The position numbers and the translations under genes are program-made. DNA of 61,040 nucleotides, taken from positions 1 to 61,040 of the IMG/VR virus record IMGVR_UViG_3300033233_000042; one strand, written 5' to 3'. This DNA is from a virus. Taxonomy: Duplodnaviria; Caudoviricetes. This document shows positions 1 through 61,040 of this stretch, piece after piece. The notes under the pieces are model-generated. The model did no database searches. It was not told where the DNA came from and saw nothing but the letters and a program-made list of their open reading frames with translations. Each line of letters begins with the position of its first letter. Position 1 is the stretch's first letter.

Positions 1-96
1 AACAGCTACCCCGCCCATTCCGATAGCTTCTACTGTATCCACAAAAGAAGGAGTAAATTTCTCTGTGACATGATCCTTTATGAATAAAGCGTCCAT
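1..96 (-). CDS. 5' end (partial) of large internal virion/ejection protein, copy A
   Basis: Reads MDALFIKDHVTEKFTPSFVDTVEAIGMGGVAV, matching the start of the 1300-aa ORF at 37245-41147. Confidence 0.85.
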   Translation of the reverse strand, partial: MDALFIKDHVTEKFTPSFVDTVEAIGMGGVAV

Positions 97-106
97 GTTA
101 CTTTCC

Positions 107-1720
107 CTACTCTATGACTGTATATTTCGGATCCTCTAGCATCTTGTTAATGGCACCCCAGAGAGTCTTATCATTTGTGTTCTCCACAGCCTTAGTGGCT
201 ACTTCTTGTAATTGATCCATGATCTTCCTAGCTTCCGCATAGTTTCCCTTGACAATCTGTTCTTCTAGTTGTCTCTTTAGCTCAAGGAACGACTTATAGT
301 ATCCTACATCAACTTTCTTTTCTTTTCTGGGCATACTAGGAACCCTGATACCATACACAGAACCAAGCAGGGCAGCTTGTCTCCTGAGTTCTTCTGCCTT
401 CTTACTGTCGGTCTTTTCTACTTCGTCCGCTTGTCTATATAACTGATCTATCTCTTCTGCAGCCCTAGCTTTTACATCAACATGCCTTTCCCAGGCATCA
501 CCACCGCTTCTTACGACTTTCCTAGCAGCCATCATAGCGTCATGTAACATTCTCGTGTTGAATTTGAGCCACTCCAGCTTGTTCTGCTCTAACATCTTAA
601 GATTCATTAGTTTTTCCTGGTGTGAAAGCGTCATATCTTTCAATATCGCATCCCGATCGTTTCTCAGCTTTTCCAAGAGGATGTCTCCATGCAGCTTTGC
701 CTTCTCTAACTCGAATTTGAATCGCTCCAGTTGGCGCTTATATTCTTCTTCGTCCATCTCCTTCCACTGCTTCATAACACTTGGTAGAGCGCTAGTAAAC
801 CCAAGAACAGAAGTCCCACCCATACCAATTGCAGCAAGACCTGTAATAGCAATCGCAAGATTTCTGAAGAGTTCATTCTTCTTTGTTTCATCCTTGATCT
901 CATAGTTTATGAGCGGCTTATACACCTCCAGTAGCTTATCGTATATTTTGTTGGACATATCCACATACTTGCTCATTAAGTCTGCCAGCTTAACATCCGC
1001 CTCTTCTGCTTTCTTTTTGTATTCCTCTATGTTCCCTTTGAACAACTCATTGATAGCACTAACTGTAGATTGCTCGATGATGGAGGGGCTTTCTCCTCCG
1101 AGAGCGGTTGCAAGTTTCTCATGCGTGCTGGACAAGGGGGAAGTGGAAAGCTTAGGTTCAGGGCTAGGCTTAGGGATCTTACCTGTTACTACGCTTTTTC
1201 CCTTACTTACTCTTGGTGCAAAACCTCCGGTTTCATCTACAATAGGAGTGTCTTTACCAACAAGCTTTACCAGCTCCCCTAGAACCTCTTTTTCCGCATC
1301 CGAAAGTCTACCTCCAGAAGCTTCAGTGGCCATAGAATAGGCATTTGCGAAGGATTCCATAGTATATGGGAACCCGCCATATTTCATTACTTCGAGCGCC
1401 TTCTTTACTTTCTCCTCGTTAAGCTTAGACATCAACTCCTGAACTTTGGCGCTTACATCTACCTCTTGCTTCTGCTCCTGTTGCTCTTGCTTTTGCTCTT
1501 GCCGCTTGGTCTCACTAGGGGATTGAGCAGGTTTACCAAACAGTTTCTGTAGGCCATCGTCTACAAAGGATAGAGATTTCCTAACGATCTCCGCTACTGT
1601 TCCGTAAGCATCCTGGGCACCAGGCTTGGGAATTTTCCCTGTTACTACCGTCTTCCGGTCATCGTCTTTAGGAACTGCCCCTACTACTACTGCATCCCCA
1701 ATAATTCCTTCCAAAGACAT
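107..1720 (-). CDS. Putative internal virion/DNA ejection protein (537 aa), copy A
   Basis: Long ORF with coiled coils and a Gly/Ala hydrophobic stretch, located after the nozzle module. Conserved in copy B. Confidence 0.6.
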   Translation of the reverse strand: MSLEGIIGDAVVVGAVPKDDDRKTVVTGKIPKPGAQDAYGTVAEIVRKSLSFVDDGLQKLFGKPAQSPSETKRQEQKQEQQEQKQEVDVSAKVQELMSKLNEEKVKKALEVMKYGGFPYTMESFANAYSMATEASGGRLSDAEKEVLGELVKLVGKDTPIVDETGGFAPRVSKGKSVVTGKIPKPSPEPKLSTSPLSSTHEKLATALGGESPSIIEQSTVSAINELFKGNIEEYKKKAEEADVKLADLMSKYVDMSNKIYDKLLEVYKPLINYEIKDETKKNELFRNLAIAITGLAAIGMGGTSVLGFTSALPSVMKQWKEMDEEEYKRQLERFKFELEKAKLHGDILLEKLRNDRDAILKDMTLSHQEKLMNLKMLEQNKLEWLKFNTRMLHDAMMAARKVVRSGGDAWERHVDVKARAAEEIDQLYRQADEVEKTDSKKAEELRRQAALLGSVYGIRVPSMPRKEKKVDVGYYKSFLELKRQLEEQIVKGNYAEARKIMDQLQEVATKAVENTNDKTLWGAINKMLEDPKYTVIE

Positions 1721-1729
1721 GACACCCTC

Positions 1730-2332
1730 CTATGCGCCCCAAGCTGTCTTTTGCCAGTCTTCCCAGGCTTTGCTCAGACTAGAAAATCCACTAGATAGAC
1801 CCTGCATAGCTCCAGATGTGGTTGCAGCTGTTGCCTGAGTTCCAGCAAGATACCCTTGCGTAGCGGTTCCGTAGGCCTGCAGTTCCCTGGTCAAAATATC
1901 AATATCCGCTTCTGCTAGCCCCTGCTGACTAAGAGCTGTCTTTAGCTGTTGATTCAGAAGATCATAATAAGTGTTCTGATACCATCTGTCCAACTCAGCC
2001 TTCGCCTGCAAAGCTACGGAGGAATTAGCTAACCCCCTAGCACTAAGATTGGACATGACCTGCTCATACTTCTGTCTATATGCTTCATCTAGCATGTTCT
2101 TATACTGAGGTAACAACTGTCCAGCACGATACTGCTCTAGAGCCTGGGCTATATTCTGTCTGGCTTGCTCAGAGAGACCACTGATAGAAGGGAGTCTAGC
2201 CCGGATTTGACTGAAGACCTCCCTTGGAATTTTCGGGCTAGGAGGCTTCGGAGCGTTTATAAGCCCATAAATAGACGTCCCTATTGCTGTTAAACCTGCT
2301 ATTGCTGTAATTATTGGTGCTACTGCCGCCAT
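1730..2332 (-). CDS. Putative ejection protein (200 aa), copy A
   Basis: Hydrophobic Ala/Gly N-terminus and Gln/Ala-rich helical body typical of podovirus ejection proteins; synteny. Confidence 0.6.
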   Translation of the reverse strand: MAAVAPIITAIAGLTAIGTSIYGLINAPKPPSPKIPREVFSQIRARLPSISGLSEQARQNIAQALEQYRAGQLLPQYKNMLDEAYRQKYEQVMSNLSARGLANSSVALQAKAELDRWYQNTYYDLLNQQLKTALSQQGLAEADIDILTRELQAYGTATQGYLAGTQATAATTSGAMQGLSSGFSSLSKAWEDWQKTAWGA

Positions 2333-2335
2333 GGC

Positions 2336-2848
2336 TTATCCTCCATACCATTTTCTAAACTGCTCTTCTATGTCAAACCCTTGTATTCCAAGTTCGGCCA
2401 TAGATCTATTGATACCCTCTTTCCATTCCTGCCACGACTTCTGTATATTACTAAAGTCGAGGTGAGAGCCAAATCTCCTGGATCCTTCTGTCGCAAGCTT
2501 AAATGTTTGATAAGCCTCCGGAGAACTGACGGTAGAAGCAATCTCTTGCGCAACAGGAGCTGTTCTCTGTTGATATGATTGTATATTCTTCTGCAAAGAA
2601 GACTGGAAGAAATCCCTAAGATTACTATAATCTCCGATTGCTCCCGTGGTTTGTGTTCTCTCTCCGTATGTCAACGCCTTCTGGAAGGCAGGACTTACCT
2701 TTTCACTATACTGCTTCATTAGAGCGCTCATTACCGTAGTATACAGATCAGAAGCAACATTGGGCGATGGACTAGAGGAGGAAATTCTCTGCATGAACTC
2801 CTGATATTCCTTCTGCCACTGTGGTATATGTGGTTTTCTCGCTCCCAT
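2336..2848 (-). CDS. Hypothetical virion-associated protein (170 aa), copy A
   Basis: AGGAGG RBS; conserved in copy B. Confidence 0.7.
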   Translation of the reverse strand: MGARKPHIPQWQKEYQEFMQRISSSSPSPNVASDLYTTVMSALMKQYSEKVSPAFQKALTYGERTQTTGAIGDYSNLRDFFQSSLQKNIQSYQQRTAPVAQEIASTVSSPEAYQTFKLATEGSRRFGSHLDFSNIQKSWQEWKEGINRSMAELGIQGFDIEEQFRKWYGG

Positions 2849-3182
2849 TTCTTATCCTCCTTAAGACCCATTTTCTGGCTTTGCTGTCCCAGTAGAGTAG
2901 ATGAGTAAACATTTCTTTCCCTAACCTAAGAAGGGACAGCACGTCTTTTATATCTTTTATACTTCCCCAGAAATGATATACTAGTCCCACTTCGCCTTCA
3001 AGTCTTAAGTCGTCTAGATAAAAATCCTGCGTTTCAACTATCCTTTTTGCGGTCTCTAGATCTGTTCTGCAGTAGACAACAAGAAAATCCCTATGGGCGA
3101 AGTAGAGACCGTTCTTAAGCATAGCATCAATTAACTCGAAGATTATCTTGTTCTGTTCTAGATGATATAGATACCTTTCCAC
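2772..3182 (-). CDS. Hypothetical protein (136 aa), copy A
   Basis: Conserved ORF in both copies. Confidence 0.65.
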   Translation of the reverse strand: MERYLYHLEQNKIIFELIDAMLKNGLYFAHRDFLVVYCRTDLETAKRIVETQDFYLDDLRLEGEVGLVYHFWGSIKDIKDVLSLLRLGKEMFTHLLYWDSKARKWVLRRIRNGSEKTTYTTVAEGISGVHAENFLL

Positions 3183-3750
3183 CCTTTAACCTCCTGAATT
3201 GCTCAGCTAAACAATCATATTGCAATACAAAGAACTTATGGATATCATCGCTAGTTAGAAAAGAACAAGCTCTATAAACCACCAACATTTTATAGACTTC
3301 TGGGATAAGATCATCTTTCTCTTCTTCATCGCTCTCTTTCTCAAATCGCTTAAACCATGGTAAGTAAACAACATCTAGAACGCCTTTGTAGATCCCAGCT
3401 GGAATCAAAATAATTCTGCCACCTTCTAGCCGATATCCACACGGATATATCTCTCTATCAAACAATCCCTTGCGCACTTCCGCTTGTATCCCCGGGGTAT
3501 CCAGCAACTTAACCCTTACGTCAGGAAACTGATAAGACGTAAAATAGACTCTCTTGGGAATACCTACAAAGCCGTCCACACCCCATCCATTTACCACGAA
3601 GGAACAACCATCATACAACTCCATGTCGCTCGCAACCCACAGTCTGGCAGAATTGATTGCTTCCACTAACCTGATTTCATCTATGCCCAGTTCTCGTGGT
3701 TCAATAAATACCCTAATACTTCTCAGATAATCACCAAGCCTAACTGACAT
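3127..3750 (-). CDS. Head-tail adaptor-like protein 2 (207 aa), copy A
   Basis: N-terminal helices (LVEAINSARLWVA) and C-terminal DDLIPE..LVVYRA pattern, resembling the 206-aa protein at 6127-6747. Confidence 0.5.
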   Translation of the reverse strand: MSVRLGDYLRSIRVFIEPRELGIDEIRLVEAINSARLWVASDMELYDGCSFVVNGWGVDGFVGIPKRVYFTSYQFPDVRVKLLDTPGIQAEVRKGLFDREIYPCGYRLEGGRIILIPAGIYKGVLDVVYLPWFKRFEKESDEEEKDDLIPEVYKMLVVYRACSFLTSDDIHKFFVLQYDCLAEQFRRLKGGKVSISSRTEQDNLRVN

Positions 3751-4114
3751 TGTATTCCTCCGATAACTGTTGAAACACTGCGTCTATATCCTGATGCATT
3801 ATATATTCTACCATCTTAAGTTGCTCAAAGGAACCAGCAGGTAAAATCTTTGGTATAAAGATAACAGGAACAGGAAGAGACGCTAGAACAGAATGTAACG
3901 TATCGTTCAAGAACTGATGAAACTGAAGATTGATCTGTATGAACTCTCTCTGATCTCTTACTTCTCTTAATATAAGCTCGAAAGGAAGAATTGTTGGGAC
4001 ATTCAGATTCAGAGAGCGAATGATCGCATTCGTAGTCTCAACAAAGCCAATATGATCTTGCGTAGCATTCTCAATAAATTTAAGCTCATCATCCTCTATC
4101 TTGACCCTAACCAT
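3740..4114 (-). CDS. Hypothetical virion protein (124 aa), copy A
   Basis: Conserved ORF directly downstream of the nozzle-like gene. Confidence 0.7.
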   Translation of the reverse strand: MVRVKIEDDELKFIENATQDHIGFVETTNAIIRSLNLNVPTILPFELILREVRDQREFIQINLQFHQFLNDTLHSVLASLPVPVIFIPKILPAGSFEQLKMVEYIMHQDIDAVFQQLSEEYNVS

Positions 4115-6123
4115 GCTGGAGTCTGCCCATAGAAGTAGTTGATTTCTCCAAGCAGAGTAAGCTTCATTTTGATAAAGTGAACATACATAAACACATCAGA
4201 ATCCTCCGAGAGCTCTAACCAGAGGTAAACGCCTTTCTTTTGCAGTGCAGGTTTATATCCAACCAGGTCAGTGTAGTATTGGACGAGCCTTTCAAAGACA
4301 TACTCATCATCGAATCCGACCTTTATTGGACAGGCCACATTAGTCTTTATGAGTATCTCTCGTATATATTTGTATCTCTTGATGCCGAGATCAAACGGAC
4401 ATAATCTGACTGTCATCGGATAATACGTAGTCTGACTGAACATCACATGTAATGCCACAGTCCCTGTTTGGCCAGGATATGGATATCCGACTAGAGAGCA
4501 ATTCTCGCCGTTGGGATTTGTGAAACTTCGTATTGCCCGAAAAGGAAGCTGAAACCATACGTCATATTCTATGCAGTAACAGAGCGTAAGGTCATTATAT
4601 CTATACGGAATAGCTAGACAATTCTTATCCTCAAACATAAACGTTCCAGCTTTGAAATGATCTAATAACGGAACCTGATCTGCAACAAGATTATCTATCC
4701 GCTCCAATGTATTCGTCCTGAGCTTGTATATTCCAGTTTTATCCACAAGGAAGATCAGGTCTCGTATCACCATTAGAGTCGAGTTAGAAAACGGCATCAG
4801 AATACCCGTGTCCAGGAGGTAAAAACTGGAAGGAATATTCGATGCCACACTAGCAGAGAGAATGAATAGGTTGCCGTCTGTGAACACATAAAGCATATCG
4901 TTGATGACGTAGAGCCAGCTTATCCAAGAGACCGTTGGATGTGTAATAAGTATATATCCCCCACCCTCGGTAGAAAGAAAAACATCCTTTGGTGGAGTCC
5001 CAGAAGTCCAAGCAAGACCACCGGTGTCAGCAAGCGTGGTAGATGTTGTTTCTACATATTGCCCCTCTCCGCCGCTTGTCGTCCCTCTCCAGACACGATA
5101 TTTAACAGCGCCAGACGGAGCATCCCACGTTAAAACAACTGTCCCGTTCTCTACGAAATTGGCATTCACCCAAGTGAGAGTTCCATTATCTACAAGAGAT
5201 GTTCCTGTGACGTCTACATACTGATTCTCCTGCCCAGCTGATGTTCCTCTCCACACTCTGTATCTAGATACACCTTCGACAGGAGACCAAGAGAGAGTCA
5301 CTGTCTTATTTGTGTTATCGGTCGTAGCAGATACTTCATTTGTAGCTCTATGAACATTATTTGCATCATCTAGGGAAGAGACACGGTAGTAATACGTCCC
5401 TGCCGCAAGATTCCCGCCAGCAGAAGCCAGTATAGTTAAATTTGTAGGGGCGACGTATATCGTAGCCTTAACTTCCACGCTGAGTCCTGTCCACCCACCA
5501 TCGCCGGCACTAGCAGAGATCTTATAATAATAGGTTCCTGTTAAATTGCCTCCAGAGGCATAATTTACCTTGGGATTTTGGGGAACCGTAGTATTGGTAG
5601 CAAAGTTTGTCTTGCTTACATCCTGAAAATCTACCGAGGAAAAGTAGAGCGTTTTACCATTGGCCACAAAGAGGCGACCTCGATAGACGCAAGCTCTATC
5701 ACCATTTGCAGTGTTGTATGTTGAAAGAAGAGTTCCATCTCGTTTAAATCTATAAATCTTGCTATTGGTAGTAACAAAAAAGAGCAGGTCATCATATCCA
5801 CCTGCCCACTGAACATCCTCATCTACCGTCACCTTAATAGACGTCTTGTTAACTGTATCTACAACCTCGCAGGACTTACCGAGCCAGAGATAAGCATACC
5901 TTCCATCGTTGTTGAACCCATTCAGAGCACCAAAAGAAGAAGTGAAGAAGGCGGTGCTCTTAGGAACTTTCTTCCACCCGAGCTTGAGGTCTGGCATGGC
6001 CGTGAGTTTCTGGCACATCCCAGGTTTGGTTGTGGCATCTCCAACATTAGTTGCCAATCCCAGGATGTGGAAGTCTTGTTCAACATTTTGAACAATCTCG
6101 CTCTGCTTCCTTCGCTTAGCCAT
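4096..6123 (-). CDS. Tail nozzle/stabilisation protein (P22 gp10-like) with inserted Ig/Fn3-like modules (675 aa), copy A
   Basis: Beta-propeller-like segments (YRGRLFVANGKTLYFSS, LYVINDMLYVFTD), size and position after the adaptor. Central GTYYY..W..YRVWRG repeats. Confidence 0.65.
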   Translation of the reverse strand: MAKRRKQSEIVQNVEQDFHILGLATNVGDATTKPGMCQKLTAMPDLKLGWKKVPKSTAFFTSSFGALNGFNNDGRYAYLWLGKSCEVVDTVNKTSIKVTVDEDVQWAGGYDDLLFFVTTNSKIYRFKRDGTLLSTYNTANGDRACVYRGRLFVANGKTLYFSSVDFQDVSKTNFATNTTVPQNPKVNYASGGNLTGTYYYKISASAGDGGWTGLSVEVKATIYVAPTNLTILASAGGNLAAGTYYYRVSSLDDANNVHRATNEVSATTDNTNKTVTLSWSPVEGVSRYRVWRGTSAGQENQYVDVTGTSLVDNGTLTWVNANFVENGTVVLTWDAPSGAVKYRVWRGTTSGGEGQYVETTSTTLADTGGLAWTSGTPPKDVFLSTEGGGYILITHPTVSWISWLYVINDMLYVFTDGNLFILSASVASNIPSSFYLLDTGILMPFSNSTLMVIRDLIFLVDKTGIYKLRTNTLERIDNLVADQVPLLDHFKAGTFMFEDKNCLAIPYRYNDLTLCYCIEYDVWFQLPFRAIRSFTNPNGENCSLVGYPYPGQTGTVALHVMFSQTTYYPMTVRLCPFDLGIKRYKYIREILIKTNVACPIKVGFDDEYVFERLVQYYTDLVGYKPALQKKGVYLWLELSEDSDVFMYVHFIKMKLTLLGEINYFYGQTPAWLGSR

Positions 6124-6126
6124 GTC

Positions 6127-6747
6127 CTAGCCTCTCGCTCGAACACTTCTGAAAAGCTCCATCTTCCACTGGTTATTAAAGAACTCTGCCAGAGTGAACT
6201 GCATATCATTCATAGCAAGCATATAAGCCATACGGAGAGCAACACAATCTAACAACTCGTCTGGGATAAGATCCTCCTGATCATAGAGATTATACATTTG
6301 ACTGACCAAAGGCGTATAGAGTATGTCGATATACTCATTCTCTTGGTGATTCCAGGTAGACGGAACAATAGATACTGTCTTCTCGACTTGATCGTATATA
6401 TACCCAATCGGTTCTACATCCTTTATAACATCGTCATAAGTAACCTGATCTAGCTTCTTAACATAGTTCCTATCCGGATTCACATAATACACACGCCACA
6501 CCCTAGAGATATTAGTAAGAGGGGCGTTACCAAGAATATACCAGGTGGTATAGAGATTCCATGTAGGACGGTCAAACCACCTAGCATATTTGTTAACGGA
6601 AGAATGCGTGCTCTTCTTGAGGCAAAAATTATCCGCTACATCCTGTCTGGCTTTATTGAGGATTCTATACAAAAGAGGTGATTCATCGTAGGCGACAGGA
6701 TAAAAATCAAACAGCCTACGGAAATAATCAGCCGCCGTTAGGCTCAT
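6127..6747 (-). CDS. Head-tail adaptor-like protein 1 (206 aa), copy A
   Basis: Position between capsid and nozzle; LYRILNKARQDVA and EDLIPDELLDCVALRMAY patterns. Confidence 0.55.
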   Translation of the reverse strand: MSLTAADYFRRLFDFYPVAYDESPLLYRILNKARQDVADNFCLKKSTHSSVNKYARWFDRPTWNLYTTWYILGNAPLTNISRVWRVYYVNPDRNYVKKLDQVTYDDVIKDVEPIGYIYDQVEKTVSIVPSTWNHQENEYIDILYTPLVSQMYNLYDQEDLIPDELLDCVALRMAYMLAMNDMQFTLAEFFNNQWKMELFRSVRARG

Positions 6748-7067
6748 GCCTTCCTAGTCCGTCTCTCTATTACCTTTCCTGTCTCAAACTGCAAACCCTT
6801 TAAGTAATCAATAGTCACAATATTGACTTTATCTGCATCTGGATCGTCCTTAAGCTCTTTCATTACAGCAGGCTCAAACTTCAAGAACTCGAGCCTCTTT
6901 CTGCATACGTCGTAATGATGATCGTCGGTAGCCCCATAGCCCAGGAACTCCACACAGAGAGCATCTGGGACTACCGTGTCTGCATTTGGGTCTAATTCGT
7001 ATATCTTCCCATCCGTTCTATCAAAGAGGATGAGCCTCCTGTCCTGATTCTTAACTATCATGCCCAA
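6744..7067 (-). CDS. Hypothetical protein (107 aa), copy A
   Basis: Conserved ORF downstream of the capsid gene. Confidence 0.7.
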   Translation of the reverse strand: MGMIVKNQDRRLILFDRTDGKIYELDPNADTVVPDALCVEFLGYGATDDHHYDVCRKRLEFLKFEPAVMKELKDDPDADKVNIVTIDYLKGLQFETGKVIERRTRKA

Positions 7068-7076
7068 TCTCCTCTG

Positions 7077-8141
7077 TTAGAGGTTCATGCTAGGAACACC
7101 CTTAATCACCAAATGCGCCTTTGGACGCTCAGACCACAACTGACCACCAATCAAGAACACGCTCAGCCAAGAGAGTTTAGCATTGATATACTCTGGTTGC
7201 CATTCGGTCGTGTAGAAGCTGAACGGGCTAGCAAAAGTGAAGTGGATATTGTTCAGATTAAGATAAATGATATCGCCAACATAGTTACCGCCACCAGCAT
7301 CGTATGGGCTAAGATAAGGATCCGGAAAGACCGGGACACCACCAACAATAACACCCTTCACGGTATGCTCTCTTACCTCGGTAATCTCTGCTACATGCCC
7401 GACATTGTATCTCTCAAGCGGAGTAAAGGACTCGATAATCTTTTGGAATGTAGCATAGTCAGTAAATCCACAAGAAGGCAAACCGAATATGTTCCCAACA
7501 TTTTTCATGTATTTGTTCACGCCTCTCTCAATACCCTGGTAGACGTTGGAAGCGTTGCCAAGATCGGTAGCATATGAATATTGAGTCCCAACCCACCAGG
7601 TATAAGTTGTCCTGTCTAGCTCACCAAATACACCAGAAATTCCAACCACATCGAGAATACCGTAAAACTCTTTGTCGTTTGTTCTGGATCTAATAAGATC
7701 GTTCGTAAGCTTTGCAAAGGTCTGAAGTCCGATATCGCTTACCTTAATTGCTAACTCATTTACAACCTTGTTTGGAGAGTCCGCTTGGGCAATCTCGAAC
7801 TCGTTCAATCTGATGGTATTGCCCATCACAGCAGGTTCAAAGATGGCATTTATTGTTTCTGCATTGAAATCGTTGATCGTAAAGTTACCGCTGGTATCGA
7901 GATACTGTGGGCTAGGAGAGCTGAGGTCAGGATAGACCGGCTGAACAATAAAAGCAGCCTGGAACGGTCTCTGATCCGCTCTCTCAAGGATAAGTCTCAC
8001 CATCGGTGAGATCTTAGGAAGATTCTGTGCCACTGCATAGGCAATAAAGTTTCTCCTAGTTGTGTCTAAGAAGCGTTTAAGCTGTGAAGAGTCTTGAAAA
8101 ACTCCACCGGTTAAGAACGGAATATTTACTGTCGTTGCCAT
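7077..8141 (-). CDS. Major capsid protein (354 aa), copy A
   Basis: Size, position after scaffold, C-terminal GVPVFPDPY..IIYLN..GQLW pattern, and only about a dozen substitutions between copies. Confidence 0.75.
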   Translation of the reverse strand: MATTVNIPFLTGGVFQDSSQLKRFLDTTRRNFIAYAVAQNLPKISPMVRLILERADQRPFQAAFIVQPVYPDLSSPSPQYLDTSGNFTINDFNAETINAIFEPAVMGNTIRLNEFEIAQADSPNKVVNELAIKVSDIGLQTFAKLTNDLIRSRTNDKEFYGILDVVGISGVFGELDRTTYTWWVGTQYSYATDLGNASNVYQGIERGVNKYMKNVGNIFGLPSCGFTDYATFQKIIESFTPLERYNVGHVAEITEVREHTVKGVIVGGVPVFPDPYLSPYDAGGGNYVGDIIYLNLNNIHFTFASPFSFYTTEWQPEYINAKLSWLSVFLIGGQLWSERPKAHLVIKGVPSMNL

Positions 8142-8150
8142 CTCTCTCTA

Positions 8151-8639
8151 TTACCTCCCTAACATTGATAATACATCTTCCATGAGCTTGTCCTTCCCAT
8201 CAATGCCAGAGTATCTCTTTATTACATCATCATCTTGTCTAGCACGAATGGGAAGGCTATTTCTCGATTTTTGAAGTCTTTCGCTCACATACAAACGAAC
8301 AGCCGTCTCGAAATTGATGATTCCGTTCTGCTTAGCAAAATCCAGAACATCTTGGAAATCGTCTCTAGAGAGACCATAACTCTCGAGAACCTTGATAAAC
8401 TGTTCTTCCTTTCGAGCCTTCTCCTGTTCCTCCAATTTCCTTTTTAGATTATCAATCTCTCCATCATACTGTTCCTTTATTCGCTTGACCTCTTTTTCAT
8501 ACGGAGGTTCAGGTAAGCTTATACCGAACTTATCCAGGAGGGTCTTCAAATGCGGACGAAGATCGGGATCCTCGTAGGCGCTCCTGATAAACTCCTGTAT
8601 CTCCCGCAATTGCTGTTCTGGAGCTTTCGTATCTTCCAT
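8151..8639 (-). CDS. Capsid scaffolding protein (162 aa), copy A
   Basis: Charged coiled-coil protein immediately upstream of the capsid gene. Confidence 0.6.
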   Translation of the reverse strand: MEDTKAPEQQLREIQEFIRSAYEDPDLRPHLKTLLDKFGISLPEPPYEKEVKRIKEQYDGEIDNLKRKLEEQEKARKEEQFIKVLESYGLSRDDFQDVLDFAKQNGIINFETAVRLYVSERLQKSRNSLPIRARQDDDVIKRYSGIDGKDKLMEDVLSMLGR

Positions 8640-8648
8640 AACCTACTC

Positions 8649-8819
8649 CTACTTGCTTTGAGCAACAGGTTTGTCTATCTTAATGTTCTTCCTATACTTA
8701 CTAAACAGCCCATCATTGGGCTCGCTATTTCGGGGATTATATCCCCAGTAATCACCCGTTACATACCCGCTGTATTTTCCTGGGTTAATTTTCTGAGTCC
8801 CTTTGCCTTTAGTAGCCAT
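8649..8819 (-). CDS. Small protein, 56 aa (MATKGKGTQKINPGKY...VAQSK), not in ORF track, copy A
   Basis: AGGAGG RBS, fills the intergenic gap, and a same-length ORF is conserved at 49702-49872. Confidence 0.75.
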   Translation of the reverse strand: MATKGKGTQKINPGKYSGYVTGDYWGYNPRNSEPNDGLFSKYRKNIKIDKPVAQSK

Positions 8820-8829
8820 GTTATCCTCC

Positions 8830-9165
8830 TTACATTCCTATTGGCGTTGCACCAGCACCAGGCGGTGGAGTCGGTGTTGGCGTAGACCCTCCAGGTGGGA
8901 TTCCACCCGCCCCAGGAGGCATGCCAGCCTGGGCACCTTGCACAGCCTGTGCCGCCTTTGCTAATTTCTGATCCGCATCCGGCACTACCTTACTGAGTTT
9001 CTTAAGACAATCTAGGCAGACCTGCCCTTTCTCGGAGGTAGAAGAATAGATGCCGAGAGCCTCTTCTAACCCTTTGATGCACATAGCCACCACTATGTCG
9101 GCATATTCTTCCATCCCGATTGGGCCTCCAGTTGCTCCCATCTGTGGTGCCATTTCTCCATTCAT
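8830..9165 (-). CDS. Hypothetical head-module protein with Pro/Gly-rich tail (111 aa), copy A
   Basis: AGGAGG RBS; conserved core in copy B. Confidence 0.7.
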   Translation of the reverse strand: MNGEMAPQMGATGGPIGMEEYADIVVAMCIKGLEEALGIYSSTSEKGQVCLDCLKKLSKVVPDADQKLAKAAQAVQGAQAGMPPGAGGIPPGGSTPTPTPPPGAGATPIGM

Positions 9166-9180
9166 ATCATCCTCCTATTC

Positions 9181-9312
9181 TGGGGGAGAGAACTAACTAC
9201 TAGACGTATATGTGCTCGCTACTTGCGAGCTTTGCGTCGTGCTTTACGTCTAGTCCTTCTGGCCATCTACTATTCCTCCTTATCTCAACCATATAGTTAG
9301 TTCTCTCCCCCA
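9181..9312. repeat. Perfect 19-bp inverted repeat (9181-9199 / 9294-9312) enclosing a mini-gene
   Basis: TGGGGGAGAGAACTAACTA ... TAGTTAGTTCTCTCCCCCA. Confidence 0.9.
9219..9266 (-). CDS. Protamine-like 15-aa peptide MARRTRRKARRKARK, not in ORF track, copy A
   Basis: AGGAGG RBS upstream, ATG to TAG, conserved in copy B with one K>R and one synonymous change. Confidence 0.75.
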   Translation of the reverse strand: MARRTRRKARRKARK

Positions 9313-9354
9313 TACTCATAAATGCATATCATTCACAGAAAGTCAACACTTTAT

Positions 9355-10845
9355 TTAACTAACCCCGCCAATTTTCTGAATAATCTTCCCAACTGTATCA
9401 TTAAGCTCCTGAATACCCCGAGTCAGCAATGCGATCAGATCCATATAATTCAGACTTGCCTTGCCTTCCGTATCAATCGTCACAAGCTCAGGACAGACCT
9501 CAGATACATCCTGAGCAATAAAGCCAAATCGGTTGGCTTTTAATGGATCATCCACATACACGTATTTTACTGGTTTTAGACAGGAGATAACGTCCAGACA
9601 ATCAGTTTGAAGATAGTCTGATAAGGGCTGGACATCCGTTTTCAGATTTGCATCTGAGCGCTGAGTCAGTGTATCATAGTAGATACCAGAACAGGTAATA
9701 TTATAAGTGCCGAGACCGCCATACCAGCCAGAAGGAAAATCATTCTTGCTAATACCATGCACAGGATCCGGAACAATCATTGTCAGCTGACCCTCTGCAG
9801 TGCTGGTTGAGTAGGGGAATATAGCAACATACTTTCGGCCTCCACCAGTAGTTTGCAATATAAAAATATTATTGTTATCTTGTTCTAGATAGAAGCCGCC
9901 AACCCAGGTTCCATTAACAAAATAATCTAAACCAGTCATCGCATATGATGTAGTAGATACAGTATTAATTTTCAATCTCGGTTGGCTTGCACCAGTTCCA
10001 CTGAAAGTGATATTCCCACTTGTATCTACCACTACCCTATCTGTGTTATTAGTCCTGATGCTTAGGTTGTAATTGTCCACAGTTCCAATAAAAGCACTCG
10101 CTCCTGCCTGAATCCCAATGTTCCCGTTCACATGTAACTTGTATGACGGGGTCACTCCGATACCAACATTCCCATTTGTATCAATTATCACCCTATCTGT
10201 GTTATTAGTTCTTAGACTTAGTATATAGTTGTCTAGCGTCCCGATAAATGCATTCGCTCCTGCCTGAATCCCGATATTCCCGCCTACATGTAGTTTTTGA
10301 GCCGGGGAAGTAATACCAACACCGACATTACCAGATACAACATAGATCGGCGCGGCGCTAAGCTTAACATTCGCCGTATCAAACTGAACAAGCTGTCCTG
10401 TCACAGCATTAGTAGAATCCAGATGATAACCATCCAGATAATCCGCACAAAGGTTTGTTACCAAATTACTGCTGTTAACAACAAAGGGAGGGCTGGAGGT
10501 AACCTGAGAAACAAACTGTTGGGCTGTGATATTCCCTGAGCAGGTTGTATTCTGATCAGATCTCAGAAATTGACTAGGAAGGATCCCACCCAGCTTATCA
10601 GCATTTACAGCATTAGCAACCTTAATATCTGTCCAAGAGGAAGACTGAGCTATCTTTAGCGTAGTCCCATCGAACCAGAACTGGCCGTCATATGATATCG
10701 TAGGAGCAGTCGACCCGACGGTCACCACATTGCAGAGATAACTAAAATTTGCGTCCAGCATGCTAACGGGGAAACACTTAACCCCGTTTATTACCTGATA
10801 CTGATTATTGTTTATTACCTGCTGAAAGTTATATGGGACTTGCAT
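9355..10845 (-). CDS. Tail fibre with C-terminal intramolecular chaperone (peptidase S74-like), 496 aa, copy A only in this form
   Basis: GNVGIG..P..KLHV.G shaft repeats; SDANLK..LKPVKY..GFIAQDV..PELV..LNYMDLIALL chaperone motif. Confidence 0.85.
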   Translation of the reverse strand: MQVPYNFQQVINNNQYQVINGVKCFPVSMLDANFSYLCNVVTVGSTAPTISYDGQFWFDGTTLKIAQSSSWTDIKVANAVNADKLGGILPSQFLRSDQNTTCSGNITAQQFVSQVTSSPPFVVNSSNLVTNLCADYLDGYHLDSTNAVTGQLVQFDTANVKLSAAPIYVVSGNVGVGITSPAQKLHVGGNIGIQAGANAFIGTLDNYILSLRTNNTDRVIIDTNGNVGIGVTPSYKLHVNGNIGIQAGASAFIGTVDNYNLSIRTNNTDRVVVDTSGNITFSGTGASQPRLKINTVSTTSYAMTGLDYFVNGTWVGGFYLEQDNNNIFILQTTGGGRKYVAIFPYSTSTAEGQLTMIVPDPVHGISKNDFPSGWYGGLGTYNITCSGIYYDTLTQRSDANLKTDVQPLSDYLQTDCLDVISCLKPVKYVYVDDPLKANRFGFIAQDVSEVCPELVTIDTEGKASLNYMDLIALLTRGIQELNDTVGKIIQKIGGVS

Positions 10846-10851
10846 CCCTCA

Positions 10852-11151
10852 TTATACCCCCTCTAGAAAGTCTACAAGCCTTCCAAACGGTATTGTCGGT
10901 AAAAATGTCGCCTTCTTCTTAATCAAGCTTATCTCTTCCGAGGTTAAATCAATTACATCATCTTCACTCATAATCTTCTTCAACAACGTCCAGCACTTCA
11001 TCTTCTGCTCAATGTCCTGGGAATCATCTCTAGCAAGAGAAGCCAGGATGGCATTCCGGTAGGTTATCTCAGTATTGTCACCAGCAAAAACCATCGGTTC
11101 ACCATTCAACCCTAACATGACTTTGTCCAGATCTTCTTTCTTAAACCTCAT
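10852..11151 (-). CDS. Hypothetical protein, possibly fibre-associated (99 aa), copy A
   Basis: Conserved ORF adjacent to the fibre gene. Confidence 0.65.
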   Translation of the reverse strand: MRFKKEDLDKVMLGLNGEPMVFAGDNTEITYRNAILASLARDDSQDIEQKMKCWTLLKKIMSEDDVIDLTSEEISLIKKKATFLPTIPFGRLVDFLEGV

Positions 11152-11152
11152 C

Positions 11153-11572
11153 TTATCCCTCCTCTGTTAGAAATACGTGGTTACCAATTTCTGCCGCCAC
11201 CCTTAACTTATTCGCCCAAGAAGGACGCTTATTAGAGTAATACAAACTCTTGGTCATATAGTATCTAGCACCATCTATCTCATCTAAAAGAACCCTACCA
11301 TTCAAAACATTATCCGCTATTCTGTAAAAGATAGATGGAATATCTCTTTCCCCTCTCAACGCAGCTTGCAGGATAGAATAGTTAGGATCGTTCTTATTCC
11401 AGCAGGAGAACTGATAAGGTCGCAAGCACTCAGTAGCAGGATAAGTATTATTAGCCAGAGCACGATTACGAATAACCTGTGCCACAGCAATCTGGCCTTC
11501 GTGAGGTTCGCCTCTAGCTTCCCCAAATACCGTCAATCCTGTAATTTTAATATCAATTGGTCTTATCACCAT
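11153..11572 (-). CDS. Cell wall hydrolase (SleB/Hydrolase_2 family) endolysin, copy A
   Basis: TVFGEARGE..GQIAVAQVIRNR..YQFSCWN..PSWA..IGNHVF signature. Confidence 0.9.
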   Translation of the reverse strand: MVIRPIDIKITGLTVFGEARGEPHEGQIAVAQVIRNRALANNTYPATECLRPYQFSCWNKNDPNYSILQAALRGERDIPSIFYRIADNVLNGRVLLDEIDGARYYMTKSLYYSNKRPSWANKLRVAAEIGNHVFLTEEG

Positions 11573-11852
11573 AAGCCTTCACCTTCTGCAATGCCATTTC
11601 TACTGCTAAATTAAGGACAGAGAGCCCAACATCTATTCCAATGCTCTTAGCAGCATCCCCGAGTTGCTTAACAGCTTCTGTTCTCTTCTGTTCAGAAGTG
11701 AGGGTGTTATTCTGCATAAGCTTTGTGACAATATCTACCGCTACAGGAAGAAGTTTTTCTAGATAGTCAACAATACCCCGCTCAAACAACGAGAGAATGA
11801 ACCTTTCTAGCCAGGTAAGCTTAGCTAAAATCAACTGCTTAATGTTATTCAT
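11553..11852 (-). CDS. Holin-like protein (LL-H-like, 99 aa), copy A
   Basis: EQKRTEAVKQL..LNLAVEMALQKVK pattern, directly upstream of the endolysin. Confidence 0.5.
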   Translation of the reverse strand: MNNIKQLILAKLTWLERFILSLFERGIVDYLEKLLPVAVDIVTKLMQNNTLTSEQKRTEAVKQLGDAAKSIGIDVGLSVLNLAVEMALQKVKAYGDKTN

Positions 11853-12099
11853 TCTGCCTTCCTCCTATCGGCCTCTTGGTTGTTAACCTCAGCACCAAAT
11901 TAACCATAGCAAACAACCCAAGCCCTATTGTTTGTATATCCTGCTGAGACGTAACGCCTCCCGTCTTATAGTCCACAACAGCAGCAATAAGAGCGGCTAT
12001 GTTGAACCATACGGTCTTACTATAATACCAGCTCTTATTATTGCCAATCTCGTGCCCAATGTCAAAAATCTCTTTAATTATTCGCCACATGTTCAGCAA
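11845..12099 (-). CDS. Holin-like membrane protein (84 aa), copy A
   Basis: KSWYYSKTVWFN motif, two hydrophobic helices, basic C-terminus, in the lysis cassette. Confidence 0.65.
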   Translation of the reverse strand: MLNMWRIIKEIFDIGHEIGNNKSWYYSKTVWFNIAALIAAVVDYKTGGVTSQQDIQTIGLGLFAMVNLVLRLTTKRPIGGRQNE

Positions 12100-14683
12100 G
12101 CTCCTTTACCGCCTTAAATAACAATGCCAACATATCAAGAATGTTTATCGAACACATCCCATTACCACTTACAGTAACCCCATTCGGGAATACATCTTTA
12201 ACATAATTGGCTACAAACCCAACATGCTCCTCCTTACTCCCTTTTAGTAAATATCTATAGACGTCTATACTTTTAACTATAGCAAGAGCAGAGTCAGAGA
12301 ACAGAACAACATTCTCCTTCATTGACAGATCGGATCCTTGATTTATCGTCCCATTCACATAAATATTCGCATTTACAATCAGATGATCATATAGATACAC
12401 TGTTCTATTATCCCCATACATAATATCTGCTCTACCGGCAATTACAAAATGACCCGTCGAGTTCTGGATCCCAACCAAGCTATTGTCATCAGCTGGACTT
12501 CCCCAGGAAATAAACGTCCCATTACCAGACATAGGCATAAGGATCGCAGATTGGCTGAATCCGGAAGAATTCCTCAAGTTGAGTCCATAATCTTGATTAG
12601 CATCTGCGTTGATATCAATTTTCTTAACACCAATCGTGCTGGGAAGCTGAACATTCCCACTTATCGTTCCACTTACACTCAGATTACCACTTACATAAGC
12701 ATTCCCGGTCATAATTGTATCATCATATATATACACAGTCTTTCTGCTCCCATAAGCAGAATCAGGTCTGCCAAAAATTACAAAATGCCCGGTAGAAGCT
12801 TGGACACCAATAAGAGAGTCACTGTCTGGAGTGCTACCCCAAGTAATCTGAGATCCAGTCCCACTTGTTGGCATAAGGATAGCTCCTTGGGAGAATCCAT
12901 TAGATCCTCTGAAACTAAGCCCATAATCTTGCCCTGCATCTGCATTAATATTGATTTTTTTACAAGTTATTATAGTCGGAGGCTGATAAGTGACATTACC
13001 AGTGATATTGCCAGTAACCTTAAGATCACCATTGATCTGAACATAATCGCTCATATATATTACCCTAGTGCCGCCAGCACTGGTAGGCCTCCCAATTATC
13101 CAAAACTGGCCGGAACTGTTAACACCTATCAGAGAATCAGCACCCCATGAGGTATTCACAGGAGTCCATGCTACAGTGCTACCATAACCCCCCACAGGCA
13201 TCCATATTGCAGTCTGCGAAAAACTACCACTAAGTTTTATCCCATAATCTTGATTAGCATCTGCGTTGATATCAATTTTCTTAACACCAATCGTGCTGGG
13301 AAGCTGAACATTCCCACTTATCGTTCCACTTACACTCAGATTACCGGATATATAAGCATTTCCGGTCATAATCGTATCGTCATACAGATATACAGTCCTC
13401 CTGCCCCCATAAGCAGCATCAGCTCTGCCAGAAATTACAAAATGACCCGTCGAGTTTTGAATCCCTATAAGGCTATTATCATAGGCTGGGTCGCCCCAAG
13501 AGATAAACGTTCCCTTCCCGGACATGGGCATAAGAATTGCAGCTTGATTGAATCCGGAAGACCCTCTTAAGTTAAGTCCATAATCCTGAGCAACCGATGT
13601 ATTCAACGCAAAGCCAACAGAAGTGGTATAACCATGAACAATCAAATTCTCATAGACATGAGTATCTCTCGATACACCGTTGGACTTACCAGCTATGATA
13701 AATTGACCAAGAGAAGAGGAGATACCAATCAAGCAATCATACGGGTTGGTATTTCCCCAGTTTATGAACGATCCGTTACCACCTGTCGGCATCAGAATGG
13801 CAGATTGAGAAAATCCATTAGATCCTCTGAAACTTATTCCATAATCCTGATTAGCGTCTGCATTGATATCGACCTTCTTAACACTAATCGTGCTAGGCAC
13901 TTGATAAACTACATTACCAGTAATTGTCCCTGTCACACTCAAGTTACCATTTATAGTCACATCGTCCCACATTCCAATCTGGCGCCTATTACCCTTTGTA
14001 GGATCAGGCTTGCCAGCAATTACTAAAGTATTACCCTGAGATAATGACACACCAATCAAAGTATTATCATACGGAGGGTCGCCCCATGAGATGAAGTTGC
14101 CCTTGACCCCACCAGTCGGCATAAGAATATAAGCACCAGAGCAATCGACAGCGCCGCTCCTAAGGTCTATCAAACTATTTTGGTTGGTCTGCGGAGCTAG
14201 TCTTATGGAGATCGGGATCAGTTGACCACCGACATTGACATCATCATATAAGTTGATTACCCTTCTTCCGCTACTGTTGTAACGACCAATAATTTTAAAG
14301 TTACCAGATGTATCTACCCCTATTACAGATTCCCCAGCACCCCAACCTCCAGATGTAGGCTGCCACTGAATAGCCGAACCAGGAACACCAACCGGCATCT
14401 TAATAGCAGCCTGGTAAAATCCGGACGCATTGGGAGATAGATCTATACCAAAATTGACCCTGTTGGGATTAGAGACCGTAACAGAGTTTACAGTGATATC
14501 TCCAGATACAGATCCGCCTCCGCCACCCGGGATGTAGCTAGACTTTATCCTCCCAGAAAGAGGCGTGCCATTCTCAAACACATCAGACAACGCCTGGAAA
14601 TTTTCATTAGCCTTCTGCAGATCGTCCCTGACCTGTGTGGGGCTTGTCCCATCATAATTGAACGGCGTGCTATACCAACCCAT
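12074..14683 (-). CDS. Modular tail fibre/spike with ~100-aa repeats and C-terminal S74-like chaperone (869 aa), copy A
   Basis: About seven repeats of DYG..F.Q.AILMP.G.G..I.W....IG....F.I.GR....YD; chaperone SDLSMKENV..HVGFVANYVKDVFP. Confidence 0.85.
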   Translation of the reverse strand: MGWYSTPFNYDGTSPTQVRDDLQKANENFQALSDVFENGTPLSGRIKSSYIPGGGGGSVSGDITVNSVTVSNPNRVNFGIDLSPNASGFYQAAIKMPVGVPGSAIQWQPTSGGWGAGESVIGVDTSGNFKIIGRYNSSGRRVINLYDDVNVGGQLIPISIRLAPQTNQNSLIDLRSGAVDCSGAYILMPTGGVKGNFISWGDPPYDNTLIGVSLSQGNTLVIAGKPDPTKGNRRQIGMWDDVTINGNLSVTGTITGNVVYQVPSTISVKKVDINADANQDYGISFRGSNGFSQSAILMPTGGNGSFINWGNTNPYDCLIGISSSLGQFIIAGKSNGVSRDTHVYENLIVHGYTTSVGFALNTSVAQDYGLNLRGSSGFNQAAILMPMSGKGTFISWGDPAYDNSLIGIQNSTGHFVISGRADAAYGGRRTVYLYDDTIMTGNAYISGNLSVSGTISGNVQLPSTIGVKKIDINADANQDYGIKLSGSFSQTAIWMPVGGYGSTVAWTPVNTSWGADSLIGVNSSGQFWIIGRPTSAGGTRVIYMSDYVQINGDLKVTGNITGNVTYQPPTIITCKKININADAGQDYGLSFRGSNGFSQGAILMPTSGTGSQITWGSTPDSDSLIGVQASTGHFVIFGRPDSAYGSRKTVYIYDDTIMTGNAYVSGNLSVSGTISGNVQLPSTIGVKKIDINADANQDYGLNLRNSSGFSQSAILMPMSGNGTFISWGSPADDNSLVGIQNSTGHFVIAGRADIMYGDNRTVYLYDHLIVNANIYVNGTINQGSDLSMKENVVLFSDSALAIVKSIDVYRYLLKGSKEEHVGFVANYVKDVFPNGVTVSGNGMCSINILDMLALLFKAVKELAEHVANN

Positions 14684-14695
14684 ATCTCATGCCTC

Positions 14696-15061
14696 CTAAC
14701 TCTGTTTCTTTACCTTCAAAACTAACCCTCCAGCATTTATCACAAACGTTACACCTGTAATTATACTAAGAGAAGAGTCTAAAGTAAAGGTATAGAGCTT
14801 GTTGCCAGAGCTATCGAAGAAATAAATCTCATTTATACTCCCCCAATCCCCAGTTGCGTTAGGAAAGGAAATCTGAGAAGAGTTCTTGTAGTAATAGTAA
14901 GATGCATCCTCCGAGTCAAACACAAACAACCCAGAGGAGACATTCACCCTAGCATAACCATTACCAACCTTCTCCGTTCCGTTGTATCCTAACCCAACAG
15001 AAGCAATGTTGTTCATATTACCTATAATCTCATCAGACACTGTCTTTGTTAAAACTAACAT
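14696..15061 (-). CDS. Tail-associated beta-rich protein (121 aa), copy A
   Basis: GYAR..ISFPNATGDWG pattern common in fibre-base proteins. Confidence 0.6.
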   Translation of the reverse strand: MLVLTKTVSDEIIGNMNNIASVGLGYNGTEKVGNGYARVNVSSGLFVFDSEDASYYYYKNSSQISFPNATGDWGSINEIYFFDSSGNKLYTFTLDSSLSIITGVTFVINAGGLVLKVKKQS

Positions 15062-15062
15062 C

Positions 15063-15665
15063 CTATCCTCCTATGCAGTAATAAACATTATTGTTCGTAT
15101 CACAAAAAGCCACGTCAGAAAAAGTAAGTAAAGGATGAGATAAAGACAATTCATAAACGTCAGTTCCAGAACACAACCCATAAGTATTTTGATTGCTGTC
15201 GCAGAACATGCCTAACTCGCAGGCGTCTATCTCATAACTAGCTATCTCACCGGATATATCCATACCATAATTAGTCGGATTATCATAAACAAAAGCAAAC
15301 CCAAGAGCAAGGCCACCAAGCGTAGAAACTCCACTAACATTACTAAGAGAGATGTTGCCACCGAGAAACTCACATCCCACGGTAATATTGCCAGCCGGAA
15401 TATTGGTTATAAATGATACTCCCGTTACAGACCCAGAGAGAATAAACACATTCCTTCTAGACACATTGTTTGGATCCGGTATCCATAAGAGCAGATACCA
15501 AAGGAAGGGATGATCTATATTGAATCCAGCTATAACAGACACTTCTATCCACCAAGTGGTGTATTGCGTCCAAACAGGACGGTCTGTCCACTTGCCCCTT
15601 CTGATTGTATACCCTAAAGGAGATTCAATGCCTTCGTAATTTCTAGATTGCCAATCGCCTATCAC
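15063..15665 (-). CDS. Virion structural protein, short allele (200 aa), copy A
   Basis: N-terminal ~80 aa shared with the 400-aa copy B allele. Confidence 0.65.
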   Translation of the reverse strand: MIGDWQSRNYEGIESPLGYTIRRGKWTDRPVWTQYTTWWIEVSVIAGFNIDHPFLWYLLLWIPDPNNVSRRNVFILSGSVTGVSFITNIPAGNITVGCEFLGGNISLSNVSGVSTLGGLALGFAFVYDNPTNYGMDISGEIASYEIDACELGMFCDSNQNTYGLCSGTDVYELSLSHPLLTFSDVAFCDTNNNVYYCIGG

Positions 15666-16432
15666 ATTCCTAACCTCTGCTTAATCTCGTCTATCTCTGC
15701 TAATATGTCCCTGCCAGATACAAACAATCGATCATATATATCTACTCTTCGGTAGTCCGGAGTAATGTATCTTCCCACAATGGCAAACTTCCCATCATCA
15801 GAAGGACTAGTGGAATTAGTGAGCACACCTACGAAAGACTCCTTCCCATAGCCGCCGTGCTCAGTCGGTGTCCATTGAATAATAGACGACATCTGAACAC
15901 CAGGAGCAGGAAGAACAATCGCTCCCTTAGAACAACCTGCACCATTCCCAGTGTTGAACCAAGACATGTCTATACACGCTTCTACATTGGAATGAATGAG
16001 CTTCTGAGAGAAGTAAATACCTGTCATATGGAAATCCGAAAGGTCTATCCCATCCTGCCAGTAGCCCATAACATGTATAGCACAAGAGCAGGGCTTGGCC
16101 GCTTCGTTCGTAGCTGTGCAAAGATGTAAGCCGCAAATAAATGGATCCGGAATCTCTGTTCTCGCAGGCTTAACACCAGCCCTAGTTGTATTAGCATCCA
16201 GCTCCAGAGCTATGCATACCTTGCCGCCGGCATCAGATGTAACTACAAAATTTGCACCCCAAATATACTGCCTGCCGTTGTGATCGTCTATGTCCGAAAA
16301 GATGTTTACTATATTGTCCTTAACTGGATTGGGTATGTTCGGATTATCAGATGTGCGAACAAATACACCTACTGCCTGCCCTACGTCTATAGTGTTAATA
16401 TTGCTATAGACTACAATAGGATTCCCACCCAA
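15662..16432 (-). CDS. Fibre-like virion protein with one fibre repeat module (~256 aa), copy A
   Basis: TTG start at 16432 lies 7 nt after GGAGG, just past the portal stop. The C-terminal segment matches the repeat of the 869-aa fibre. Confidence 0.65.
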   Translation of the reverse strand: MGGNPIVVYSNINTIDVGQAVGVFVRTSDNPNIPNPVKDNIVNIFSDIDDHNGRQYIWGANFVVTSDAGGKVCIALELDANTTRAGVKPARTEIPDPFICGLHLCTATNEAAKPCSCAIHVMGYWQDGIDLSDFHMTGIYFSQKLIHSNVEACIDMSWFNTGNGAGCSKGAIVLPAPGVQMSSIIQWTPTEHGGYGKESFVGVLTNSTSPSDDGKFAIVGRYITPDYRRVDIYDRLFVSGRDILAEIDEIKQRLGM

Positions 16433-16445
16433 AGAAGCACCTCCA

Positions 16446-17921
16446 TTACTTCCCTTTCTCTTGCTCTTTGGCTTCTTGAACAAGCGCAGCCTCCCTCGCT
16501 CTCTGTAACATAATCTTTATCCTATCTTTGTGTGGAATCGGTAACAACTCTATCGCTACCTCCGGTGGTATGAGACCACGTGCGTTTAACTCTAGAATGA
16601 GCGTAGTAAAGTTTTGCAAAAGGACAGGAGATGTAGTGTGAGCATATACTTCTACTCTGAGAGGCGTCTTTGCTAAGAGAGGGAATTTGTCTGTGCATAA
16701 GACCTTATACATAGCATACAGGGTCATCACCCGCTCGATAAATTGCTCAAATTTGAGTGCACGAACGATTACTTCCGAAGAGGAAAATTGGGATGCTAAG
16801 AGAGCATGTGTGTAAGACCTTATATTCTTAGCACTGTGACCCAGCATAACTTCTGATATGCCAATGGTATCCAGAATGTTCCTCTCATACCGATCAGACA
16901 AAGTGGAAAGAACACCTGGATCTATCTTAGGAACAACCTCTTCTACAGCCATATCCGGACTGTCTACAAGCACTACACCGGAGGGTTTGCGAAGTTCATT
17001 TACTACGTCTTCCCTTGTTAAGAGACCCTGGAAAGATTTTAGAATGACCGGAGGATATGCTAATCTCTCTACCAAAGAGGGAAGTTGCTCTTCTATGTCG
17101 TTTATCCCTTCCTGCGCAGGTATGCACTGCTCGCCGTTTACAAAACCATAAATGTTGCCAGGAAGGTAAGATGGAACATAGAAGGCAAAAGGATGATCGG
17201 ATACAAACGGGGATTTGAAATGATCACGAATGGTATAATCTAGACCCAATGTCGCTACATAACATGAGCCTTCTCCCGGGTCTTTATACCAGACTTCATA
17301 GACTTCATAATACTCGTTCGGATTCAAATCTATGACCCGTGTGAGCTCGTCTGTAGAACTGACTACATCAAAGAATCTGCTAAAAGGAGAAACTGTCCTG
17401 TCTGGAATAGATACTTTGCCGAACCGCTTCTCATACTCGTCCCTGCCCATACGAAGCACATAAACAAGAATCTGTGAGTCGTCGTCCATCTCTAGATCAG
17501 GATAATAGAAGAGAATATCGAAGGGGAAAACTGGACGGAATTTTACGCCGTCTTTTCTGGGCTCTACACGAAGACCAATGAAGCCCCAGAGTTCGCCTAA
17601 TTTCGCCAGGTCATACAGAATAACATCTACGCCTTCTCTGTAAAAACCATCTTGCACTTCCTTTAGCAGAGCGTCCGATACGTCTGGTTGAAGCTCGAAG
17701 ATAACATTGTCAGAACGATAGATCAAAGAGGAAATGAGGTTGATATATCTGCGGAGGACGTTTTTGGAAGTTCGGATGTCTATGAATGACTCTAGGACAC
17801 GTAGGTATCTATCCACTAAAGCAGGACGTCTGGATATGCAAGTGGATACGATCTCCCGAAGCTCTTCCTCAGATTTGCGTCTGTCTTGCTTAATAAATTT
17901 CTCAGATTCCACTACTTTCAT
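16446..17921 (-). CDS. Portal protein (491 aa), copy A
   Basis: Size, first large gene of the structural arm, YEVYEVW and HPFAFY..GNIYG..Q..IN podovirus portal-like patterns, and very few substitutions between copies. Confidence 0.75.
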   Translation of the reverse strand: MKVVESEKFIKQDRRKSEEELREIVSTCISRRPALVDRYLRVLESFIDIRTSKNVLRRYINLISSLIYRSDNVIFELQPDVSDALLKEVQDGFYREGVDVILYDLAKLGELWGFIGLRVEPRKDGVKFRPVFPFDILFYYPDLEMDDDSQILVYVLRMGRDEYEKRFGKVSIPDRTVSPFSRFFDVVSSTDELTRVIDLNPNEYYEVYEVWYKDPGEGSCYVATLGLDYTIRDHFKSPFVSDHPFAFYVPSYLPGNIYGFVNGEQCIPAQEGINDIEEQLPSLVERLAYPPVILKSFQGLLTREDVVNELRKPSGVVLVDSPDMAVEEVVPKIDPGVLSTLSDRYERNILDTIGISEVMLGHSAKNIRSYTHALLASQFSSSEVIVRALKFEQFIERVMTLYAMYKVLCTDKFPLLAKTPLRVEVYAHTTSPVLLQNFTTLILELNARGLIPPEVAIELLPIPHKDRIKIMLQRAREAALVQEAKEQEKGK

Positions 17922-18181
17922 AGCTCGCCTTTCTTAATGCCAGATTTGCCAAAGGCTTCATACTTGAGAGGGTTCGACTTAAACACATCCGCTATGCCAG
18001 AGAAGTCCTCCATATGCGCTTCCTTGCCAAGAAGAGAACGAGCTTCTGACATGTCTATATAGCCAGGAGAGGAAAGTAGCCTCTGATTCTGCTTGGCCTG
18101 ATACCGACCTTCCTCGCACTGCTCTAACAATCTTTCCTGCAAAGGAGAACGCTTGCCTTTTACAATAATATACATATCCAC
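17918..18181 (-). CDS. Hypothetical protein upstream of portal (87 aa), copy A
   Basis: AGGAGG RBS; conserved in copy B. Confidence 0.7.
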   Translation of the reverse strand: MDMYIIVKGKRSPLQERLLEQCEEGRYQAKQNQRLLSSPGYIDMSEARSLLGKEAHMEDFSGIADVFKSNPLKYEAFGKSGIKKGEL

Positions 18182-18327
18182 CTCCTATATTAATCCAAGA
18201 TAACAATAACAAAAAGGAAGAAAAAAGCAAGAGAAAAATGCAGGGGAAATTATTCGGTGGGGGGAGGGATCACACGGCGCCCAGCAGTAGCATCCAAGCA
18301 GTCCCGATGGCATAGCGCACACTATCT

Positions 18328-18415
18328 GAATGACTGTTCAGTCACGCAAGGAATGACCTAGTAGTCACTATGTGAATGACCATTCAGTCGCCCAAGCGAA
18401 TGACCAGTCAGTCAC
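18328..18415. repeat. Four tandem GAATGAC-N5-AGTCRC units (period 23-24 bp), copy A
   Basis: Units start at 18328, 18351, 18374 and 18398, each with a TGAC..GTCR dyad core. Confidence 0.85.
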
Positions 18416-18458
18416 CCAATGAAACTTAACGAGCGGCAAGTAAGGCTTACGTAGGTTT

Positions 18459-18477
18459 GGGAATGATTATCATTATC
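18459..18477 (-). promoter_or_regulatory. Fur-box-like site
   Basis: Minus strand GATAATGATAATCATTCCC matches the Fur consensus GATAATGATAATCATTATC at 17/19. Confidence 0.55.
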
Positions 18478-18856
18478 GATATAGCAAGCCGAACATAAGC
18501 AAGGCGAATAGTTGCTAACGATTAGCAATTGCAAAAGACAAGCTTACTGAATGGCAAGCAAGAAAACGATTGATAATTGTTCCTATTCGCAAAAGAGAAG
18601 CAACTGTTCGCTCAATCCCAAAGCTAATAGAAAAGCCAAAGAGAAAGCTAACCAAAGTTAACCAAGCTTAACCGAATAGCTAAACGCAAACAAGGGAAAC
18701 TTGTTCACTAGTGCTTAGGCTTAGGTTACTAAGCTTGCTAAGACAAAGAGCAGAAAACTAAAATTTCGGTTTTTCTACCTTCCCAAGACCTAGGGGTTAG
18801 AAAATTTCGCGAAACTTTTTCGTCTAGAATTCATAGTCGTTAGTCTTTGTTAGTGT

Positions 18857-18869
18857 AATCAAATACTTA
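18857..18869 (+). promoter_or_regulatory. IHF-consensus site
   Basis: AATCAAATACTTA fits WATCAANNNNTTR exactly; identical at 60466-60478. Confidence 0.5.
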
Positions 18870-19364
18870 GATATTGTTCTTAAACAAGACGACTATATTA
18901 CCTGGATGGAATATTTCAATGATTCCAGGTAGTTAGATTAGCATCGTAGTTTTAGGGTAAACTTGACAAACTCGAGACGACTATGACGAGAAGCTAGATT
19001 CCACAAGGCCGTCTTGAGATTGTCAAGAAAAAAAGATCAAAGTTTTCATTTCTAGGGGGGTAATACTTTCTTTCACGAAGTCAGTTTTCCATTCAAGGGA
19101 AAGAATAGCTAATACGAAGCATAACTAATTTTCCCTTCCTAGTCAATAAGAAAGAGGGTTTTTCCTTCCTAGCAAGAAAGTTTCCCTTCTTGGATGCTAA
19201 GGAAGGAATTCTTCTCTTTGCTCACCGAAAGTTATCGTGCTCACCGATATTGCTTCCGTATTGGCGAACAAGTTTCTGTTCTTCGGCTAAGGAATGGATT
19301 TTCTCTTTCTGGTAGTCTTGTCTTTGCTTCCCAAAGCTTCCTTCTCTTGGCATAAACGAATAAC

Positions 19365-19393
19365 TTGACAAAAACTTGTGTCTTAGGTATAAG
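19365..19393 (+). promoter_or_regulatory. Sigma70-type early promoter
   Basis: TTGACA-N17-TATAAG upstream of AGGAGG and ATG 19447. Confidence 0.85.
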
Positions 19394-19446
19394 CTATATT
19401 GCGTTTAACCACAAACTATAACTTAAACCAAAAGGAGGGTTTTAAA

Positions 19447-20223
19447 ATGGCTTTTATCCATAGTTACGGATACGATCCAGAATGGCGTTACCATGGCAAC
19501 CCCCGCAATCACCTGCTCATGGGGGTTGAATTAGAAGTTGATGGCGGGGGTGAGGATGAGGACAAAGCCGCCAATGTTCTGAGAATTCTCAATGGGTCAG
19601 AATATTCAGAAATTAATTGTTACATTAAACATGATGGTTCCTTAAGGGATGGTTTTGAGATAGTTTCTCAACCGTCCACACTCAAGTATCACACCACTAA
19701 GATTCCATGGCAAGCCGCATTCGACTATTTAAGAAGGAATGGATATCGTAGTGGATCCACATCCACATGTGGTCTCCACATCCATATCAATAGGTTATAC
19801 TTTGGCAAAACAGAAGAAGAAATAACCGATAATGAGGCGAAGCTATTGTGGTTTTTTGAAACATATTGGCGTAAGTTAGTTATTTTTTCGAGAAGAAAAC
19901 CGGAACAAATTTCCCGATGGTGTGCTCGATATGGGCACACTAATTTTGAACAAGCAATAGAAGATAATAGGGATTCAAGATACTATGCATTGAATTTCAG
20001 AAACTTCGCAACCGATGAAATTCGGTTGTTTAAAGGAACATTGGTGTATCCGATATTCGAGGCCACATTGCGCCTCGTTTATAACATCGTTAGATATTGC
20101 AAGACTAGGTCATTGGAAGCTCTACAACAAGAAAAATGGGAAAACTTCTTGCTGTTTATTCTAAAGGATATTGAGAAGAACAAGCCGTTGATCGATTACA
20201 TGATGGCAAGAGGTATTTGGTAG
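19447..20223 (+). CDS. Putative amidoligase (COOH-NH2 ligase)
   Basis: GVELEV, HDGSL..GFEIVS.P, CGLHIH, RYYALN and EIRLF motifs. Start set at ATG 19447 after AGGAGG. Confidence 0.85.
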   Translation: MAFIHSYGYDPEWRYHGNPRNHLLMGVELEVDGGGEDEDKAANVLRILNGSEYSEINCYIKHDGSLRDGFEIVSQPSTLKYHTTKIPWQAAFDYLRRNGYRSGSTSTCGLHIHINRLYFGKTEEEITDNEAKLLWFFETYWRKLVIFSRRKPEQISRWCARYGHTNFEQAIEDNRDSRYYALNFRNFATDEIRLFKGTLVYPIFEATLRLVYNIVRYCKTRSLEALQQEKWENFLLFILKDIEKNKPLIDYMMARGIW

Positions 20224-20248
20224 AAACCGAATATAGGAGGCTAAACAC

Positions 20249-20851
20249 ATGTGCGTAATAGCAATTTCTCAATCCGGAAGGAAGCTTCCGAAGGAATGGA
20301 TTGAAGATATGTTCTTGGCTAATGATGATGGTTGCGGGATTGCTTATATCCATAACGGGAAAGTTGTTGTCAGAAAAGGATTTATGAAGCTTGATCCTTT
20401 TTTGGAATTCTATGATCAAATTCCGGAAACAGTCCATATTGTTCATTTTCGGCTTGCAACACATGGGGGCGTGTCACCACAATATACTCATCCTTTTCGT
20501 ATTGATATTCCGGATAAGCTTCAAACTAGTTATGAGGCTAACCTTGTTCTTTTTCATAATGGTGTAATCAAGAATTATCAAGCCTATGCTAAGCTTGCCA
20601 ATGTTTCGCCGAAGAATTCCGATACTTTCTGCTTAGCAAGATATTTGGCCAAACTAGACCACAAAGACAAACTAGATCTATTGGTGAAGCAAACATCCAA
20701 ATTCGCAATTCTTTCTCCGAAAACGATTATCACAATTGGCGAGTTCTTCAAGAAAGACAATTTTTGGTTTTCGAATTTGCATTGGGAAAACTATAGCCTC
20801 ATTAAGGAATACATGAAATATTGGAAACATTGGAAGCAACGGAAAGATTAG
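20249..20851 (+). CDS. Class II (Ntn) glutamine amidotransferase
   Basis: N-terminal Met-Cys, NDDG.G, HFRLATHG, HPF, HNG and SDT motifs. Confidence 0.9.
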   Translation: MCVIAISQSGRKLPKEWIEDMFLANDDGCGIAYIHNGKVVVRKGFMKLDPFLEFYDQIPETVHIVHFRLATHGGVSPQYTHPFRIDIPDKLQTSYEANLVLFHNGVIKNYQAYAKLANVSPKNSDTFCLARYLAKLDHKDKLDLLVKQTSKFAILSPKTIITIGEFFKKDNFWFSNLHWENYSLIKEYMKYWKHWKQRKD

Positions 20852-20882
20852 ATTAGGATAACCGAAACTAACGCAAAGCTTT

Positions 20883-20912
20883 GGAGGCCAATTTGGCCTC
20901 CATTTTTATTTC
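20883..20912 (+). terminator. Intrinsic terminator
   Basis: GGAGGCCAA-T-TTGGCCTCC dyad followed by a T-rich tract. Confidence 0.8.
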
Positions 20913-21109
20913 TTTTCCCTTCCTTAGATATCCATTCCAGAAGCGTTTATTCTTGTTCTGGATGAATTCTTTCTTGCTAGCCAATATGGAAATACCTAAA
21001 CCGAAGCAAGCTTGCGTTTAAAGCGAAAATAGAGCTGTTCTCATACGTTTTCTTCCTAGTGCTTCCTTCCTAGTCGATCAAAAATTTTCTTTCTTGGTTG
21101 AAAAAATTC

Positions 21110-21138
21110 TTGACAAACATTTTAAGCTTTGGTATAAC
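21110..21138 (+). promoter_or_regulatory. Sigma70-type promoter
   Basis: TTGACA-N17-TATAAC with an A-tract upstream. Confidence 0.85.
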
Positions 21139-21187
21139 GTAAGCGTGTAATGGATGTTCTTTGATAACTAACCAATAGGAGGGTCGT

Positions 21188-21562
21188 ATGAAACTTTATC
21201 AATTTGCTGGTGGTCGCAAGATCGCCTACTGGATCCGGAAGGGTAACCAGGTTAAGTTCGGATCCATAAGTATCGAAGTATCCGAACATTTTAAGAAGAA
21301 TAAGGTTGCAAGAGGTAAGATTATGTGGCTTCCTCTAAGCAACCCGAAAGATCCCTGTTTGCTTCCGGAAGCAGATAGGGATCGGAATGCTTTAGTGATT
21401 ACCGAAGCATACAATATAAGGATAGTAAAGAATGCCGCAATCAGGTTAGAAAGTTACAACGAAAGCGGGGAAGTTTACCTGGTGGAACTATGGCCACCAG
21501 GTAGTATCGAAGTGGACGGCTACGTCCTTGAATGGGACGGCCGTCATCTTGAGGTTTATTAA
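21188..21562 (+). CDS. Hypothetical early protein (124 aa)
   Basis: AGGAGGG RBS behind a strong promoter. Confidence 0.75.
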   Translation: MKLYQFAGGRKIAYWIRKGNQVKFGSISIEVSEHFKKNKVARGKIMWLPLSNPKDPCLLPEADRDRNALVITEAYNIRIVKNAAIRLESYNESGEVYLVELWPPGSIEVDGYVLEWDGRHLEVY

Positions 21563-21563
21563 T

Positions 21564-21802
21564 ACGGCTACATAGCCGTGAGGCCTAGGGTCGTCCCTAG
21601 GCCTAAAATTAGCCCTCAGAGGCCTTGGGATACGTGCGTCCGCTTGCCTCTGAGGGATTGCAGAAGCCCGCCCTAAGCCAGCTGGCGGGAAGGACCCGCC
21701 CGCTCGAGCTGTTTCGGATGGATTTTTTGGAGTAAGGTTACAGCGGCAGTGTGAAAGTTGTGTGATGCTGAAGAATATCATAAAATACAGATGCGGGCGG
21801 GT
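21564..21802. other. GC-rich multi-hairpin intergenic element (candidate structured RNA)
   Basis: Five consecutive stems, including 21581-21590/21595-21604, 21613-21623/21646-21656 and 21694-21703/21793-21802. Confidence 0.55.
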
Positions 21803-21835
21803 TTCAGCAAAAAACAAGCACAGAAGGAAACACAC

Positions 21836-22711
21836 ATGAAGAGCGGTTTACTTCGCTCACCGATTATTTGGTTTGGCGGCAAGGGTAACATGGTCGCCAA
21901 GTTGTTAAAGTTCATTCCTTCGCACAGAACATATGTAGAGGTGTTCGGCGGAGGAGCAAGCCTTCTGTTTGCCAAGGAGCCGTCCCCGGTAGAAGTATAT
22001 AACGATATAGACTCTGGGCTTGTGAACTTTTTCCGAGTGCTGAGAGATAAGGACAAGTTTCAGAAGTTCTATGAGAAGGTGTGCCTTACACCTTACAGCA
22101 GGGAAGAATACAACTACTGCAGAGCCACATGGCAGAACTGCGAGGATGAGGTGGAAAGAGCATATCGATGGTTTGTGGTTGCAAGAATGTCCTTCTCTGG
22201 CGATTTCGGACATAGTTGGAGCTTTAAAGTTACAGCTAGTTGTAAAGGGATGGCGGCAAGTTGCTCAGCTTGGCTAAGCGTGATTGAGGAGTTACCACTC
22301 ATGCACCAAAGATTTATGACCGTTCAGATAGAACACAAGGATTTCAGAGACCTAATAAGAACATACGACACCAAGGATACATTCTTCTATCTAGACCCAC
22401 CTTATGTTCCTGAGACACGCAGTTGGGGCAAATACAAACATGATTGCACTGACAAAGATCATAAGGATCTTGTAGAGATACTTCTGAATATCAAAGGCAA
22501 GGCTATGCTTAGCGGATACGCCAACAGAATCTACAAGAGACTAGAAGATGAAGGTTGGATAAGACACGATTTTGAGACTACCTGCCACGCTGTTGGCAGA
22601 ACAAAACAGACTGGGATCTTAGGCGAAGGCACAGCAAAAGAAAAGCACAAGAGAGTAGAGAGCATATGGCTATCACCAAATTGTTTAGACGAGCATAAAA
22701 TTTTCTCTTGA
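21836..22711 (+). CDS. DNA adenine methyltransferase (Dam/D12 class)
   Basis: WFGGK, YVEVFGGGAS, NDID and YLDPPY motifs. Probable start ATG 21836. Confidence 0.92.
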   Translation: MKSGLLRSPIIWFGGKGNMVAKLLKFIPSHRTYVEVFGGGASLLFAKEPSPVEVYNDIDSGLVNFFRVLRDKDKFQKFYEKVCLTPYSREEYNYCRATWQNCEDEVERAYRWFVVARMSFSGDFGHSWSFKVTASCKGMAASCSAWLSVIEELPLMHQRFMTVQIEHKDFRDLIRTYDTKDTFFYLDPPYVPETRSWGKYKHDCTDKDHKDLVEILLNIKGKAMLSGYANRIYKRLEDEGWIRHDFETTCHAVGRTKQTGILGEGTAKEKHKRVESIWLSPNCLDEHKIFS

Positions 22712-22736
22712 CATTCGTTTCGAGTTGTGCTATATA
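22708..22736 (+). promoter_or_regulatory. Sigma70-type promoter with extended -10
   Basis: TTGACA-N17-TATATA preceded by TG. Confidence 0.75.
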
Positions 22737-22779
22737 GGAAGCGTAATCAGTAGGAACAACCAAACAGAAGGAGGGTGCC

Positions 22780-23049
22780 ATGATTAGAGTCAAACAATTT
22801 TCGCTGAATGGCCGTCCGCAAGTCGATCAGATTATAGTTTCGACGGACACCCATGATTATCTGGTGTCCTACGGGAAACCGGTCGTTGCCTACAACCCGG
22901 AGAGAGTGCGGCTATATCGTTACTGGAATCACTCTCGCACGACGGCCAAATGTGTTATCCATTTCCTTGGTTGCAAAGACTCGAAGGAAGTAAGGGAGAA
23001 GATTGAGTCGGGTGAATACGAACTGGTGGATGAGATCACTATGTCATAA
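22780..23049 (+). CDS. Hypothetical protein (89 aa), paralogue of 24438-24665
   Basis: AGGAGGG RBS; shared IIVSTD and FL.C...EVRE.I..G.Y motifs. Confidence 0.75.
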   Translation: MIRVKQFSLNGRPQVDQIIVSTDTHDYLVSYGKPVVAYNPERVRLYRYWNHSRTTAKCVIHFLGCKDSKEVREKIESGEYELVDEITMS

Positions 23050-23061
23050 AGGAGGCCAGCC

Positions 23062-23571
23062 ATGAAAGAAAAATGGTTGTTGGAGAAAAGAGAGGCCGAA
23101 GGTAAAACATTCTTCCTTTTGAAAGTTGGAAGTTGTCGACATGACAAGCCTAGTTTCATAATCTGGGTCTCTCCCAAGCTGGTCACTCAGACTCAGGATG
23201 GCTTCTTCCTCGAACTCCCAGCTGAGAATGTCGAACTCACAAGAGGTAAGAAGGATCTAGTTCTCCGACCTGGCAACAAAAACTTATTCAACGTCTTTGT
23301 TCGATGTGGCTATCGTGGTGAGTCGGAAATAGAGATTCTCATTCCCGGCAGTGTGTTTGAATATCAGATATGGTCTTCTCCTCAAGGCAGTTTAGGCATC
23401 AGCAGAGGCGCTCTTGTCCTTACCGAAGGCTCCTCTGTTAAATATCGTTGGCGAAGAACGGGAAGGACATACGGATCCCCAACGGAAGGCGTGTCTATTG
23501 TTTCCCTGGACGGTCGCAAGACAGACCTTGAAGGGAGTGAGGAGGACGCACTTGCTAGCTTGGAGGGATAG
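23062..23571 (+). CDS. Hypothetical protein (169 aa)
   Basis: AGGAGG RBS; in operon. Confidence 0.75.
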   Translation: MKEKWLLEKREAEGKTFFLLKVGSCRHDKPSFIIWVSPKLVTQTQDGFFLELPAENVELTRGKKDLVLRPGNKNLFNVFVRCGYRGESEIEILIPGSVFEYQIWSSPQGSLGISRGALVLTEGSSVKYRWRRTGRTYGSPTEGVSIVSLDGRKTDLEGSEEDALASLEG

Positions 23572-23573
23572 CC

Positions 23574-23897
23574 ATGGAAGAAAGGTTCGGTTTTGCTGAA
23601 GTCGGCGGGGTCAAGATTTACAACACGACCCCATACCCGGTCAAGATACTCGACGAGAGCGGGAAAGTTGTTGTTGAAGTTCCGGAAGCGAGAGACCCGC
23701 TGAGATTGTTTGAGGACTACTCTTACTGTGGCAGTGTAGACGGATGTCAAATATTCAGGAAGACCTACATCACAACAGATCTTCCGCCCGAACAGAAGAA
23801 CACGTTCTACATTGTGCAATATCCTGTTGCACGTATTTCCTACAGACGTGATATTGTCCCGATTCAGCATGTAAACACAATTTATATTGTATCGTAA
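23574..23897 (+). CDS. Hypothetical protein (107 aa), NTTP motif
   Basis: RBS; similar to the next ORF. Confidence 0.7.
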   Translation: MEERFGFAEVGGVKIYNTTPYPVKILDESGKVVVEVPEARDPLRLFEDYSYCGSVDGCQIFRKTYITTDLPPEQKNTFYIVQYPVARISYRRDIVPIQHVNTIYIVS

Positions 23898-23925
23898 CAT
23901 ACTTAAACCAAAGGGAGGGCTAAGT

Positions 23926-24315
23926 ATGAGGAAAGTTGATGTTGATGCTTTGAAAGAGAGATTTGGAATTCTCGAAACCTGGAACCGAATTCTCGTGAAT
24001 ACCACGCCGCACAAAATTGATATTATGCTCCAGGGCGAGATCCTAGAGATCCCTGCGGCGAAGCAACCTCTTAGACTGCGAGAGGAAGCGAGATTTATTG
24101 GTATCGCAGGCAACATCCCTCTGTATGCAAAAGAATTCCTCCTGGAAGGCGACTTACCTTCAGAGGATGAGAGATGCGAGATTCTATATATCGTGCCTGC
24201 TATTGTAGCTCAACTACTCAGAAAGAATCGGCGGGATCTCATAGTTCCACACAATCTCGTTAGGGACACTAACGGAAATATAATCGGATGCGGCGGCTTC
24301 GCCTTCGTAGACTAA
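23926..24315 (+). CDS. Hypothetical protein (129 aa), NTTPH motif
   Basis: ATG 23926 after GGGAGGG; paralogous to the previous ORF. Confidence 0.7.
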   Translation: MRKVDVDALKERFGILETWNRILVNTTPHKIDIMLQGEILEIPAAKQPLRLREEARFIGIAGNIPLYAKEFLLEGDLPSEDERCEILYIVPAIVAQLLRKNRRDLIVPHNLVRDTNGNIIGCGGFAFVD

Positions 24316-24437
24316 TCTAATTTACCCTAGGAGAGCGACTTTAGGGTTCGGATATATAAACATACCACCCAATTCAGGGATTGCTCTCCTAGGCCTAAAG
24401 ATGACCTGGATAGAGTGATAACCATAAGGGGGATAAG

Positions 24438-24665
24438 ATGTTTGTGATTATCGTAAGCACCGACAACCAGGACTCACTAATTGCAACCGATAAAGTAACT
24501 GCATCTAAGGGACGGTTAGGTGTGTTCCTGGCCAATGATTGGGATGCATCTCCTGCAGTTGCGGAGTGTGTCGCTCGGTTCCTCGAGTGCGAGTCTATCG
24601 AGGAAGTGAGAGAAAGAATAGTCGCCGGGGACTACAAGGTAGTCCCAGAATTAACAATATTGTAA
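24438..24665 (+). CDS. Hypothetical protein (75 aa)
   Basis: RBS; paralogue of 22780-23049. Confidence 0.65.
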   Translation: MFVIIVSTDNQDSLIATDKVTASKGRLGVFLANDWDASPAVAECVARFLECESIEEVRERIVAGDYKVVPELTIL

Positions 24666-24686
24666 CCAGCCGAGGGAGGGTCGGCT

Positions 24687-25436
24687 ATGATGGAATATAA
24701 ATTGAAGAGCGTGAACATTAAAGCATTCTATACTATTAGCAATCTCAATATCGCACCACAGGGAAAGCATGTCCGAGTCTCTGGCAAGACCGGAGCAGGT
24801 AAGACCACAGTGGTTGGAGCGATCCTGCATGCTCTCTCTTGGGTAGATGCGAAGGGACACAAACGTGTTCCTGGTGCCGTGGTCGACTTTACTCTAATGG
24901 GAGAAGAGCGTCCGGAAACACCGATACATCCGGCTCTGATCTATCCGCAGATGCACGATGGACATCCTACTCTTCTGGTTAAAGAGATTCTGTATCCGCA
25001 ACTAAGCAAGCTAGAATCTGAGCTGCGTAAAGTTAAGAGTAAAATCAAGTTTCTGAACGACATGACAGAATATCTGGAGGCCTGTGAGAGCATTCCACCG
25101 GTTCGTATAACAAATGAGAGAATTGAATTGATGAAACAGCTGGACAAGCTTTATATGGATATCGACCAATACAAATATGTGTTTGAAGCTGATCTCCTGT
25201 TTGTGAAGTGGAATGCCTATAAGGATTATCACTACATGTCTTATGCCGAGAAGGTCGCCCTTTTGTTCAATTGCATAGCTGATATAGAAGAGCGCTTAGG
25301 CATCAGGTTTTTCAAGCTTGTAGATGACGGTGAAAGGCTAAGTCCAGAATTTATCGAGAACATTAAATCCAGGTGGCAGGTTATTTACACTTGGAAAGAG
25401 TATAACGAAGATCTAACCATAACGGTGGAGGATTAA
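24687..25436 (+). CDS. Short SMC/RecN-like P-loop ATPase
   Basis: N-terminal Walker A GKTGAGKTT, short coiled coil and C-terminal Walker B LVDDGERL; upstream of recT. Confidence 0.7.
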   Translation: MMEYKLKSVNIKAFYTISNLNIAPQGKHVRVSGKTGAGKTTVVGAILHALSWVDAKGHKRVPGAVVDFTLMGEERPETPIHPALIYPQMHDGHPTLLVKEILYPQLSKLESELRKVKSKIKFLNDMTEYLEACESIPPVRITNERIELMKQLDKLYMDIDQYKYVFEADLLFVKWNAYKDYHYMSYAEKVALLFNCIADIEERLGIRFFKLVDDGERLSPEFIENIKSRWQVIYTWKEYNEDLTITVED

Positions 25437-25437
25437 C

Positions 25438-26184
25438 ATGAGTGGAAACATTGCAAAATTGAATCAACTTCTAGCAACCCCAAGCGTTAAACAAAAGTTT
25501 GTCGATGCACTAGGCAAGGAAGCGGGATCCTTTCTGGCCTCACTAGTAGAGGTCTATTCCAACACGGGTCTCAGGGACTGCGATCCTGGGGATGTCTTGC
25601 GTGAAGCTCTGAAGGCGGCCGCCCTCAGACTCCCAATTGTCTCTGCTCTCGGTTATGCTTATCTGATTCCCTACAAGCGTGGCAACCGGACGATTCCACA
25701 GTTCCAGCTCGGCTATCGAGGTCTTATCCAGCTTGCTCTCCGCTCTGGTCAATACAAGCGCATTGCTGTTACTGAGGTCTATGAGGGAGAGCGGATTATC
25801 AAGAAGATAACTGGCGAGATCGAGAAGGCGGGAGAGCCTCTTAGTGACAACATCATTGGACTCATCGGTTACTTCCAGCTCAATTCCGGCTTTGAATGTT
25901 GGGACTCCATAACCAGAGAAGAAGCAGAAGCACACGGCAAGAGGTTCTCTAAGTCGTTCGACAGTCCATCCTCTCCATGGCAGACTGACTTCTGGGCTAT
26001 GGCCAAGAAGACACTGCTCAAGCGGATGCTGTCCAAATATGGGCTTATCTCTGTTGAGTTTGTCCAGGCTCTTGCTCAGGATAAGGAACCCGAGCAGATA
26101 GAGGGGCAAGGGGAAATTGAATTTATAGATGTAGATTACTCTGAGGTAGAAAAGGAGGGTAAAGATGAGAATCGAGAAAGTTAA
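25438..26184 (+). CDS. recT: RecT family single-strand annealing protein
   Basis: LGYAYLIPY, QFQLGYRGLIQLALRSGQY, VYEGE and SPWQTDFWAMAKKTLLK motifs. Confidence 0.93.
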   Translation: MSGNIAKLNQLLATPSVKQKFVDALGKEAGSFLASLVEVYSNTGLRDCDPGDVLREALKAAALRLPIVSALGYAYLIPYKRGNRTIPQFQLGYRGLIQLALRSGQYKRIAVTEVYEGERIIKKITGEIEKAGEPLSDNIIGLIGYFQLNSGFECWDSITREEAEAHGKRFSKSFDSPSSPWQTDFWAMAKKTLLKRMLSKYGLISVEFVQALAQDKEPEQIEGQGEIEFIDVDYSEVEKEGKDENRES

Positions 26185-26413
26185 GGCTTATGTCGAGGCA
26201 ATAGAAAAGATGTTCGGTGAGGAGGAAATTGTCTCTGTCGAGATGAATGAGTTCGTGATTAAGGTGGAAACCACCTGGGACGTATTTGTGGAACATCTCA
26301 GAGCTAACGACAGAGCAGAATGCTATGGTAAATTCGACAAACAGAATAGTCAGCTGATTCTCTCGTTTAGGTGTGACGACGGCTTTGTTCTAGTAACTAA
26401 GAAGCAGATCTAA
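26165..26413 (+). CDS. Hypothetical protein (82 aa)
   Basis: AGGAGGG RBS. Confidence 0.7.
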   Translation: MRIEKVKAYVEAIEKMFGEEEIVSVEMNEFVIKVETTWDVFVEHLRANDRAECYGKFDKQNSQLILSFRCDDGFVLVTKKQI

Positions 26414-26424
26414 TAAAACAGAAA

Positions 26425-26444
26425 CCCCTCCCATCTGGGAGGGG
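26425..26444 (-). terminator. GC hairpin, terminator-like in the antisense direction
   Basis: CCCCTCCCA-TC-TGGGAGGGG; T-rich tail only on the minus strand. Confidence 0.5.
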
Positions 26445-26470
26445 AAACCAACCAAAAGGAGGGTCGTGGG

Positions 26471-26983
26471 ATGTTTTTAGATAACATAACACACAGTAGG
26501 GAGGAAGTCAACAGTATGTTTGAACAAGACACAGTACTCTTCACCAAAAAGGAATACATCCCCGAGCTTGCAGACGTTGTGGAGGTGGTTAAGGACAGAT
26601 CTAACACAAGGCATATCCCTGTCTTTCGTGGAAGATCTAGTCTGATCACGGACGAGAAGTGGCTCCAAGAGTGGTTGGACGAGCATTCCCTCTGCCTAGA
26701 GGATGTGTTTGAGAAATGGGAGCCCTTTCCTAAGGAAGGAAGTGTGGAAAATCTAGGCAGTATAGAGGAGCTGTTCAACCTTGCTGGAGACAGGGTGCTG
26801 TTAGATATTAGACCGCAATTTCAGAGTAAGTTTGGGAGCAGGCAGATAATTCTATCAAGAGGAGGTGGAAAACATGACGAAAACATAAGAGTAGTGTATC
26901 CGGGAGAGCTGGCGTTGATTCTCAAGAGTAACGGTCTGAAATTCAGAGATGTGTTTACAAAATGGAGGGTAATGGAGGGGTAG
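26471..26983 (+). CDS. Hypothetical protein with internal duplication (170 aa)
   Basis: RBS; two halves ending LEDVFEKW and FRDVFTKW. Confidence 0.7.
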   Translation: MFLDNITHSREEVNSMFEQDTVLFTKKEYIPELADVVEVVKDRSNTRHIPVFRGRSSLITDEKWLQEWLDEHSLCLEDVFEKWEPFPKEGSVENLGSIEELFNLAGDRVLLDIRPQFQSKFGSRQIILSRGGGKHDENIRVVYPGELALILKSNGLKFRDVFTKWRVMEG

Positions 26984-26985
26984 AT

Positions 26986-27189
26986 ATGAGACTGGATATT
27001 CTGAAGTATAGAGTGATGGATCATGTCTGCAACATCGCAAAACACATCTGCATTGAACGAGGTTACCTGGCGGAAGGGCTCTATTTAGCACAGGAGCTTA
27101 AAGACCGCTGGGATGAGATTTTCGATTCGGCAATGAAAAAGATTCCCAGAAAGGAGAGAGATGACAATGGGAAAGACGATGAAGAATAG
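26986..27189 (+). CDS. Hypothetical protein (67 aa)
   Basis: ATG 26986 after GGAGGG. Confidence 0.6.
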   Translation: MRLDILKYRVMDHVCNIAKHICIERGYLAEGLYLAQELKDRWDEIFDSAMKKIPRKERDDNGKDDEE

Positions 27190-27403
27190 GGAAGACGAAC
27201 TGTTAGAACATCTTTGCTTAGAGGTGATCAGGTTCTACATTAACCTCAAAGACTATGTGGCGGCTAATTACGTAAGTAAAGCGCTTGCTAGCGAGTGGCA
27301 ATCTATCCTCCATCTCGCAGATGTCATGCAAGAGGTAGAAGCAGAGCGACAATTAGCCAGTAGATCCAGATCGGATCGTGTCTATGAGTCTAAACGAGAT
27401 TAG
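27161..27403 (+). CDS. Hypothetical protein (80 aa)
   Basis: AGGAG RBS; operon packing. Confidence 0.6.
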   Translation: MTMGKTMKNREDELLEHLCLEVIRFYINLKDYVAANYVSKALASEWQSILHLADVMQEVEAERQLASRSRSDRVYESKRD

Positions 27404-27992
27404 GATCTATAGTTCCAGCTCAGATAAGGGATCCTCGTGTGAGATCTGGGGAGTGCTCCTGGATGCGGGGGCTCTCCCCCGGGTTAGCCTATTCGGACGA
27501 ACCTGCTTGGTGTCGCATATGCACGGGGATCATGTCAGGAAGGCGAAGGAGTTTGAATTCCGTGGTTGCAGGGTGCTGTATCCAGGCAAAGACTTCGGGC
27601 ATAAGAGCGTGATGAAGGTGGGGGATGTTTTAGTCAAAGCTGTGCTTCTGATGCACGATATTGATTGCTACGGCTTCCTTCTTCGGAAGGGTTCAGAATA
27701 TGCTCTCTATGCTGTCGACACATACGACATCCCCTATCGATTCCCGAAACTCAGATGGCTCCTGCTTGGTATTGATTATGACGAATACACGCTCTGGAAC
27801 AGCGCTCTAAATCACGAACTTCCTCTCAGCCTAGCGGAGCGTATATCTAACTCGCACATGTCGCTAGAGAGAGCGAGGCGCTTTCTGGCTAGGCAGGAAT
27901 ATGAAAACCTGGTGATTATGCACTATGGCCAATGGCTTAACCTAGAACTAGCAAGGGAGATAGGAGGGTCATTATGGACGGAGATAAAATAA
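27378..27992 (+). CDS. Metallo-beta-lactamase-fold hydrolase (putative exonuclease)
   Basis: LLDAG, SHMHGDH, HD..CYG, DT, SHMS and MH motifs; typical RecT-module partner. Confidence 0.85.
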   Translation: MSMSLNEIRIYSSSSDKGSSCEIWGVLLDAGALPRVSLFGRTCLVSHMHGDHVRKAKEFEFRGCRVLYPGKDFGHKSVMKVGDVLVKAVLLMHDIDCYGFLLRKGSEYALYAVDTYDIPYRFPKLRWLLLGIDYDEYTLWNSALNHELPLSLAERISNSHMSLERARRFLARQEYENLVIMHYGQWLNLELAREIGGSLWTEIK

Positions 27993-28666
27993 GAAGAGAT
28001 TTTGAGGAGTTTCTCGATAAACACCCGGAGACTGTATTTGAGAAACACGGACGTAGGTTATTCGCCTCAAGCAACTTATCTGCATTCTGCTTCGAGTATG
28101 ACTATCCGATTAATCATGCAAGAAAAGAGCTAAAGAGATTAGGTGCTATAAGCAACTATGTGGTCTCTGTGCGTGATCCGGAGACTAAGACTACCGTGGC
28201 TTGTTACGCTCTAGACGGTGAAAGCAACGTCCCGGAAAATGAACTTGTGGAGGAGGCTAAACAGATTATAGAGCACGCACCTAAGATAGTGTGGGAGACC
28301 CGCATATGGATACGCAAACAGCATCTTCTTCCTCTTTGTAAGAAGTATAGCATTAGTTACTATCGCCTAATTATGATACTTCGCAGACATGGGCTTGTCA
28401 CCGGAACCAGGACAATATATGATAAAGAGACGTGCACTCTCGTCAACTCAGCAGAAGTTTTGTGTGGTGACTGGGAGAAACAAACTGTGGAGAGAGTTAG
28501 AGAGCTATTAAAGGGGAAACTGCTTGAGGGAAGGTTTGTGACACAGGATAGTCTATCAGATCTCGCCAGAAACATAAATATGGATCATAGAGATCTTGTC
28601 AGCCTTCTAAAGAAGAATGGTCTTATTGGAGATCGGATGACTGTCTTCGTAGTGAAGGGGACATAA
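27974..28666 (+). CDS. Protein with three winged-helix-like repeats (230 aa)
   Basis: Three repeats ending LKRLGAI, LRRHGLV and LKKNGLI. Confidence 0.65.
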   Translation: MDGDKIRRDFEEFLDKHPETVFEKHGRRLFASSNLSAFCFEYDYPINHARKELKRLGAISNYVVSVRDPETKTTVACYALDGESNVPENELVEEAKQIIEHAPKIVWETRIWIRKQHLLPLCKKYSISYYRLIMILRRHGLVTGTRTIYDKETCTLVNSAEVLCGDWEKQTVERVRELLKGKLLEGRFVTQDSLSDLARNINMDHRDLVSLLKKNGLIGDRMTVFVVKGT

Positions 28667-28667
28667 G

Positions 28668-28991
28668 ATGGGAGAGTTGGGAACAAGGAGGAGACGACCT
28701 GCCAGATATAACCTATTTGCGGCGAGAGTAGGCAACAGGCTCTCCTGCAGGGATATGGCTAGGATGCTCGGTATCTCGCACGAAGCCTATCTAAATATTG
28801 AGCATGGGTGGACAAAGAAGATAGACCACCGGGTGGCGCAGAAGCTGGTGGAAATATTCGGAATGAGACCGGAGGAACTCTTTGCGGGTAAAGAATTCTC
28901 TATATGCGAAAACAAAAGACTATTTAAGAAGCCTGGGCTATCCTCTAGTAGAGAAGACAGAAAACTGGAACTCGTTTGCATACAGACATAA
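28668..28991 (+). CDS. XRE-family HTH regulator
   Basis: LS..DMARMLGISHEAYLNIEHG..KLVEIFG..PEELF. Confidence 0.8.
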   Translation: MGELGTRRRRPARYNLFAARVGNRLSCRDMARMLGISHEAYLNIEHGWTKKIDHRVAQKLVEIFGMRPEELFAGKEFSICENKRLFKKPGLSSSREDRKLELVCIQT

Positions 28992-29229
28992 CGACCTGTT
29001 CGGGTTCATAGATTTTCTGGCTGTATCTCCAGAGCATGGGACGCTCGCCCTGCAGGTTACGAGCTTCTCCAATAGATCTGCTAGAAAGAAAAAGATCTTA
29101 GAGCACAGAGAGAAGGTAGAGATTCTGCTCCGGGCGGGATGGCGTGTTGCTGTCCTGTCCTGGAAAAAGAAAGGACGTTCGTGGACTCCAGACTTGCTGG
29201 AGATAACGTATGAGGTGCTATCTGAATGA
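28882..29229 (+). CDS. PD-(D/E)XK nuclease, Holliday-junction-resolvase-like
   Basis: YLRSLGY..DLFGFIDFLAV..LALQVTS; TTG start after GGAGG. Confidence 0.7.
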   Translation: MRVKNSLYAKTKDYLRSLGYPLVEKTENWNSFAYRHNDLFGFIDFLAVSPEHGTLALQVTSFSNRSARKKKILEHREKVEILLRAGWRVAVLSWKKKGRSWTPDLLEITYEVLSE

Positions 29230-30121
29230 AGTCAAGACATTCCTGGATATTGCATTCGACAAGTTATTGGATGATGAATATATCCTACTGCAATATGCCC
29301 CCAGTGGCGATAAGTTATTTACTGGTCGCTTTGCTGGTAAGAAAGAGCAAATTCTCGACTTCGTGTCTCAGCACCAGAACTACGCTTATGGGATTCATCT
29401 CTCGACAAGGAAGGTAAGCAACCTAGAGCTATTCAATGAGAGATCTAACATGTCTATGACCTCGCCTTACCGACTGCACTTTATAGCTATCGATCTAGAC
29501 CTGAGAAAGACATGGTCACAAGAAGACTTCCCGGAGTTCGAGTTGTTTGAAAAAAGCGTTCTCAACTCTCTGGTGGAATACTTAGGCAGAATGGGATTTA
29601 AGCTCAACCTGCTTGGCTATACAAGCGAGCACGAAGGTAAGAGAAATTGGTTAGGGGTCATATCTATTGTCCCAAAGCCGTGGGAATATGACCCGCTATC
29701 AGTCCTGCTTGGCTGGAACGATCTGGCTTATGTAGATCGTGGTATCACATCGCTTAAGGCTGTCAGACTGCTTGGAACAAGGAATGGAGAATCAGAATCT
29801 AGGCTTCTGAAGTTCAGAAAGACTCCGAGACAGAACATCCCTTTGGCAAAGAGAAATACAAACAGAAGCATCTCATATTCTGACTTCCCAGCAGAAGGAG
29901 CACTTGATAAGATTCTGACGAAGTATGGATACAGAGCACAAAGAGTAAGAAAAGGATATATGATCAGGTGTCCATTCCATGATGACAAAAATCCGTCCAT
30001 GCTGGTATTCGAGGATGGGCGTGGGGCATACTGCTTCGGTTGCAATAAATATTATCCCATCTCGAGGGACGGTGAGTTTATAGTGAGGGAGGATCGATAT
30101 GGAAGTAAGGGTAGACTTTAA
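29210..30121 (+). CDS. Putative AEP-type primase with C-terminal CHC2 zinc finger
   Basis: IAIDLD and RLLGTRN motifs; CPFHDDKNPS..YCFGC zinc finger. Confidence 0.7.
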   Translation: MRCYLNEVKTFLDIAFDKLLDDEYILLQYAPSGDKLFTGRFAGKKEQILDFVSQHQNYAYGIHLSTRKVSNLELFNERSNMSMTSPYRLHFIAIDLDLRKTWSQEDFPEFELFEKSVLNSLVEYLGRMGFKLNLLGYTSEHEGKRNWLGVISIVPKPWEYDPLSVLLGWNDLAYVDRGITSLKAVRLLGTRNGESESRLLKFRKTPRQNIPLAKRNTNRSISYSDFPAEGALDKILTKYGYRAQRVRKGYMIRCPFHDDKNPSMLVFEDGRGAYCFGCNKYYPISRDGEFIVREDRYGSKGRL

Positions 30122-31853
30122 ACAGAAACTATTTGAGACTGAAGGGATCCCGAAGACTGTAGTTCTTCCCTACGGGGAAAGAGTAACGTTTTCAACAATG
30201 GCTGAAGGGGGAAGGAAGCTTGCCCTTGGCTTTACTAAGCTGGTCTTGGATGGCGTCTGGTTCGGATACATCACAAAAGAGAAACGTGTGTCTGCTGTCA
30301 GAGATAACTTCATTGCATATCCTATTGGGCGGTTGAAGGTCGGAGATGAGGAATTCATGTATATCTTCTACACGCTAGGGTTTCACTTTGCGCACGAAAG
30401 AAGCGGTATTGTAATAAACGAGGTTATAGATGTTTCGAGAGTAGAAGCGTTTGATTATTCTACTCCTGTCTTTGCCAAGAATCCTAGCGCATACAAACTC
30501 TACCAGTTCGGTTTTCAGCCGCTCTCTGGCGGTGAATGGGAATTTATCGACCGCAACTCTGAGGAAATCATGCTGGCGCAAAACATCCGGGGAATAACAG
30601 CACTGCGGAAGTTTCCAACAGGAGAGATTCTCGCTCTAGGTGGGAAGAAGCTTGCTTTTGCCACAGATGCAGCATTGCATCTCTACTCTGGTGCTACAGC
30701 AAAGGCCATACTTACTAGACTTATCGAAGAGGCAGGCAAGACAGGAACCTACAATCTATCGCCGGAACAGCTTTCTCTAGTCGAATTTTCCAGAGAGAAC
30801 GAGGCTTTCAAATTCTACGAGGAATACTGCCCTGGCATTATATTGTCTCCAGAGGAAGTTCAATTATTGATCAGACTTGCTGATAATTTTAGAGTCGATT
30901 CAATCACATATAGACTCACTGAAAACGGAATGACGCTAATTCTAAAAGAGAGAGGGCTTGTAAGAGAAGTGCCCATGGATGTTTTTCTGTCGTCGAAGGG
31001 ATTTACGAAGCTGGATGGTTATTCCGGTGTAGAATATCTCACGATGTCTGACTATGCTAGGTCTAAGAAAACAAAGATTCAGGCAGTGTGGCTTGTCTTT
31101 GCTAGATATCTCCTACACAAGTTCGGAATCGACTCCAATGATCTAGCAAAGAGAACTTACGAGGAGGTTCTTAAAACTATCAGACGTATTGTATCAAGCG
31201 CAAACAAGGTGCCATCTATGAAGCATCTGCAGATGTCAGTAAAGGAACAGGCAACCAGTGGGATATTCCACACAGTCCACAAGTATATCGAAGATGGTAA
31301 GGCCTACATTCCCAAGCTGGAACTGCTGAAATACATAAAGCTAAATGAGTTTGCATATCCAGGGGATTACCAGACCTTCTCTAGAATCTTGGCAGAGATC
31401 ACGGATTCTTACAGCTACGGAAGTATGGATTGCTTCGTATTTGCACTGACAGAAGAAGAAATCAGACAAGAAGAGAAGGTTGAGAGCAGAGAAGTATTAA
31501 AAGAGTTCCTCAACAACTCTGCAGAAGATGTTCTTACTGAGATTCCGGAAAAGATGCTGGACGAGGTTAGACCGCTGGGAGTTGTATTCATAACAGGTAA
31601 CGGCAAGGCTAAGATGAGAATGACGCCTCAGGAAGTAGTATTTGATGTGCTCGGGAAAATAGAGAGAAGAGCCTCCGTGGGGCTGCAATTTGAGAGCGAG
31701 GATATTGCAAGAAGAATGGCTACTGTGTTTGAACCGTATGAGCCTAAAATCTCCGGAGACATGATTCTCTTCGGCGATACAGACTTCGGTTACGATAGGT
31801 ATTATGTAAAAATATCTGACGATGGTTATCTGGTGTTTGAAGAGGGGAGTTAA
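30099..31853 (+). CDS. Large hypothetical replication-module protein (584 aa)
   Basis: Long ORF between primase and helicase; no recognisable motif. Confidence 0.75.
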   Translation: MEVRVDFKQKLFETEGIPKTVVLPYGERVTFSTMAEGGRKLALGFTKLVLDGVWFGYITKEKRVSAVRDNFIAYPIGRLKVGDEEFMYIFYTLGFHFAHERSGIVINEVIDVSRVEAFDYSTPVFAKNPSAYKLYQFGFQPLSGGEWEFIDRNSEEIMLAQNIRGITALRKFPTGEILALGGKKLAFATDAALHLYSGATAKAILTRLIEEAGKTGTYNLSPEQLSLVEFSRENEAFKFYEEYCPGIILSPEEVQLLIRLADNFRVDSITYRLTENGMTLILKERGLVREVPMDVFLSSKGFTKLDGYSGVEYLTMSDYARSKKTKIQAVWLVFARYLLHKFGIDSNDLAKRTYEEVLKTIRRIVSSANKVPSMKHLQMSVKEQATSGIFHTVHKYIEDGKAYIPKLELLKYIKLNEFAYPGDYQTFSRILAEITDSYSYGSMDCFVFALTEEEIRQEEKVESREVLKEFLNNSAEDVLTEIPEKMLDEVRPLGVVFITGNGKAKMRMTPQEVVFDVLGKIERRASVGLQFESEDIARRMATVFEPYEPKISGDMILFGDTDFGYDRYYVKISDDGYLVFEEGS

Positions 31854-31855
31854 CC

Positions 31856-33289
31856 ATGAGAAAAGAGCCGAAAGTCATAACGGTATGGGGATTAGCAGGT
31901 AGCGGGAAGACAACATGGCTGGCGAATATCCTAGTTCAGCTCAAGGATAAGTTCACAGCAGGCAATACACTGCTTCTGACGTTCTCTCGTATGGCAACAA
32001 AGATGTTGAATGAGAAGCTACAGCAACAAGAGCACACCCTGCAGGTGTCCACATTCCATAGCTACATTGCACAGCACTACAGAAGAGCTGGTTATGCTTA
32101 CGCTCCCTTGCAGTTTGATCGGATCTCTGAGTGGTTTGAAGCGAAGGGATTCCCTAGAATTCGGCTCAGATACATGCGTGGCGGCTTCTATCAGGAAACA
32201 GGGCACTTCTATGATCACTTCAACAACTGCAGGCTACTGCTCAAACAGCCCGAAGCATATTGGGAAGAGAGCGGAGATTATGTCCAATACGGCATGTCAC
32301 CTCAGGAATTCAAACAATTGTTTAGGGAGTTTCGGGAATACATGTATAGCCTGGGGAAATTTGATTACACAGAAACGCTCATGCTCGGGCTTAACCTAAG
32401 CATTGAGGTTCCCTACGTGGTGATAGACGAGGCAAATGATATCTGCCCGTTGGTCTGGCGGCTGGTTAGAAAGTTCTGCTCTGATACCATTCTTTTGGTC
32501 GGAGACCCCAACCAGAACATCTATACCTTTGCGGGAACTAGCGATAAGTATCTCACATCATACGAACCTATAAAGCAACTTACCTTTAGCTATAGATGTT
32601 GCGACGAAGTGGCGAAATATGCAAGCCAATATCAGGTTTGGGGAGAAAAGATTGTTGGAAACGGCAGGCATGGAAAGGTCAAGCAGATTAGCCACTATTC
32701 GGAAGGCATAGACACAGAGAAAGATACTCTCCTTCTGACTTACAAGATCAGGACAGCAGAGAGGATAAGCAATATGCTATGTAGTGAAGGAATCCCGCAC
32801 AAGTTGTTTGACGATCTGCCCTTTAGTGCGAAAATCAATGCCTTAGTCAGATTCTGGACTGGGCTAGAGCATGGATGGCTTAGAATGCGGGACTTAAGAG
32901 TGCTGGAATACATTCCAGCTAAGTATGCAAAGAATAAGACTCGTCTGCTGGAGGTGGCAAAGATTCTCGAAGATAAAAACGTGTTAGACTTCCCGGAAGC
33001 GGAAATCCTGGTAAGCGGCCTCAAGAGAATGGGAATATATGGATTGTGCAAGGTCATTAAACTGGATAGAGAAGAGAGCGAGCTGGTTTTGGAATTGATT
33101 AAAAATCCAGCTTGGTATGATCCCAAGATAAGTATCATGAACACACACAAGGCGAAGGGATCAGAGGCAGATGTGGTTATCATGTATCTAGATTTCTCGG
33201 ATAGAAGGGAGGTGGACGAGAGAGAAAGAAACAAGGTCATCTATACAACAGTGACAAGAGCAAGAGATGAACTGTATGTTGTTGAGTAA
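31856..33289 (+). CDS. UvrD/Rep-like SF1 helicase
   Basis: GLAGSGKTT, STFHS, IDEAND, GDPNQNIY, SYR, THKAKGSE and YTTVTRAR motifs. Confidence 0.92.
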   Translation: MRKEPKVITVWGLAGSGKTTWLANILVQLKDKFTAGNTLLLTFSRMATKMLNEKLQQQEHTLQVSTFHSYIAQHYRRAGYAYAPLQFDRISEWFEAKGFPRIRLRYMRGGFYQETGHFYDHFNNCRLLLKQPEAYWEESGDYVQYGMSPQEFKQLFREFREYMYSLGKFDYTETLMLGLNLSIEVPYVVIDEANDICPLVWRLVRKFCSDTILLVGDPNQNIYTFAGTSDKYLTSYEPIKQLTFSYRCCDEVAKYASQYQVWGEKIVGNGRHGKVKQISHYSEGIDTEKDTLLLTYKIRTAERISNMLCSEGIPHKLFDDLPFSAKINALVRFWTGLEHGWLRMRDLRVLEYIPAKYAKNKTRLLEVAKILEDKNVLDFPEAEILVSGLKRMGIYGLCKVIKLDREESELVLELIKNPAWYDPKISIMNTHKAKGSEADVVIMYLDFSDRREVDERERNKVIYTTVTRARDELYVVE

Positions 33290-33432
33290 ATCGTCAATGA
33301 GATCAGCAACTTACGATAGGCTTTTCTCTACGGGCTTAAAAATGGCCTTAGAATCGAAATTCAGAAAGGACGATGAAACATACGTGGTAGTCTAAAAGTC
33401 GTCGTCCTGGGGCAAAATAGAGGGCTTTGAAA

Positions 33433-33612
33433 ATGAACGAGTTGATCGAGAAAAAATTAAAGGATGGAATCTATGTGGACATCACTCCACTGGTAGGCGC
33501 TGTCTGGCATTGGATACAGATTCATACAGAAAAACCAGAGATTGATCCTATGGGATGGTCAGAATTATTGACCAAAGAGGAAAAATGTGGCAAACAGGAA
33601 ACGACCACCTGA
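33433..33612 (+). CDS. Small hypothetical protein (59 aa)
   Basis: ATG after GAGGG; short and unsupported by homology. Confidence 0.4.
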   Translation: MNELIEKKLKDGIYVDITPLVGAVWHWIQIHTEKPEIDPMGWSELLTKEEKCGKQETTT

Positions 33613-33681
33613 TTCCTCGTTAGAAGTTAAGGTGGCTTCCCTGGCGCTACTACCTGTCATTCTGAGGCATTACCCAGTTGC

Positions 33682-33711
33682 ACCCCCTCGAGCGAGGGGG
33701 TTATTCATTTC
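33682..33711 (+). terminator. Terminator-like hairpin at end of early arm
   Basis: ACCCCCTCG-AG-CGAGGGGGT followed by TATTCATTT. Confidence 0.65.
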
Positions 33712-33840
33712 TCAGAAAACTGTTGACTAAGAGAAGAAGATGTGATAATCGGAAAACGATCGCTCGATCCCTCGGTTCGAGGTTAGGGCGACCATAGTAA
33801 CTGGGGTAGGCGTTCTGCGGCGAGGTCTCGGGTTCGGCGG

Positions 33841-33872
33841 ATACCCCCTCACACGAGGGGGTATTTATTTTG
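33841..33872 (+). terminator. Intrinsic terminator at convergence of early and late arms
   Basis: ATACCCCCTC-ACAC-GAGGGGGTAT followed by TTATTTT. Confidence 0.75.
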
Positions 33873-33873
33873 T

Positions 33874-34338
33874 CTAGTCTTCTGGAAGCTCAGAGCACTT
33901 GAAAATACCAAACCGCTTGGCAATAATTGGATATAAGTCTTCCGCATAGCTGGGGTCGATAATGATCTTTGGCTGTGGAATCTTCTTCTCGTCTGGATAG
34001 TTAAATATCGCTTTCTCGAATCTCACATTCTCTCTGACTAGATCTAACAATACAAGAACAACATCTAACCACTTGTCTCCCCAGATCTGTCCTAGTCTTT
34101 CCTCTAGCTTGTCTCGCATGGTGGCATAGACTAGGAGCAATACCTTCTGGTAGTCATAGCTCATAAAGACTGATAGAGCATACAAGAGATGCAAGATGGT
34201 ATATTCTGAACTACCTGCTCTGATTCTAGAAAAGATCTTGCTTCTAAATTCCGGGCTTCTGTAATAGTCTAGATCGTCCAGCTTGTTTTGGTTGTTCTTG
34301 ATTCTTTCTATAGCAAGTAATGTTCTCGCATGGCTCAT
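33874..34338 (-). CDS. Hypothetical protein (154 aa)
   Basis: Last ORF of the leftward arm, packed against terL. Confidence 0.7.
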   Translation of the reverse strand: MSHARTLLAIERIKNNQNKLDDLDYYRSPEFRSKIFSRIRAGSSEYTILHLLYALSVFMSYDYQKVLLLVYATMRDKLEERLGQIWGDKWLDVVLVLLDLVRENVRFEKAIFNYPDEKKIPQPKIIIDPSYAEDLYPIIAKRFGIFKCSELPED

Positions 34339-34340
34339 AA

Positions 34341-36116
34341 CTATGCTGTCAGTTTGAGTGTCAGATCACCTATCTTGATAATGTTCGTTGCCTTCTTGTT
34401 AAGCTTAGTCTCCTCTTCCTCTTCGTATCGATCTGGCGATATCCTTCTTAGGAATTTGTCATAGCACTCCCAGCATAGAGCGGCGGCAATTACCCTGTCA
34501 TCATGCCATCCACTCTGAGCCTCTATAACCGACCCATCTTTCACAACCCTGGTCATTTCCTCGACCAGTTCCTTAGACCTGAGGATAATTTTCCCCTCCG
34601 TAAGAGCACCACGGAATGCGCCAAGCAAAGACACCTTTGTTTCAGCCGTAGTCTTCCAGTGTCTCACGAAACTTTTCCTAAGGGCGTCCTGTCTACTGTA
34701 GAGATATTCTCTTGACTTCCTGATATTGGTATTAAACACCTCTCTTAGCTCTTCCGGAAGATTCTTAACCTCTGGAACCCAACCTTCCCTCTTGAGCTTG
34801 TCTATCTCTGCTAGGGTAGAATGACCCACACCAGTAACCTCTAGGATTACCATTGCGCTGTTGTAGATCGATGCCAGGAGAAGAACATATCTAGCCAATG
34901 CTTGGGGATCTACCTGATTATCTGCAAATTCTGCCACTTGCTCGATTCTATCCTTGTAACACTTAAACACTTGTATAACTGCATTGTCGGAATCCATATT
35001 GGCTCCCATGGTTGGATCTACGCCAACAACATATGTCCCACCTTGTTCTGGTTTCTCAAAGATGGTAAGATTGGTTGCGGAAGAGTCTTTCTCAATGATA
35101 AAGTTTCTGCTGTAATAAAGCCGATATCTTTCCGGCTTGGCTTCTTTCACGTAGTCCAGCTGAGTGTTGATGATGTTTGTGTTGAAGAAGCGCATACCGG
35201 ACAACTGGAAGGCCTGGTATTCCGTGAATGGAAATTCCTGCAAGCAGAAGTTTTCATCGTTCATATATTGTTCCGCCAACTGTTTTCTCCACCAAGCGAG
35301 CTGAGCCATCGATATTTCCACGCCATAGAGCTTTTTAACTTGTCTTATCCAGGCCGCTTCTTCCGAACTAGGAGAGTATGAATAGAACTTATAAGCTGTC
35401 GGTTCTTTGTTGGGGTCAACCCTGTAATCTTCTTTCAACCACCATCCTAGGAAGATCGCCTTCTGGACAGGAGACTTCTTAGCCGTTTCCCACATGTCAT
35501 AGAAGTCGTTGTAGCCATTCGCCGTAGATTCGTAAATAAACATTCTATACGGATGCGAGTTAGAAAGAGACGCTCTTACAGCGAAGAGGTCTTCCATATT
35601 CTTGAAGTAGGCAACCTCGGAAGCGTGTATGTAATTGAAGCCTCGAGATCGACCTACGGTTCCCTTTTTGTTCGATCTATCCGAAGTATACAGGTAATGA
35701 ATCTCCGAGAAATTGTCGAATCTGGTAAAATCCCTCGTGTTGGTCACCAAGTCCGCCTTTCTTTGCCTGGGTGGAATGTTCATGTGATAGTCACTTATGA
35801 TTGCCTTCCTAGCTAGGTTTGCATTTATGTAGTCGTTCATCATTATCGCCAGTCGAGCGCCTCGGACGGTGTAGGCATAAAAGAGATCCAGGCCAAGGAG
35901 GATCGTTGTAATGCCCATCTGCCGACCTTTTAGAATCACGAACGTCCTGCACTCGTCGTTCTCTTTCACAGCTTCCCACATCTTGTAGATTAGATACTTC
36001 TGGCTACCATACCAGTTGCCCTTGGAGAGATGCAGGAACCCTTTGTCCTTTGAGATGATTACAATATGTCTAGAATATTTAAGAAAGTTAGCAAATACAG
36101 GATCTAGCTTTGCCAT
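34341..36116 (-). CDS. terL: Terminase large subunit
   Basis: ILKGRQMGITT Walker A variant, IHASEVAY Walker B, YESTANG, VVGVDP and HDDRVIA nuclease motifs. Probable start ATG 36116. Confidence 0.92.
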   Translation of the reverse strand: MAKLDPVFANFLKYSRHIVIISKDKGFLHLSKGNWYGSQKYLIYKMWEAVKENDECRTFVILKGRQMGITTILLGLDLFYAYTVRGARLAIMMNDYINANLARKAIISDYHMNIPPRQRKADLVTNTRDFTRFDNFSEIHYLYTSDRSNKKGTVGRSRGFNYIHASEVAYFKNMEDLFAVRASLSNSHPYRMFIYESTANGYNDFYDMWETAKKSPVQKAIFLGWWLKEDYRVDPNKEPTAYKFYSYSPSSEEAAWIRQVKKLYGVEISMAQLAWWRKQLAEQYMNDENFCLQEFPFTEYQAFQLSGMRFFNTNIINTQLDYVKEAKPERYRLYYSRNFIIEKDSSATNLTIFEKPEQGGTYVVGVDPTMGANMDSDNAVIQVFKCYKDRIEQVAEFADNQVDPQALARYVLLLASIYNSAMVILEVTGVGHSTLAEIDKLKREGWVPEVKNLPEELREVFNTNIRKSREYLYSRQDALRKSFVRHWKTTAETKVSLLGAFRGALTEGKIILRSKELVEEMTRVVKDGSVIEAQSGWHDDRVIAAALCWECYDKFLRRISPDRYEEEEETKLNKKATNIIKIGDLTLKLTA

Positions 36117-36357
36117 ACCGGACACCCCTTCTATATGCCTCCACAAAGAGCAGAATGTAGTCCCTAGCTAAGTAACCATGCTTATCCACAAACCTGGCCA
36201 TAGCCTTCCAGAATTGCTTATCGAAGTTATCTTCTGGCACAATAAATCCCTTCTCTCTGAGATACTTAGAGATTTCCAGCATAAGCCGTTTATCCCCTTG
36301 TAATTCAGTTCTGATCTGTTGTAGATACTCAAAGAGAAGCCTCTTATCGAGATTCAT
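36088..36357 (-). CDS. Hypothetical protein (89 aa)
   Basis: Translationally coupled ORF upstream of terL. Confidence 0.65.
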   Translation of the reverse strand: MNLDKRLLFEYLQQIRTELQGDKRLMLEISKYLREKGFIVPEDNFDKQFWKAMARFVDKHGYLARDYILLFVEAYRRGVRYGKARSCIC

Positions 36358-36578
36358 AATTTCCTCACAATAAACTGTATAATCAACGCAGCAATAAAGC
36401 CAAGAATAGCAACAGCTAGCTTCTTCTCTGACCTTTCTATAAGAATACGAAGTTCAGTTAATTGAGTTGATATCGCACATACTTTCTCATTTAGCTCAGA
36501 AAGTGTCTTCTCCAAGTTCTGCATCTTGACCTCCAGAACTAGGGTTCTCTCGTCTAACTCCATATTCCTTCCTCCCAA
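36354..36578 (-). CDS. Coiled-coil protein with C-terminal membrane anchor (XhlA-like, ~70 aa)
   Basis: Heptad pattern followed by LAVAILGFIAALIIQFIV. Confidence 0.6.
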   Translation of the reverse strand: MGGRNMELDERTLVLEVKMQNLEKTLSELNEKVCAISTQLTELRILIERSEKKLAVAILGFIAALIIQFIVRKL

Positions 36579-36744
36579 ACAACAGAGGTATGTATGATAT
36601 AAACAAAAAGGCTAAAACATAAGGTAGGCATTGGATCTTCTCGAGCGATAATATGAACAGCACGAAGCCAAGAGCCGTCGAGATGAAGTAAGCAAAATAA
36701 CGCATGTTAACCAGTATGCCGAGCACGAGCTTAAGCACTTCCAT
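36496..36744 (-). CDS. Small membrane protein (82 aa)
   Basis: Two to three hydrophobic segments; AGGAGG RBS. Confidence 0.6.
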   Translation of the reverse strand: MEVLKLVLGILVNMRYFAYFISTALGFVLFILSLEKIQCLPYVLAFLFISYIPLLFGRKEYGVRRENPSSGGQDAELGEDTF

Positions 36745-36754
36745 TGTCTTCCTC

Positions 36755-37087
36755 CTAGAAGTCTCTTAATATCTTTTCAAGATCGTCTTCCTCTTCTTCC
36801 TTATCCTCTTCTTCGATGACATCCGTTTCATTCTCTTCTGGAATCTCAGTTATGGATATATCCTTCTTGAGATCCTCAAATTCATCCTCTGTTTCCTCTT
36901 CCTGAAAGTCTTCTACCTCTCCCTTGGAAATGAGCTGCATCTTGTATGCCAGGGCGATGGTCTGTCTAACTTCCTTCAACAGGGCAAGAGTCTCCTGGTT
37001 AGTCTCACCGCTGTCAACCCGACTTTCCACTTCGTCCATAAGTTTAGCAGACACGTTTTTAAGCTTCTCAATAAGCTCGTTCCACAT
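36755..37087 (-). CDS. Acidic helical protein (110 aa), candidate terminase small subunit
   Basis: Two N-terminal helices and an Asp/Glu-rich tail; near terL. Function is inferred. Confidence 0.5.
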   Translation of the reverse strand: MWNELIEKLKNVSAKLMDEVESRVDSGETNQETLALLKEVRQTIALAYKMQLISKGEVEDFQEEETEDEFEDLKKDISITEIPEENETDVIEEEDKEEEEDDLEKILRDF

Positions 37088-37096
37088 ACATACCTC

Positions 37097-37243
37097 CTAC
37101 TTTTTGCTTTTCTTTTTCTTCTTCCAACCACCGCCTTTCTTTTTGACATAACCTGTTGACTTGGAACAAATAGCATAGGCTTGGTCTTTTGTGTATCCTT
37201 TTCTCTGGACTTTCTTTACACAATCGTCTAACTTCTTTGGCAT
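37097..37243 (-). CDS. Small Lys-rich protein, 48 aa (MPKKLDDCVKKV..AYAIC..KKKKKSKK), not in ORF track
   Basis: AGGAGG RBS, fills the gap, and has the C(V)..AYAIC pattern recurrent in small basic phage proteins. Confidence 0.75.
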   Translation of the reverse strand: MPKKLDDCVKKVQRKGYTKDQAYAICSKSTGYVKKKGGGWKKKKKSKK

Positions 37244-37244
37244 G

Positions 37245-40200
37245 CTAATCCTCCTTGTATGCTCTTACTCTACCTTGCCTCATTCTCTCTCTTATAACTA
37301 TGTTAAGCACCTTGCTGGCTTCCCGCATAGCAGCTGCCTTTATTCTGGGGTCTAGTTTAGACTGTCTTATTGATTGGATTATCCTAGGAAGGGCAGTTCT
37401 TCTGACTTCTTCTAGTGCCGCTCTATCTCTATACTTAATCGCTGCGTCCACCTGATCGATAATGTAAAGTTCCTTCATCAGCTTCCTGACAATCCCAGCA
37501 CCGACGCTCTCATAAAAATTGCTTCTACTCTTAGCCGGGATGAGATCCATCCTTTTGAGTTCTGTTGCCAACCTTGCATATTCGTCGAAGAACCTATCTA
37601 TATCCTTCTGCACAAACTCATTGTGCATATTCTGAACAACATAATTCTCGAAATCATCCATGATCTTGGCCTTGAACGATAGCGCTTCCATGAACTGTGC
37701 GAAGTCCATAAACCATCTATGTTCTGGCAAGGTAGCGTAGTTCCTATATCTCAACCCAACAGCGCCTATCAACCCGATAGGGACAATAGACTTTATCCCA
37801 GCTATGAGCCTCTCCGAAATTGGAAGATCCCTGTTAGAAGTAAGCTCTCCCGCTAACCTGGCTAGAGAGGACATCTTCGTTGTCAAATATCTCCCGAACT
37901 CTTTACTCATCCCACCGAACAGGAACATGAGCTTTTCCAACACTGTCATGTCTTTCCTGGTAATTACCTTGCCTAGATTCTCCAGCAGAAAGGCGCTTCC
38001 AAAAAACATTTCAAGTGGCTCAAGCTCCACATTAGCAATATCTAAGGTCAAGAGCTTCCTTCTCCCTGTTTTGTCAACAAGGGGAATAGTTATCCTGAAC
38101 AGATCTCTCCAGCTCTTCAGCGCCTCTATCGGATCGTTTGAGACTCTCTCGAATATACTTTGTCCGCTGACTGCTGAGTGAATAATGTTTGCTATATACA
38201 GATGCAACCTGAGCATAGCAGGATAAAAATCCACAACCAAGGATGTTGCATCCTTAGCAGCCCACCTGGAGAAGTTGCGCCAGAGGGAGAGATACCAATC
38301 GGGAGCGAACATCAGGAGCCTCAACCACATCTGCTTCTTCGGGGAAATAAAGAACCAATCCTTAGCCCCACCGAAAATGTTATTGATCTCCTCTATATTC
38401 CTAACGGCCTCCTCTAGCGAGAGCTCACCTCTTTTGAACATATCTACGTAGTGCTTTGCGATAAGGATCTTGTAGTCTCGATATAACAAGTCCCAGGTAA
38501 GATGCTCATCTAGGTTGAACACCTTCCAGACCTTGTCTGAATATTTAGCAATATAAGGACTAGAGGTAAGCTTATCGTAAAGGCTCTGTAGAAATTTGCT
38601 TCTAAGTTCTTTGTCCATCTGGGACATGCCGACACTAAGAAACGGCGCTAAATCTTCTCTTCTGGCAAGCATCAGGAAATCTATGACCTCATCGAATGCG
38701 CTAGCAACATCATAGACACTCTTACCTTGGAAGACGCTCCAGAGAGCATTCCTTAGAGCTGTGGTTGTGACTCCCAAAGGAACGTTTGCTGATGTCGCAG
38801 ATTTGGTTAAAGTAACAGCATGGAACAGAGAGAACTTAAGCACCATATGCTTGATCATGCTGTTTACCCACGTAAGAGCATTGCTTCCTTGTCTCGCCCA
38901 GGGAATATCAGGTCTCAGTCTTGCATAGGACATAAGGTTGTCGAGCATATGCTTGAGGCCTCGGTGCATATAAAGTGTCTGCGTAGTTACACCCCAGATG
39001 GGTGGAATCTTCTCCCAATTCCATCGTTCTGTTTTCAGAAGACCAAGTTTCTGAATCTTCAGTTCTGTATAGACACCCCATATCCCTTTCTCAATTGCCC
39101 TATTCACAAACTTCCTGTATTCCTCTATTGCTTGAGGAAGTTGTCTTCCTATCACCCATGCTTTAACTAGATCAGAGCTTTGTTTAAATTCTGGATACAA
39201 CGCTTCAGGTGTGTTGCTTCTCAATGCATGCTTGATATGCTCTGTCAAAGTCGCAACCTTCCTTCTCTTGAGAGCATTCCGCCAGGAAGCAGCATTAGCT
39301 CCTACATATTGATTGATAGCCTGAGAGATATCGATAACATCCTCGGTTCTGAATCTGAGCGGGTAGAAGCTCTCTCTTGGCATATAAGTAAGAAACTGGA
39401 CAAAGAGAGGATGATCTAACGACGGTTCTTTCCTTATATACTTTAATAGACCCTTGGCAATGTTGTTTTCCGTCTCTCGTATTGTTGTTGCTGGTTCTAT
39501 ACCGACCCCTTTCAGCTTATCTATGAAAGCAAGAGAACGCCTGAATCCTTTCCTAATAGTAGTCCTCTTGAAATTGAATGCTTCTTCTAATGCTTTTAAT
39601 TCCCTGCTAGAAATGAGTTTATTTTTCAACGCCTTATTGCCCATCTTGAAGAAGGACACGACGATATCTGATTCAAATGGGATTCCTACTTCTCTTCTAA
39701 ATGCCTTCTCTGCCTCCTTTGCAACATCTTTTGCTTTTGTTGTTGGAGCAAATATTTTGGCAAATTCCGTCCTCAGTATCTCTCTCACTTCATCGTCTGA
39801 TCTGGTCTTCCTGCCGATATATTTCATTGCGCTTTTGACTGCCGCTAAGAAGAACTTCTGTCGCTCCAAGTTCTGGGATAAAACAAAGACAGAATACGAA
39901 TCTAGCTCTCTATTGGCCAAGAGATTTCTCACAACATACTTAGCATCGGATGCTCTACCGGTAGCTGCAAGCGCTCTAAGATATAGCTCGTTTATCTCTT
40001 CGAGTACCCTCGGGTCTACATCTCCTCCTAATCTGTAAAGATCACTTACTTTCTTAATGTCTTCTGGCAACTCCAGAATAGCCTTAACACCACGCAGTCT
40101 TGTGATGACATTCTTGTGTGGAGATACAATGTTGTTATAATCTTTCAGAGCATTTAAATATTCGTCCTTGTATCGAGTATATACCTTTCTGAACTCGCTT

Positions 40201-41147
40201 ATAAGATCCCTAGTGGCTATGGCATACCAGTTCTTACGAAAGGCATCATAAGCCTCATCACCATATCTTCCTAGGGGTTTATATACTTCGTCGTGAAACT
40301 TCTCCAGGAGATCCCTGGGCATAAGCTCTAAGGCAGCAGCCACGGATGTCCTTCTGTGAGGGTGGAACTTAGATTCATAGTTAAGTATGAACTCTATCTC
40401 TTCGTCCTTAAAGAACTTCTTCAGATATCTCACATAGTGATCTGTAAATTCCTTAGATGCAATGAATCTAGCAATCCTCTCTGACTGGTTATTCAGAACC
40501 GCTTCACCTACCGCTTCTAATGAGGCGAACCCACCAAGTAATCTTCTCACCTCTTTGGGGACATCATCAAAGAATACCTTATCAACCAGCTTACCTGCAA
40601 TCTCCTTAACCCTATTATACGTCTTAGTCTTACTCAGAATGTTCCCGGCTAGATGGAAGGATCCTCGCAGTCCGTGGACAGGAAGTGTAACAGCGACAGC
40701 ACTGAGGCCACCGCCAGCAATCTCTTTTGGTAAGCCTGTGCTTTCACCTCCAATCTCTCGCATGACTCCTGTAGCAGTGCCACTAGCAATACCACCAGCG
40801 AGAGCACGCTTGAGAGATAGTCTAAAAGCAGAAGCAGCACTCTGGACGCCCTTTTCTGCCATGACACCCGGCTTAAGTCCACCGGCGAGTTCTAACCCCA
40901 TCTCGGTGAGCTTTCCTACTGGTTCGCTTTTCTTCTTGATTTCCGGAAGCACAGCCTTCATTGAGTAACCACCGACTAGGACAGGCAATGCTAATCCACC
41001 AATAGTCCCTCCGATAATAGTGCCAGCAGGAGCGGCAAGAGCAGTAGCAGCAACAGCTACCCCGCCCATCCCAATAGCTTCCACTGTATCTACAAAGGAT
41101 GGGGTAAATTTCTCTGTGACATGATCCTTTATGAATAAAGCGTCCAT
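37245..41147 (-). CDS. Large internal virion/DNA ejection protein (1300 aa)
   Basis: Largest ORF, Gly/Ala-rich N-terminus, last of the ejection-protein block; MFAPDW motif. Confidence 0.65.
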   Translation of the reverse strand: MDALFIKDHVTEKFTPSFVDTVEAIGMGGVAVAATALAAPAGTIIGGTIGGLALPVLVGGYSMKAVLPEIKKKSEPVGKLTEMGLELAGGLKPGVMAEKGVQSAASAFRLSLKRALAGGIASGTATGVMREIGGESTGLPKEIAGGGLSAVAVTLPVHGLRGSFHLAGNILSKTKTYNRVKEIAGKLVDKVFFDDVPKEVRRLLGGFASLEAVGEAVLNNQSERIARFIASKEFTDHYVRYLKKFFKDEEIEFILNYESKFHPHRRTSVAAALELMPRDLLEKFHDEVYKPLGRYGDEAYDAFRKNWYAIATRDLISEFRKVYTRYKDEYLNALKDYNNIVSPHKNVITRLRGVKAILELPEDIKKVSDLYRLGGDVDPRVLEEINELYLRALAATGRASDAKYVVRNLLANRELDSYSVFVLSQNLERQKFFLAAVKSAMKYIGRKTRSDDEVREILRTEFAKIFAPTTKAKDVAKEAEKAFRREVGIPFESDIVVSFFKMGNKALKNKLISSRELKALEEAFNFKRTTIRKGFRRSLAFIDKLKGVGIEPATTIRETENNIAKGLLKYIRKEPSLDHPLFVQFLTYMPRESFYPLRFRTEDVIDISQAINQYVGANAASWRNALKRRKVATLTEHIKHALRSNTPEALYPEFKQSSDLVKAWVIGRQLPQAIEEYRKFVNRAIEKGIWGVYTELKIQKLGLLKTERWNWEKIPPIWGVTTQTLYMHRGLKHMLDNLMSYARLRPDIPWARQGSNALTWVNSMIKHMVLKFSLFHAVTLTKSATSANVPLGVTTTALRNALWSVFQGKSVYDVASAFDEVIDFLMLARREDLAPFLSVGMSQMDKELRSKFLQSLYDKLTSSPYIAKYSDKVWKVFNLDEHLTWDLLYRDYKILIAKHYVDMFKRGELSLEEAVRNIEEINNIFGGAKDWFFISPKKQMWLRLLMFAPDWYLSLWRNFSRWAAKDATSLVVDFYPAMLRLHLYIANIIHSAVSGQSIFERVSNDPIEALKSWRDLFRITIPLVDKTGRRKLLTLDIANVELEPLEMFFGSAFLLENLGKVITRKDMTVLEKLMFLFGGMSKEFGRYLTTKMSSLARLAGELTSNRDLPISERLIAGIKSIVPIGLIGAVGLRYRNYATLPEHRWFMDFAQFMEALSFKAKIMDDFENYVVQNMHNEFVQKDIDRFFDEYARLATELKRMDLIPAKSRSNFYESVGAGIVRKLMKELYIIDQVDAAIKYRDRAALEEVRRTALPRIIQSIRQSKLDPRIKAAAMREASKVLNIVIRERMRQGRVRAYKED

Positions 41148-41148
41148 G

Positions 41149-42777
41149 TTACTTCCCTTGCTCTATGACTGTATATTTCGGATCCTCTAGCATCTTATTA
41201 ATGGCACCCCAGAGAGTCTTATCATTTGTGTTCTCCACAGCCTTAGTGGCTACTTCTTGTAATTGATCCATGATCTTTCTAGCTTCCTCATAGTTTCCTT
41301 TGTTGATCTGCTCCTCCAGCTGCCTCTTCAGTTCTAGGAAAGACTTGTAATATTCTACATTCACCCTCTTTTCCTTCTCTTTCTTAGGCACACTGGGAAC
41401 CTTGATACCATACACAGCACCGAGCAGAGCGGCTTGCCTTCTAAGTTCTTCCGCCTTTTTGCTGTCGGTCTTTTCTACTTCATCCGCCTGCCTGTATAAC
41501 TGATCTATCTCTTCTGCAGCTCTAGCTTTCGCATCAACATGTCTTTCCCAAACATCCCCACTGCTTCTTATGACCCTTCCGGCTGCCATCATGGCATCAT
41601 GCAGCATTCTCGTGTTGAACTTAAGCCATTCCAGCTTGTTTTGCTCCAGCATCTTCAGATTCATTAACTTCTCCTGTTGAGAGAGCACCATGTCTTTCAG
41701 TATCATATCCCGGTCATTTCTTAGTTTCTCCAGAAGGATATCTCCATGCAGTTTTACTTTCTCTAGCTCGAATTTGAATCGCTCTAACTGTCGCTTATAT
41801 TCTTCCTCATCCATCTCCTTCCACTGCCTCATAACGTTTGGCAGAGCGCTAGTAAACCCAAGAACAGCAGTCCCACCCATACCAACTGCAGCAAGACCTG
41901 TGATAGCAACCGCAAGATTCCTGAAGAGCTCATTCTTCTTACCTTCGTCTTTAATCTCATAGTTTATGAGCGGCTTATATACCTCCAACAGCTTGTCGTA
42001 TATTTTGTTAGACATATCCACATACTTGCTCATCAGATCCGCCAACTTTGCATCTGCCTCTTCTGCTTTCTTCCTGTATCCCTCTATGTTTCCCTTGAAT
42101 AACTCATTGATCGCATCAGCTGTGGACTGTTCGATAACAGAAGGACTTTCTCCCCCGAGAGCGGTTGCAAGCTTCTCATGTGTGCTAGACAAGGGGGAAG
42201 TGGAGAGTCTAGGTTCAGGACTAGGCCTGGAAACTTTATTTGCCACTACGCTCTTCTCTTTGCCTACTTTTGGAGAGAACCTTTCAGTTTCATCCACAAT
42301 AGGGGTATCCTTACCAACAAGTTTTACCAACTCATCTAGGACACCTCTCTCCGCATCTGAGAGTTTGCCTCCAACAGATTCAACAACCATAGAGTAAGCA
42401 TTCGCAAAGGATCCCATAGTGTATGGAAAACCGCCATATTTTATTGTCTCGAGCGCTTTCCTTACTCTCTCCTCATTAAGCTTAGACATCAGCTCTTGGA
42501 CTCTGACGCCTACATCTACCTCTTGCTTCTGCTCCTGTTGCTCCTGCTTCTGCTCTTGCTGCCTAGTCTCACCAGGAGGTTGAGCAGGTTTACCGAACAA
42601 TTTCTGCAGGCTGTCATTTGCAAAGGACAGAGATTTCCTGACGATCTCTGCTATCGTTCCGGTGGTATTCTGTGCAACAGGCCTGGATGGTTCTCCTGTC
42701 ACTATTGTCTTTTGGTCATCATCCTTGGGAACTACCCCCTCCACTACTGCATCTCCAATAATTCCTTCCAAAGACAT
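41149..42777 (-). CDS. Putative ejection protein (542 aa), copy B
   Basis: Orthologue of 107-1720. Confidence 0.6.
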   Translation of the reverse strand: MSLEGIIGDAVVEGVVPKDDDQKTIVTGEPSRPVAQNTTGTIAEIVRKSLSFANDSLQKLFGKPAQPPGETRQQEQKQEQQEQKQEVDVGVRVQELMSKLNEERVRKALETIKYGGFPYTMGSFANAYSMVVESVGGKLSDAERGVLDELVKLVGKDTPIVDETERFSPKVGKEKSVVANKVSRPSPEPRLSTSPLSSTHEKLATALGGESPSVIEQSTADAINELFKGNIEGYRKKAEEADAKLADLMSKYVDMSNKIYDKLLEVYKPLINYEIKDEGKKNELFRNLAVAITGLAAVGMGGTAVLGFTSALPNVMRQWKEMDEEEYKRQLERFKFELEKVKLHGDILLEKLRNDRDMILKDMVLSQQEKLMNLKMLEQNKLEWLKFNTRMLHDAMMAAGRVIRSSGDVWERHVDAKARAAEEIDQLYRQADEVEKTDSKKAEELRRQAALLGAVYGIKVPSVPKKEKEKRVNVEYYKSFLELKRQLEEQINKGNYEEARKIMDQLQEVATKAVENTNDKTLWGAINKMLEDPKYTVIEQGK

Positions 42778-42786
42778 GATACCCTC

Positions 42787-43389
42787 CTATGCGCCCCAAG
42801 CTGTTTTTTGCCAATCTTCCCAAGCCTTGCTCAGACTAGAAAATCCGCTGGAGAGACCTTGCATAGCTCCGGATGTAATTGCGGATGTTGCTTGAGTCCC
42901 AGCAAGATATCCCTGAGTAGCGGTTCCATATGCCTGTAGTTCTCTGGTTAAGATATCAATATCCGCTTCTGCTAGTCCTTGCTGACTGAGAGCCGTTTTC
43001 AGCTGTTGATTTAAAAGATCATAGTAAGTGTTCTGATACCATCTGTCTAGCTCGGCTTTTGCCTGTAGAGCTACGGAAGAATTAGCCAGTCCTCTAGCGC
43101 TGAGGTTGGACATAACCTGCTCGTATTTCTGCCTGTAAGCTTCGTCCAGCATGTTTTTATACTGAGGCAACAACTGTCCAGCCCGATATTGCTCTAGAGC
43201 CTGAGCTATATTCTGTCTGGCCTGCTCGGAGAGACCACTAATAGACGGAAGCCTGGCTCGAATCTGGTTAAAGATATCTCTTGGGATCCTTGGGCTAGGA
43301 GGTCTTGGCGCACTTACAAGGCTATAGATTGATGTTCCTATTGCCGTCAATCCAGCTATTGCCGTAATTATTGGTACTACCGCTGCCAT
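42787..43389 (-). CDS. Putative ejection protein (200 aa), copy B
   Basis: Orthologue of 1730-2332. Confidence 0.6.
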   Translation of the reverse strand: MAAVVPIITAIAGLTAIGTSIYSLVSAPRPPSPRIPRDIFNQIRARLPSISGLSEQARQNIAQALEQYRAGQLLPQYKNMLDEAYRQKYEQVMSNLSARGLANSSVALQAKAELDRWYQNTYYDLLNQQLKTALSQQGLAEADIDILTRELQAYGTATQGYLAGTQATSAITSGAMQGLSSGFSSLSKAWEDWQKTAWGA

Positions 43390-43392
43390 ATC

Positions 43393-43905
43393 TTATCCTC
43401 CATACCATCTCCTAAATTGTTCTTCTATATCAAACCCCTGTATTCCAAGCTCAGCCATGGATCTGTTAATATTCTCCTTCCATTCCTGCCACGACTTCTG
43501 TATGTTGCTAAAATCAATATTAGAACCAAATCTCCTAGCTCCTTCTGTCGCAAGTTTGAAGGTCTGATAGGCTTCTGGAGAGCCAATGGTAGAAGCAATC
43601 TCTTGCGCAACGGGAGCTGTCTTTTGTTGATATGATTGTATATTCTTCTGCAAAGAAGACTGGAAGAAATCCCTGAGGTTACTATAGTCTCCAATAGCAC
43701 CTACACTTTGCGTTCTCTCTCCGTATGTTAACGCCTTCTGAAAAGCAGGGCTTATCCTCTCACTGTACTGCTTCATTAGGGCACTCATCACTGTAGTATA
43801 CAAATCAGAAGCAACATTAGGAGCTGGACTAGAGGAGGAAATTCTCTGCATGAACTCCTGATATTCCTTCTGCCACTGTGGTATATGTGGTCTTCTCGCT
43901 CCCAT
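43393..43905 (-). CDS. Hypothetical protein (170 aa), copy B
   Basis: Orthologue of 2336-2848. Confidence 0.7.
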   Translation of the reverse strand: MGARRPHIPQWQKEYQEFMQRISSSSPAPNVASDLYTTVMSALMKQYSERISPAFQKALTYGERTQSVGAIGDYSNLRDFFQSSLQKNIQSYQQKTAPVAQEIASTIGSPEAYQTFKLATEGARRFGSNIDFSNIQKSWQEWKENINRSMAELGIQGFDIEEQFRRWYGG

Positions 43906-44239
43906 TTCTTATCCTCCTTAATATCCATTTTCTAGCTTTGCTGTCCCAATATAGTAGATGAGTGAACATTTCTTTCCCTAACCTAAGGAGGGACAGCACG
44001 TCTCTTATATCTTTTATATTTCCCCAGAAATGATATACCAATCCTACTTCTCCTTCAAGCTTTAAGTCGTCCAAATAGAAGTCCTGTGTTTCAACTATTC
44101 TTTTTGCGGTCTCTAGATCTGTTCTGCAGTAGACAACAAGAAAATCCCTATGGGCGAAGTAGAGACCGCTCTTGAGCATAGCATCAATTAACTCGAAGAT
44201 TATCTTGTTCTGTTCTAAATGATATAGATACCTTTCCAC
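43829..44239 (-). CDS. Hypothetical protein (136 aa), copy B
   Basis: Orthologue of 2772-3182. Confidence 0.65.
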   Translation of the reverse strand: MERYLYHLEQNKIIFELIDAMLKSGLYFAHRDFLVVYCRTDLETAKRIVETQDFYLDDLKLEGEVGLVYHFWGNIKDIRDVLSLLRLGKEMFTHLLYWDSKARKWILRRIRNGSEKTTYTTVAEGISGVHAENFLL

Positions 44240-44801
44240 CTCTTAACCTCCTAAATTGTTCAGCCAGACAATCATACTGCAACACGAAGAACTTGCGGAT
44301 GTCGTCGCTAGTCAGAAAAGAACAGGCTCTATAAACTACCAACATTTTATAGACTTCCGGAATAAAATCATCCTTCTCTTCTTCATCGCTTTCTTTCTCG
44401 AATCGCCTAAACCACGGTAAGTAGACAACATCTAGGACACCCTTGTAAATCCCGGTCGGGATCAGAATAATCTTGCTACCTTCTAATCGATATCCACACG
44501 GATATATTCCCTTGTCAAACAATCCCTTATGCACTCCTACTTGTGCTTCCGGCAACAGTCTAACCCTCGCATCTGGAAATTGGTAAGATGTGAAGTAAAC
44601 CCTCCTTGGAGTTCCCACAAAACCATCTATCCCCCACCCGTTCACCACAAAGGAACATCCATCATATAATTCCATATCGTTTGCGACCCATAGTCTGGCC
44701 GAATTAACTGCTTCTACTAACCTATCACCATCTATACCTAATTCCCGTGGTTCGATAAATACCCTAATATTTCTCAAATAATCACCGAGCTTGATTGACA
44801 T
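44184..44801 (-). CDS. Head-tail adaptor-like protein 2, copy B
   Basis: Orthologue of 3127-3750; start set at ATG 44801. Confidence 0.5.
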   Translation of the reverse strand: MSIKLGDYLRNIRVFIEPRELGIDGDRLVEAVNSARLWVANDMELYDGCSFVVNGWGIDGFVGTPRRVYFTSYQFPDARVRLLPEAQVGVHKGLFDKGIYPCGYRLEGSKIILIPTGIYKGVLDVVYLPWFRRFEKESDEEEKDDFIPEVYKMLVVYRACSFLTSDDIRKFFVLQYDCLAEQFRRLRGGKVSISFRTEQDNLRVN

Positions 44802-45165
44802 TGTATTCCTCCGATAACTGTTGAAACACTGCATCTACATCCTGATGCATTATGTATTCTACCATCTTTAACTGCTCAAAGGAACTAGCAGGTAGAACCT
44901 TCGGCAGAAAAATTACAGGAGTAGGAAGAGATGCTAGAACAGAATGTAATGTGTCATTCAAGAACTGATGAAACTGAAGGTTGATCTGTATAAACTCTCT
45001 CTGATCTCTTATCTCTCTTAGTATAAGCTCAAAAGGAAGAATTGTCGGGACATTTAGATTCAAAGAACGGATAATTGCATTCGTAGCCTCGACAAAGCTA
45101 ATATGATCTTGTGTAGCATTCTCAATGAACCTGAGCTCATCATCCTCTATCTTGACCCTAACCAT
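44782..45165 (-). CDS. Hypothetical virion protein (127 aa), copy B
   Basis: Orthologue of 3740-4114. Confidence 0.7.
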   Translation of the reverse strand: MVRVKIEDDELRFIENATQDHISFVEATNAIIRSLNLNVPTILPFELILREIRDQREFIQINLQFHQFLNDTLHSVLASLPTPVIFLPKVLPASSFEQLKMVEYIMHQDVDAVFQQLSEEYNVNQAR

Positions 45166-47174
45166 GCTGGAGTCTGCCCATAGAAGTAATTGATTTCTCC
45201 TAGTAAGGTAAGTTTCATTTTAATGAAATGAATATACATAAACATATCAGAGTCATCAGATATCTCTAACCAGAGATAGATTCCCTTCTTCAACAGTGTG
45301 GGCTTATATCCAACCAGGTCGACATAATATTGGACAAGCTTTTCTATAACATATTGGTCATCAAACCCGACCTTCACCGGGCATGTCACGTTGGTCTTTA
45401 TAAGCATCTCTCGTATGTATTTGTATTTCTTAATACCAAGATCAAACGGACATAATCTAACTGTCATTGGATAATACGTCGTCTGGTCAAACATCACATG
45501 TAGTGCTACAGTCCCTGTTTGATTTGGATATGGATACTCAATCAGGGAACAATTCTCACTATTAGGATTTGTAAAACTTCGTATCGCTCGAAAGGGAAGT
45601 TGGAACCAAATGTCATACTCTACACAATAACAGAGAGTAAGATCATCATATCTATATGGTATAGCTAAACAGTTCTTGTCTTCAAGTGAAAATACCCCTG
45701 CTTTGAAATGATCTAGCAATGGAACCTGATCTGCGACAAGATTATCTATCCGCTCGAGAGTGTTTGTCCTGAGTCTGTATATCCCAGTCTTATCCACTAA
45801 AAAGATCATGTCCCGTATTACCATCAGAGTGGACTTTGTGAATGGCATAGAGATGCCTGTATCCAAAAGGTAGAAGCTAGATGGGATATTGGATGCTATA
45901 CTGGCAGAGAGAATAAACAAGTTTCCGTCTGTGAATATGTAGAGCATATCATTGATAACATAAAGCCAGCTTATCCACGAAACGGTTGGGTGAGTAATAA
46001 GTATGTATCCTCCACCTTCAGTAGACAAAAAAACATCCTTAGGAGGATCCCCACTAGTCCAATTCTGTTGTCCGTCATCAGAGAACGTTGTAGTTGTGAC
46101 TTCTACATAGGCTACCTGACTACCACTAGTTGATCCCCGCCATACCCTATATTTCACAGCACCAGGGCAGGCATCCCAACTTATAACGGTAGTCCCATTC
46201 TCAGTAAATGGAGAATTTGTCCATGTCAGGGTTCCGTTGTCCACTAGTGAGGTTCCGGTGACATCTATGTATTGATTTTCTTGTCCACTCGCCGTTCCTC
46301 TCCACACCCTATATCTATTTACGCCTTCTGCTGGAGTCCACGATAGAGTTATAGTCTTGTTATTATTATCTGTTGTGGCAGCGATTTCCCCTGTGGCTCT
46401 ATAGACTTTTCCTGCATCATCTAGAGAGGAGACCCGATAATAGTATGTCCCAGGTGAAAGATTACCGCCTGAGGATACTGATATAGACAGATTTGTAGGT
46501 GGTTTATAGATAGTAGCTTTTACCTCTTCGCTGAGCCCTGTCCATCCCCCATCTGTAGATCCAGCCGACACTCTGTAATAAAATGTTCCCCAATTTGTTC
46601 CGCCAGATGCATAGTCAACTTTGATGTTCTTAGGGACTGTCGTATTAGCAGCAAAGTTGGTTTTGCTTACATCTTGAAAATCTACCGAAGAGAAGTATAA
46701 GACCTTTCCATTCGATACAAAGAGACGCCCTCTATATACACATGCCCTGTCCCCATTTGCAGTGTTATAGGTCGAAATAAGAGTCCCATCTCGCTTGAAT
46801 CTATAAACCTTATTTCTTGTAGTAACAAAAAAGAGCAGGTCATCATATCCACCTGCCCACTGGACATCCTCATCTACCGTTACCTTGATTGACGTCTTAC
46901 CAACCGTATCCACAACTTCACAAGATTTACCGAACCAAAGGTAAGCATATCTACCATCGTTGTTAAATCCATTTATAGCACCAAAAGAAGAAGTGAAGAA
47001 GGGGGTGCTCTTAGGAACCTTCTTCCACCCGAGCTTAAGGTCTGGCATGGCTGTAAGCTTCTGGCACATCCCAGGCTTGGTCGTTGCATCTCCCACATTG
47101 GTTGCCAATCCCAGGATGTGAAAATCTTGTTCAATGTTCTGAACAACCTCGTTCTGTTTCCTTCTTCTAGCCAT
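45147..47174 (-). CDS. Tail nozzle/stabilisation protein with Ig/Fn3-like insert (675 aa), copy B
   Basis: Orthologue of 4096-6123. Confidence 0.65.
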   Translation of the reverse strand: MARRRKQNEVVQNIEQDFHILGLATNVGDATTKPGMCQKLTAMPDLKLGWKKVPKSTPFFTSSFGAINGFNNDGRYAYLWFGKSCEVVDTVGKTSIKVTVDEDVQWAGGYDDLLFFVTTRNKVYRFKRDGTLISTYNTANGDRACVYRGRLFVSNGKVLYFSSVDFQDVSKTNFAANTTVPKNIKVDYASGGTNWGTFYYRVSAGSTDGGWTGLSEEVKATIYKPPTNLSISVSSGGNLSPGTYYYRVSSLDDAGKVYRATGEIAATTDNNNKTITLSWTPAEGVNRYRVWRGTASGQENQYIDVTGTSLVDNGTLTWTNSPFTENGTTVISWDACPGAVKYRVWRGSTSGSQVAYVEVTTTTFSDDGQQNWTSGDPPKDVFLSTEGGGYILITHPTVSWISWLYVINDMLYIFTDGNLFILSASIASNIPSSFYLLDTGISMPFTKSTLMVIRDMIFLVDKTGIYRLRTNTLERIDNLVADQVPLLDHFKAGVFSLEDKNCLAIPYRYDDLTLCYCVEYDIWFQLPFRAIRSFTNPNSENCSLIEYPYPNQTGTVALHVMFDQTTYYPMTVRLCPFDLGIKKYKYIREMLIKTNVTCPVKVGFDDQYVIEKLVQYYVDLVGYKPTLLKKGIYLWLEISDDSDMFMYIHFIKMKLTLLGEINYFYGQTPAWLGSR

Positions 47175-47177
47175 GCC

Positions 47178-47798
47178 CTAGCCTCTCGCTCGAACACTTC
47201 TGAAAAGCTCCATCCTCCATTGGTTATTAAAGAATTCCGCTAGAGTGAACTGCATATCATTCATTGCTAACATCTGAGCCATTCTGAGAGCCACGCAATC
47301 GAGCAACTCATCTGGAATAATATCTTCCTGATCATATAAGTTGCTCATAGGGCTTATCAAAGGAGTATAGATAATGTCAAAATATTCATTATCCTGATGA
47401 TCCCAATCAGCTGGAACTATCTTTATCGACTTATCAATCTGACTGAACACATAACCGATAGGCTCAGTGCCTTTAATAACATTATCGTAAGTAACTTGTT
47501 TTAACTGCTTAACATAATCTCTGTCTGGATTAACATAAAACACTCTCCACACCCTAGAAATATTCGTTATTGGCGCATTTCCCAATAGATACCACGTAGT
47601 ATATTGTGTCCATTTGGGTCTATCGAACCATCTAGCATATTTAACCTTAGAAGAGTAGGAACTTCTAGAGATACAAAAATTATCCGCCACATCCTGTCTA
47701 GCCTTGTTTAAAATCCTGTAGAGCAAAGGAGATTCATCATAGGCTACAGGATAGAAATCAAACAACCTACGGAAGTAATCAGCCGCTGTTAGGCTCAT
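47178..47798 (-). CDS. Head-tail adaptor-like protein 1, copy B
   Basis: Orthologue of 6127-6747. Confidence 0.55.
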   Translation of the reverse strand: MSLTAADYFRRLFDFYPVAYDESPLLYRILNKARQDVADNFCISRSSYSSKVKYARWFDRPKWTQYTTWYLLGNAPITNISRVWRVFYVNPDRDYVKQLKQVTYDNVIKGTEPIGYVFSQIDKSIKIVPADWDHQDNEYFDIIYTPLISPMSNLYDQEDIIPDELLDCVALRMAQMLAMNDMQFTLAEFFNNQWRMELFRSVRARG

Positions 47799-48118
47799 GC
47801 CTTCCTAGTCCGTCTCTCTATTACCCTTCCTGTTTCGAATTGCAAACTCTTTAAATAGTTAACAGTTACAATATTAACCTTATCTGCATCCGGATCGTCC
47901 TTAAGCTCCTTCATCACAGCAGGCTCAAACCTCAGGAATTCGAGCCTCTTTCTACATACATCATACGTGAAATCGTCGGTAGCCCCATAGCCCAGAAATT
48001 CTATACAAAGAGCATCTGGGACTACCGTATCTGCGTTCGGGTCTAATTCGTATATCTTCCCATCCGTTCTATCAAAGAGGATGAGCCTCCTGTCTTGGTT
48101 CTTAACGATCATACTCAA
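47795..48118 (-). CDS. Hypothetical protein (107 aa), copy B
   Basis: Orthologue of 6744-7067. Confidence 0.7.
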   Translation of the reverse strand: MSMIVKNQDRRLILFDRTDGKIYELDPNADTVVPDALCIEFLGYGATDDFTYDVCRKRLEFLRFEPAVMKELKDDPDADKVNIVTVNYLKSLQFETGRVIERRTRKA

Positions 48119-48127
48119 TCTCCTCTA

Positions 48128-49192
48128 CTAGAGGTTCATGCTAGGAACACCCTTAATCACTAAATGCGCCTTTGGACGTTCAGACCACAGTTGACCACCA
48201 ATTAGAAATACACTCAACCAAGAAAGCTTAGCATTGATATATTCAGGTTGCCATTCAGTTGTATAGAAGCTGAACGGACTCGCAAAGGAGAAATGGATAT
48301 TGTTCAGATTGAGATAAATAATATCGCCAACATAATCACCACCACCAGCATCATATGGACTAAGGTAAGGATCCGGAAATACCGGAACACCACCAACAAT
48401 AACACCCTTCACGGTATGTTCTCTCACTTCGGTGATATCAGCCACATGTCCTACATTGTAACGTTCAATTGGAGTAAAGGATTCGATGATCCTCTGGAAT
48501 GTAGCATAATCAGTAAACCCACAAGAAGGCAGACCAAACACGCTACCGATATTTTTCATGTATTTATTCACGCCTCTTTCAATACCTTGGTAGATATTGG
48601 AAGCGTTGCCGAGATCGGTAGCATAAGAGTACTGAGTCCCGACCCACCAGGTATAAGTCGTTCTGTCCAATTCTCCAAATACGCCGGAGATTCCGATCAC
48701 ATCGAGGATGCCATAGAATTCCTTATCGCTTGTCCTGGATCTGATGAGGTCATTCGTAAGCTTTGCAAAGGTCTGAAGTCCGATATCGCTTACCTTGATT
48801 GCCAGCTCGTTCACAACCTTGTTTGGAGAATCCGCTTGAGCGATCTCGAATTCATTCAGTCTAATTGTATTCCCCATTACAGCTGGCTCGAAGATAGCAT
48901 TTATTGTGGCCGCATTGAAGTCGTTGATCGTAAAGTTACCACTGGTATCAAGATACTGTGGGCTAGGAGAGCTAAGGTCGGGATAGACTGGTTGCACAAT
49001 AAAAGCAGCTTGGAACGGTCTCTGGTCTGCTCTCTCGAGAATAAGTCTCACCATCGGTGAAATCTTAGGAAGATTCTGTGCCACCGCATAAGCAATAAAG
49101 TTTCTCCTAGTTGTGTCTAAGAAGCGTTTGAGCTGTGAAGAGTCTTGAAAAACTCCACCGGTCAAAAACGGAATATTTACTGTCGTTGCCAT
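48128..49192 (-). CDS. Major capsid protein, copy B
   Basis: Orthologue of 7077-8141. Confidence 0.75.
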   Translation of the reverse strand: MATTVNIPFLTGGVFQDSSQLKRFLDTTRRNFIAYAVAQNLPKISPMVRLILERADQRPFQAAFIVQPVYPDLSSPSPQYLDTSGNFTINDFNAATINAIFEPAVMGNTIRLNEFEIAQADSPNKVVNELAIKVSDIGLQTFAKLTNDLIRSRTSDKEFYGILDVIGISGVFGELDRTTYTWWVGTQYSYATDLGNASNIYQGIERGVNKYMKNIGSVFGLPSCGFTDYATFQRIIESFTPIERYNVGHVADITEVREHTVKGVIVGGVPVFPDPYLSPYDAGGGDYVGDIIYLNLNNIHFSFASPFSFYTTEWQPEYINAKLSWLSVFLIGGQLWSERPKAHLVIKGVPSMNL

Positions 49193-49201
49193 CTCTCTCT
49201 A

Positions 49202-49690
49202 CTACCTCCCTAACATCGATAATACATCCTCTACAAGTCTATCCTTTCCATCAATGCCAGAGTATCTTTTTATTACATCATCATCTTGTCTAGCACGAAT
49301 GGGAAGGCTGTTTCTTGATTTCTGAAGTCTTTCGCTTACATACAAGCGGACTGCTGTCTCGAAGTTAATGATCCCATTCTGCTTAGCAAAATCCAGAACA
49401 TCTTGGAAATCATCCTTGGAAAGACCGTAACTCTCGAGAACCCTGATGAACTGCTCTTCCTTCCGAGCTTTCTCCTGCTCCTCCAACTTCTTCTTTAGAT
49501 TACCAATCTCCTGATCGTATTGCTCTTTCACCCGCTTGACTTCTTTCTCGTATGGAGGTTCCGGTAGGCTTATACCGAACTTGTCTAAAAGAGTGCGAAG
49601 ATGTGGACGAAGCTCAGGATCCTCATAAGCACTTCTGATAAACTCCTGTATCTCCTGCAATTGCTGTTCTGGAGCCTTCGTCTCTTCCAT
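49202..49690 (-). CDS. Scaffolding protein, copy B
   Basis: Orthologue of 8151-8639. Confidence 0.6.
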   Translation of the reverse strand: MEETKAPEQQLQEIQEFIRSAYEDPELRPHLRTLLDKFGISLPEPPYEKEVKRVKEQYDQEIGNLKKKLEEQEKARKEEQFIRVLESYGLSKDDFQDVLDFAKQNGIINFETAVRLYVSERLQKSRNSLPIRARQDDDVIKRYSGIDGKDRLVEDVLSMLGR

Positions 49691-49701
49691 GAGTTACACT
49701 C

Positions 49702-49872
49702 CTATTTACTCTGAGCGACAGGTTTATCTATCTTGATATTCTTCCTATACTTGCTGAACAGTCCATCATTGGGCTCACTATTCCGAGGATTATATCCCCA
49801 GTAATCGCCCGTCACATACCCGCTGTATTTCCCAGGATTGATCTTTGCTGAACCTTTCCCTTTTGTAGCCAT
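49702..49872 (-). CDS. Small protein (56 aa), copy B
   Basis: Orthologue of 8649-8819. Confidence 0.75.
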   Translation of the reverse strand: MATKGKGSAKINPGKYSGYVTGDYWGYNPRNSEPNDGLFSKYRKNIKIDKPVAQSK

Positions 49873-49883
49873 ACTTTATCCTC

Positions 49884-50201
49884 CTACATGATTGATGCTC
49901 CACCCCCAGCAGTAGGAGGCGGAGTTGGTGGAGTTCCACCAGCAGGCATGCTACCAACAGGCGGTTGAGCAGCCTGCACAGCCTGTGCCGCCTTTGCCAA
50001 CTTCTGATCTGCATCCGGCACTACCTTGCTTAGCTTCTTAAGACAATCTAGGCATACCTGCCCCTTTTCGGAGGTGGAAGAATAGATGCCGAGGGCTTCT
50101 TCCAATCCCTTAATGCACATAGCAACTACTATATCGGCATATTCTTCCATTCCGATCGGGCTTCCAGTTGCCCCTATCTGTGGCGCCATCTCTCCATTCA
50201 T
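49884..50201 (-). CDS. Hypothetical head-module protein (105 aa), copy B
   Basis: Orthologue of 8830-9165. Confidence 0.7.
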   Translation of the reverse strand: MNGEMAPQIGATGSPIGMEEYADIVVAMCIKGLEEALGIYSSTSEKGQVCLDCLKKLSKVVPDADQKLAKAAQAVQAAQPPVGSMPAGGTPPTPPPTAGGGASIM

Positions 50202-50216
50202 ATTATCCTCCTATTC

Positions 50217-50342
50217 TGGGGGAGAGAACTAACCATCAGAAGGATTGCTCGCTACTTGCGAGCCTTGCGTCGTGCTCTACGTCTAGTCCTTCTGGCCATC
50301 CTCTTATCTCCTTTCTAATTATACAGTTAGTTCTCTCCCCCA
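50217..50342. repeat. Perfect 17-bp inverted repeat (50217-50233 / 50326-50342) enclosing the mini-gene
   Basis: TGGGGGAGAGAACTAAC ... GTTAGTTCTCTCCCCCA. Confidence 0.9.
50252..50299 (-). CDS. Protamine-like 15-aa peptide MARRTRRRARRKARK, copy B
   Basis: Conserved frame, ATG and TAG; AAAGGAGA RBS-like sequence upstream. Confidence 0.75.
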   Translation of the reverse strand: MARRTRRRARRKARK

Positions 50343-50383
50343 TATCTATAAACGCATATTATTTACAGAAAGTCAACAAGAAA

Positions 50384-50566
50384 TTACGCCTTAACAAAGG
50401 TTCCTCCCTGATATACATAGTCTTGAGGTTTATCAGATAACCAAACCTCATTATTCTCATCTATCTCTATAAGTCGAACATCTGGATGAAGTTGTGTATA
50501 ATCCCCCCACCTGGTGAACCCCTGGACTCTATTATCTGATCCGACAATCACAAACAGTTTATCCAT
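50384..50566 (-). CDS. Small fibre-associated protein (60 aa), copy B only
   Basis: AGGAGG RBS; ends P.DYVYQGGTFV, downstream of the receptor-binding gene. Confidence 0.6.
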   Translation of the reverse strand: MDKLFVIVGSDNRVQGFTRWGDYTQLHPDVRLIEIDENNEVWLSDKPQDYVYQGGTFVKA

Positions 50567-50578
50567 GGTAACCTCCTA

Positions 50579-51511
50579 TTATGTCGGCTGCTTGAACCCC
50601 CTGAAATTGAGTTCCCTTATAGCTGGATTGTTACTGCTAGTGACATTACTATTGACCTTTACTCTCCAATATTGATAATATCCACTTTTATTTAGATACA
50701 GATTAGTAATTACAGTTGTAAACTCCTGATTAAACGTCGCAACATCAGTAAAGTTACTTCCATCATTAGATACCTGTATAGTTATTGATGTAGGATTATA
50801 CCCATTCCCTGCACTATAAAAACCTACCACCATAACCGTATGAACAAATACAGGACTCACAAACTTATACTGAATCCACTGCGGCGAAGCACCTCCTGCA
50901 ATCCAGTAAGCTCCATAATCCTTATCAAATGCATAAAATGCATCATAGCTAGAACTACTGATACTACTTGCAGACGCCACACCTTCTGGAGCAGTGTTAG
51001 AAGTCATTTTAGGAACTTCCTTCACTGTTGAAGCATTACTGTTAATAAAAATATTCCATGCAGTCGAGTTACCTTTGATAGCATTTAACGCTGTCTGAGA
51101 CTTAATAATAATATCTATCGCTGTGGCTGACCCAGCTATGGCATACATTGCTGTAGAAGAACCGATAACAGTATTCAGAGCAGTAGAGGAATTGATAATA
51201 GCATTCATTGCCGTAGAAGACCCGGCTATAGCACTCATTGCTGCAGGAGACTTGATAACATTATTTAGAGCAGTAGAAGAACCTATTATGGCATTCATCG
51301 ATGTGGAAGAACTGACGATAGAGTTCATAGCTGTCGTATCATACAGAATATCCAAGAAAGCCACATAATAACCAAGATCCTGTAATGCTGACTCGAGACT
51401 ACTCCCATCACCCTGAGAGATCAGATTCAGCAGCTCATTTTTCTTACTCAAGACCATATCAGATAGCGATGCGCCACCTGTTGATATTCCCGATCTCTTT
51501 CTAATTGGCAT
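50579..51511 (-). CDS. Receptor-binding protein with SSTAM/L repeats and C-terminal discoidin (F5/8 type C)-like domain (310 aa), copy B only
   Basis: ~10-aa A(I/M)..S.TAM repeats; ASASS..AFD..W..QWIQYKF..P....IQVSNDG.NFT..YWRV..IREL.F.G. Confidence 0.75.
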   Translation of the reverse strand: MPIRKRSGISTGGASLSDMVLSKKNELLNLISQGDGSSLESALQDLGYYVAFLDILYDTTAMNSIVSSSTSMNAIIGSSTALNNVIKSPAAMSAIAGSSTAMNAIINSSTALNTVIGSSTAMYAIAGSATAIDIIIKSQTALNAIKGNSTAWNIFINSNASTVKEVPKMTSNTAPEGVASASSISSSSYDAFYAFDKDYGAYWIAGGASPQWIQYKFVSPVFVHTVMVVGFYSAGNGYNPTSITIQVSNDGSNFTDVATFNQEFTTVITNLYLNKSGYYQYWRVKVNSNVTSSNNPAIRELNFRGFKQPT

Positions 51512-51524
51512 ACATCCCTCCTAA

Positions 51525-51794
51525 TTAGACTTCCCTACCATGCACAAACACATTTACAACACCAGTAGTAGATACTCTAATCACATCTCCACCATTCAGA
51601 GTCATCATAAGCGGTAAAAAACTTGTTGACCCGACCCAGTAATTATAGAACGTCGTTCCATCCCCTACCGACACAGTGAAGTTAACAGACGATCCATTGT
51701 CACTAGCAATATCCACATACACATATGCGGTCTTATTTGCTGGGCATGTGTATACGTTTGTTGTCGTATTGTTTACTTGTAATCTTGCAAGCAT
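51525..51794 (-). CDS. Small beta-rich tail protein (89 aa), copy B only
   Basis: VYTCPANKTA..TLNGGDVIRV..VNVFVHG.E pattern. Confidence 0.65.
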   Translation of the reverse strand: MLARLQVNNTTTNVYTCPANKTAYVYVDIASDNGSSVNFTVSVGDGTTFYNYWVGSTSFLPLMMTLNGGDVIRVSTTGVVNVFVHGREV

Positions 51795-51796
51795 CT

Positions 51797-52387
51797 TTAA
51801 CCTCCATAAAAAAAGCTGTAAAAAATGAGGTCACTGCTATCAAGTCCATCCAATTTATCTGCATCTAACCCGCTACCACTCCCTTGTGGACTGATAGTAT
51901 TTGGAGTCTGAGTCCCAGTATGATTTGCTCTTGCTAAGTAGTAAACTCCATGTTGCCCATCCACCATATCTGCATTCAGATTAGAAACTAGAGTGGTAGA
52001 AGAAACCACGAGAGGAGATGTTCCAGTTGTTACGGAAGAGATAAATGTATTTGCAGTAATATTACCAGAACATACCGTATTCTGATCAGAGCGCAGAAAT
52101 TGAGAAGGTAGAATCCCTCCAACCGCATCCGCATTTGCGGCATTAGCTACTCTAATATCCTTCCAAGAGGAGGATTGAGATATCTTAAGCGTAGTCCCAT
52201 CGAACCAAAATTGGCCATCTTGCGATATCGCAGGAGTCGTCGATCCGACAATCACCATATTAGACACCACATTGCAGATGTAACTAAAGTTGTCGTCCAA
52301 CATATTAACAGGGAAGCACTTAACACCATTAACTACTTGATACTGGTTATTAGCTACAATTTGCTGGAAATTGTATGGAACTTGCAT
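51797..52387 (-). CDS. Short tail fibre (196 aa), copy B allele
   Basis: First ~140 aa homologous to 9355-10845; ends in the SGSGLDADKLDG motif. Confidence 0.75.
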   Translation of the reverse strand: MQVPYNFQQIVANNQYQVVNGVKCFPVNMLDDNFSYICNVVSNMVIVGSTTPAISQDGQFWFDGTTLKISQSSSWKDIRVANAANADAVGGILPSQFLRSDQNTVCSGNITANTFISSVTTGTSPLVVSSTTLVSNLNADMVDGQHGVYYLARANHTGTQTPNTISPQGSGSGLDADKLDGLDSSDLIFYSFFYGG

Positions 52388-52393
52388 ACTACA

Positions 52394-52693
52394 TTACACC
52401 CCCTCTAAGAAGTCGACTAACCTACCAAAAGGAATGGTAGGCAAGAATGTCGCTTCTTTCTTAATTAAGCTTATCTCTTCCGAGGTCAGCTCAATCACAT
52501 CGTCATCGCTCATAACCTTCTTTAACAACGTCCAGCACTTCATCTTGTGTTCAATATCTTTGGAGTCATCCCTAGCAAGAGATGCTAAGATAGCGTTCCG
52601 ATAAGTAATTTCAGTATTGTCGCCAGCAAAGACCATTGGTTCACCATTCAATCCCAACATGACCTTATCTAAATCTTCCTTTTTGAACTTCAT
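52394..52693 (-). CDS. Hypothetical protein (99 aa), copy B
   Basis: Orthologue of 10852-11151. Confidence 0.65.
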   Translation of the reverse strand: MKFKKEDLDKVMLGLNGEPMVFAGDNTEITYRNAILASLARDDSKDIEHKMKCWTLLKKVMSDDDVIELTSEEISLIKKEATFLPTIPFGRLVDFLEGV

Positions 52694-52694
52694 C

Positions 52695-53114
52695 TTATCC
52701 CTCCTCTGTTAGAAACACATGGTTACCAATCTCTGCTACTACCTTTAACTTGTTTGCCCAGGAAGGACGCCTGTCAGAATAATACAAATTTCTAGTCAAA
52801 TAGTATCTAGCGTCCCCCACTTCATCCAAAAGAACCCTGCCATTCAGAACATTATCCGCTATCCTGTAAAAGATGGAAGGAATATCACTCTCACCTTTCA
52901 ACGCAGCTTGCAGAATAGGGTAATTAGGATCATTCTTGTTCCAGCAAGAGAACTGATATGGTCGCAGGCACTCAGTAGCAGGATAAGTATTATTAGCTAG
53001 AGCACGGTTACGAATAACCTGCGCCACAGCAATCTGACCCTCATGAGGCTCGCCTCTAGCTTCTCCAAATACCGTCAATCCTGTAACTTTGATATCAATT
53101 GGCCTTATCACCAT
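52695..53114 (-). CDS. Cell wall hydrolase (SleB-like) endolysin, copy B
   Basis: Orthologue of 11153-11572. Confidence 0.9.
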   Translation of the reverse strand: MVIRPIDIKVTGLTVFGEARGEPHEGQIAVAQVIRNRALANNTYPATECLRPYQFSCWNKNDPNYPILQAALKGESDIPSIFYRIADNVLNGRVLLDEVGDARYYLTRNLYYSDRRPSWANKLKVVAEIGNHVFLTEEG

Positions 53115-53394
53115 AAGCCTTCACCTTCTGTAATGCCATTTCTACTGCCAGATTCAAAACAGAAAGCCCAACATCTATCCCGATATTCTTAGCAGCATCC
53201 CCGAGCTGCTTAACAGCTTCTGTTCTCTTTTGCTCAGAGGTAAGAGTATTATTCTGCATGAGCTTTGTAACAATATCTACCGCCACAGGAAGAAGCTTTT
53301 CTAGATACTCCACAATACCCCGCTCGAACAACGAGAGGATGAACCTCTCTAGCCAACTTAGCTTAGATAAAATCAACTGCTTAATGTTATTCAT
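53095..53394 (-). CDS. Holin-like protein, copy B
   Basis: Orthologue of 11553-11852. Confidence 0.5.
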   Translation of the reverse strand: MNNIKQLILSKLSWLERFILSLFERGIVEYLEKLLPVAVDIVTKLMQNNTLTSEQKRTEAVKQLGDAAKNIGIDVGLSVLNLAVEMALQKVKAYGDKAN

Positions 53395-53641
53395 TCTGCT
53401 TTCCTCCTATCGGTCTCTTGGTTGTTAATCTCAATGCCAGATTGACCATAGCAAACAACCCAAGCCCTATTGCCTGTATGTCTTGCTGTGATGTTACACC
53501 TCCTGCCTTGTAGTCCACAATCGCAGCAATAAGAGCAGCTATGTTGAACCATACGGTCTTGCTATAATACCAATTCTTATTGTTACCAATCTCATGCCCA
53601 ATGTCAAATATTTCCTTAATTATTCGCCACATGTTCCGCAA
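53387..53641 (-). CDS. Holin-like membrane protein, copy B
   Basis: Orthologue of 11845-12099. Confidence 0.65.
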   Translation of the reverse strand: MRNMWRIIKEIFDIGHEIGNNKNWYYSKTVWFNIAALIAAIVDYKAGGVTSQQDIQAIGLGLFAMVNLALRLTTKRPIGGKQNE

Positions 53642-55346
53642 GCTCCTTTACTGCTTTAAACAACAATGCCAACATATCCAAAATGTTTATCGAGCATTTA
53701 CCATCTTCCTCGTTTACCGTTACACCCATCGGGAACACATCTTTCACATAGTTAGCTATAAACCCGACATGCTCCCTCTGGTCTACCTTGAACAGATATT
53801 TATAGACATCTATGCTCTTCATTAAGTTGAGTGCGGAATCAGAAAATAGCTCGATATTCTCTTTCGTAGACAGATCGGATCCCTGATAAACAGTTCCTGC
53901 CACACTAAGATTATCATAAAGCAATACCGTCCTAGTAGTGCTACCTGATCCGAATATAAAGAAGTTCCCATTAGAGCCGAGTCCTATCGTGCTATCATAA
54001 TCTGGATTTCCCCACGAGATCTTATTGCCATTCCCGCTTGTCGGCATAAGAATACAAGCGGAACCGGTGAAATTGTTATAACCGTTACGGAAGTTCAACC
54101 CGTAAGTATCTGAAGATGTAGTCTGAATATCTATATGTCGGAATGTCGGAGTAGAAGATAAGGAAACATTCCCGGATATTGTTCCATTCACAGTAAGATT
54201 ACCACTTATGGTTACATTAGATCCTACCGTCATCTGCCCGCCGGCACTGATATTCCCTGCTACACTAAGGTCATCATAGATTAACACTAACCTATTAGGA
54301 CTTGTTCCTGATCCGAATATAAAAAACTGTCCACTGTTATTAAGTCCTATCGTGCTATCAGAATCTGGATTTCCCCATGAGATCTTATTACCTGCCCCAC
54401 TTGTCGGCATAAGGACACATGCAGAACCGGTAAAATTATTATAACCACCCCGGAAATTCAACCCATAGGTATCTGAGTATGTGGTTTTAATGTCTACATG
54501 TTGGAACGTAGGAGTAAGGGTTCCACCACCACCACTACTACTACCACCACTACTACTTATCGTTCCATTTACAGTTAAATTACCACCTATAATTACATTA
54601 TCATAAATATATACTGTCCTGTTAGGACTGACACCTGACCCGATTATAAAAAATATACCACCACTACTAAGTCCTATCCTACTACCGCCCGCTGGATCAG
54701 TATCCCATAAGATTTGATTACCATTTCCACTTGTCGGCATAAGGATACATGCAGAGTTGGTAAAATTATTAACTCCACCGCGGAAATTCAATCCATAAGT
54801 GTCAGAGGATGTAGTCTTAATATCTATACGTTGGAACGTAGGAGTGGGTGTAGGAGATACAGTCCCGGTTATTGTTCCATTCACAACAAGGTTGCCATCA
54901 ACATAAACATCATCACTTAAGATCATCGATCTCCTGCCACTGCTGTTATAACGACCAATAATTCTGAAATTACCGCTAGTATCTACACCTATCTTAGACT
55001 CTCCGACTCCCCAACCCCCAGACGTAGGTTGCCATTGAATGGCAGAGCCCGGAACACCGGTCGGCATCTTAATAGCAGCCTGATTAAATCCTTGCGGGTT
55101 TGAGGATATATCTACAGCAAAATCAACCTTGTTAAGATTAGATATCGTGACAGAGTTTACAACAACATTCCCAGATATTGACCCACCACCGGAAATATAG
55201 TCAGATTTTATCTTACCAGACAGCGGAGTCCCATTTTCAAACACATCCGATAATGCCTGAAAGTTTTCATTCGCTTTCTGCAGGTCATCTCTAACCTGAG
55301 TCGGACTTGTTCCATCATAATTGAACGGAGTGCTATACCAGCCCAT
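53616..55346 (-). CDS. Modular tail fibre/spike with S74-like chaperone (576 aa), copy B
   Basis: Same N- and C-termini as 12074-14683, with four repeat modules. Confidence 0.85.
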   Translation of the reverse strand: MGWYSTPFNYDGTSPTQVRDDLQKANENFQALSDVFENGTPLSGKIKSDYISGGGSISGNVVVNSVTISNLNKVDFAVDISSNPQGFNQAAIKMPTGVPGSAIQWQPTSGGWGVGESKIGVDTSGNFRIIGRYNSSGRRSMILSDDVYVDGNLVVNGTITGTVSPTPTPTFQRIDIKTTSSDTYGLNFRGGVNNFTNSACILMPTSGNGNQILWDTDPAGGSRIGLSSGGIFFIIGSGVSPNRTVYIYDNVIIGGNLTVNGTISSSGGSSSGGGGTLTPTFQHVDIKTTYSDTYGLNFRGGYNNFTGSACVLMPTSGAGNKISWGNPDSDSTIGLNNSGQFFIFGSGTSPNRLVLIYDDLSVAGNISAGGQMTVGSNVTISGNLTVNGTISGNVSLSSTPTFRHIDIQTTSSDTYGLNFRNGYNNFTGSACILMPTSGNGNKISWGNPDYDSTIGLGSNGNFFIFGSGSTTRTVLLYDNLSVAGTVYQGSDLSTKENIELFSDSALNLMKSIDVYKYLFKVDQREHVGFIANYVKDVFPMGVTVNEEDGKCSINILDMLALLFKAVKELAEHVANN

Positions 55347-55358
55347 ATATTACACCTC

Positions 55359-55724
55359 CTAACCAGATTTCTTTACTTTGAGAGCAAGACCGCCTTTATT
55401 GATGGAGAATGTTATCCCGTTGATTATAGAGATGGGAGAGTCTAGGACAAATGTATAGACAATAGTCCCGTTAGAGTTAATAAAGTAGATTTCATTCACA
55501 TAACCCCAATTTCCTGTTGCAGTAGGAAACGTAATCGCAGAAGAATTAGTATAGTAATAATACGTGCCGTCGTCATGATCATACGAGAACAAACCAGACC
55601 CGACACTCACACGTGAGTATCCACCACCGCTAATTTCAGTTCCATTATATCCCAGACCGACCGATGCAACATTGTTCAAGTCATTTATAATTGCGTCAGA
55701 TGCTGTTCTTGTAATGACTAACAT
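55359..55724 (-). CDS. Tail-associated beta-rich protein (121 aa), copy B
   Basis: Divergent orthologue of 14696-15061. Confidence 0.6.
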   Translation of the reverse strand: MLVITRTASDAIINDLNNVASVGLGYNGTEISGGGYSRVSVGSGLFSYDHDDGTYYYYTNSSAITFPTATGNWGYVNEIYFINSNGTIVYTFVLDSPISIINGITFSINKGGLALKVKKSG

Positions 55725-56920
55725 AGTGTTACCTCCTCTAGGACATATAGTTCGTCATTGTAAACAAAACCATAAGTATTCTGGCTATTATCAGACAACA
55801 TAAATGTCTGTTTCGGCGCAATAACGTCACCGGATACAGCCACGTCACCCTCGCCAGAATACCTAATATCGACATTAGCAAGCTCCGTCTGTAAACTTAA
55901 CAACCCTACAGAAGAACAAATAACATGAGTAATCAGGAAAGTAAAGAGGTCATTACCAGAACACAGACCAAAGACATTCTGACCACTACTATCACAGAAT
56001 AAACAACTATATTCTGGGAAGTTATACAGATATACACCAGACAAACTAACTTCTAATGAGGTAGAGTAACCGAGATCCACCATATTAGCAAAGAAACCGT
56101 CGACATCTACAGTAGCAACACTAGAGAAAGACAAGCTCCTACCTGTAACAATCTCTGTGAGATCGATAACACCACTTACACTAACGCTTGTATCTAGTAC
56201 CACAGCTTCACACACCACATCGTTTAGACTAAACGCAAAAGTATTCTGGTTGCTGTCACAAAACAGATAAGTATAATTAACAGGGATAAATATAGCATGC
56301 TCTGTGCTTATAGTGACACAACCAGGGATTGACGAACTTCCCACATGCCCACCAATAAAATAACCATAGATCGGAACAAGATAACCAGAAGAGTATCTGA
56401 ATGTAACACCAACAAATCTGGAACTTATGGACATATCACCGGACGATGTGCAGAAAATAGACAACATCGCCTTTTGATCACCCGAAATAGACAGCTCAGA
56501 TACAATATCACGAGAGAACGTCCCTATAACACTGGATACATAATCAATAATGCCCTCTTGCCCAGAGGAAGAAAGCACAGCAGAAGGAGAAACATAACCG
56601 GTAGGAGGAACAACACTTGCAGATAAACCACCATCAACAACAACATCACAACTCGAGGCAAAAGAGAGATCCATACTATCTACACTACCAGACAATACAA
56701 AAACATTCTTCTTAGACACATTGTTCGGATCCGGCAACCACAAGAGCAAATACCAAAGAAAAGGATATCTCACATCAAACCCAATCGCAACAGATACCCC
56801 AATCCACCAGGTGGTATACTGCTTCCAAGTAGGACGATCTGTCCACTTGCCTCTTCTAATTGTATACGCTAGGGGGGATTCAATACCCTCGAAATTTTTA
56901 GGTTGCCATTCGTTTATCAC
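55718..56920 (-). CDS. Virion structural protein, long allele (400 aa), copy B
   Basis: N-terminus orthologous to 15063-15665. Confidence 0.65.
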   Translation of the reverse strand: MINEWQPKNFEGIESPLAYTIRRGKWTDRPTWKQYTTWWIGVSVAIGFDVRYPFLWYLLLWLPDPNNVSKKNVFVLSGSVDSMDLSFASSCDVVVDGGLSASVVPPTGYVSPSAVLSSSGQEGIIDYVSSVIGTFSRDIVSELSISGDQKAMLSIFCTSSGDMSISSRFVGVTFRYSSGYLVPIYGYFIGGHVGSSSIPGCVTISTEHAIFIPVNYTYLFCDSNQNTFAFSLNDVVCEAVVLDTSVSVSGVIDLTEIVTGRSLSFSSVATVDVDGFFANMVDLGYSTSLEVSLSGVYLYNFPEYSCLFCDSSGQNVFGLCSGNDLFTFLITHVICSSVGLLSLQTELANVDIRYSGEGDVAVSGDVIAPKQTFMLSDNSQNTYGFVYNDELYVLEEVTLC

Positions 56921-57687
56921 ATCCCTAGCCTCCGCTTGATTTCATCTATCTCTGCTAAGATGTCCCTGCCAGATACGAACAATCGGTCATACACATCCAC
57001 TCTTCTATAGCTAGACCCAGCATAAGGCCTACCTACAATAGCAAATTGACCAGGGAAAGAAGGCTTAGTAGAATTCGTTAGAACACCCACAAAAGAATCA
57101 TACCCCCAATTGCCACTATCCGGAACCCAATGGATAAGAGAAGAGTAATACTGCCCACTACCAGGGAGGACAATCGCCCCCTTAGAACAACCTGCGCCAT
57201 TCCCAGCGTTGAACCAGGACATATCTATACACGCTTCCACATTAGAGCGAATGAGCTTCTGAGAAAAGTAAATACCTGTCATGTAAAAATCCGAAAGGTC
57301 TATCCCGTCCTGCCAGTAGCCCATAATATGTATAGCGCAAGAGCAGGGTTTGGCCACCTCGTTTGTAGCAGTGCAGATGTGTAAACCGCAGATAAACGGA
57401 TCCGGAATTTCTGTCCTAGCAGGTTTTACACCAACTCTTGTTGTATTGGCGTCCAGCTCTAGGGCTATACATACCTTCCCACCAGCATCGGATGTGACCA
57501 CAAAATTCGCACCCCAAATATACTGCCTGCCATTGTGATCGTCTATGTCTGAAAAAATGTTTACAATGTTGTTCTTGGCTGGATTAGGAATGTTCGGATT
57601 GTCAGATGTGCGAACAAATACACCTACTGCCTGCCCTACGTCTATAGTGTTAATGTTGCTATAGACTACAACAGGATTCCCACTCAA
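56917..57687 (-). CDS. Fibre-like virion protein, copy B
   Basis: Orthologue of 15662-16432; TTG start after GGAGG. Confidence 0.65.
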   Translation of the reverse strand: MSGNPVVVYSNINTIDVGQAVGVFVRTSDNPNIPNPAKNNIVNIFSDIDDHNGRQYIWGANFVVTSDAGGKVCIALELDANTTRVGVKPARTEIPDPFICGLHICTATNEVAKPCSCAIHIMGYWQDGIDLSDFYMTGIYFSQKLIRSNVEACIDMSWFNAGNGAGCSKGAIVLPGSGQYYSSLIHWVPDSGNWGYDSFVGVLTNSTKPSFPGQFAIVGRPYAGSSYRRVDVYDRLFVSGRDILAEIDEIKRRLGM

Positions 57688-57700
57688 AGAAGCACCTCCA

Positions 57701-59176
57701 TTATTTCCCTTTCTCCTGCTCTTTGGCTTCCTGAACAAGTGCCGCCTCCCTCGCTCTCTGTATCATAACTTTTATCCTATCCTTATGCGGAATAGGTAGT
57801 AGCTCTATCGCTACCTCGGGCGGTATAAGACCACGTGCGTTCAGTTCTAGGACAAGCGTAGTAAAATTCTGCAAGAGAACAGGAGATGTGGTGTGGGCAT
57901 ATACCTCTACCCTGAGGGGCGTCTTTGCCAGAAGAGGAAACTTGTCTGTGCACAGGACTTTATACATGGCATACAGGGTCATTACACGTTCGATGAATTG
58001 CTCAAATTTGAGGGCACGGACAATCACTTCCGAAGATGCAAACTGAGATGCTAAGAGAGCATGTGTGTATGACCTTACATTCTTGGCGCTGTGACCAAGC
58101 ATGACTTCCGATATGCCGACTGTATCCAGGATGTTTCTCTCATACCGGTCAGACAAGGTAGAAAGAACACCTGGATCTATCTTGGGAACAACTTCTTCTA
58201 CAGCCATGTCCGGACTATCTACGAGAACTACACCAGAAGGCTTCCTTAGCTCGTTAACTACATCCTCTCTAGTTAAAAGACCCTGGAAGGACTTCAGGAT
58301 GACCGGAGGATAGGCTAATCTCTCCACCAAGGAAGGAAGCTGTTCTTCTATGTCGTTTATCCCTTCCTGTGCCGGTATGCACTGCTCGCCGTTTACAAAG
58401 CCATAGATATTGCCAGGAAGGTAAGATGGGACGTAGAAGGCGAAAGGATGATCAGATACGAATGGGGATTTGAAGTGGTCACGAATGGTATAATCTAAAC
58501 CCAGTGTGGCCACATAGCACGAACCCTCTCCTGGGTCTTTATACCAGACTTCGTAGACTTCGTAATACTCGTTCGGGTTTAAATCTGTGATGCGTGTGAG
58601 TTCGTCTGTAGAGCCTACTACATCGAAGAATCTGCTAAAGGGAGAAACTGTTCTGTCTGGAATAGATACCTTGCCGAACCGCTTTTCATACTCGTCTCTA
58701 CCCATACGGAGCACATAAACAAGAATCTGTGAGTCGTCGTCCATCTCTAGGTCGGGATAATAGAAAAGAATATCGAAAGGAAAGACTGGACGGAATTTGA
58801 CACCGTCTTTTCTAGGTTCTACACGGAGACCAATAAAACCCCAGAGCTCGCCTAGTTTGGCTAAATCATACAGAATGACATCTACACCCTCTCTGTAAAA
58901 ACCATCCTGCACCTCCTTTAGCAGAGCATCCGATACGTCTGGTTGGAGCTCAAAAATGACATTGTCAGAACGATAGATCAGAGAGGAAATTAAGTTGATA
59001 TATCTGCGAAGAACATTCTTGGAAGTTCGGATGTCTATGAATGACTCTAGGACACGTAGGTATCTATCCACTAAAGCAGGACGTCTGGATATGCAAGTGG
59101 ATACGATCTCCCGAAGCTCTTCCTCAGATTTGCGCCTGTCCTGCTTAATAAATTTCTCAGATTCCACTACCTTCAT
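57701..59176 (-). CDS. Portal protein, copy B
   Basis: Orthologue of 16446-17921. Confidence 0.75.
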   Translation of the reverse strand: MKVVESEKFIKQDRRKSEEELREIVSTCISRRPALVDRYLRVLESFIDIRTSKNVLRRYINLISSLIYRSDNVIFELQPDVSDALLKEVQDGFYREGVDVILYDLAKLGELWGFIGLRVEPRKDGVKFRPVFPFDILFYYPDLEMDDDSQILVYVLRMGRDEYEKRFGKVSIPDRTVSPFSRFFDVVGSTDELTRITDLNPNEYYEVYEVWYKDPGEGSCYVATLGLDYTIRDHFKSPFVSDHPFAFYVPSYLPGNIYGFVNGEQCIPAQEGINDIEEQLPSLVERLAYPPVILKSFQGLLTREDVVNELRKPSGVVLVDSPDMAVEEVVPKIDPGVLSTLSDRYERNILDTVGISEVMLGHSAKNVRSYTHALLASQFASSEVIVRALKFEQFIERVMTLYAMYKVLCTDKFPLLAKTPLRVEVYAHTTSPVLLQNFTTLVLELNARGLIPPEVAIELLPIPHKDRIKVMIQRAREAALVQEAKEQEKGK

Positions 59177-59436
59177 AGCTCGCCTTTCTTAACACCAGAT
59201 TTGCCGTAGGCTTCATACCTAACCGGGTTGGACTTAAACACATCCGCTATGCCAGAAAAATCTTCCACATGCGCCTCTCTACTAAGAAGAGAACGAGCTT
59301 CGGACATGTCTATGTAACCAGGAGAAGAGAGTAACCGCTGGTTTTGTTTAGCCTGATACCGACCCTCCTCGCACTGCTCCAACAACCTTTCCTGTAACTG
59401 AGAACGCTTGCCTTTTACGATAATATACATGGCCAC
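59173..59436 (-). CDS. Hypothetical protein (87 aa), copy B
   Basis: Orthologue of 17918-18181. Confidence 0.7.
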   Translation of the reverse strand: MAMYIIVKGKRSQLQERLLEQCEEGRYQAKQNQRLLSSPGYIDMSEARSLLSREAHVEDFSGIADVFKSNPVRYEAYGKSGVKKGEL

Positions 59437-59487
59437 CTCCTAGAGTAATCCAAGATAACAATAACAAAAAGAAAGAAAAAAGCAAGA

Positions 59488-59591
59488 GAAAAATAAATGC
59501 CCGATAGGCAAGAACTTAACCTACCGGGCAAAACTGCTTGATCCTGAACCTCTCCCCAGAGATATAATAGACAAAGACCAGGAGATGTCAA
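59488..59591 (-). ncRNA. Candidate promoter + ~70-nt small RNA + terminator cassette, copy B only
   Basis: Minus strand TTGACA(59591-59586)-N16-TATTAT, then an 11-bp stem TGCCCGGTAGG/CCTATCGGGCA with one G-U pair and TTTATTTTT. Confidence 0.45.
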
Positions 59592-59675
59592 TGGAATTTT
59601 ATCGGTGGGGGGAGGGATGACACGGCGCCCAGCAATAGCATCCGATCCGTCCCATTGGCGTAGTGCGCACTATCT

Positions 59676-59739
59676 GAATGACCGTTCAGTCACGCAAGGA
59701 ATGACCGACTAGTCACTACGTGAATGACCATTCAGTCAC
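59676..59739. repeat. Three tandem GAATGAC-N5-AGTCAC units, copy B
   Basis: Units start at 59676, 59699 and 59722. Confidence 0.85.
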
Positions 59740-59806
59740 CCAAGAGCAAGGAAGCAATGGTTCCCATAGAAACTTAACTGGCGCCAAGTAAGGCTTGCGT
59801 AAGCTT

Positions 59807-59825
59807 AGGAATGATTATCGTTATC
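59807..59825 (-). promoter_or_regulatory. Fur-box-like site, copy B
   Basis: GATAACGATAATCATTCCT, 15/19 match to the Fur consensus. Confidence 0.45.
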
Positions 59826-60949
59826 GATATAGCAAGCCAAACATAAGTAAAGCAAAGACTTGCCAATGATTAGCAATTGCAAAGAACAAGCTCGTTGAAT
59901 AATCAGCAAGGAAGCAATCGATAATCGTTCTTGTTCGCAAAGAGAAAGCAACCGTTCGATTAATTCTAAGGCTAACAGAAAACTAAGAAGAAGCTAGCCG
60001 AAGTTAGCTAAGCCTAACCGAATAGCTAAGCACAAACAAAGCAAGGAAAGATAAAACGACTAAGAGAAGAAAAACTAAGCTAAGCAAGGCAACCGAACAA
60101 CCTTTAGGCTAACCACTAGGAAGAACAAACAATCGTTAGCCACTAACGCTTAGGCCTAGGTTGCTAAGCTTGCTAGGGAAGAAACTATGAAGCTATGGCC
60201 GGCTATGATTGACTATGATGAGCCTTAAACAAGCGTTTAAATTGACCCAAGTTGCCGAAATTACTAGAGAAAACACGAAAATTTGTGCTCTAGTTGCTAA
60301 TGGTTGTTATTTGCATTTAAACAAGCGTTTAACATGATCTAAGTAGTTGAAAATACTAGGGATAGTCGGAAAATTAGTCTCACCTAACCCTTTGGCCTCT
60401 TGGGATTTTTAAATTTCGTGGAAACTTTTTGTCTAGAACACATAGTCGTTAGTCTTTGTTAATGTAATCAAATACTTAGATTTTGTTCTTAAACAAGACG
60501 ACTATATTACCTAGATGGAATATTTCAATGATTTTAGGTAGTTAGATCAACATCGTAGTATGAGACTAACTTGACAAACCATAGTCGACTATGATGGGAA
60601 GCTAGATATTCCAAAGCCGTCTTTGGAATGTCAAGAAAATGAGATCAATTTTTTTATTTTCTAGGGGGTAATACTTTCTTTCACGAAGTTAATTTCCCAA
60701 GAGAGGGAATACTAGCTAGAGGGAAGAATAGCAAATTTTCCCTTCCTAGTCAAACAAAAAGAGGGAAGTTTCCCTTCTTGGATGTTAAGGAAGATCTTCT
60801 CTTTGCTAACCAAAAGGTTGCTTTGCTAACCGATATTGCTTCCATATTGGCGAACAGGCTTTCTTCTTCGGCTAAGGGATGGATTTTTTCTTTCTGGTAG
60901 TCTTGCCTTTGCTTCCCAAAGTTTCCTTCTCTTGGCATAAACGAATAAC

Positions 60950-60978
60950 TTGACAAAAACTTGTGTCTTAGGTATAAG
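60950..60978 (+). promoter_or_regulatory. Sigma70-type early promoter, copy B
   Basis: Identical to 19365-19393, followed by the RBS and the amidoligase ATG at 61032. Confidence 0.85.
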
Positions 60979-61040
60979 CTATATTGCGTTTAACCACAAA
61001 CTATAACTTAAACCAAAAGGAGGGTTTTAAAATGGCTTTT

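What the first reader, a model, noticed from the sequence alone, without database searches (positions are those of the whole stretch)
1..61040. Two diverged genomes of the same phage joined head-to-tail, with no integrase, att site or host DNA
Seen: 1-19455 recurs at 41052-61040 with the same gene order. The copies differ by abundant, mostly synonymous substitutions (only about a dozen amino-acid changes in the capsid and fewer in the portal) and by wholesale swaps in the fibre loci. A replication concatemer or terminal redundancy would be identical, so this is a heterodimer of two strains. Inference: it is either a real tandem array or recombinant hetero-concatemer (the phage encodes RecT, which tolerates divergence) carrying two alternative host-recognition sets in one molecule, or an assembly chimera of co-occurring relatives crossing at a shared identical stretch. 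19338-19455 equals 60923-61040 exactly (118 nt), so 19338-60922 could be one 41,585-bp circle.
Basis: partly seen in the sequence, partly recalled or inferred. Interest (0 to 1): 0.85.

Follow-up and report, generated by a model that had tools for sequence, protein, structure and literature searches.

The report
Chimeric contig of two phage strains
The 61-kb record is most likely one complete ~41.6-kb phage genome with a 19-kb piece of a co-occurring related strain stuck on by the assembler, not a real double genome.

Summary
Window 1-19455 recurs at 41052-61040 in the same gene order at 82-85% nucleotide identity, with swapped tail-fibre loci. The last 118 nt equal 19338-19455 exactly. The window is a whole IMG/VR virus record, classed linear. 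It holds 1.47 genome units, not two: methyltransferase, RecT, helicase, large terminase and a 1300-aa gene occur once. Both contig ends cut genes.

A relative (G001) closes as a single-copy 40.6-kb circle with a 127-nt terminal repeat and is colinear with window 19338-60922.

In the best-holding sediment run, exact contigs on strain A have depth 24.6-25.3. Exact contigs on the single-copy region have depth 8-15.6. An 82%-identical second haplotype of that region has depth 24 and differs from the window about as much as the separate metagenome contig L011 does.

Best reading, about 0.8: an assembly chimera crossing at a conserved 118-nt promoter stretch. A real hetero-tandem or hetero-concatemer is not excluded (about 0.07), because no raw reads could be laid. 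No integrase, tRNA or host DNA was found. Interest is low.

The parts
1..19455 (-). Copy A: a fragment of phage strain A. It holds minus-strand genes for virion, tail-fibre and lysis functions, plus the ORF-poor region up to the early promoter. The contig start truncates it.
   Evidence: Self-blastn; ORFs; PHROG hits for the fibres. Exact Logan pieces on this part have depth 24.6 and 25.3.
1..96 (-). First 32 codons of strain A's copy of the 1300-aa gene, cut off by the contig start.
   Evidence: The translation of 96->1 is identical in its 32 residues to the N-terminus of ORF 37245-41147.
19338..19455 (+). R, first copy: the 118-nt stretch shared exactly by A and B. It holds TTGACA, a 17-nt spacer, TATAAG, a GGAGG ribosome site, and the ATG at 19447 with two further codons of the first early gene. 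It is the proposed crossing point.
   Evidence: Exact match; sequence read. The promoter reading is my own inspection: the consensus scan did not list it because the last base of the second hexamer is not T.
19338..60922 (.). One complete genome unit of 41,585 bp (strain B circle) with every gene present once.
   Evidence: The period between the two copies of R is 41,585. The unit is colinear with G001, a 40,754-bp record with a 127-nt direct terminal repeat.
19456..41051 (.). Single-copy region. Early genes on the plus strand: amidoligase-like 19447-20223, DNA methyltransferase 21758-22711, RecT 25438-26184, metal-dependent hydrolase 27378-27992, CHC2 zinc-ribbon primase-like 29210-30121, helicase 31856-33289. 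On the minus strand: large terminase 34341-36146 and the 1300-aa ORF 37245-41147.
   Evidence: PHROG and Pfam scans. Exact Logan pieces here have depth 8.0, 13.7, 15.5 and 15.6.
41052..61040 (-). Copy B: the virion, fibre and lysis module of strain B (19,989 bp) plus the ORF-poor region. It ends in the second copy of R.
   Evidence: Self-blastn; PHROG scans.
60923..61040 (+). R, second copy. It forms the 3' end of the contig.
7077..8141 (-). Major capsid protein, copy A. Copy B lies at 48128-49192.
   Evidence: phrog_9953 major head protein, E 5.6e-07, for copy B. 12 of 354 residues differ between the copies.
16446..17921 (-). Portal-like 491-aa protein, copy A. Copy B lies at 57701-59176.
   Evidence: phrog_156 portal, E 7.5e-06, for copy B. 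9 of 491 residues differ.
9355..10845 (-). Tail fibre, A type (496 aa). B has three ORFs in its place: 50579-51511, 51525-51794 and 51797-52387. Only the N-terminal part is homologous (10523-10845 against 52053-52387).
   Evidence: phrog_1980, E 8.4e-18; phrog_7809, E 4.1e-19, for B's 310-aa protein.
12074..14683 (-). Tail fibre, A type (869 aa, with internal repeats). The B counterpart at 53616-55346 has 576 aa.
   Evidence: phrog_33119 and phrog_1980. 64% identity over the aligned part, with 312 unaligned positions. Internal repeats seen.
15063..15665 (-). 200-aa protein in A. The B counterpart at 55718-56920 has 400 aa and is 48.5% identical over 200 aligned positions.
   Evidence: No family hit.
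11153..11572 (-). Endolysin-like 139-aa protein, copy A. Copy B lies at 52695-53114.
   Evidence: phrog_938 endolysin, E 2.5e-13, for copy B. 14 of 139 residues differ.

Best explanation
The record is a metagenome assembly chimera. Several related strains of one ~41-kb phage co-occur in the sediment sample.

Strain B was assembled all the way round its circular or circularly permuted genome (window 19338-60922, 41,585 bp). The walk stopped when it came back to a 118-nt stretch it had already used (60923-61040 = 19338-19455).

That stretch is the conserved early promoter, ribosome site and first three codons of the first early gene, and it is identical in strain A. A 19.3-kb fragment of strain A (window 1-19337) was therefore joined there to strain B's early region instead of to its own.

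Strain A's own early and terminase half is probably a separate contig of the kind represented by L011 (Ga0334722_10002196).

Shown here: the repeat anatomy, the single-copy unit, the closed single-copy relative, the unequal contig depths, and the presence of diverged early-region haplotypes.

Inferred: that the A-to-early junction is not present in real molecules, and that L011-like DNA is A's missing half.
For: (1) Record type and content. The record is a whole IMG/VR virus record classed linear. Both ends cut genes. It holds 1.47 units, with terminase, RecT, helicase, methyltransferase and the 1300-aa gene once each.

(2) Contig end. The 3' end is an exact 118-nt copy of 19338-19455. A graph walk that re-enters a used node would leave this. 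The A segment is bounded at both ends by its most B-like stretches: 94% identity in 1-250 and 96% in 19251-19455, against about 83% overall.

(3) Relatives are single-copy. G001 has a 127-nt direct terminal repeat and is colinear with 19338-60922 right round. G002, a 32-kb linear record, crosses the junction with one copy of each side. That is 2 of 2 relatives in IMG/VR. The two capsid scans, the fibre scan and the portal scan found only these two. The first-early-gene, methyltransferase and 46-nt exact-pattern scans found none.

(4) A and B are independent lineages. G002 is 89.9% identical to A over 2794-9757, but B is only 82.6% identical to A there. dS between A and B is about 0.3 to above 3.

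(5) Depths in run X1, which holds 0.85 of the sampled words. 790 Logan contigs were laid: 210 at >=99% identity, 118 at 95-99%, 193 at 90-95% and 269 under 90%. The sample therefore holds a swarm of strains. Of the 8 X1 pieces listed:
- 2 of 2 exact pieces on A have depth 24.6 and 25.3.
- 4 of 4 exact pieces on the single-copy region have depth 8.0, 13.7, 15.5 and 15.6.
- A diverged piece on 27875-28820 (166 differences plus 2 gaps in 946) has depth 24.

(6) L011. This separate 22,463-bp metagenome contig differs from the window at 169 of 946 positions over the same stretch. It starts at the homologue of 19838. By length arithmetic, it would end near the homologue of about 41000, which is where the A fragment begins.

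(7) Known artefact class. Passages read in the CheckV paper (PMC8116208) describe IMG/VR contigs with duplicated regions of at least 20% of their length as assembler artefacts. Passages read in Roux et al. [quoted passage not shown]
Against: No raw reads could be laid, only Logan contigs. No read or pair was seen that either bridges or fails to bridge 19337/19338...19455/19456.

Only 8 of the 790 X1 pieces were listed, and depth is one figure per contig.

The two exact A pieces lie in fibre genes. Several strains could share those alleles, which would inflate A's depth.

I do not know that X1 is the sample the record was assembled from.

The far end of L011's contig could not be fetched, so its fit to the A fragment rests on length arithmetic that assumes no further indels.

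The left end of the contig shows no exact shared stretch of k-mer length (only 18 nt exact), so the break there is not explained by a node shared with B.

In-vivo recombination at the same 118-nt stretch would leave the same sequence.
Confidence: 0.8

Rival explanations
1. Bubble (theta) artefact. Two real mosaic phages share the same early/terminase half (19456-41051) and differ only in the virion/fibre half. The assembler walked arm A, the shared half, then arm B.
For: Phage mosaicism makes a shared module plausible. The contig reads arm A, then single-copy, then arm B, and ends on re-entering the single-copy part.
Against: The shared half should then be at least as deep as arm A. Instead the exact pieces are 8-15.6 against 24.6-25.3. 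The contig start shares only 18 exact nt with 41052 onward, not a k-mer-length overlap. A diverged early haplotype with A-like depth exists in the run.
Confidence: 0.08
2. Real molecule: a hetero-tandem or recombinant hetero-concatemer of two strains formed in co-infected cells, for example by RecT-mediated annealing at the identical 118 nt. It would carry two fibre sets.
For: RecT is encoded. The crossing lies at an exact shared stretch, as homologous recombination would require. Nothing in the sequence alone tells an in-vivo crossing from an in-silico one.
Against: Such intermediates would be rare next to monomer genomes and should give 1:1:1 depth. A and the single-copy region differ about 1.6- to 3-fold in the best-holding run. 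61 kb or more is about 1.5 times the unit that a relative closes at, so one capsid could hardly package it. This is an inference from the 95-97% identical capsid proteins.
Confidence: 0.07
3. Two related prophages integrated in tandem in a host chromosome.
For: Tandem double lysogens are known for temperate phages (recalled, not checked here). A period of about 41 kb would fit.
Against: There were 0 matches to tyrosine or serine recombinase models in six frames at E<=1. There are 0 tRNA genes. No host-like stretch was seen: all annotated genes are phage-like or unknown. Two pattern-limited scans of 185,579 species genomes with terminase and capsid found no relative. That is a weak negative, because only close relatives can be found this way.
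Confidence: 0.02
4. One phage genome above 61 kb with an ancient internal duplication of its virion module.
For: CheckV's completeness figure for the record is 64%, which would imply a longer genome.
Against: A is closer to another record (G002, 89.9%) than to B (82.6%), so the two copies are separate circulating lineages. Both IMG/VR relatives are single-copy, and one closes at 40.6 kb. Both copies are under strong purifying selection.
Confidence: 0.01

Closest known systems
Contigs with concatenated or duplicated genomes in IMG/VR, as described in the CheckV paper (PMC8116208; passages read)
   Same: More than one genome unit sits in one contig. Each copy of the duplicated region covers about 32% of the record, against the paper's filter of 20% or more. 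The record comes from IMG/VR. The paper attributes such contigs to the assembler.
   Different: Those cases are the same genome repeated and are detected by a k-mer frequency above 1. Here the copies are only about 83% identical, so the 21-mer frequency is 1.018 and a k-mer test would not flag the record.
Inter-strain chimeric contigs in viral metagenome assembly (Roux et al. 2017, PMC5610896; passages read)
   Same: [quoted passage not shown] The sample holds many related strains.
   Different: The usual chimera replaces one part with another. Here the walk also completed a full circle, so the homologous modules of both strains sit in one contig and mimic a head-to-tail dimer.
Direct terminal repeats of circular genomes assembled from short reads (for example the 127-nt repeat of relative G001)
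   Same: The 3' end repeats earlier sequence exactly, which marks closure of a circle of 41,585 bp.
   Different: The repeat partner lies 19.3 kb inside the contig rather than at its 5' end, so repeat-based tools class the record as linear.
Replication concatemers and terminal redundancy of headful-packaging phages (recalled)
   Same: Head-to-tail order of genome units.
   Different: Copies in a concatemer or terminal redundancy are identical. Here they differ at about 17% of bases, with dS around 1.

Membership tests
Assembly artefact: contig holding more than one genome unit (CheckV 'duplicated region' class) | A large duplicated region spanning at least 20% of contig length | tested here: met
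   Copies of 19,455 and 19,989 bp lie in a 61,040-bp record.
Assembly artefact: contig holding more than one genome unit (CheckV 'duplicated region' class) | k-mer frequency clearly above 1.0 (identical copies) | tested here: not met
   The mean 21-mer occurrence is 1.018, because the copies are about 83% identical. The record is therefore a diverged-strain variant of the class, not the classic same-genome repeat.
Inter-strain chimeric contig | Parts of the contig belong to different genomes present in the same sample | tested here: inconclusive
   Contig depths are unequal: 24.6-25.3 on A against 8-15.6 on the single-copy region. A diverged early haplotype has depth 24 and matches L011 in its number of differences. 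These are contigs only, 8 of 790 pieces were listed, and B's depth was not measured.
Inter-strain chimeric contig | The junction lies in a stretch identical between the two genomes | tested here: met
   The 118-nt exact stretch at 19338-19455 equals 60923-61040.
Inter-strain chimeric contig | No reads or pairs support the junction | not testable with these tools
   Only Logan contigs were available for the runs found. The read laying cap was one call.
Tandem prophages | Integrase and att sites, flanked by host DNA | tested here: not met
   PF00589 and PF00239 gave 0 matches in six frames. There are 0 tRNA genes. Both ends of the record lie inside phage genes.
Replication concatemer or terminal redundancy | Repeated units are identical in sequence | tested here: not met
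   Identity is 82-85%, and the fibre loci are swapped.
Closed circular genome marked by a terminal repeat | The same sequence stands at the 5' and 3' ends of the contig | tested here: not met
   The start aligns to 41052 with only 18 exact nt, and the end matches 19338-19455. IMG/VR classes the record as linear.

The most novel reading that the evidence does not exclude
The A-to-early-region-to-B linkage exists in real DNA. It would be a hetero-concatemer or tandem array formed by recombination between two co-infecting strains at the conserved 118-nt early-promoter stretch, carrying two alternative tail-fibre sets on one molecule, and abundant enough in a sediment community to be assembled.
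Probability: 0.07. Interest if true: 0.6.

Novelty: not a real feature. Interest (0 to 1): 0.1.

Why it matters
Taken at face value, the record would overstate this phage's genome size (61 kb instead of about 41.6 kb). It would double-count capsid, portal and fibre genes. It would also suggest a phage that carries two host-recognition sets.

The copies are only about 83% identical, so k-mer based duplicate checks would not flag the record (21-mer frequency 1.018). Terminal-repeat checks call it linear. Such records can therefore slip into reference sets and distort completeness estimates and clustering.

The useful biological content is more modest. There is a complete 41,585-bp genome of a poorly annotated sediment phage, with few PHROG or Pfam hits. 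There is also a side-by-side view of how two co-occurring strains differ: strong purifying selection on virion proteins and wholesale exchange of fibre C-terminal parts.

Tried and rejected
Known phages. A megablast of 1-20000 against 50,697 phage records found no match.

Relatives in IMG/VR. Seven scans were run. The two capsid scans, the fibre scan and the portal-like scan each found the same two records. The first-early-gene scan, the methyltransferase scan and the 46-nt exact-pattern scan found none. No independent contig was therefore found that links an A-identical virion module to any early region.

Metagenome contigs. Its record is not held for further fetching, so its far end could not be compared with window 1-1300.

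Host or prophage search. Two pattern-limited scans of genome contigs, with terminase and with capsid, found nothing. These reach only close relatives, so this is no evidence about host or lifestyle.

Assembler k-mer reasoning. I tried to explain the 118 nt as k-1 of a k=119 graph. I rejected this as unsupported. The left end of the contig shows no matching signature (first mismatch at base 19), and the assembler is unknown to me.

Depth by bins. One search, table 2, shows a drop from 161.8 to 58 to 16.6 across the junction in X1. I do not rely on it. The bins sum all strains at 80% identity or more, and the tool says a filter leaves records out.

Run X2. It holds only 0.10 of the sampled words and mostly diverged pieces. 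I draw no conclusion on habitat or strain from it.

CheckV completeness figures (64, 56 and 48% for G000, G001 and G002) imply inconsistent genome sizes and were not used.

Supplementary files of the two papers were not opened; the CheckV extended data on concatenated contigs may hold cases like this one.

Full report
WHAT THE RECORD IS

The window is the whole record: one contig of 61,040 bp. It is an IMG/VR virus record classed 'linear', with a CheckV completeness figure of 64%. G+C is 43.4%. No known phage record matches its first 20 kb by megablast.

CHECK OF THE OBSERVATION

- 1-9348 pairs with 41052-50378 at 82.6% identity.
- 10523-12342 pairs with 52053-53887 at 82.6%.
- 15433-18239 pairs with 56688-59494 at 85.3%.
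- 18245-18693 pairs with 59593-60039 at 81.2%.
- 18802-19455 pairs with 60411-61040 at 84.9%.

Between these blocks the fibre loci are unalignable or about 70% identical.

The last 118 nt (60923-61040) equal 19338-19455 exactly. The run is bounded on the left by a mismatch and on the right by the end of the contig.

I compared 22 gene pairs. dN/dS could be computed for 20 of them and is 0.012-0.365; in the other 2 dS was saturated. It is at most 0.13 in all computable pairs outside the three fibre-locus pairs. dS is 0.28 to above 3. The capsid differs at 12 of 354 residues and the portal-like protein at 9 of 491.

The fibre differences are modular:
- A has a 496-aa fibre where B has ORFs of 310, 89 and 196 aa. 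Only the N-terminal part is homologous.
- A's 869-aa fibre corresponds to a 576-aa one in B.
- A 200-aa protein in A corresponds to a 400-aa one in B.

CONTENT OF THE UNIT

The stretch 19456-41051 is single-copy. On the plus strand it carries:
- an amidoligase-like first early gene (real start ATG at 19447; PF12224, E 1e-07);
- a DNA methyltransferase (phrog_56, E 3.5e-66);
- RecT (phrog_148, E 1.7e-56);
- a metal-dependent hydrolase;
- a CHC2 zinc-ribbon primase-like protein;
- a helicase (phrog_1967, E 6e-47).

On the minus strand it carries the large terminase (phrog_2, E 2.1e-19) and a 1300-aa ORF with no family hit.

The duplicated part carries capsid, portal-like protein, fibres, endolysin and many proteins with no family hit.

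The record therefore holds 1.47 units, not two genomes. The period is 41,051 bp measured from the starts of the copies and 41,585 bp between the two copies of the 118-nt stretch. Copy B is 534 bp longer than copy A.

Both contig ends cut genes. Bases 96->1 encode the first 32 residues of a second copy of the 1300-aa protein. The 3' end stops three codons into the first early gene.

Six-frame searches found no tyrosine or serine recombinase. There are no tRNA genes and no Rfam family matches.

THE 118-NT STRETCH

Read directly, it holds TTGACA, 17 nt, TATAAG, then a GGAGG ribosome site and ATG GCT TTT. I read it as the early promoter and 5' leader, which would explain its conservation between strains. 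The consensus scan did not list it, because the second hexamer lacks the final T, so this is an inference.

The A segment is bounded at both ends by its most B-like stretches: 94% identity in 1-250 and 96% in 19251-19455, against about 83% overall.

RELATIVES

Seven scans of IMG/VR were run. The two capsid scans, the fibre scan and the portal-like scan found the same two records; the other three found none.

G001 (40,754 bp) has a 127-nt direct terminal repeat. The CheckV paper attributes repeats of assembler k-mer length (it names 55, 77 and 99 bp) to assembly of a circular template (passages read); that 127 is such a k-mer length is my recollection of assembler defaults. G001 is colinear with window 19338-60922 all the way round and has one copy of everything.

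G002 (32,173 bp, linear) crosses the virion-to-early junction with one copy of each side.

G002 is 89.9% identical to A over 2794-9757. B is only 82.6% identical to A there. A and B are therefore separate circulating lineages, not a duplication that diverged within one genome.

The capsid proteins of A, B, G001 and G002 are 95-97% identical.

EVIDENCE FROM A PUBLIC RUN

A sediment-metagenome run, X1, holds 0.85 of the sampled words of 14500-24400. Only Logan contigs, not reads, were available.

I laid them on 9456-29455 at 80% identity or more. 790 X1 contigs fit: 210 at >=99%, 118 at 95-99%, 193 at 90-95% and 269 under 90%. The sample therefore holds a swarm of related strains over both the virion part and the early part.

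Eight X1 pieces were listed:
- The 2 exact pieces on strain A have depth 24.6 and 25.3.
- The 4 exact pieces on the single-copy region have depth 8.0, 13.7, 15.5 and 15.6.
- A diverged piece at 24792-25361 (110 differences) has depth 5.3.
- A diverged piece at 27875-28820 (166 differences plus 2 gaps in 946) has depth 24.

The variant table agrees. At 25220, for example, the window's allele accounts for 13.8 of a total depth of 64.4.

A CANDIDATE FOR STRAIN A'S MISSING HALF

It starts at the homologue of window 19838 and runs through the early region at 74-88% identity.

Over 27875-28820 it differs from the window at 169 of 946 positions. That is about the same count as the depth-24 piece in X1.

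Up to its base 10,383 it corresponds to window 28919. If there are no further indels, its remaining 12,080 bp would end near the homologue of 41,000, just where the A fragment begins (window 1 is homologous to 41052).

This fits a picture in which strain A was split into two contigs and one of them was joined to strain B. I could not fetch the contig's far end, so this remains an inference.

BEST EXPLANATION (about 0.8)

The record is an assembly chimera. Strain B's circle (19338-60922) was walked completely and the walk ended on re-entering the 118-nt node. A 19.3-kb fragment of strain A was joined at that same node to B's early region.

The literature passages I read describe the two ingredients. 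IMG/VR contigs with large duplicated regions arise from assemblers (PMC8116208). Chimeric contigs arise where co-existing viruses share highly similar regions (PMC5610896).

This case would escape a k-mer frequency check, because its 21-mer frequency is 1.018.

WHAT SPEAKS AGAINST THIS, AND THE RIVALS

- No raw read was seen.
- Only 8 of 790 pieces were listed.
- The exact A pieces lie in fibre genes, which several strains might share.
- B's depth was not measured.
- I do not know that X1 is the source sample.
- In-vivo recombination at the same stretch would look identical in sequence.

The rivals are:
- A bubble of two real mosaics sharing one early half (0.08). This is disfavoured because the shared half should then be at least as deep as A.
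- A real hetero-tandem or hetero-concatemer (0.07).
- Tandem prophages (0.02). There is no integrase, tRNA or host DNA.
- An ancient internal duplication (0.01).

I could not reconstruct the assembler's exact path. An attempt to read 118 as k-1 of a k=119 graph fails at the left end of the contig.

VERDICT

The head-to-tail heterodimer is most likely not a real feature. What is real is a complete, poorly annotated 41.6-kb sediment phage genome plus a 19-kb fragment of a co-occurring sister strain with exchanged fibre modules.

Interest is low. The decisive test is read-pair and depth mapping in the source sample, together with an alignment of the whole Ga0334722_10002196 contig to the window's start.

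Noticed in passing
window 12351-13954 (A fibre) and 53896-54897 (B fibre): Both large fibre genes contain internal direct repeats. In A, 12585-12931 pairs with 13242-13588 at 79.8%, including a 104-nt exact run. In B, 53896-54515 pairs with 54256-54845 at 70%. Logan contigs of two runs show a joint 13561->13242 ('goes back 320'), which suggests strains with a different number of repeat units.
   Followed up: partly
window 18231-19446 and 59437-61031: A stretch of 1.2-1.6 kb between the divergent virion and early operons has no ORF of 80 aa or more in either copy and is 74-96% conserved. It has no Rfam match. It could hold regulatory sites, an origin or small RNAs.
   Followed up: partly
window 2768-3182 (and 43825-44239): This is the most conserved part of the duplicated region: 90-93% identity, exact runs of 67 and 69 nt, and dS 0.28 for the 136-aa ORF against about 0.8-1.5 for most other gene pairs. 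It coincides with overlaps between ORFs 2336-2848, 2772-3182 and 3127-3750. That suggests dual-coding constraint or a programmed frameshift site.
   Followed up: no
window 36116-36146; L004 4807-4836: The listed TTG start of the large terminase is probably wrong. In relative G001 the second codon of the homologous extension is a stop, and an ATG ten codons downstream starts the conserved protein. In the window that ATG puts the start at 36116.
   Followed up: yes
records G000, G001, G002: The CheckV completeness figures shown for the three related records are 64% of 61,040 bp, 56% of 40,754 bp and 48% of 32,173 bp. They imply expected genome sizes of about 95, 73 and 67 kb. These disagree with one another and with G001's closure by a 127-nt terminal repeat.
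   Followed up: no
window 37245-41147, 41149-42777, 45147-47174: Three large virion-module proteins (1300, 542 and 675 aa) have no convincing Pfam or PHROG family. The best hit is a weak phrog_8040 match at E 2.7e-04 for the 675-aa protein. No tail tube, sheath or tape-measure family was recognised, so the tail type of this phage is unknown.
   Followed up: no
L011 6112-7182: The related metagenome contig carries about 1.1 kb with no counterpart in the window, between the homologues of 26464 and 26407-26513. It lacks about 270-350 bp that the window has at 22775-23047 and 23588-23913. Small indel cassettes therefore distinguish the early regions of these strains.
   Followed up: no
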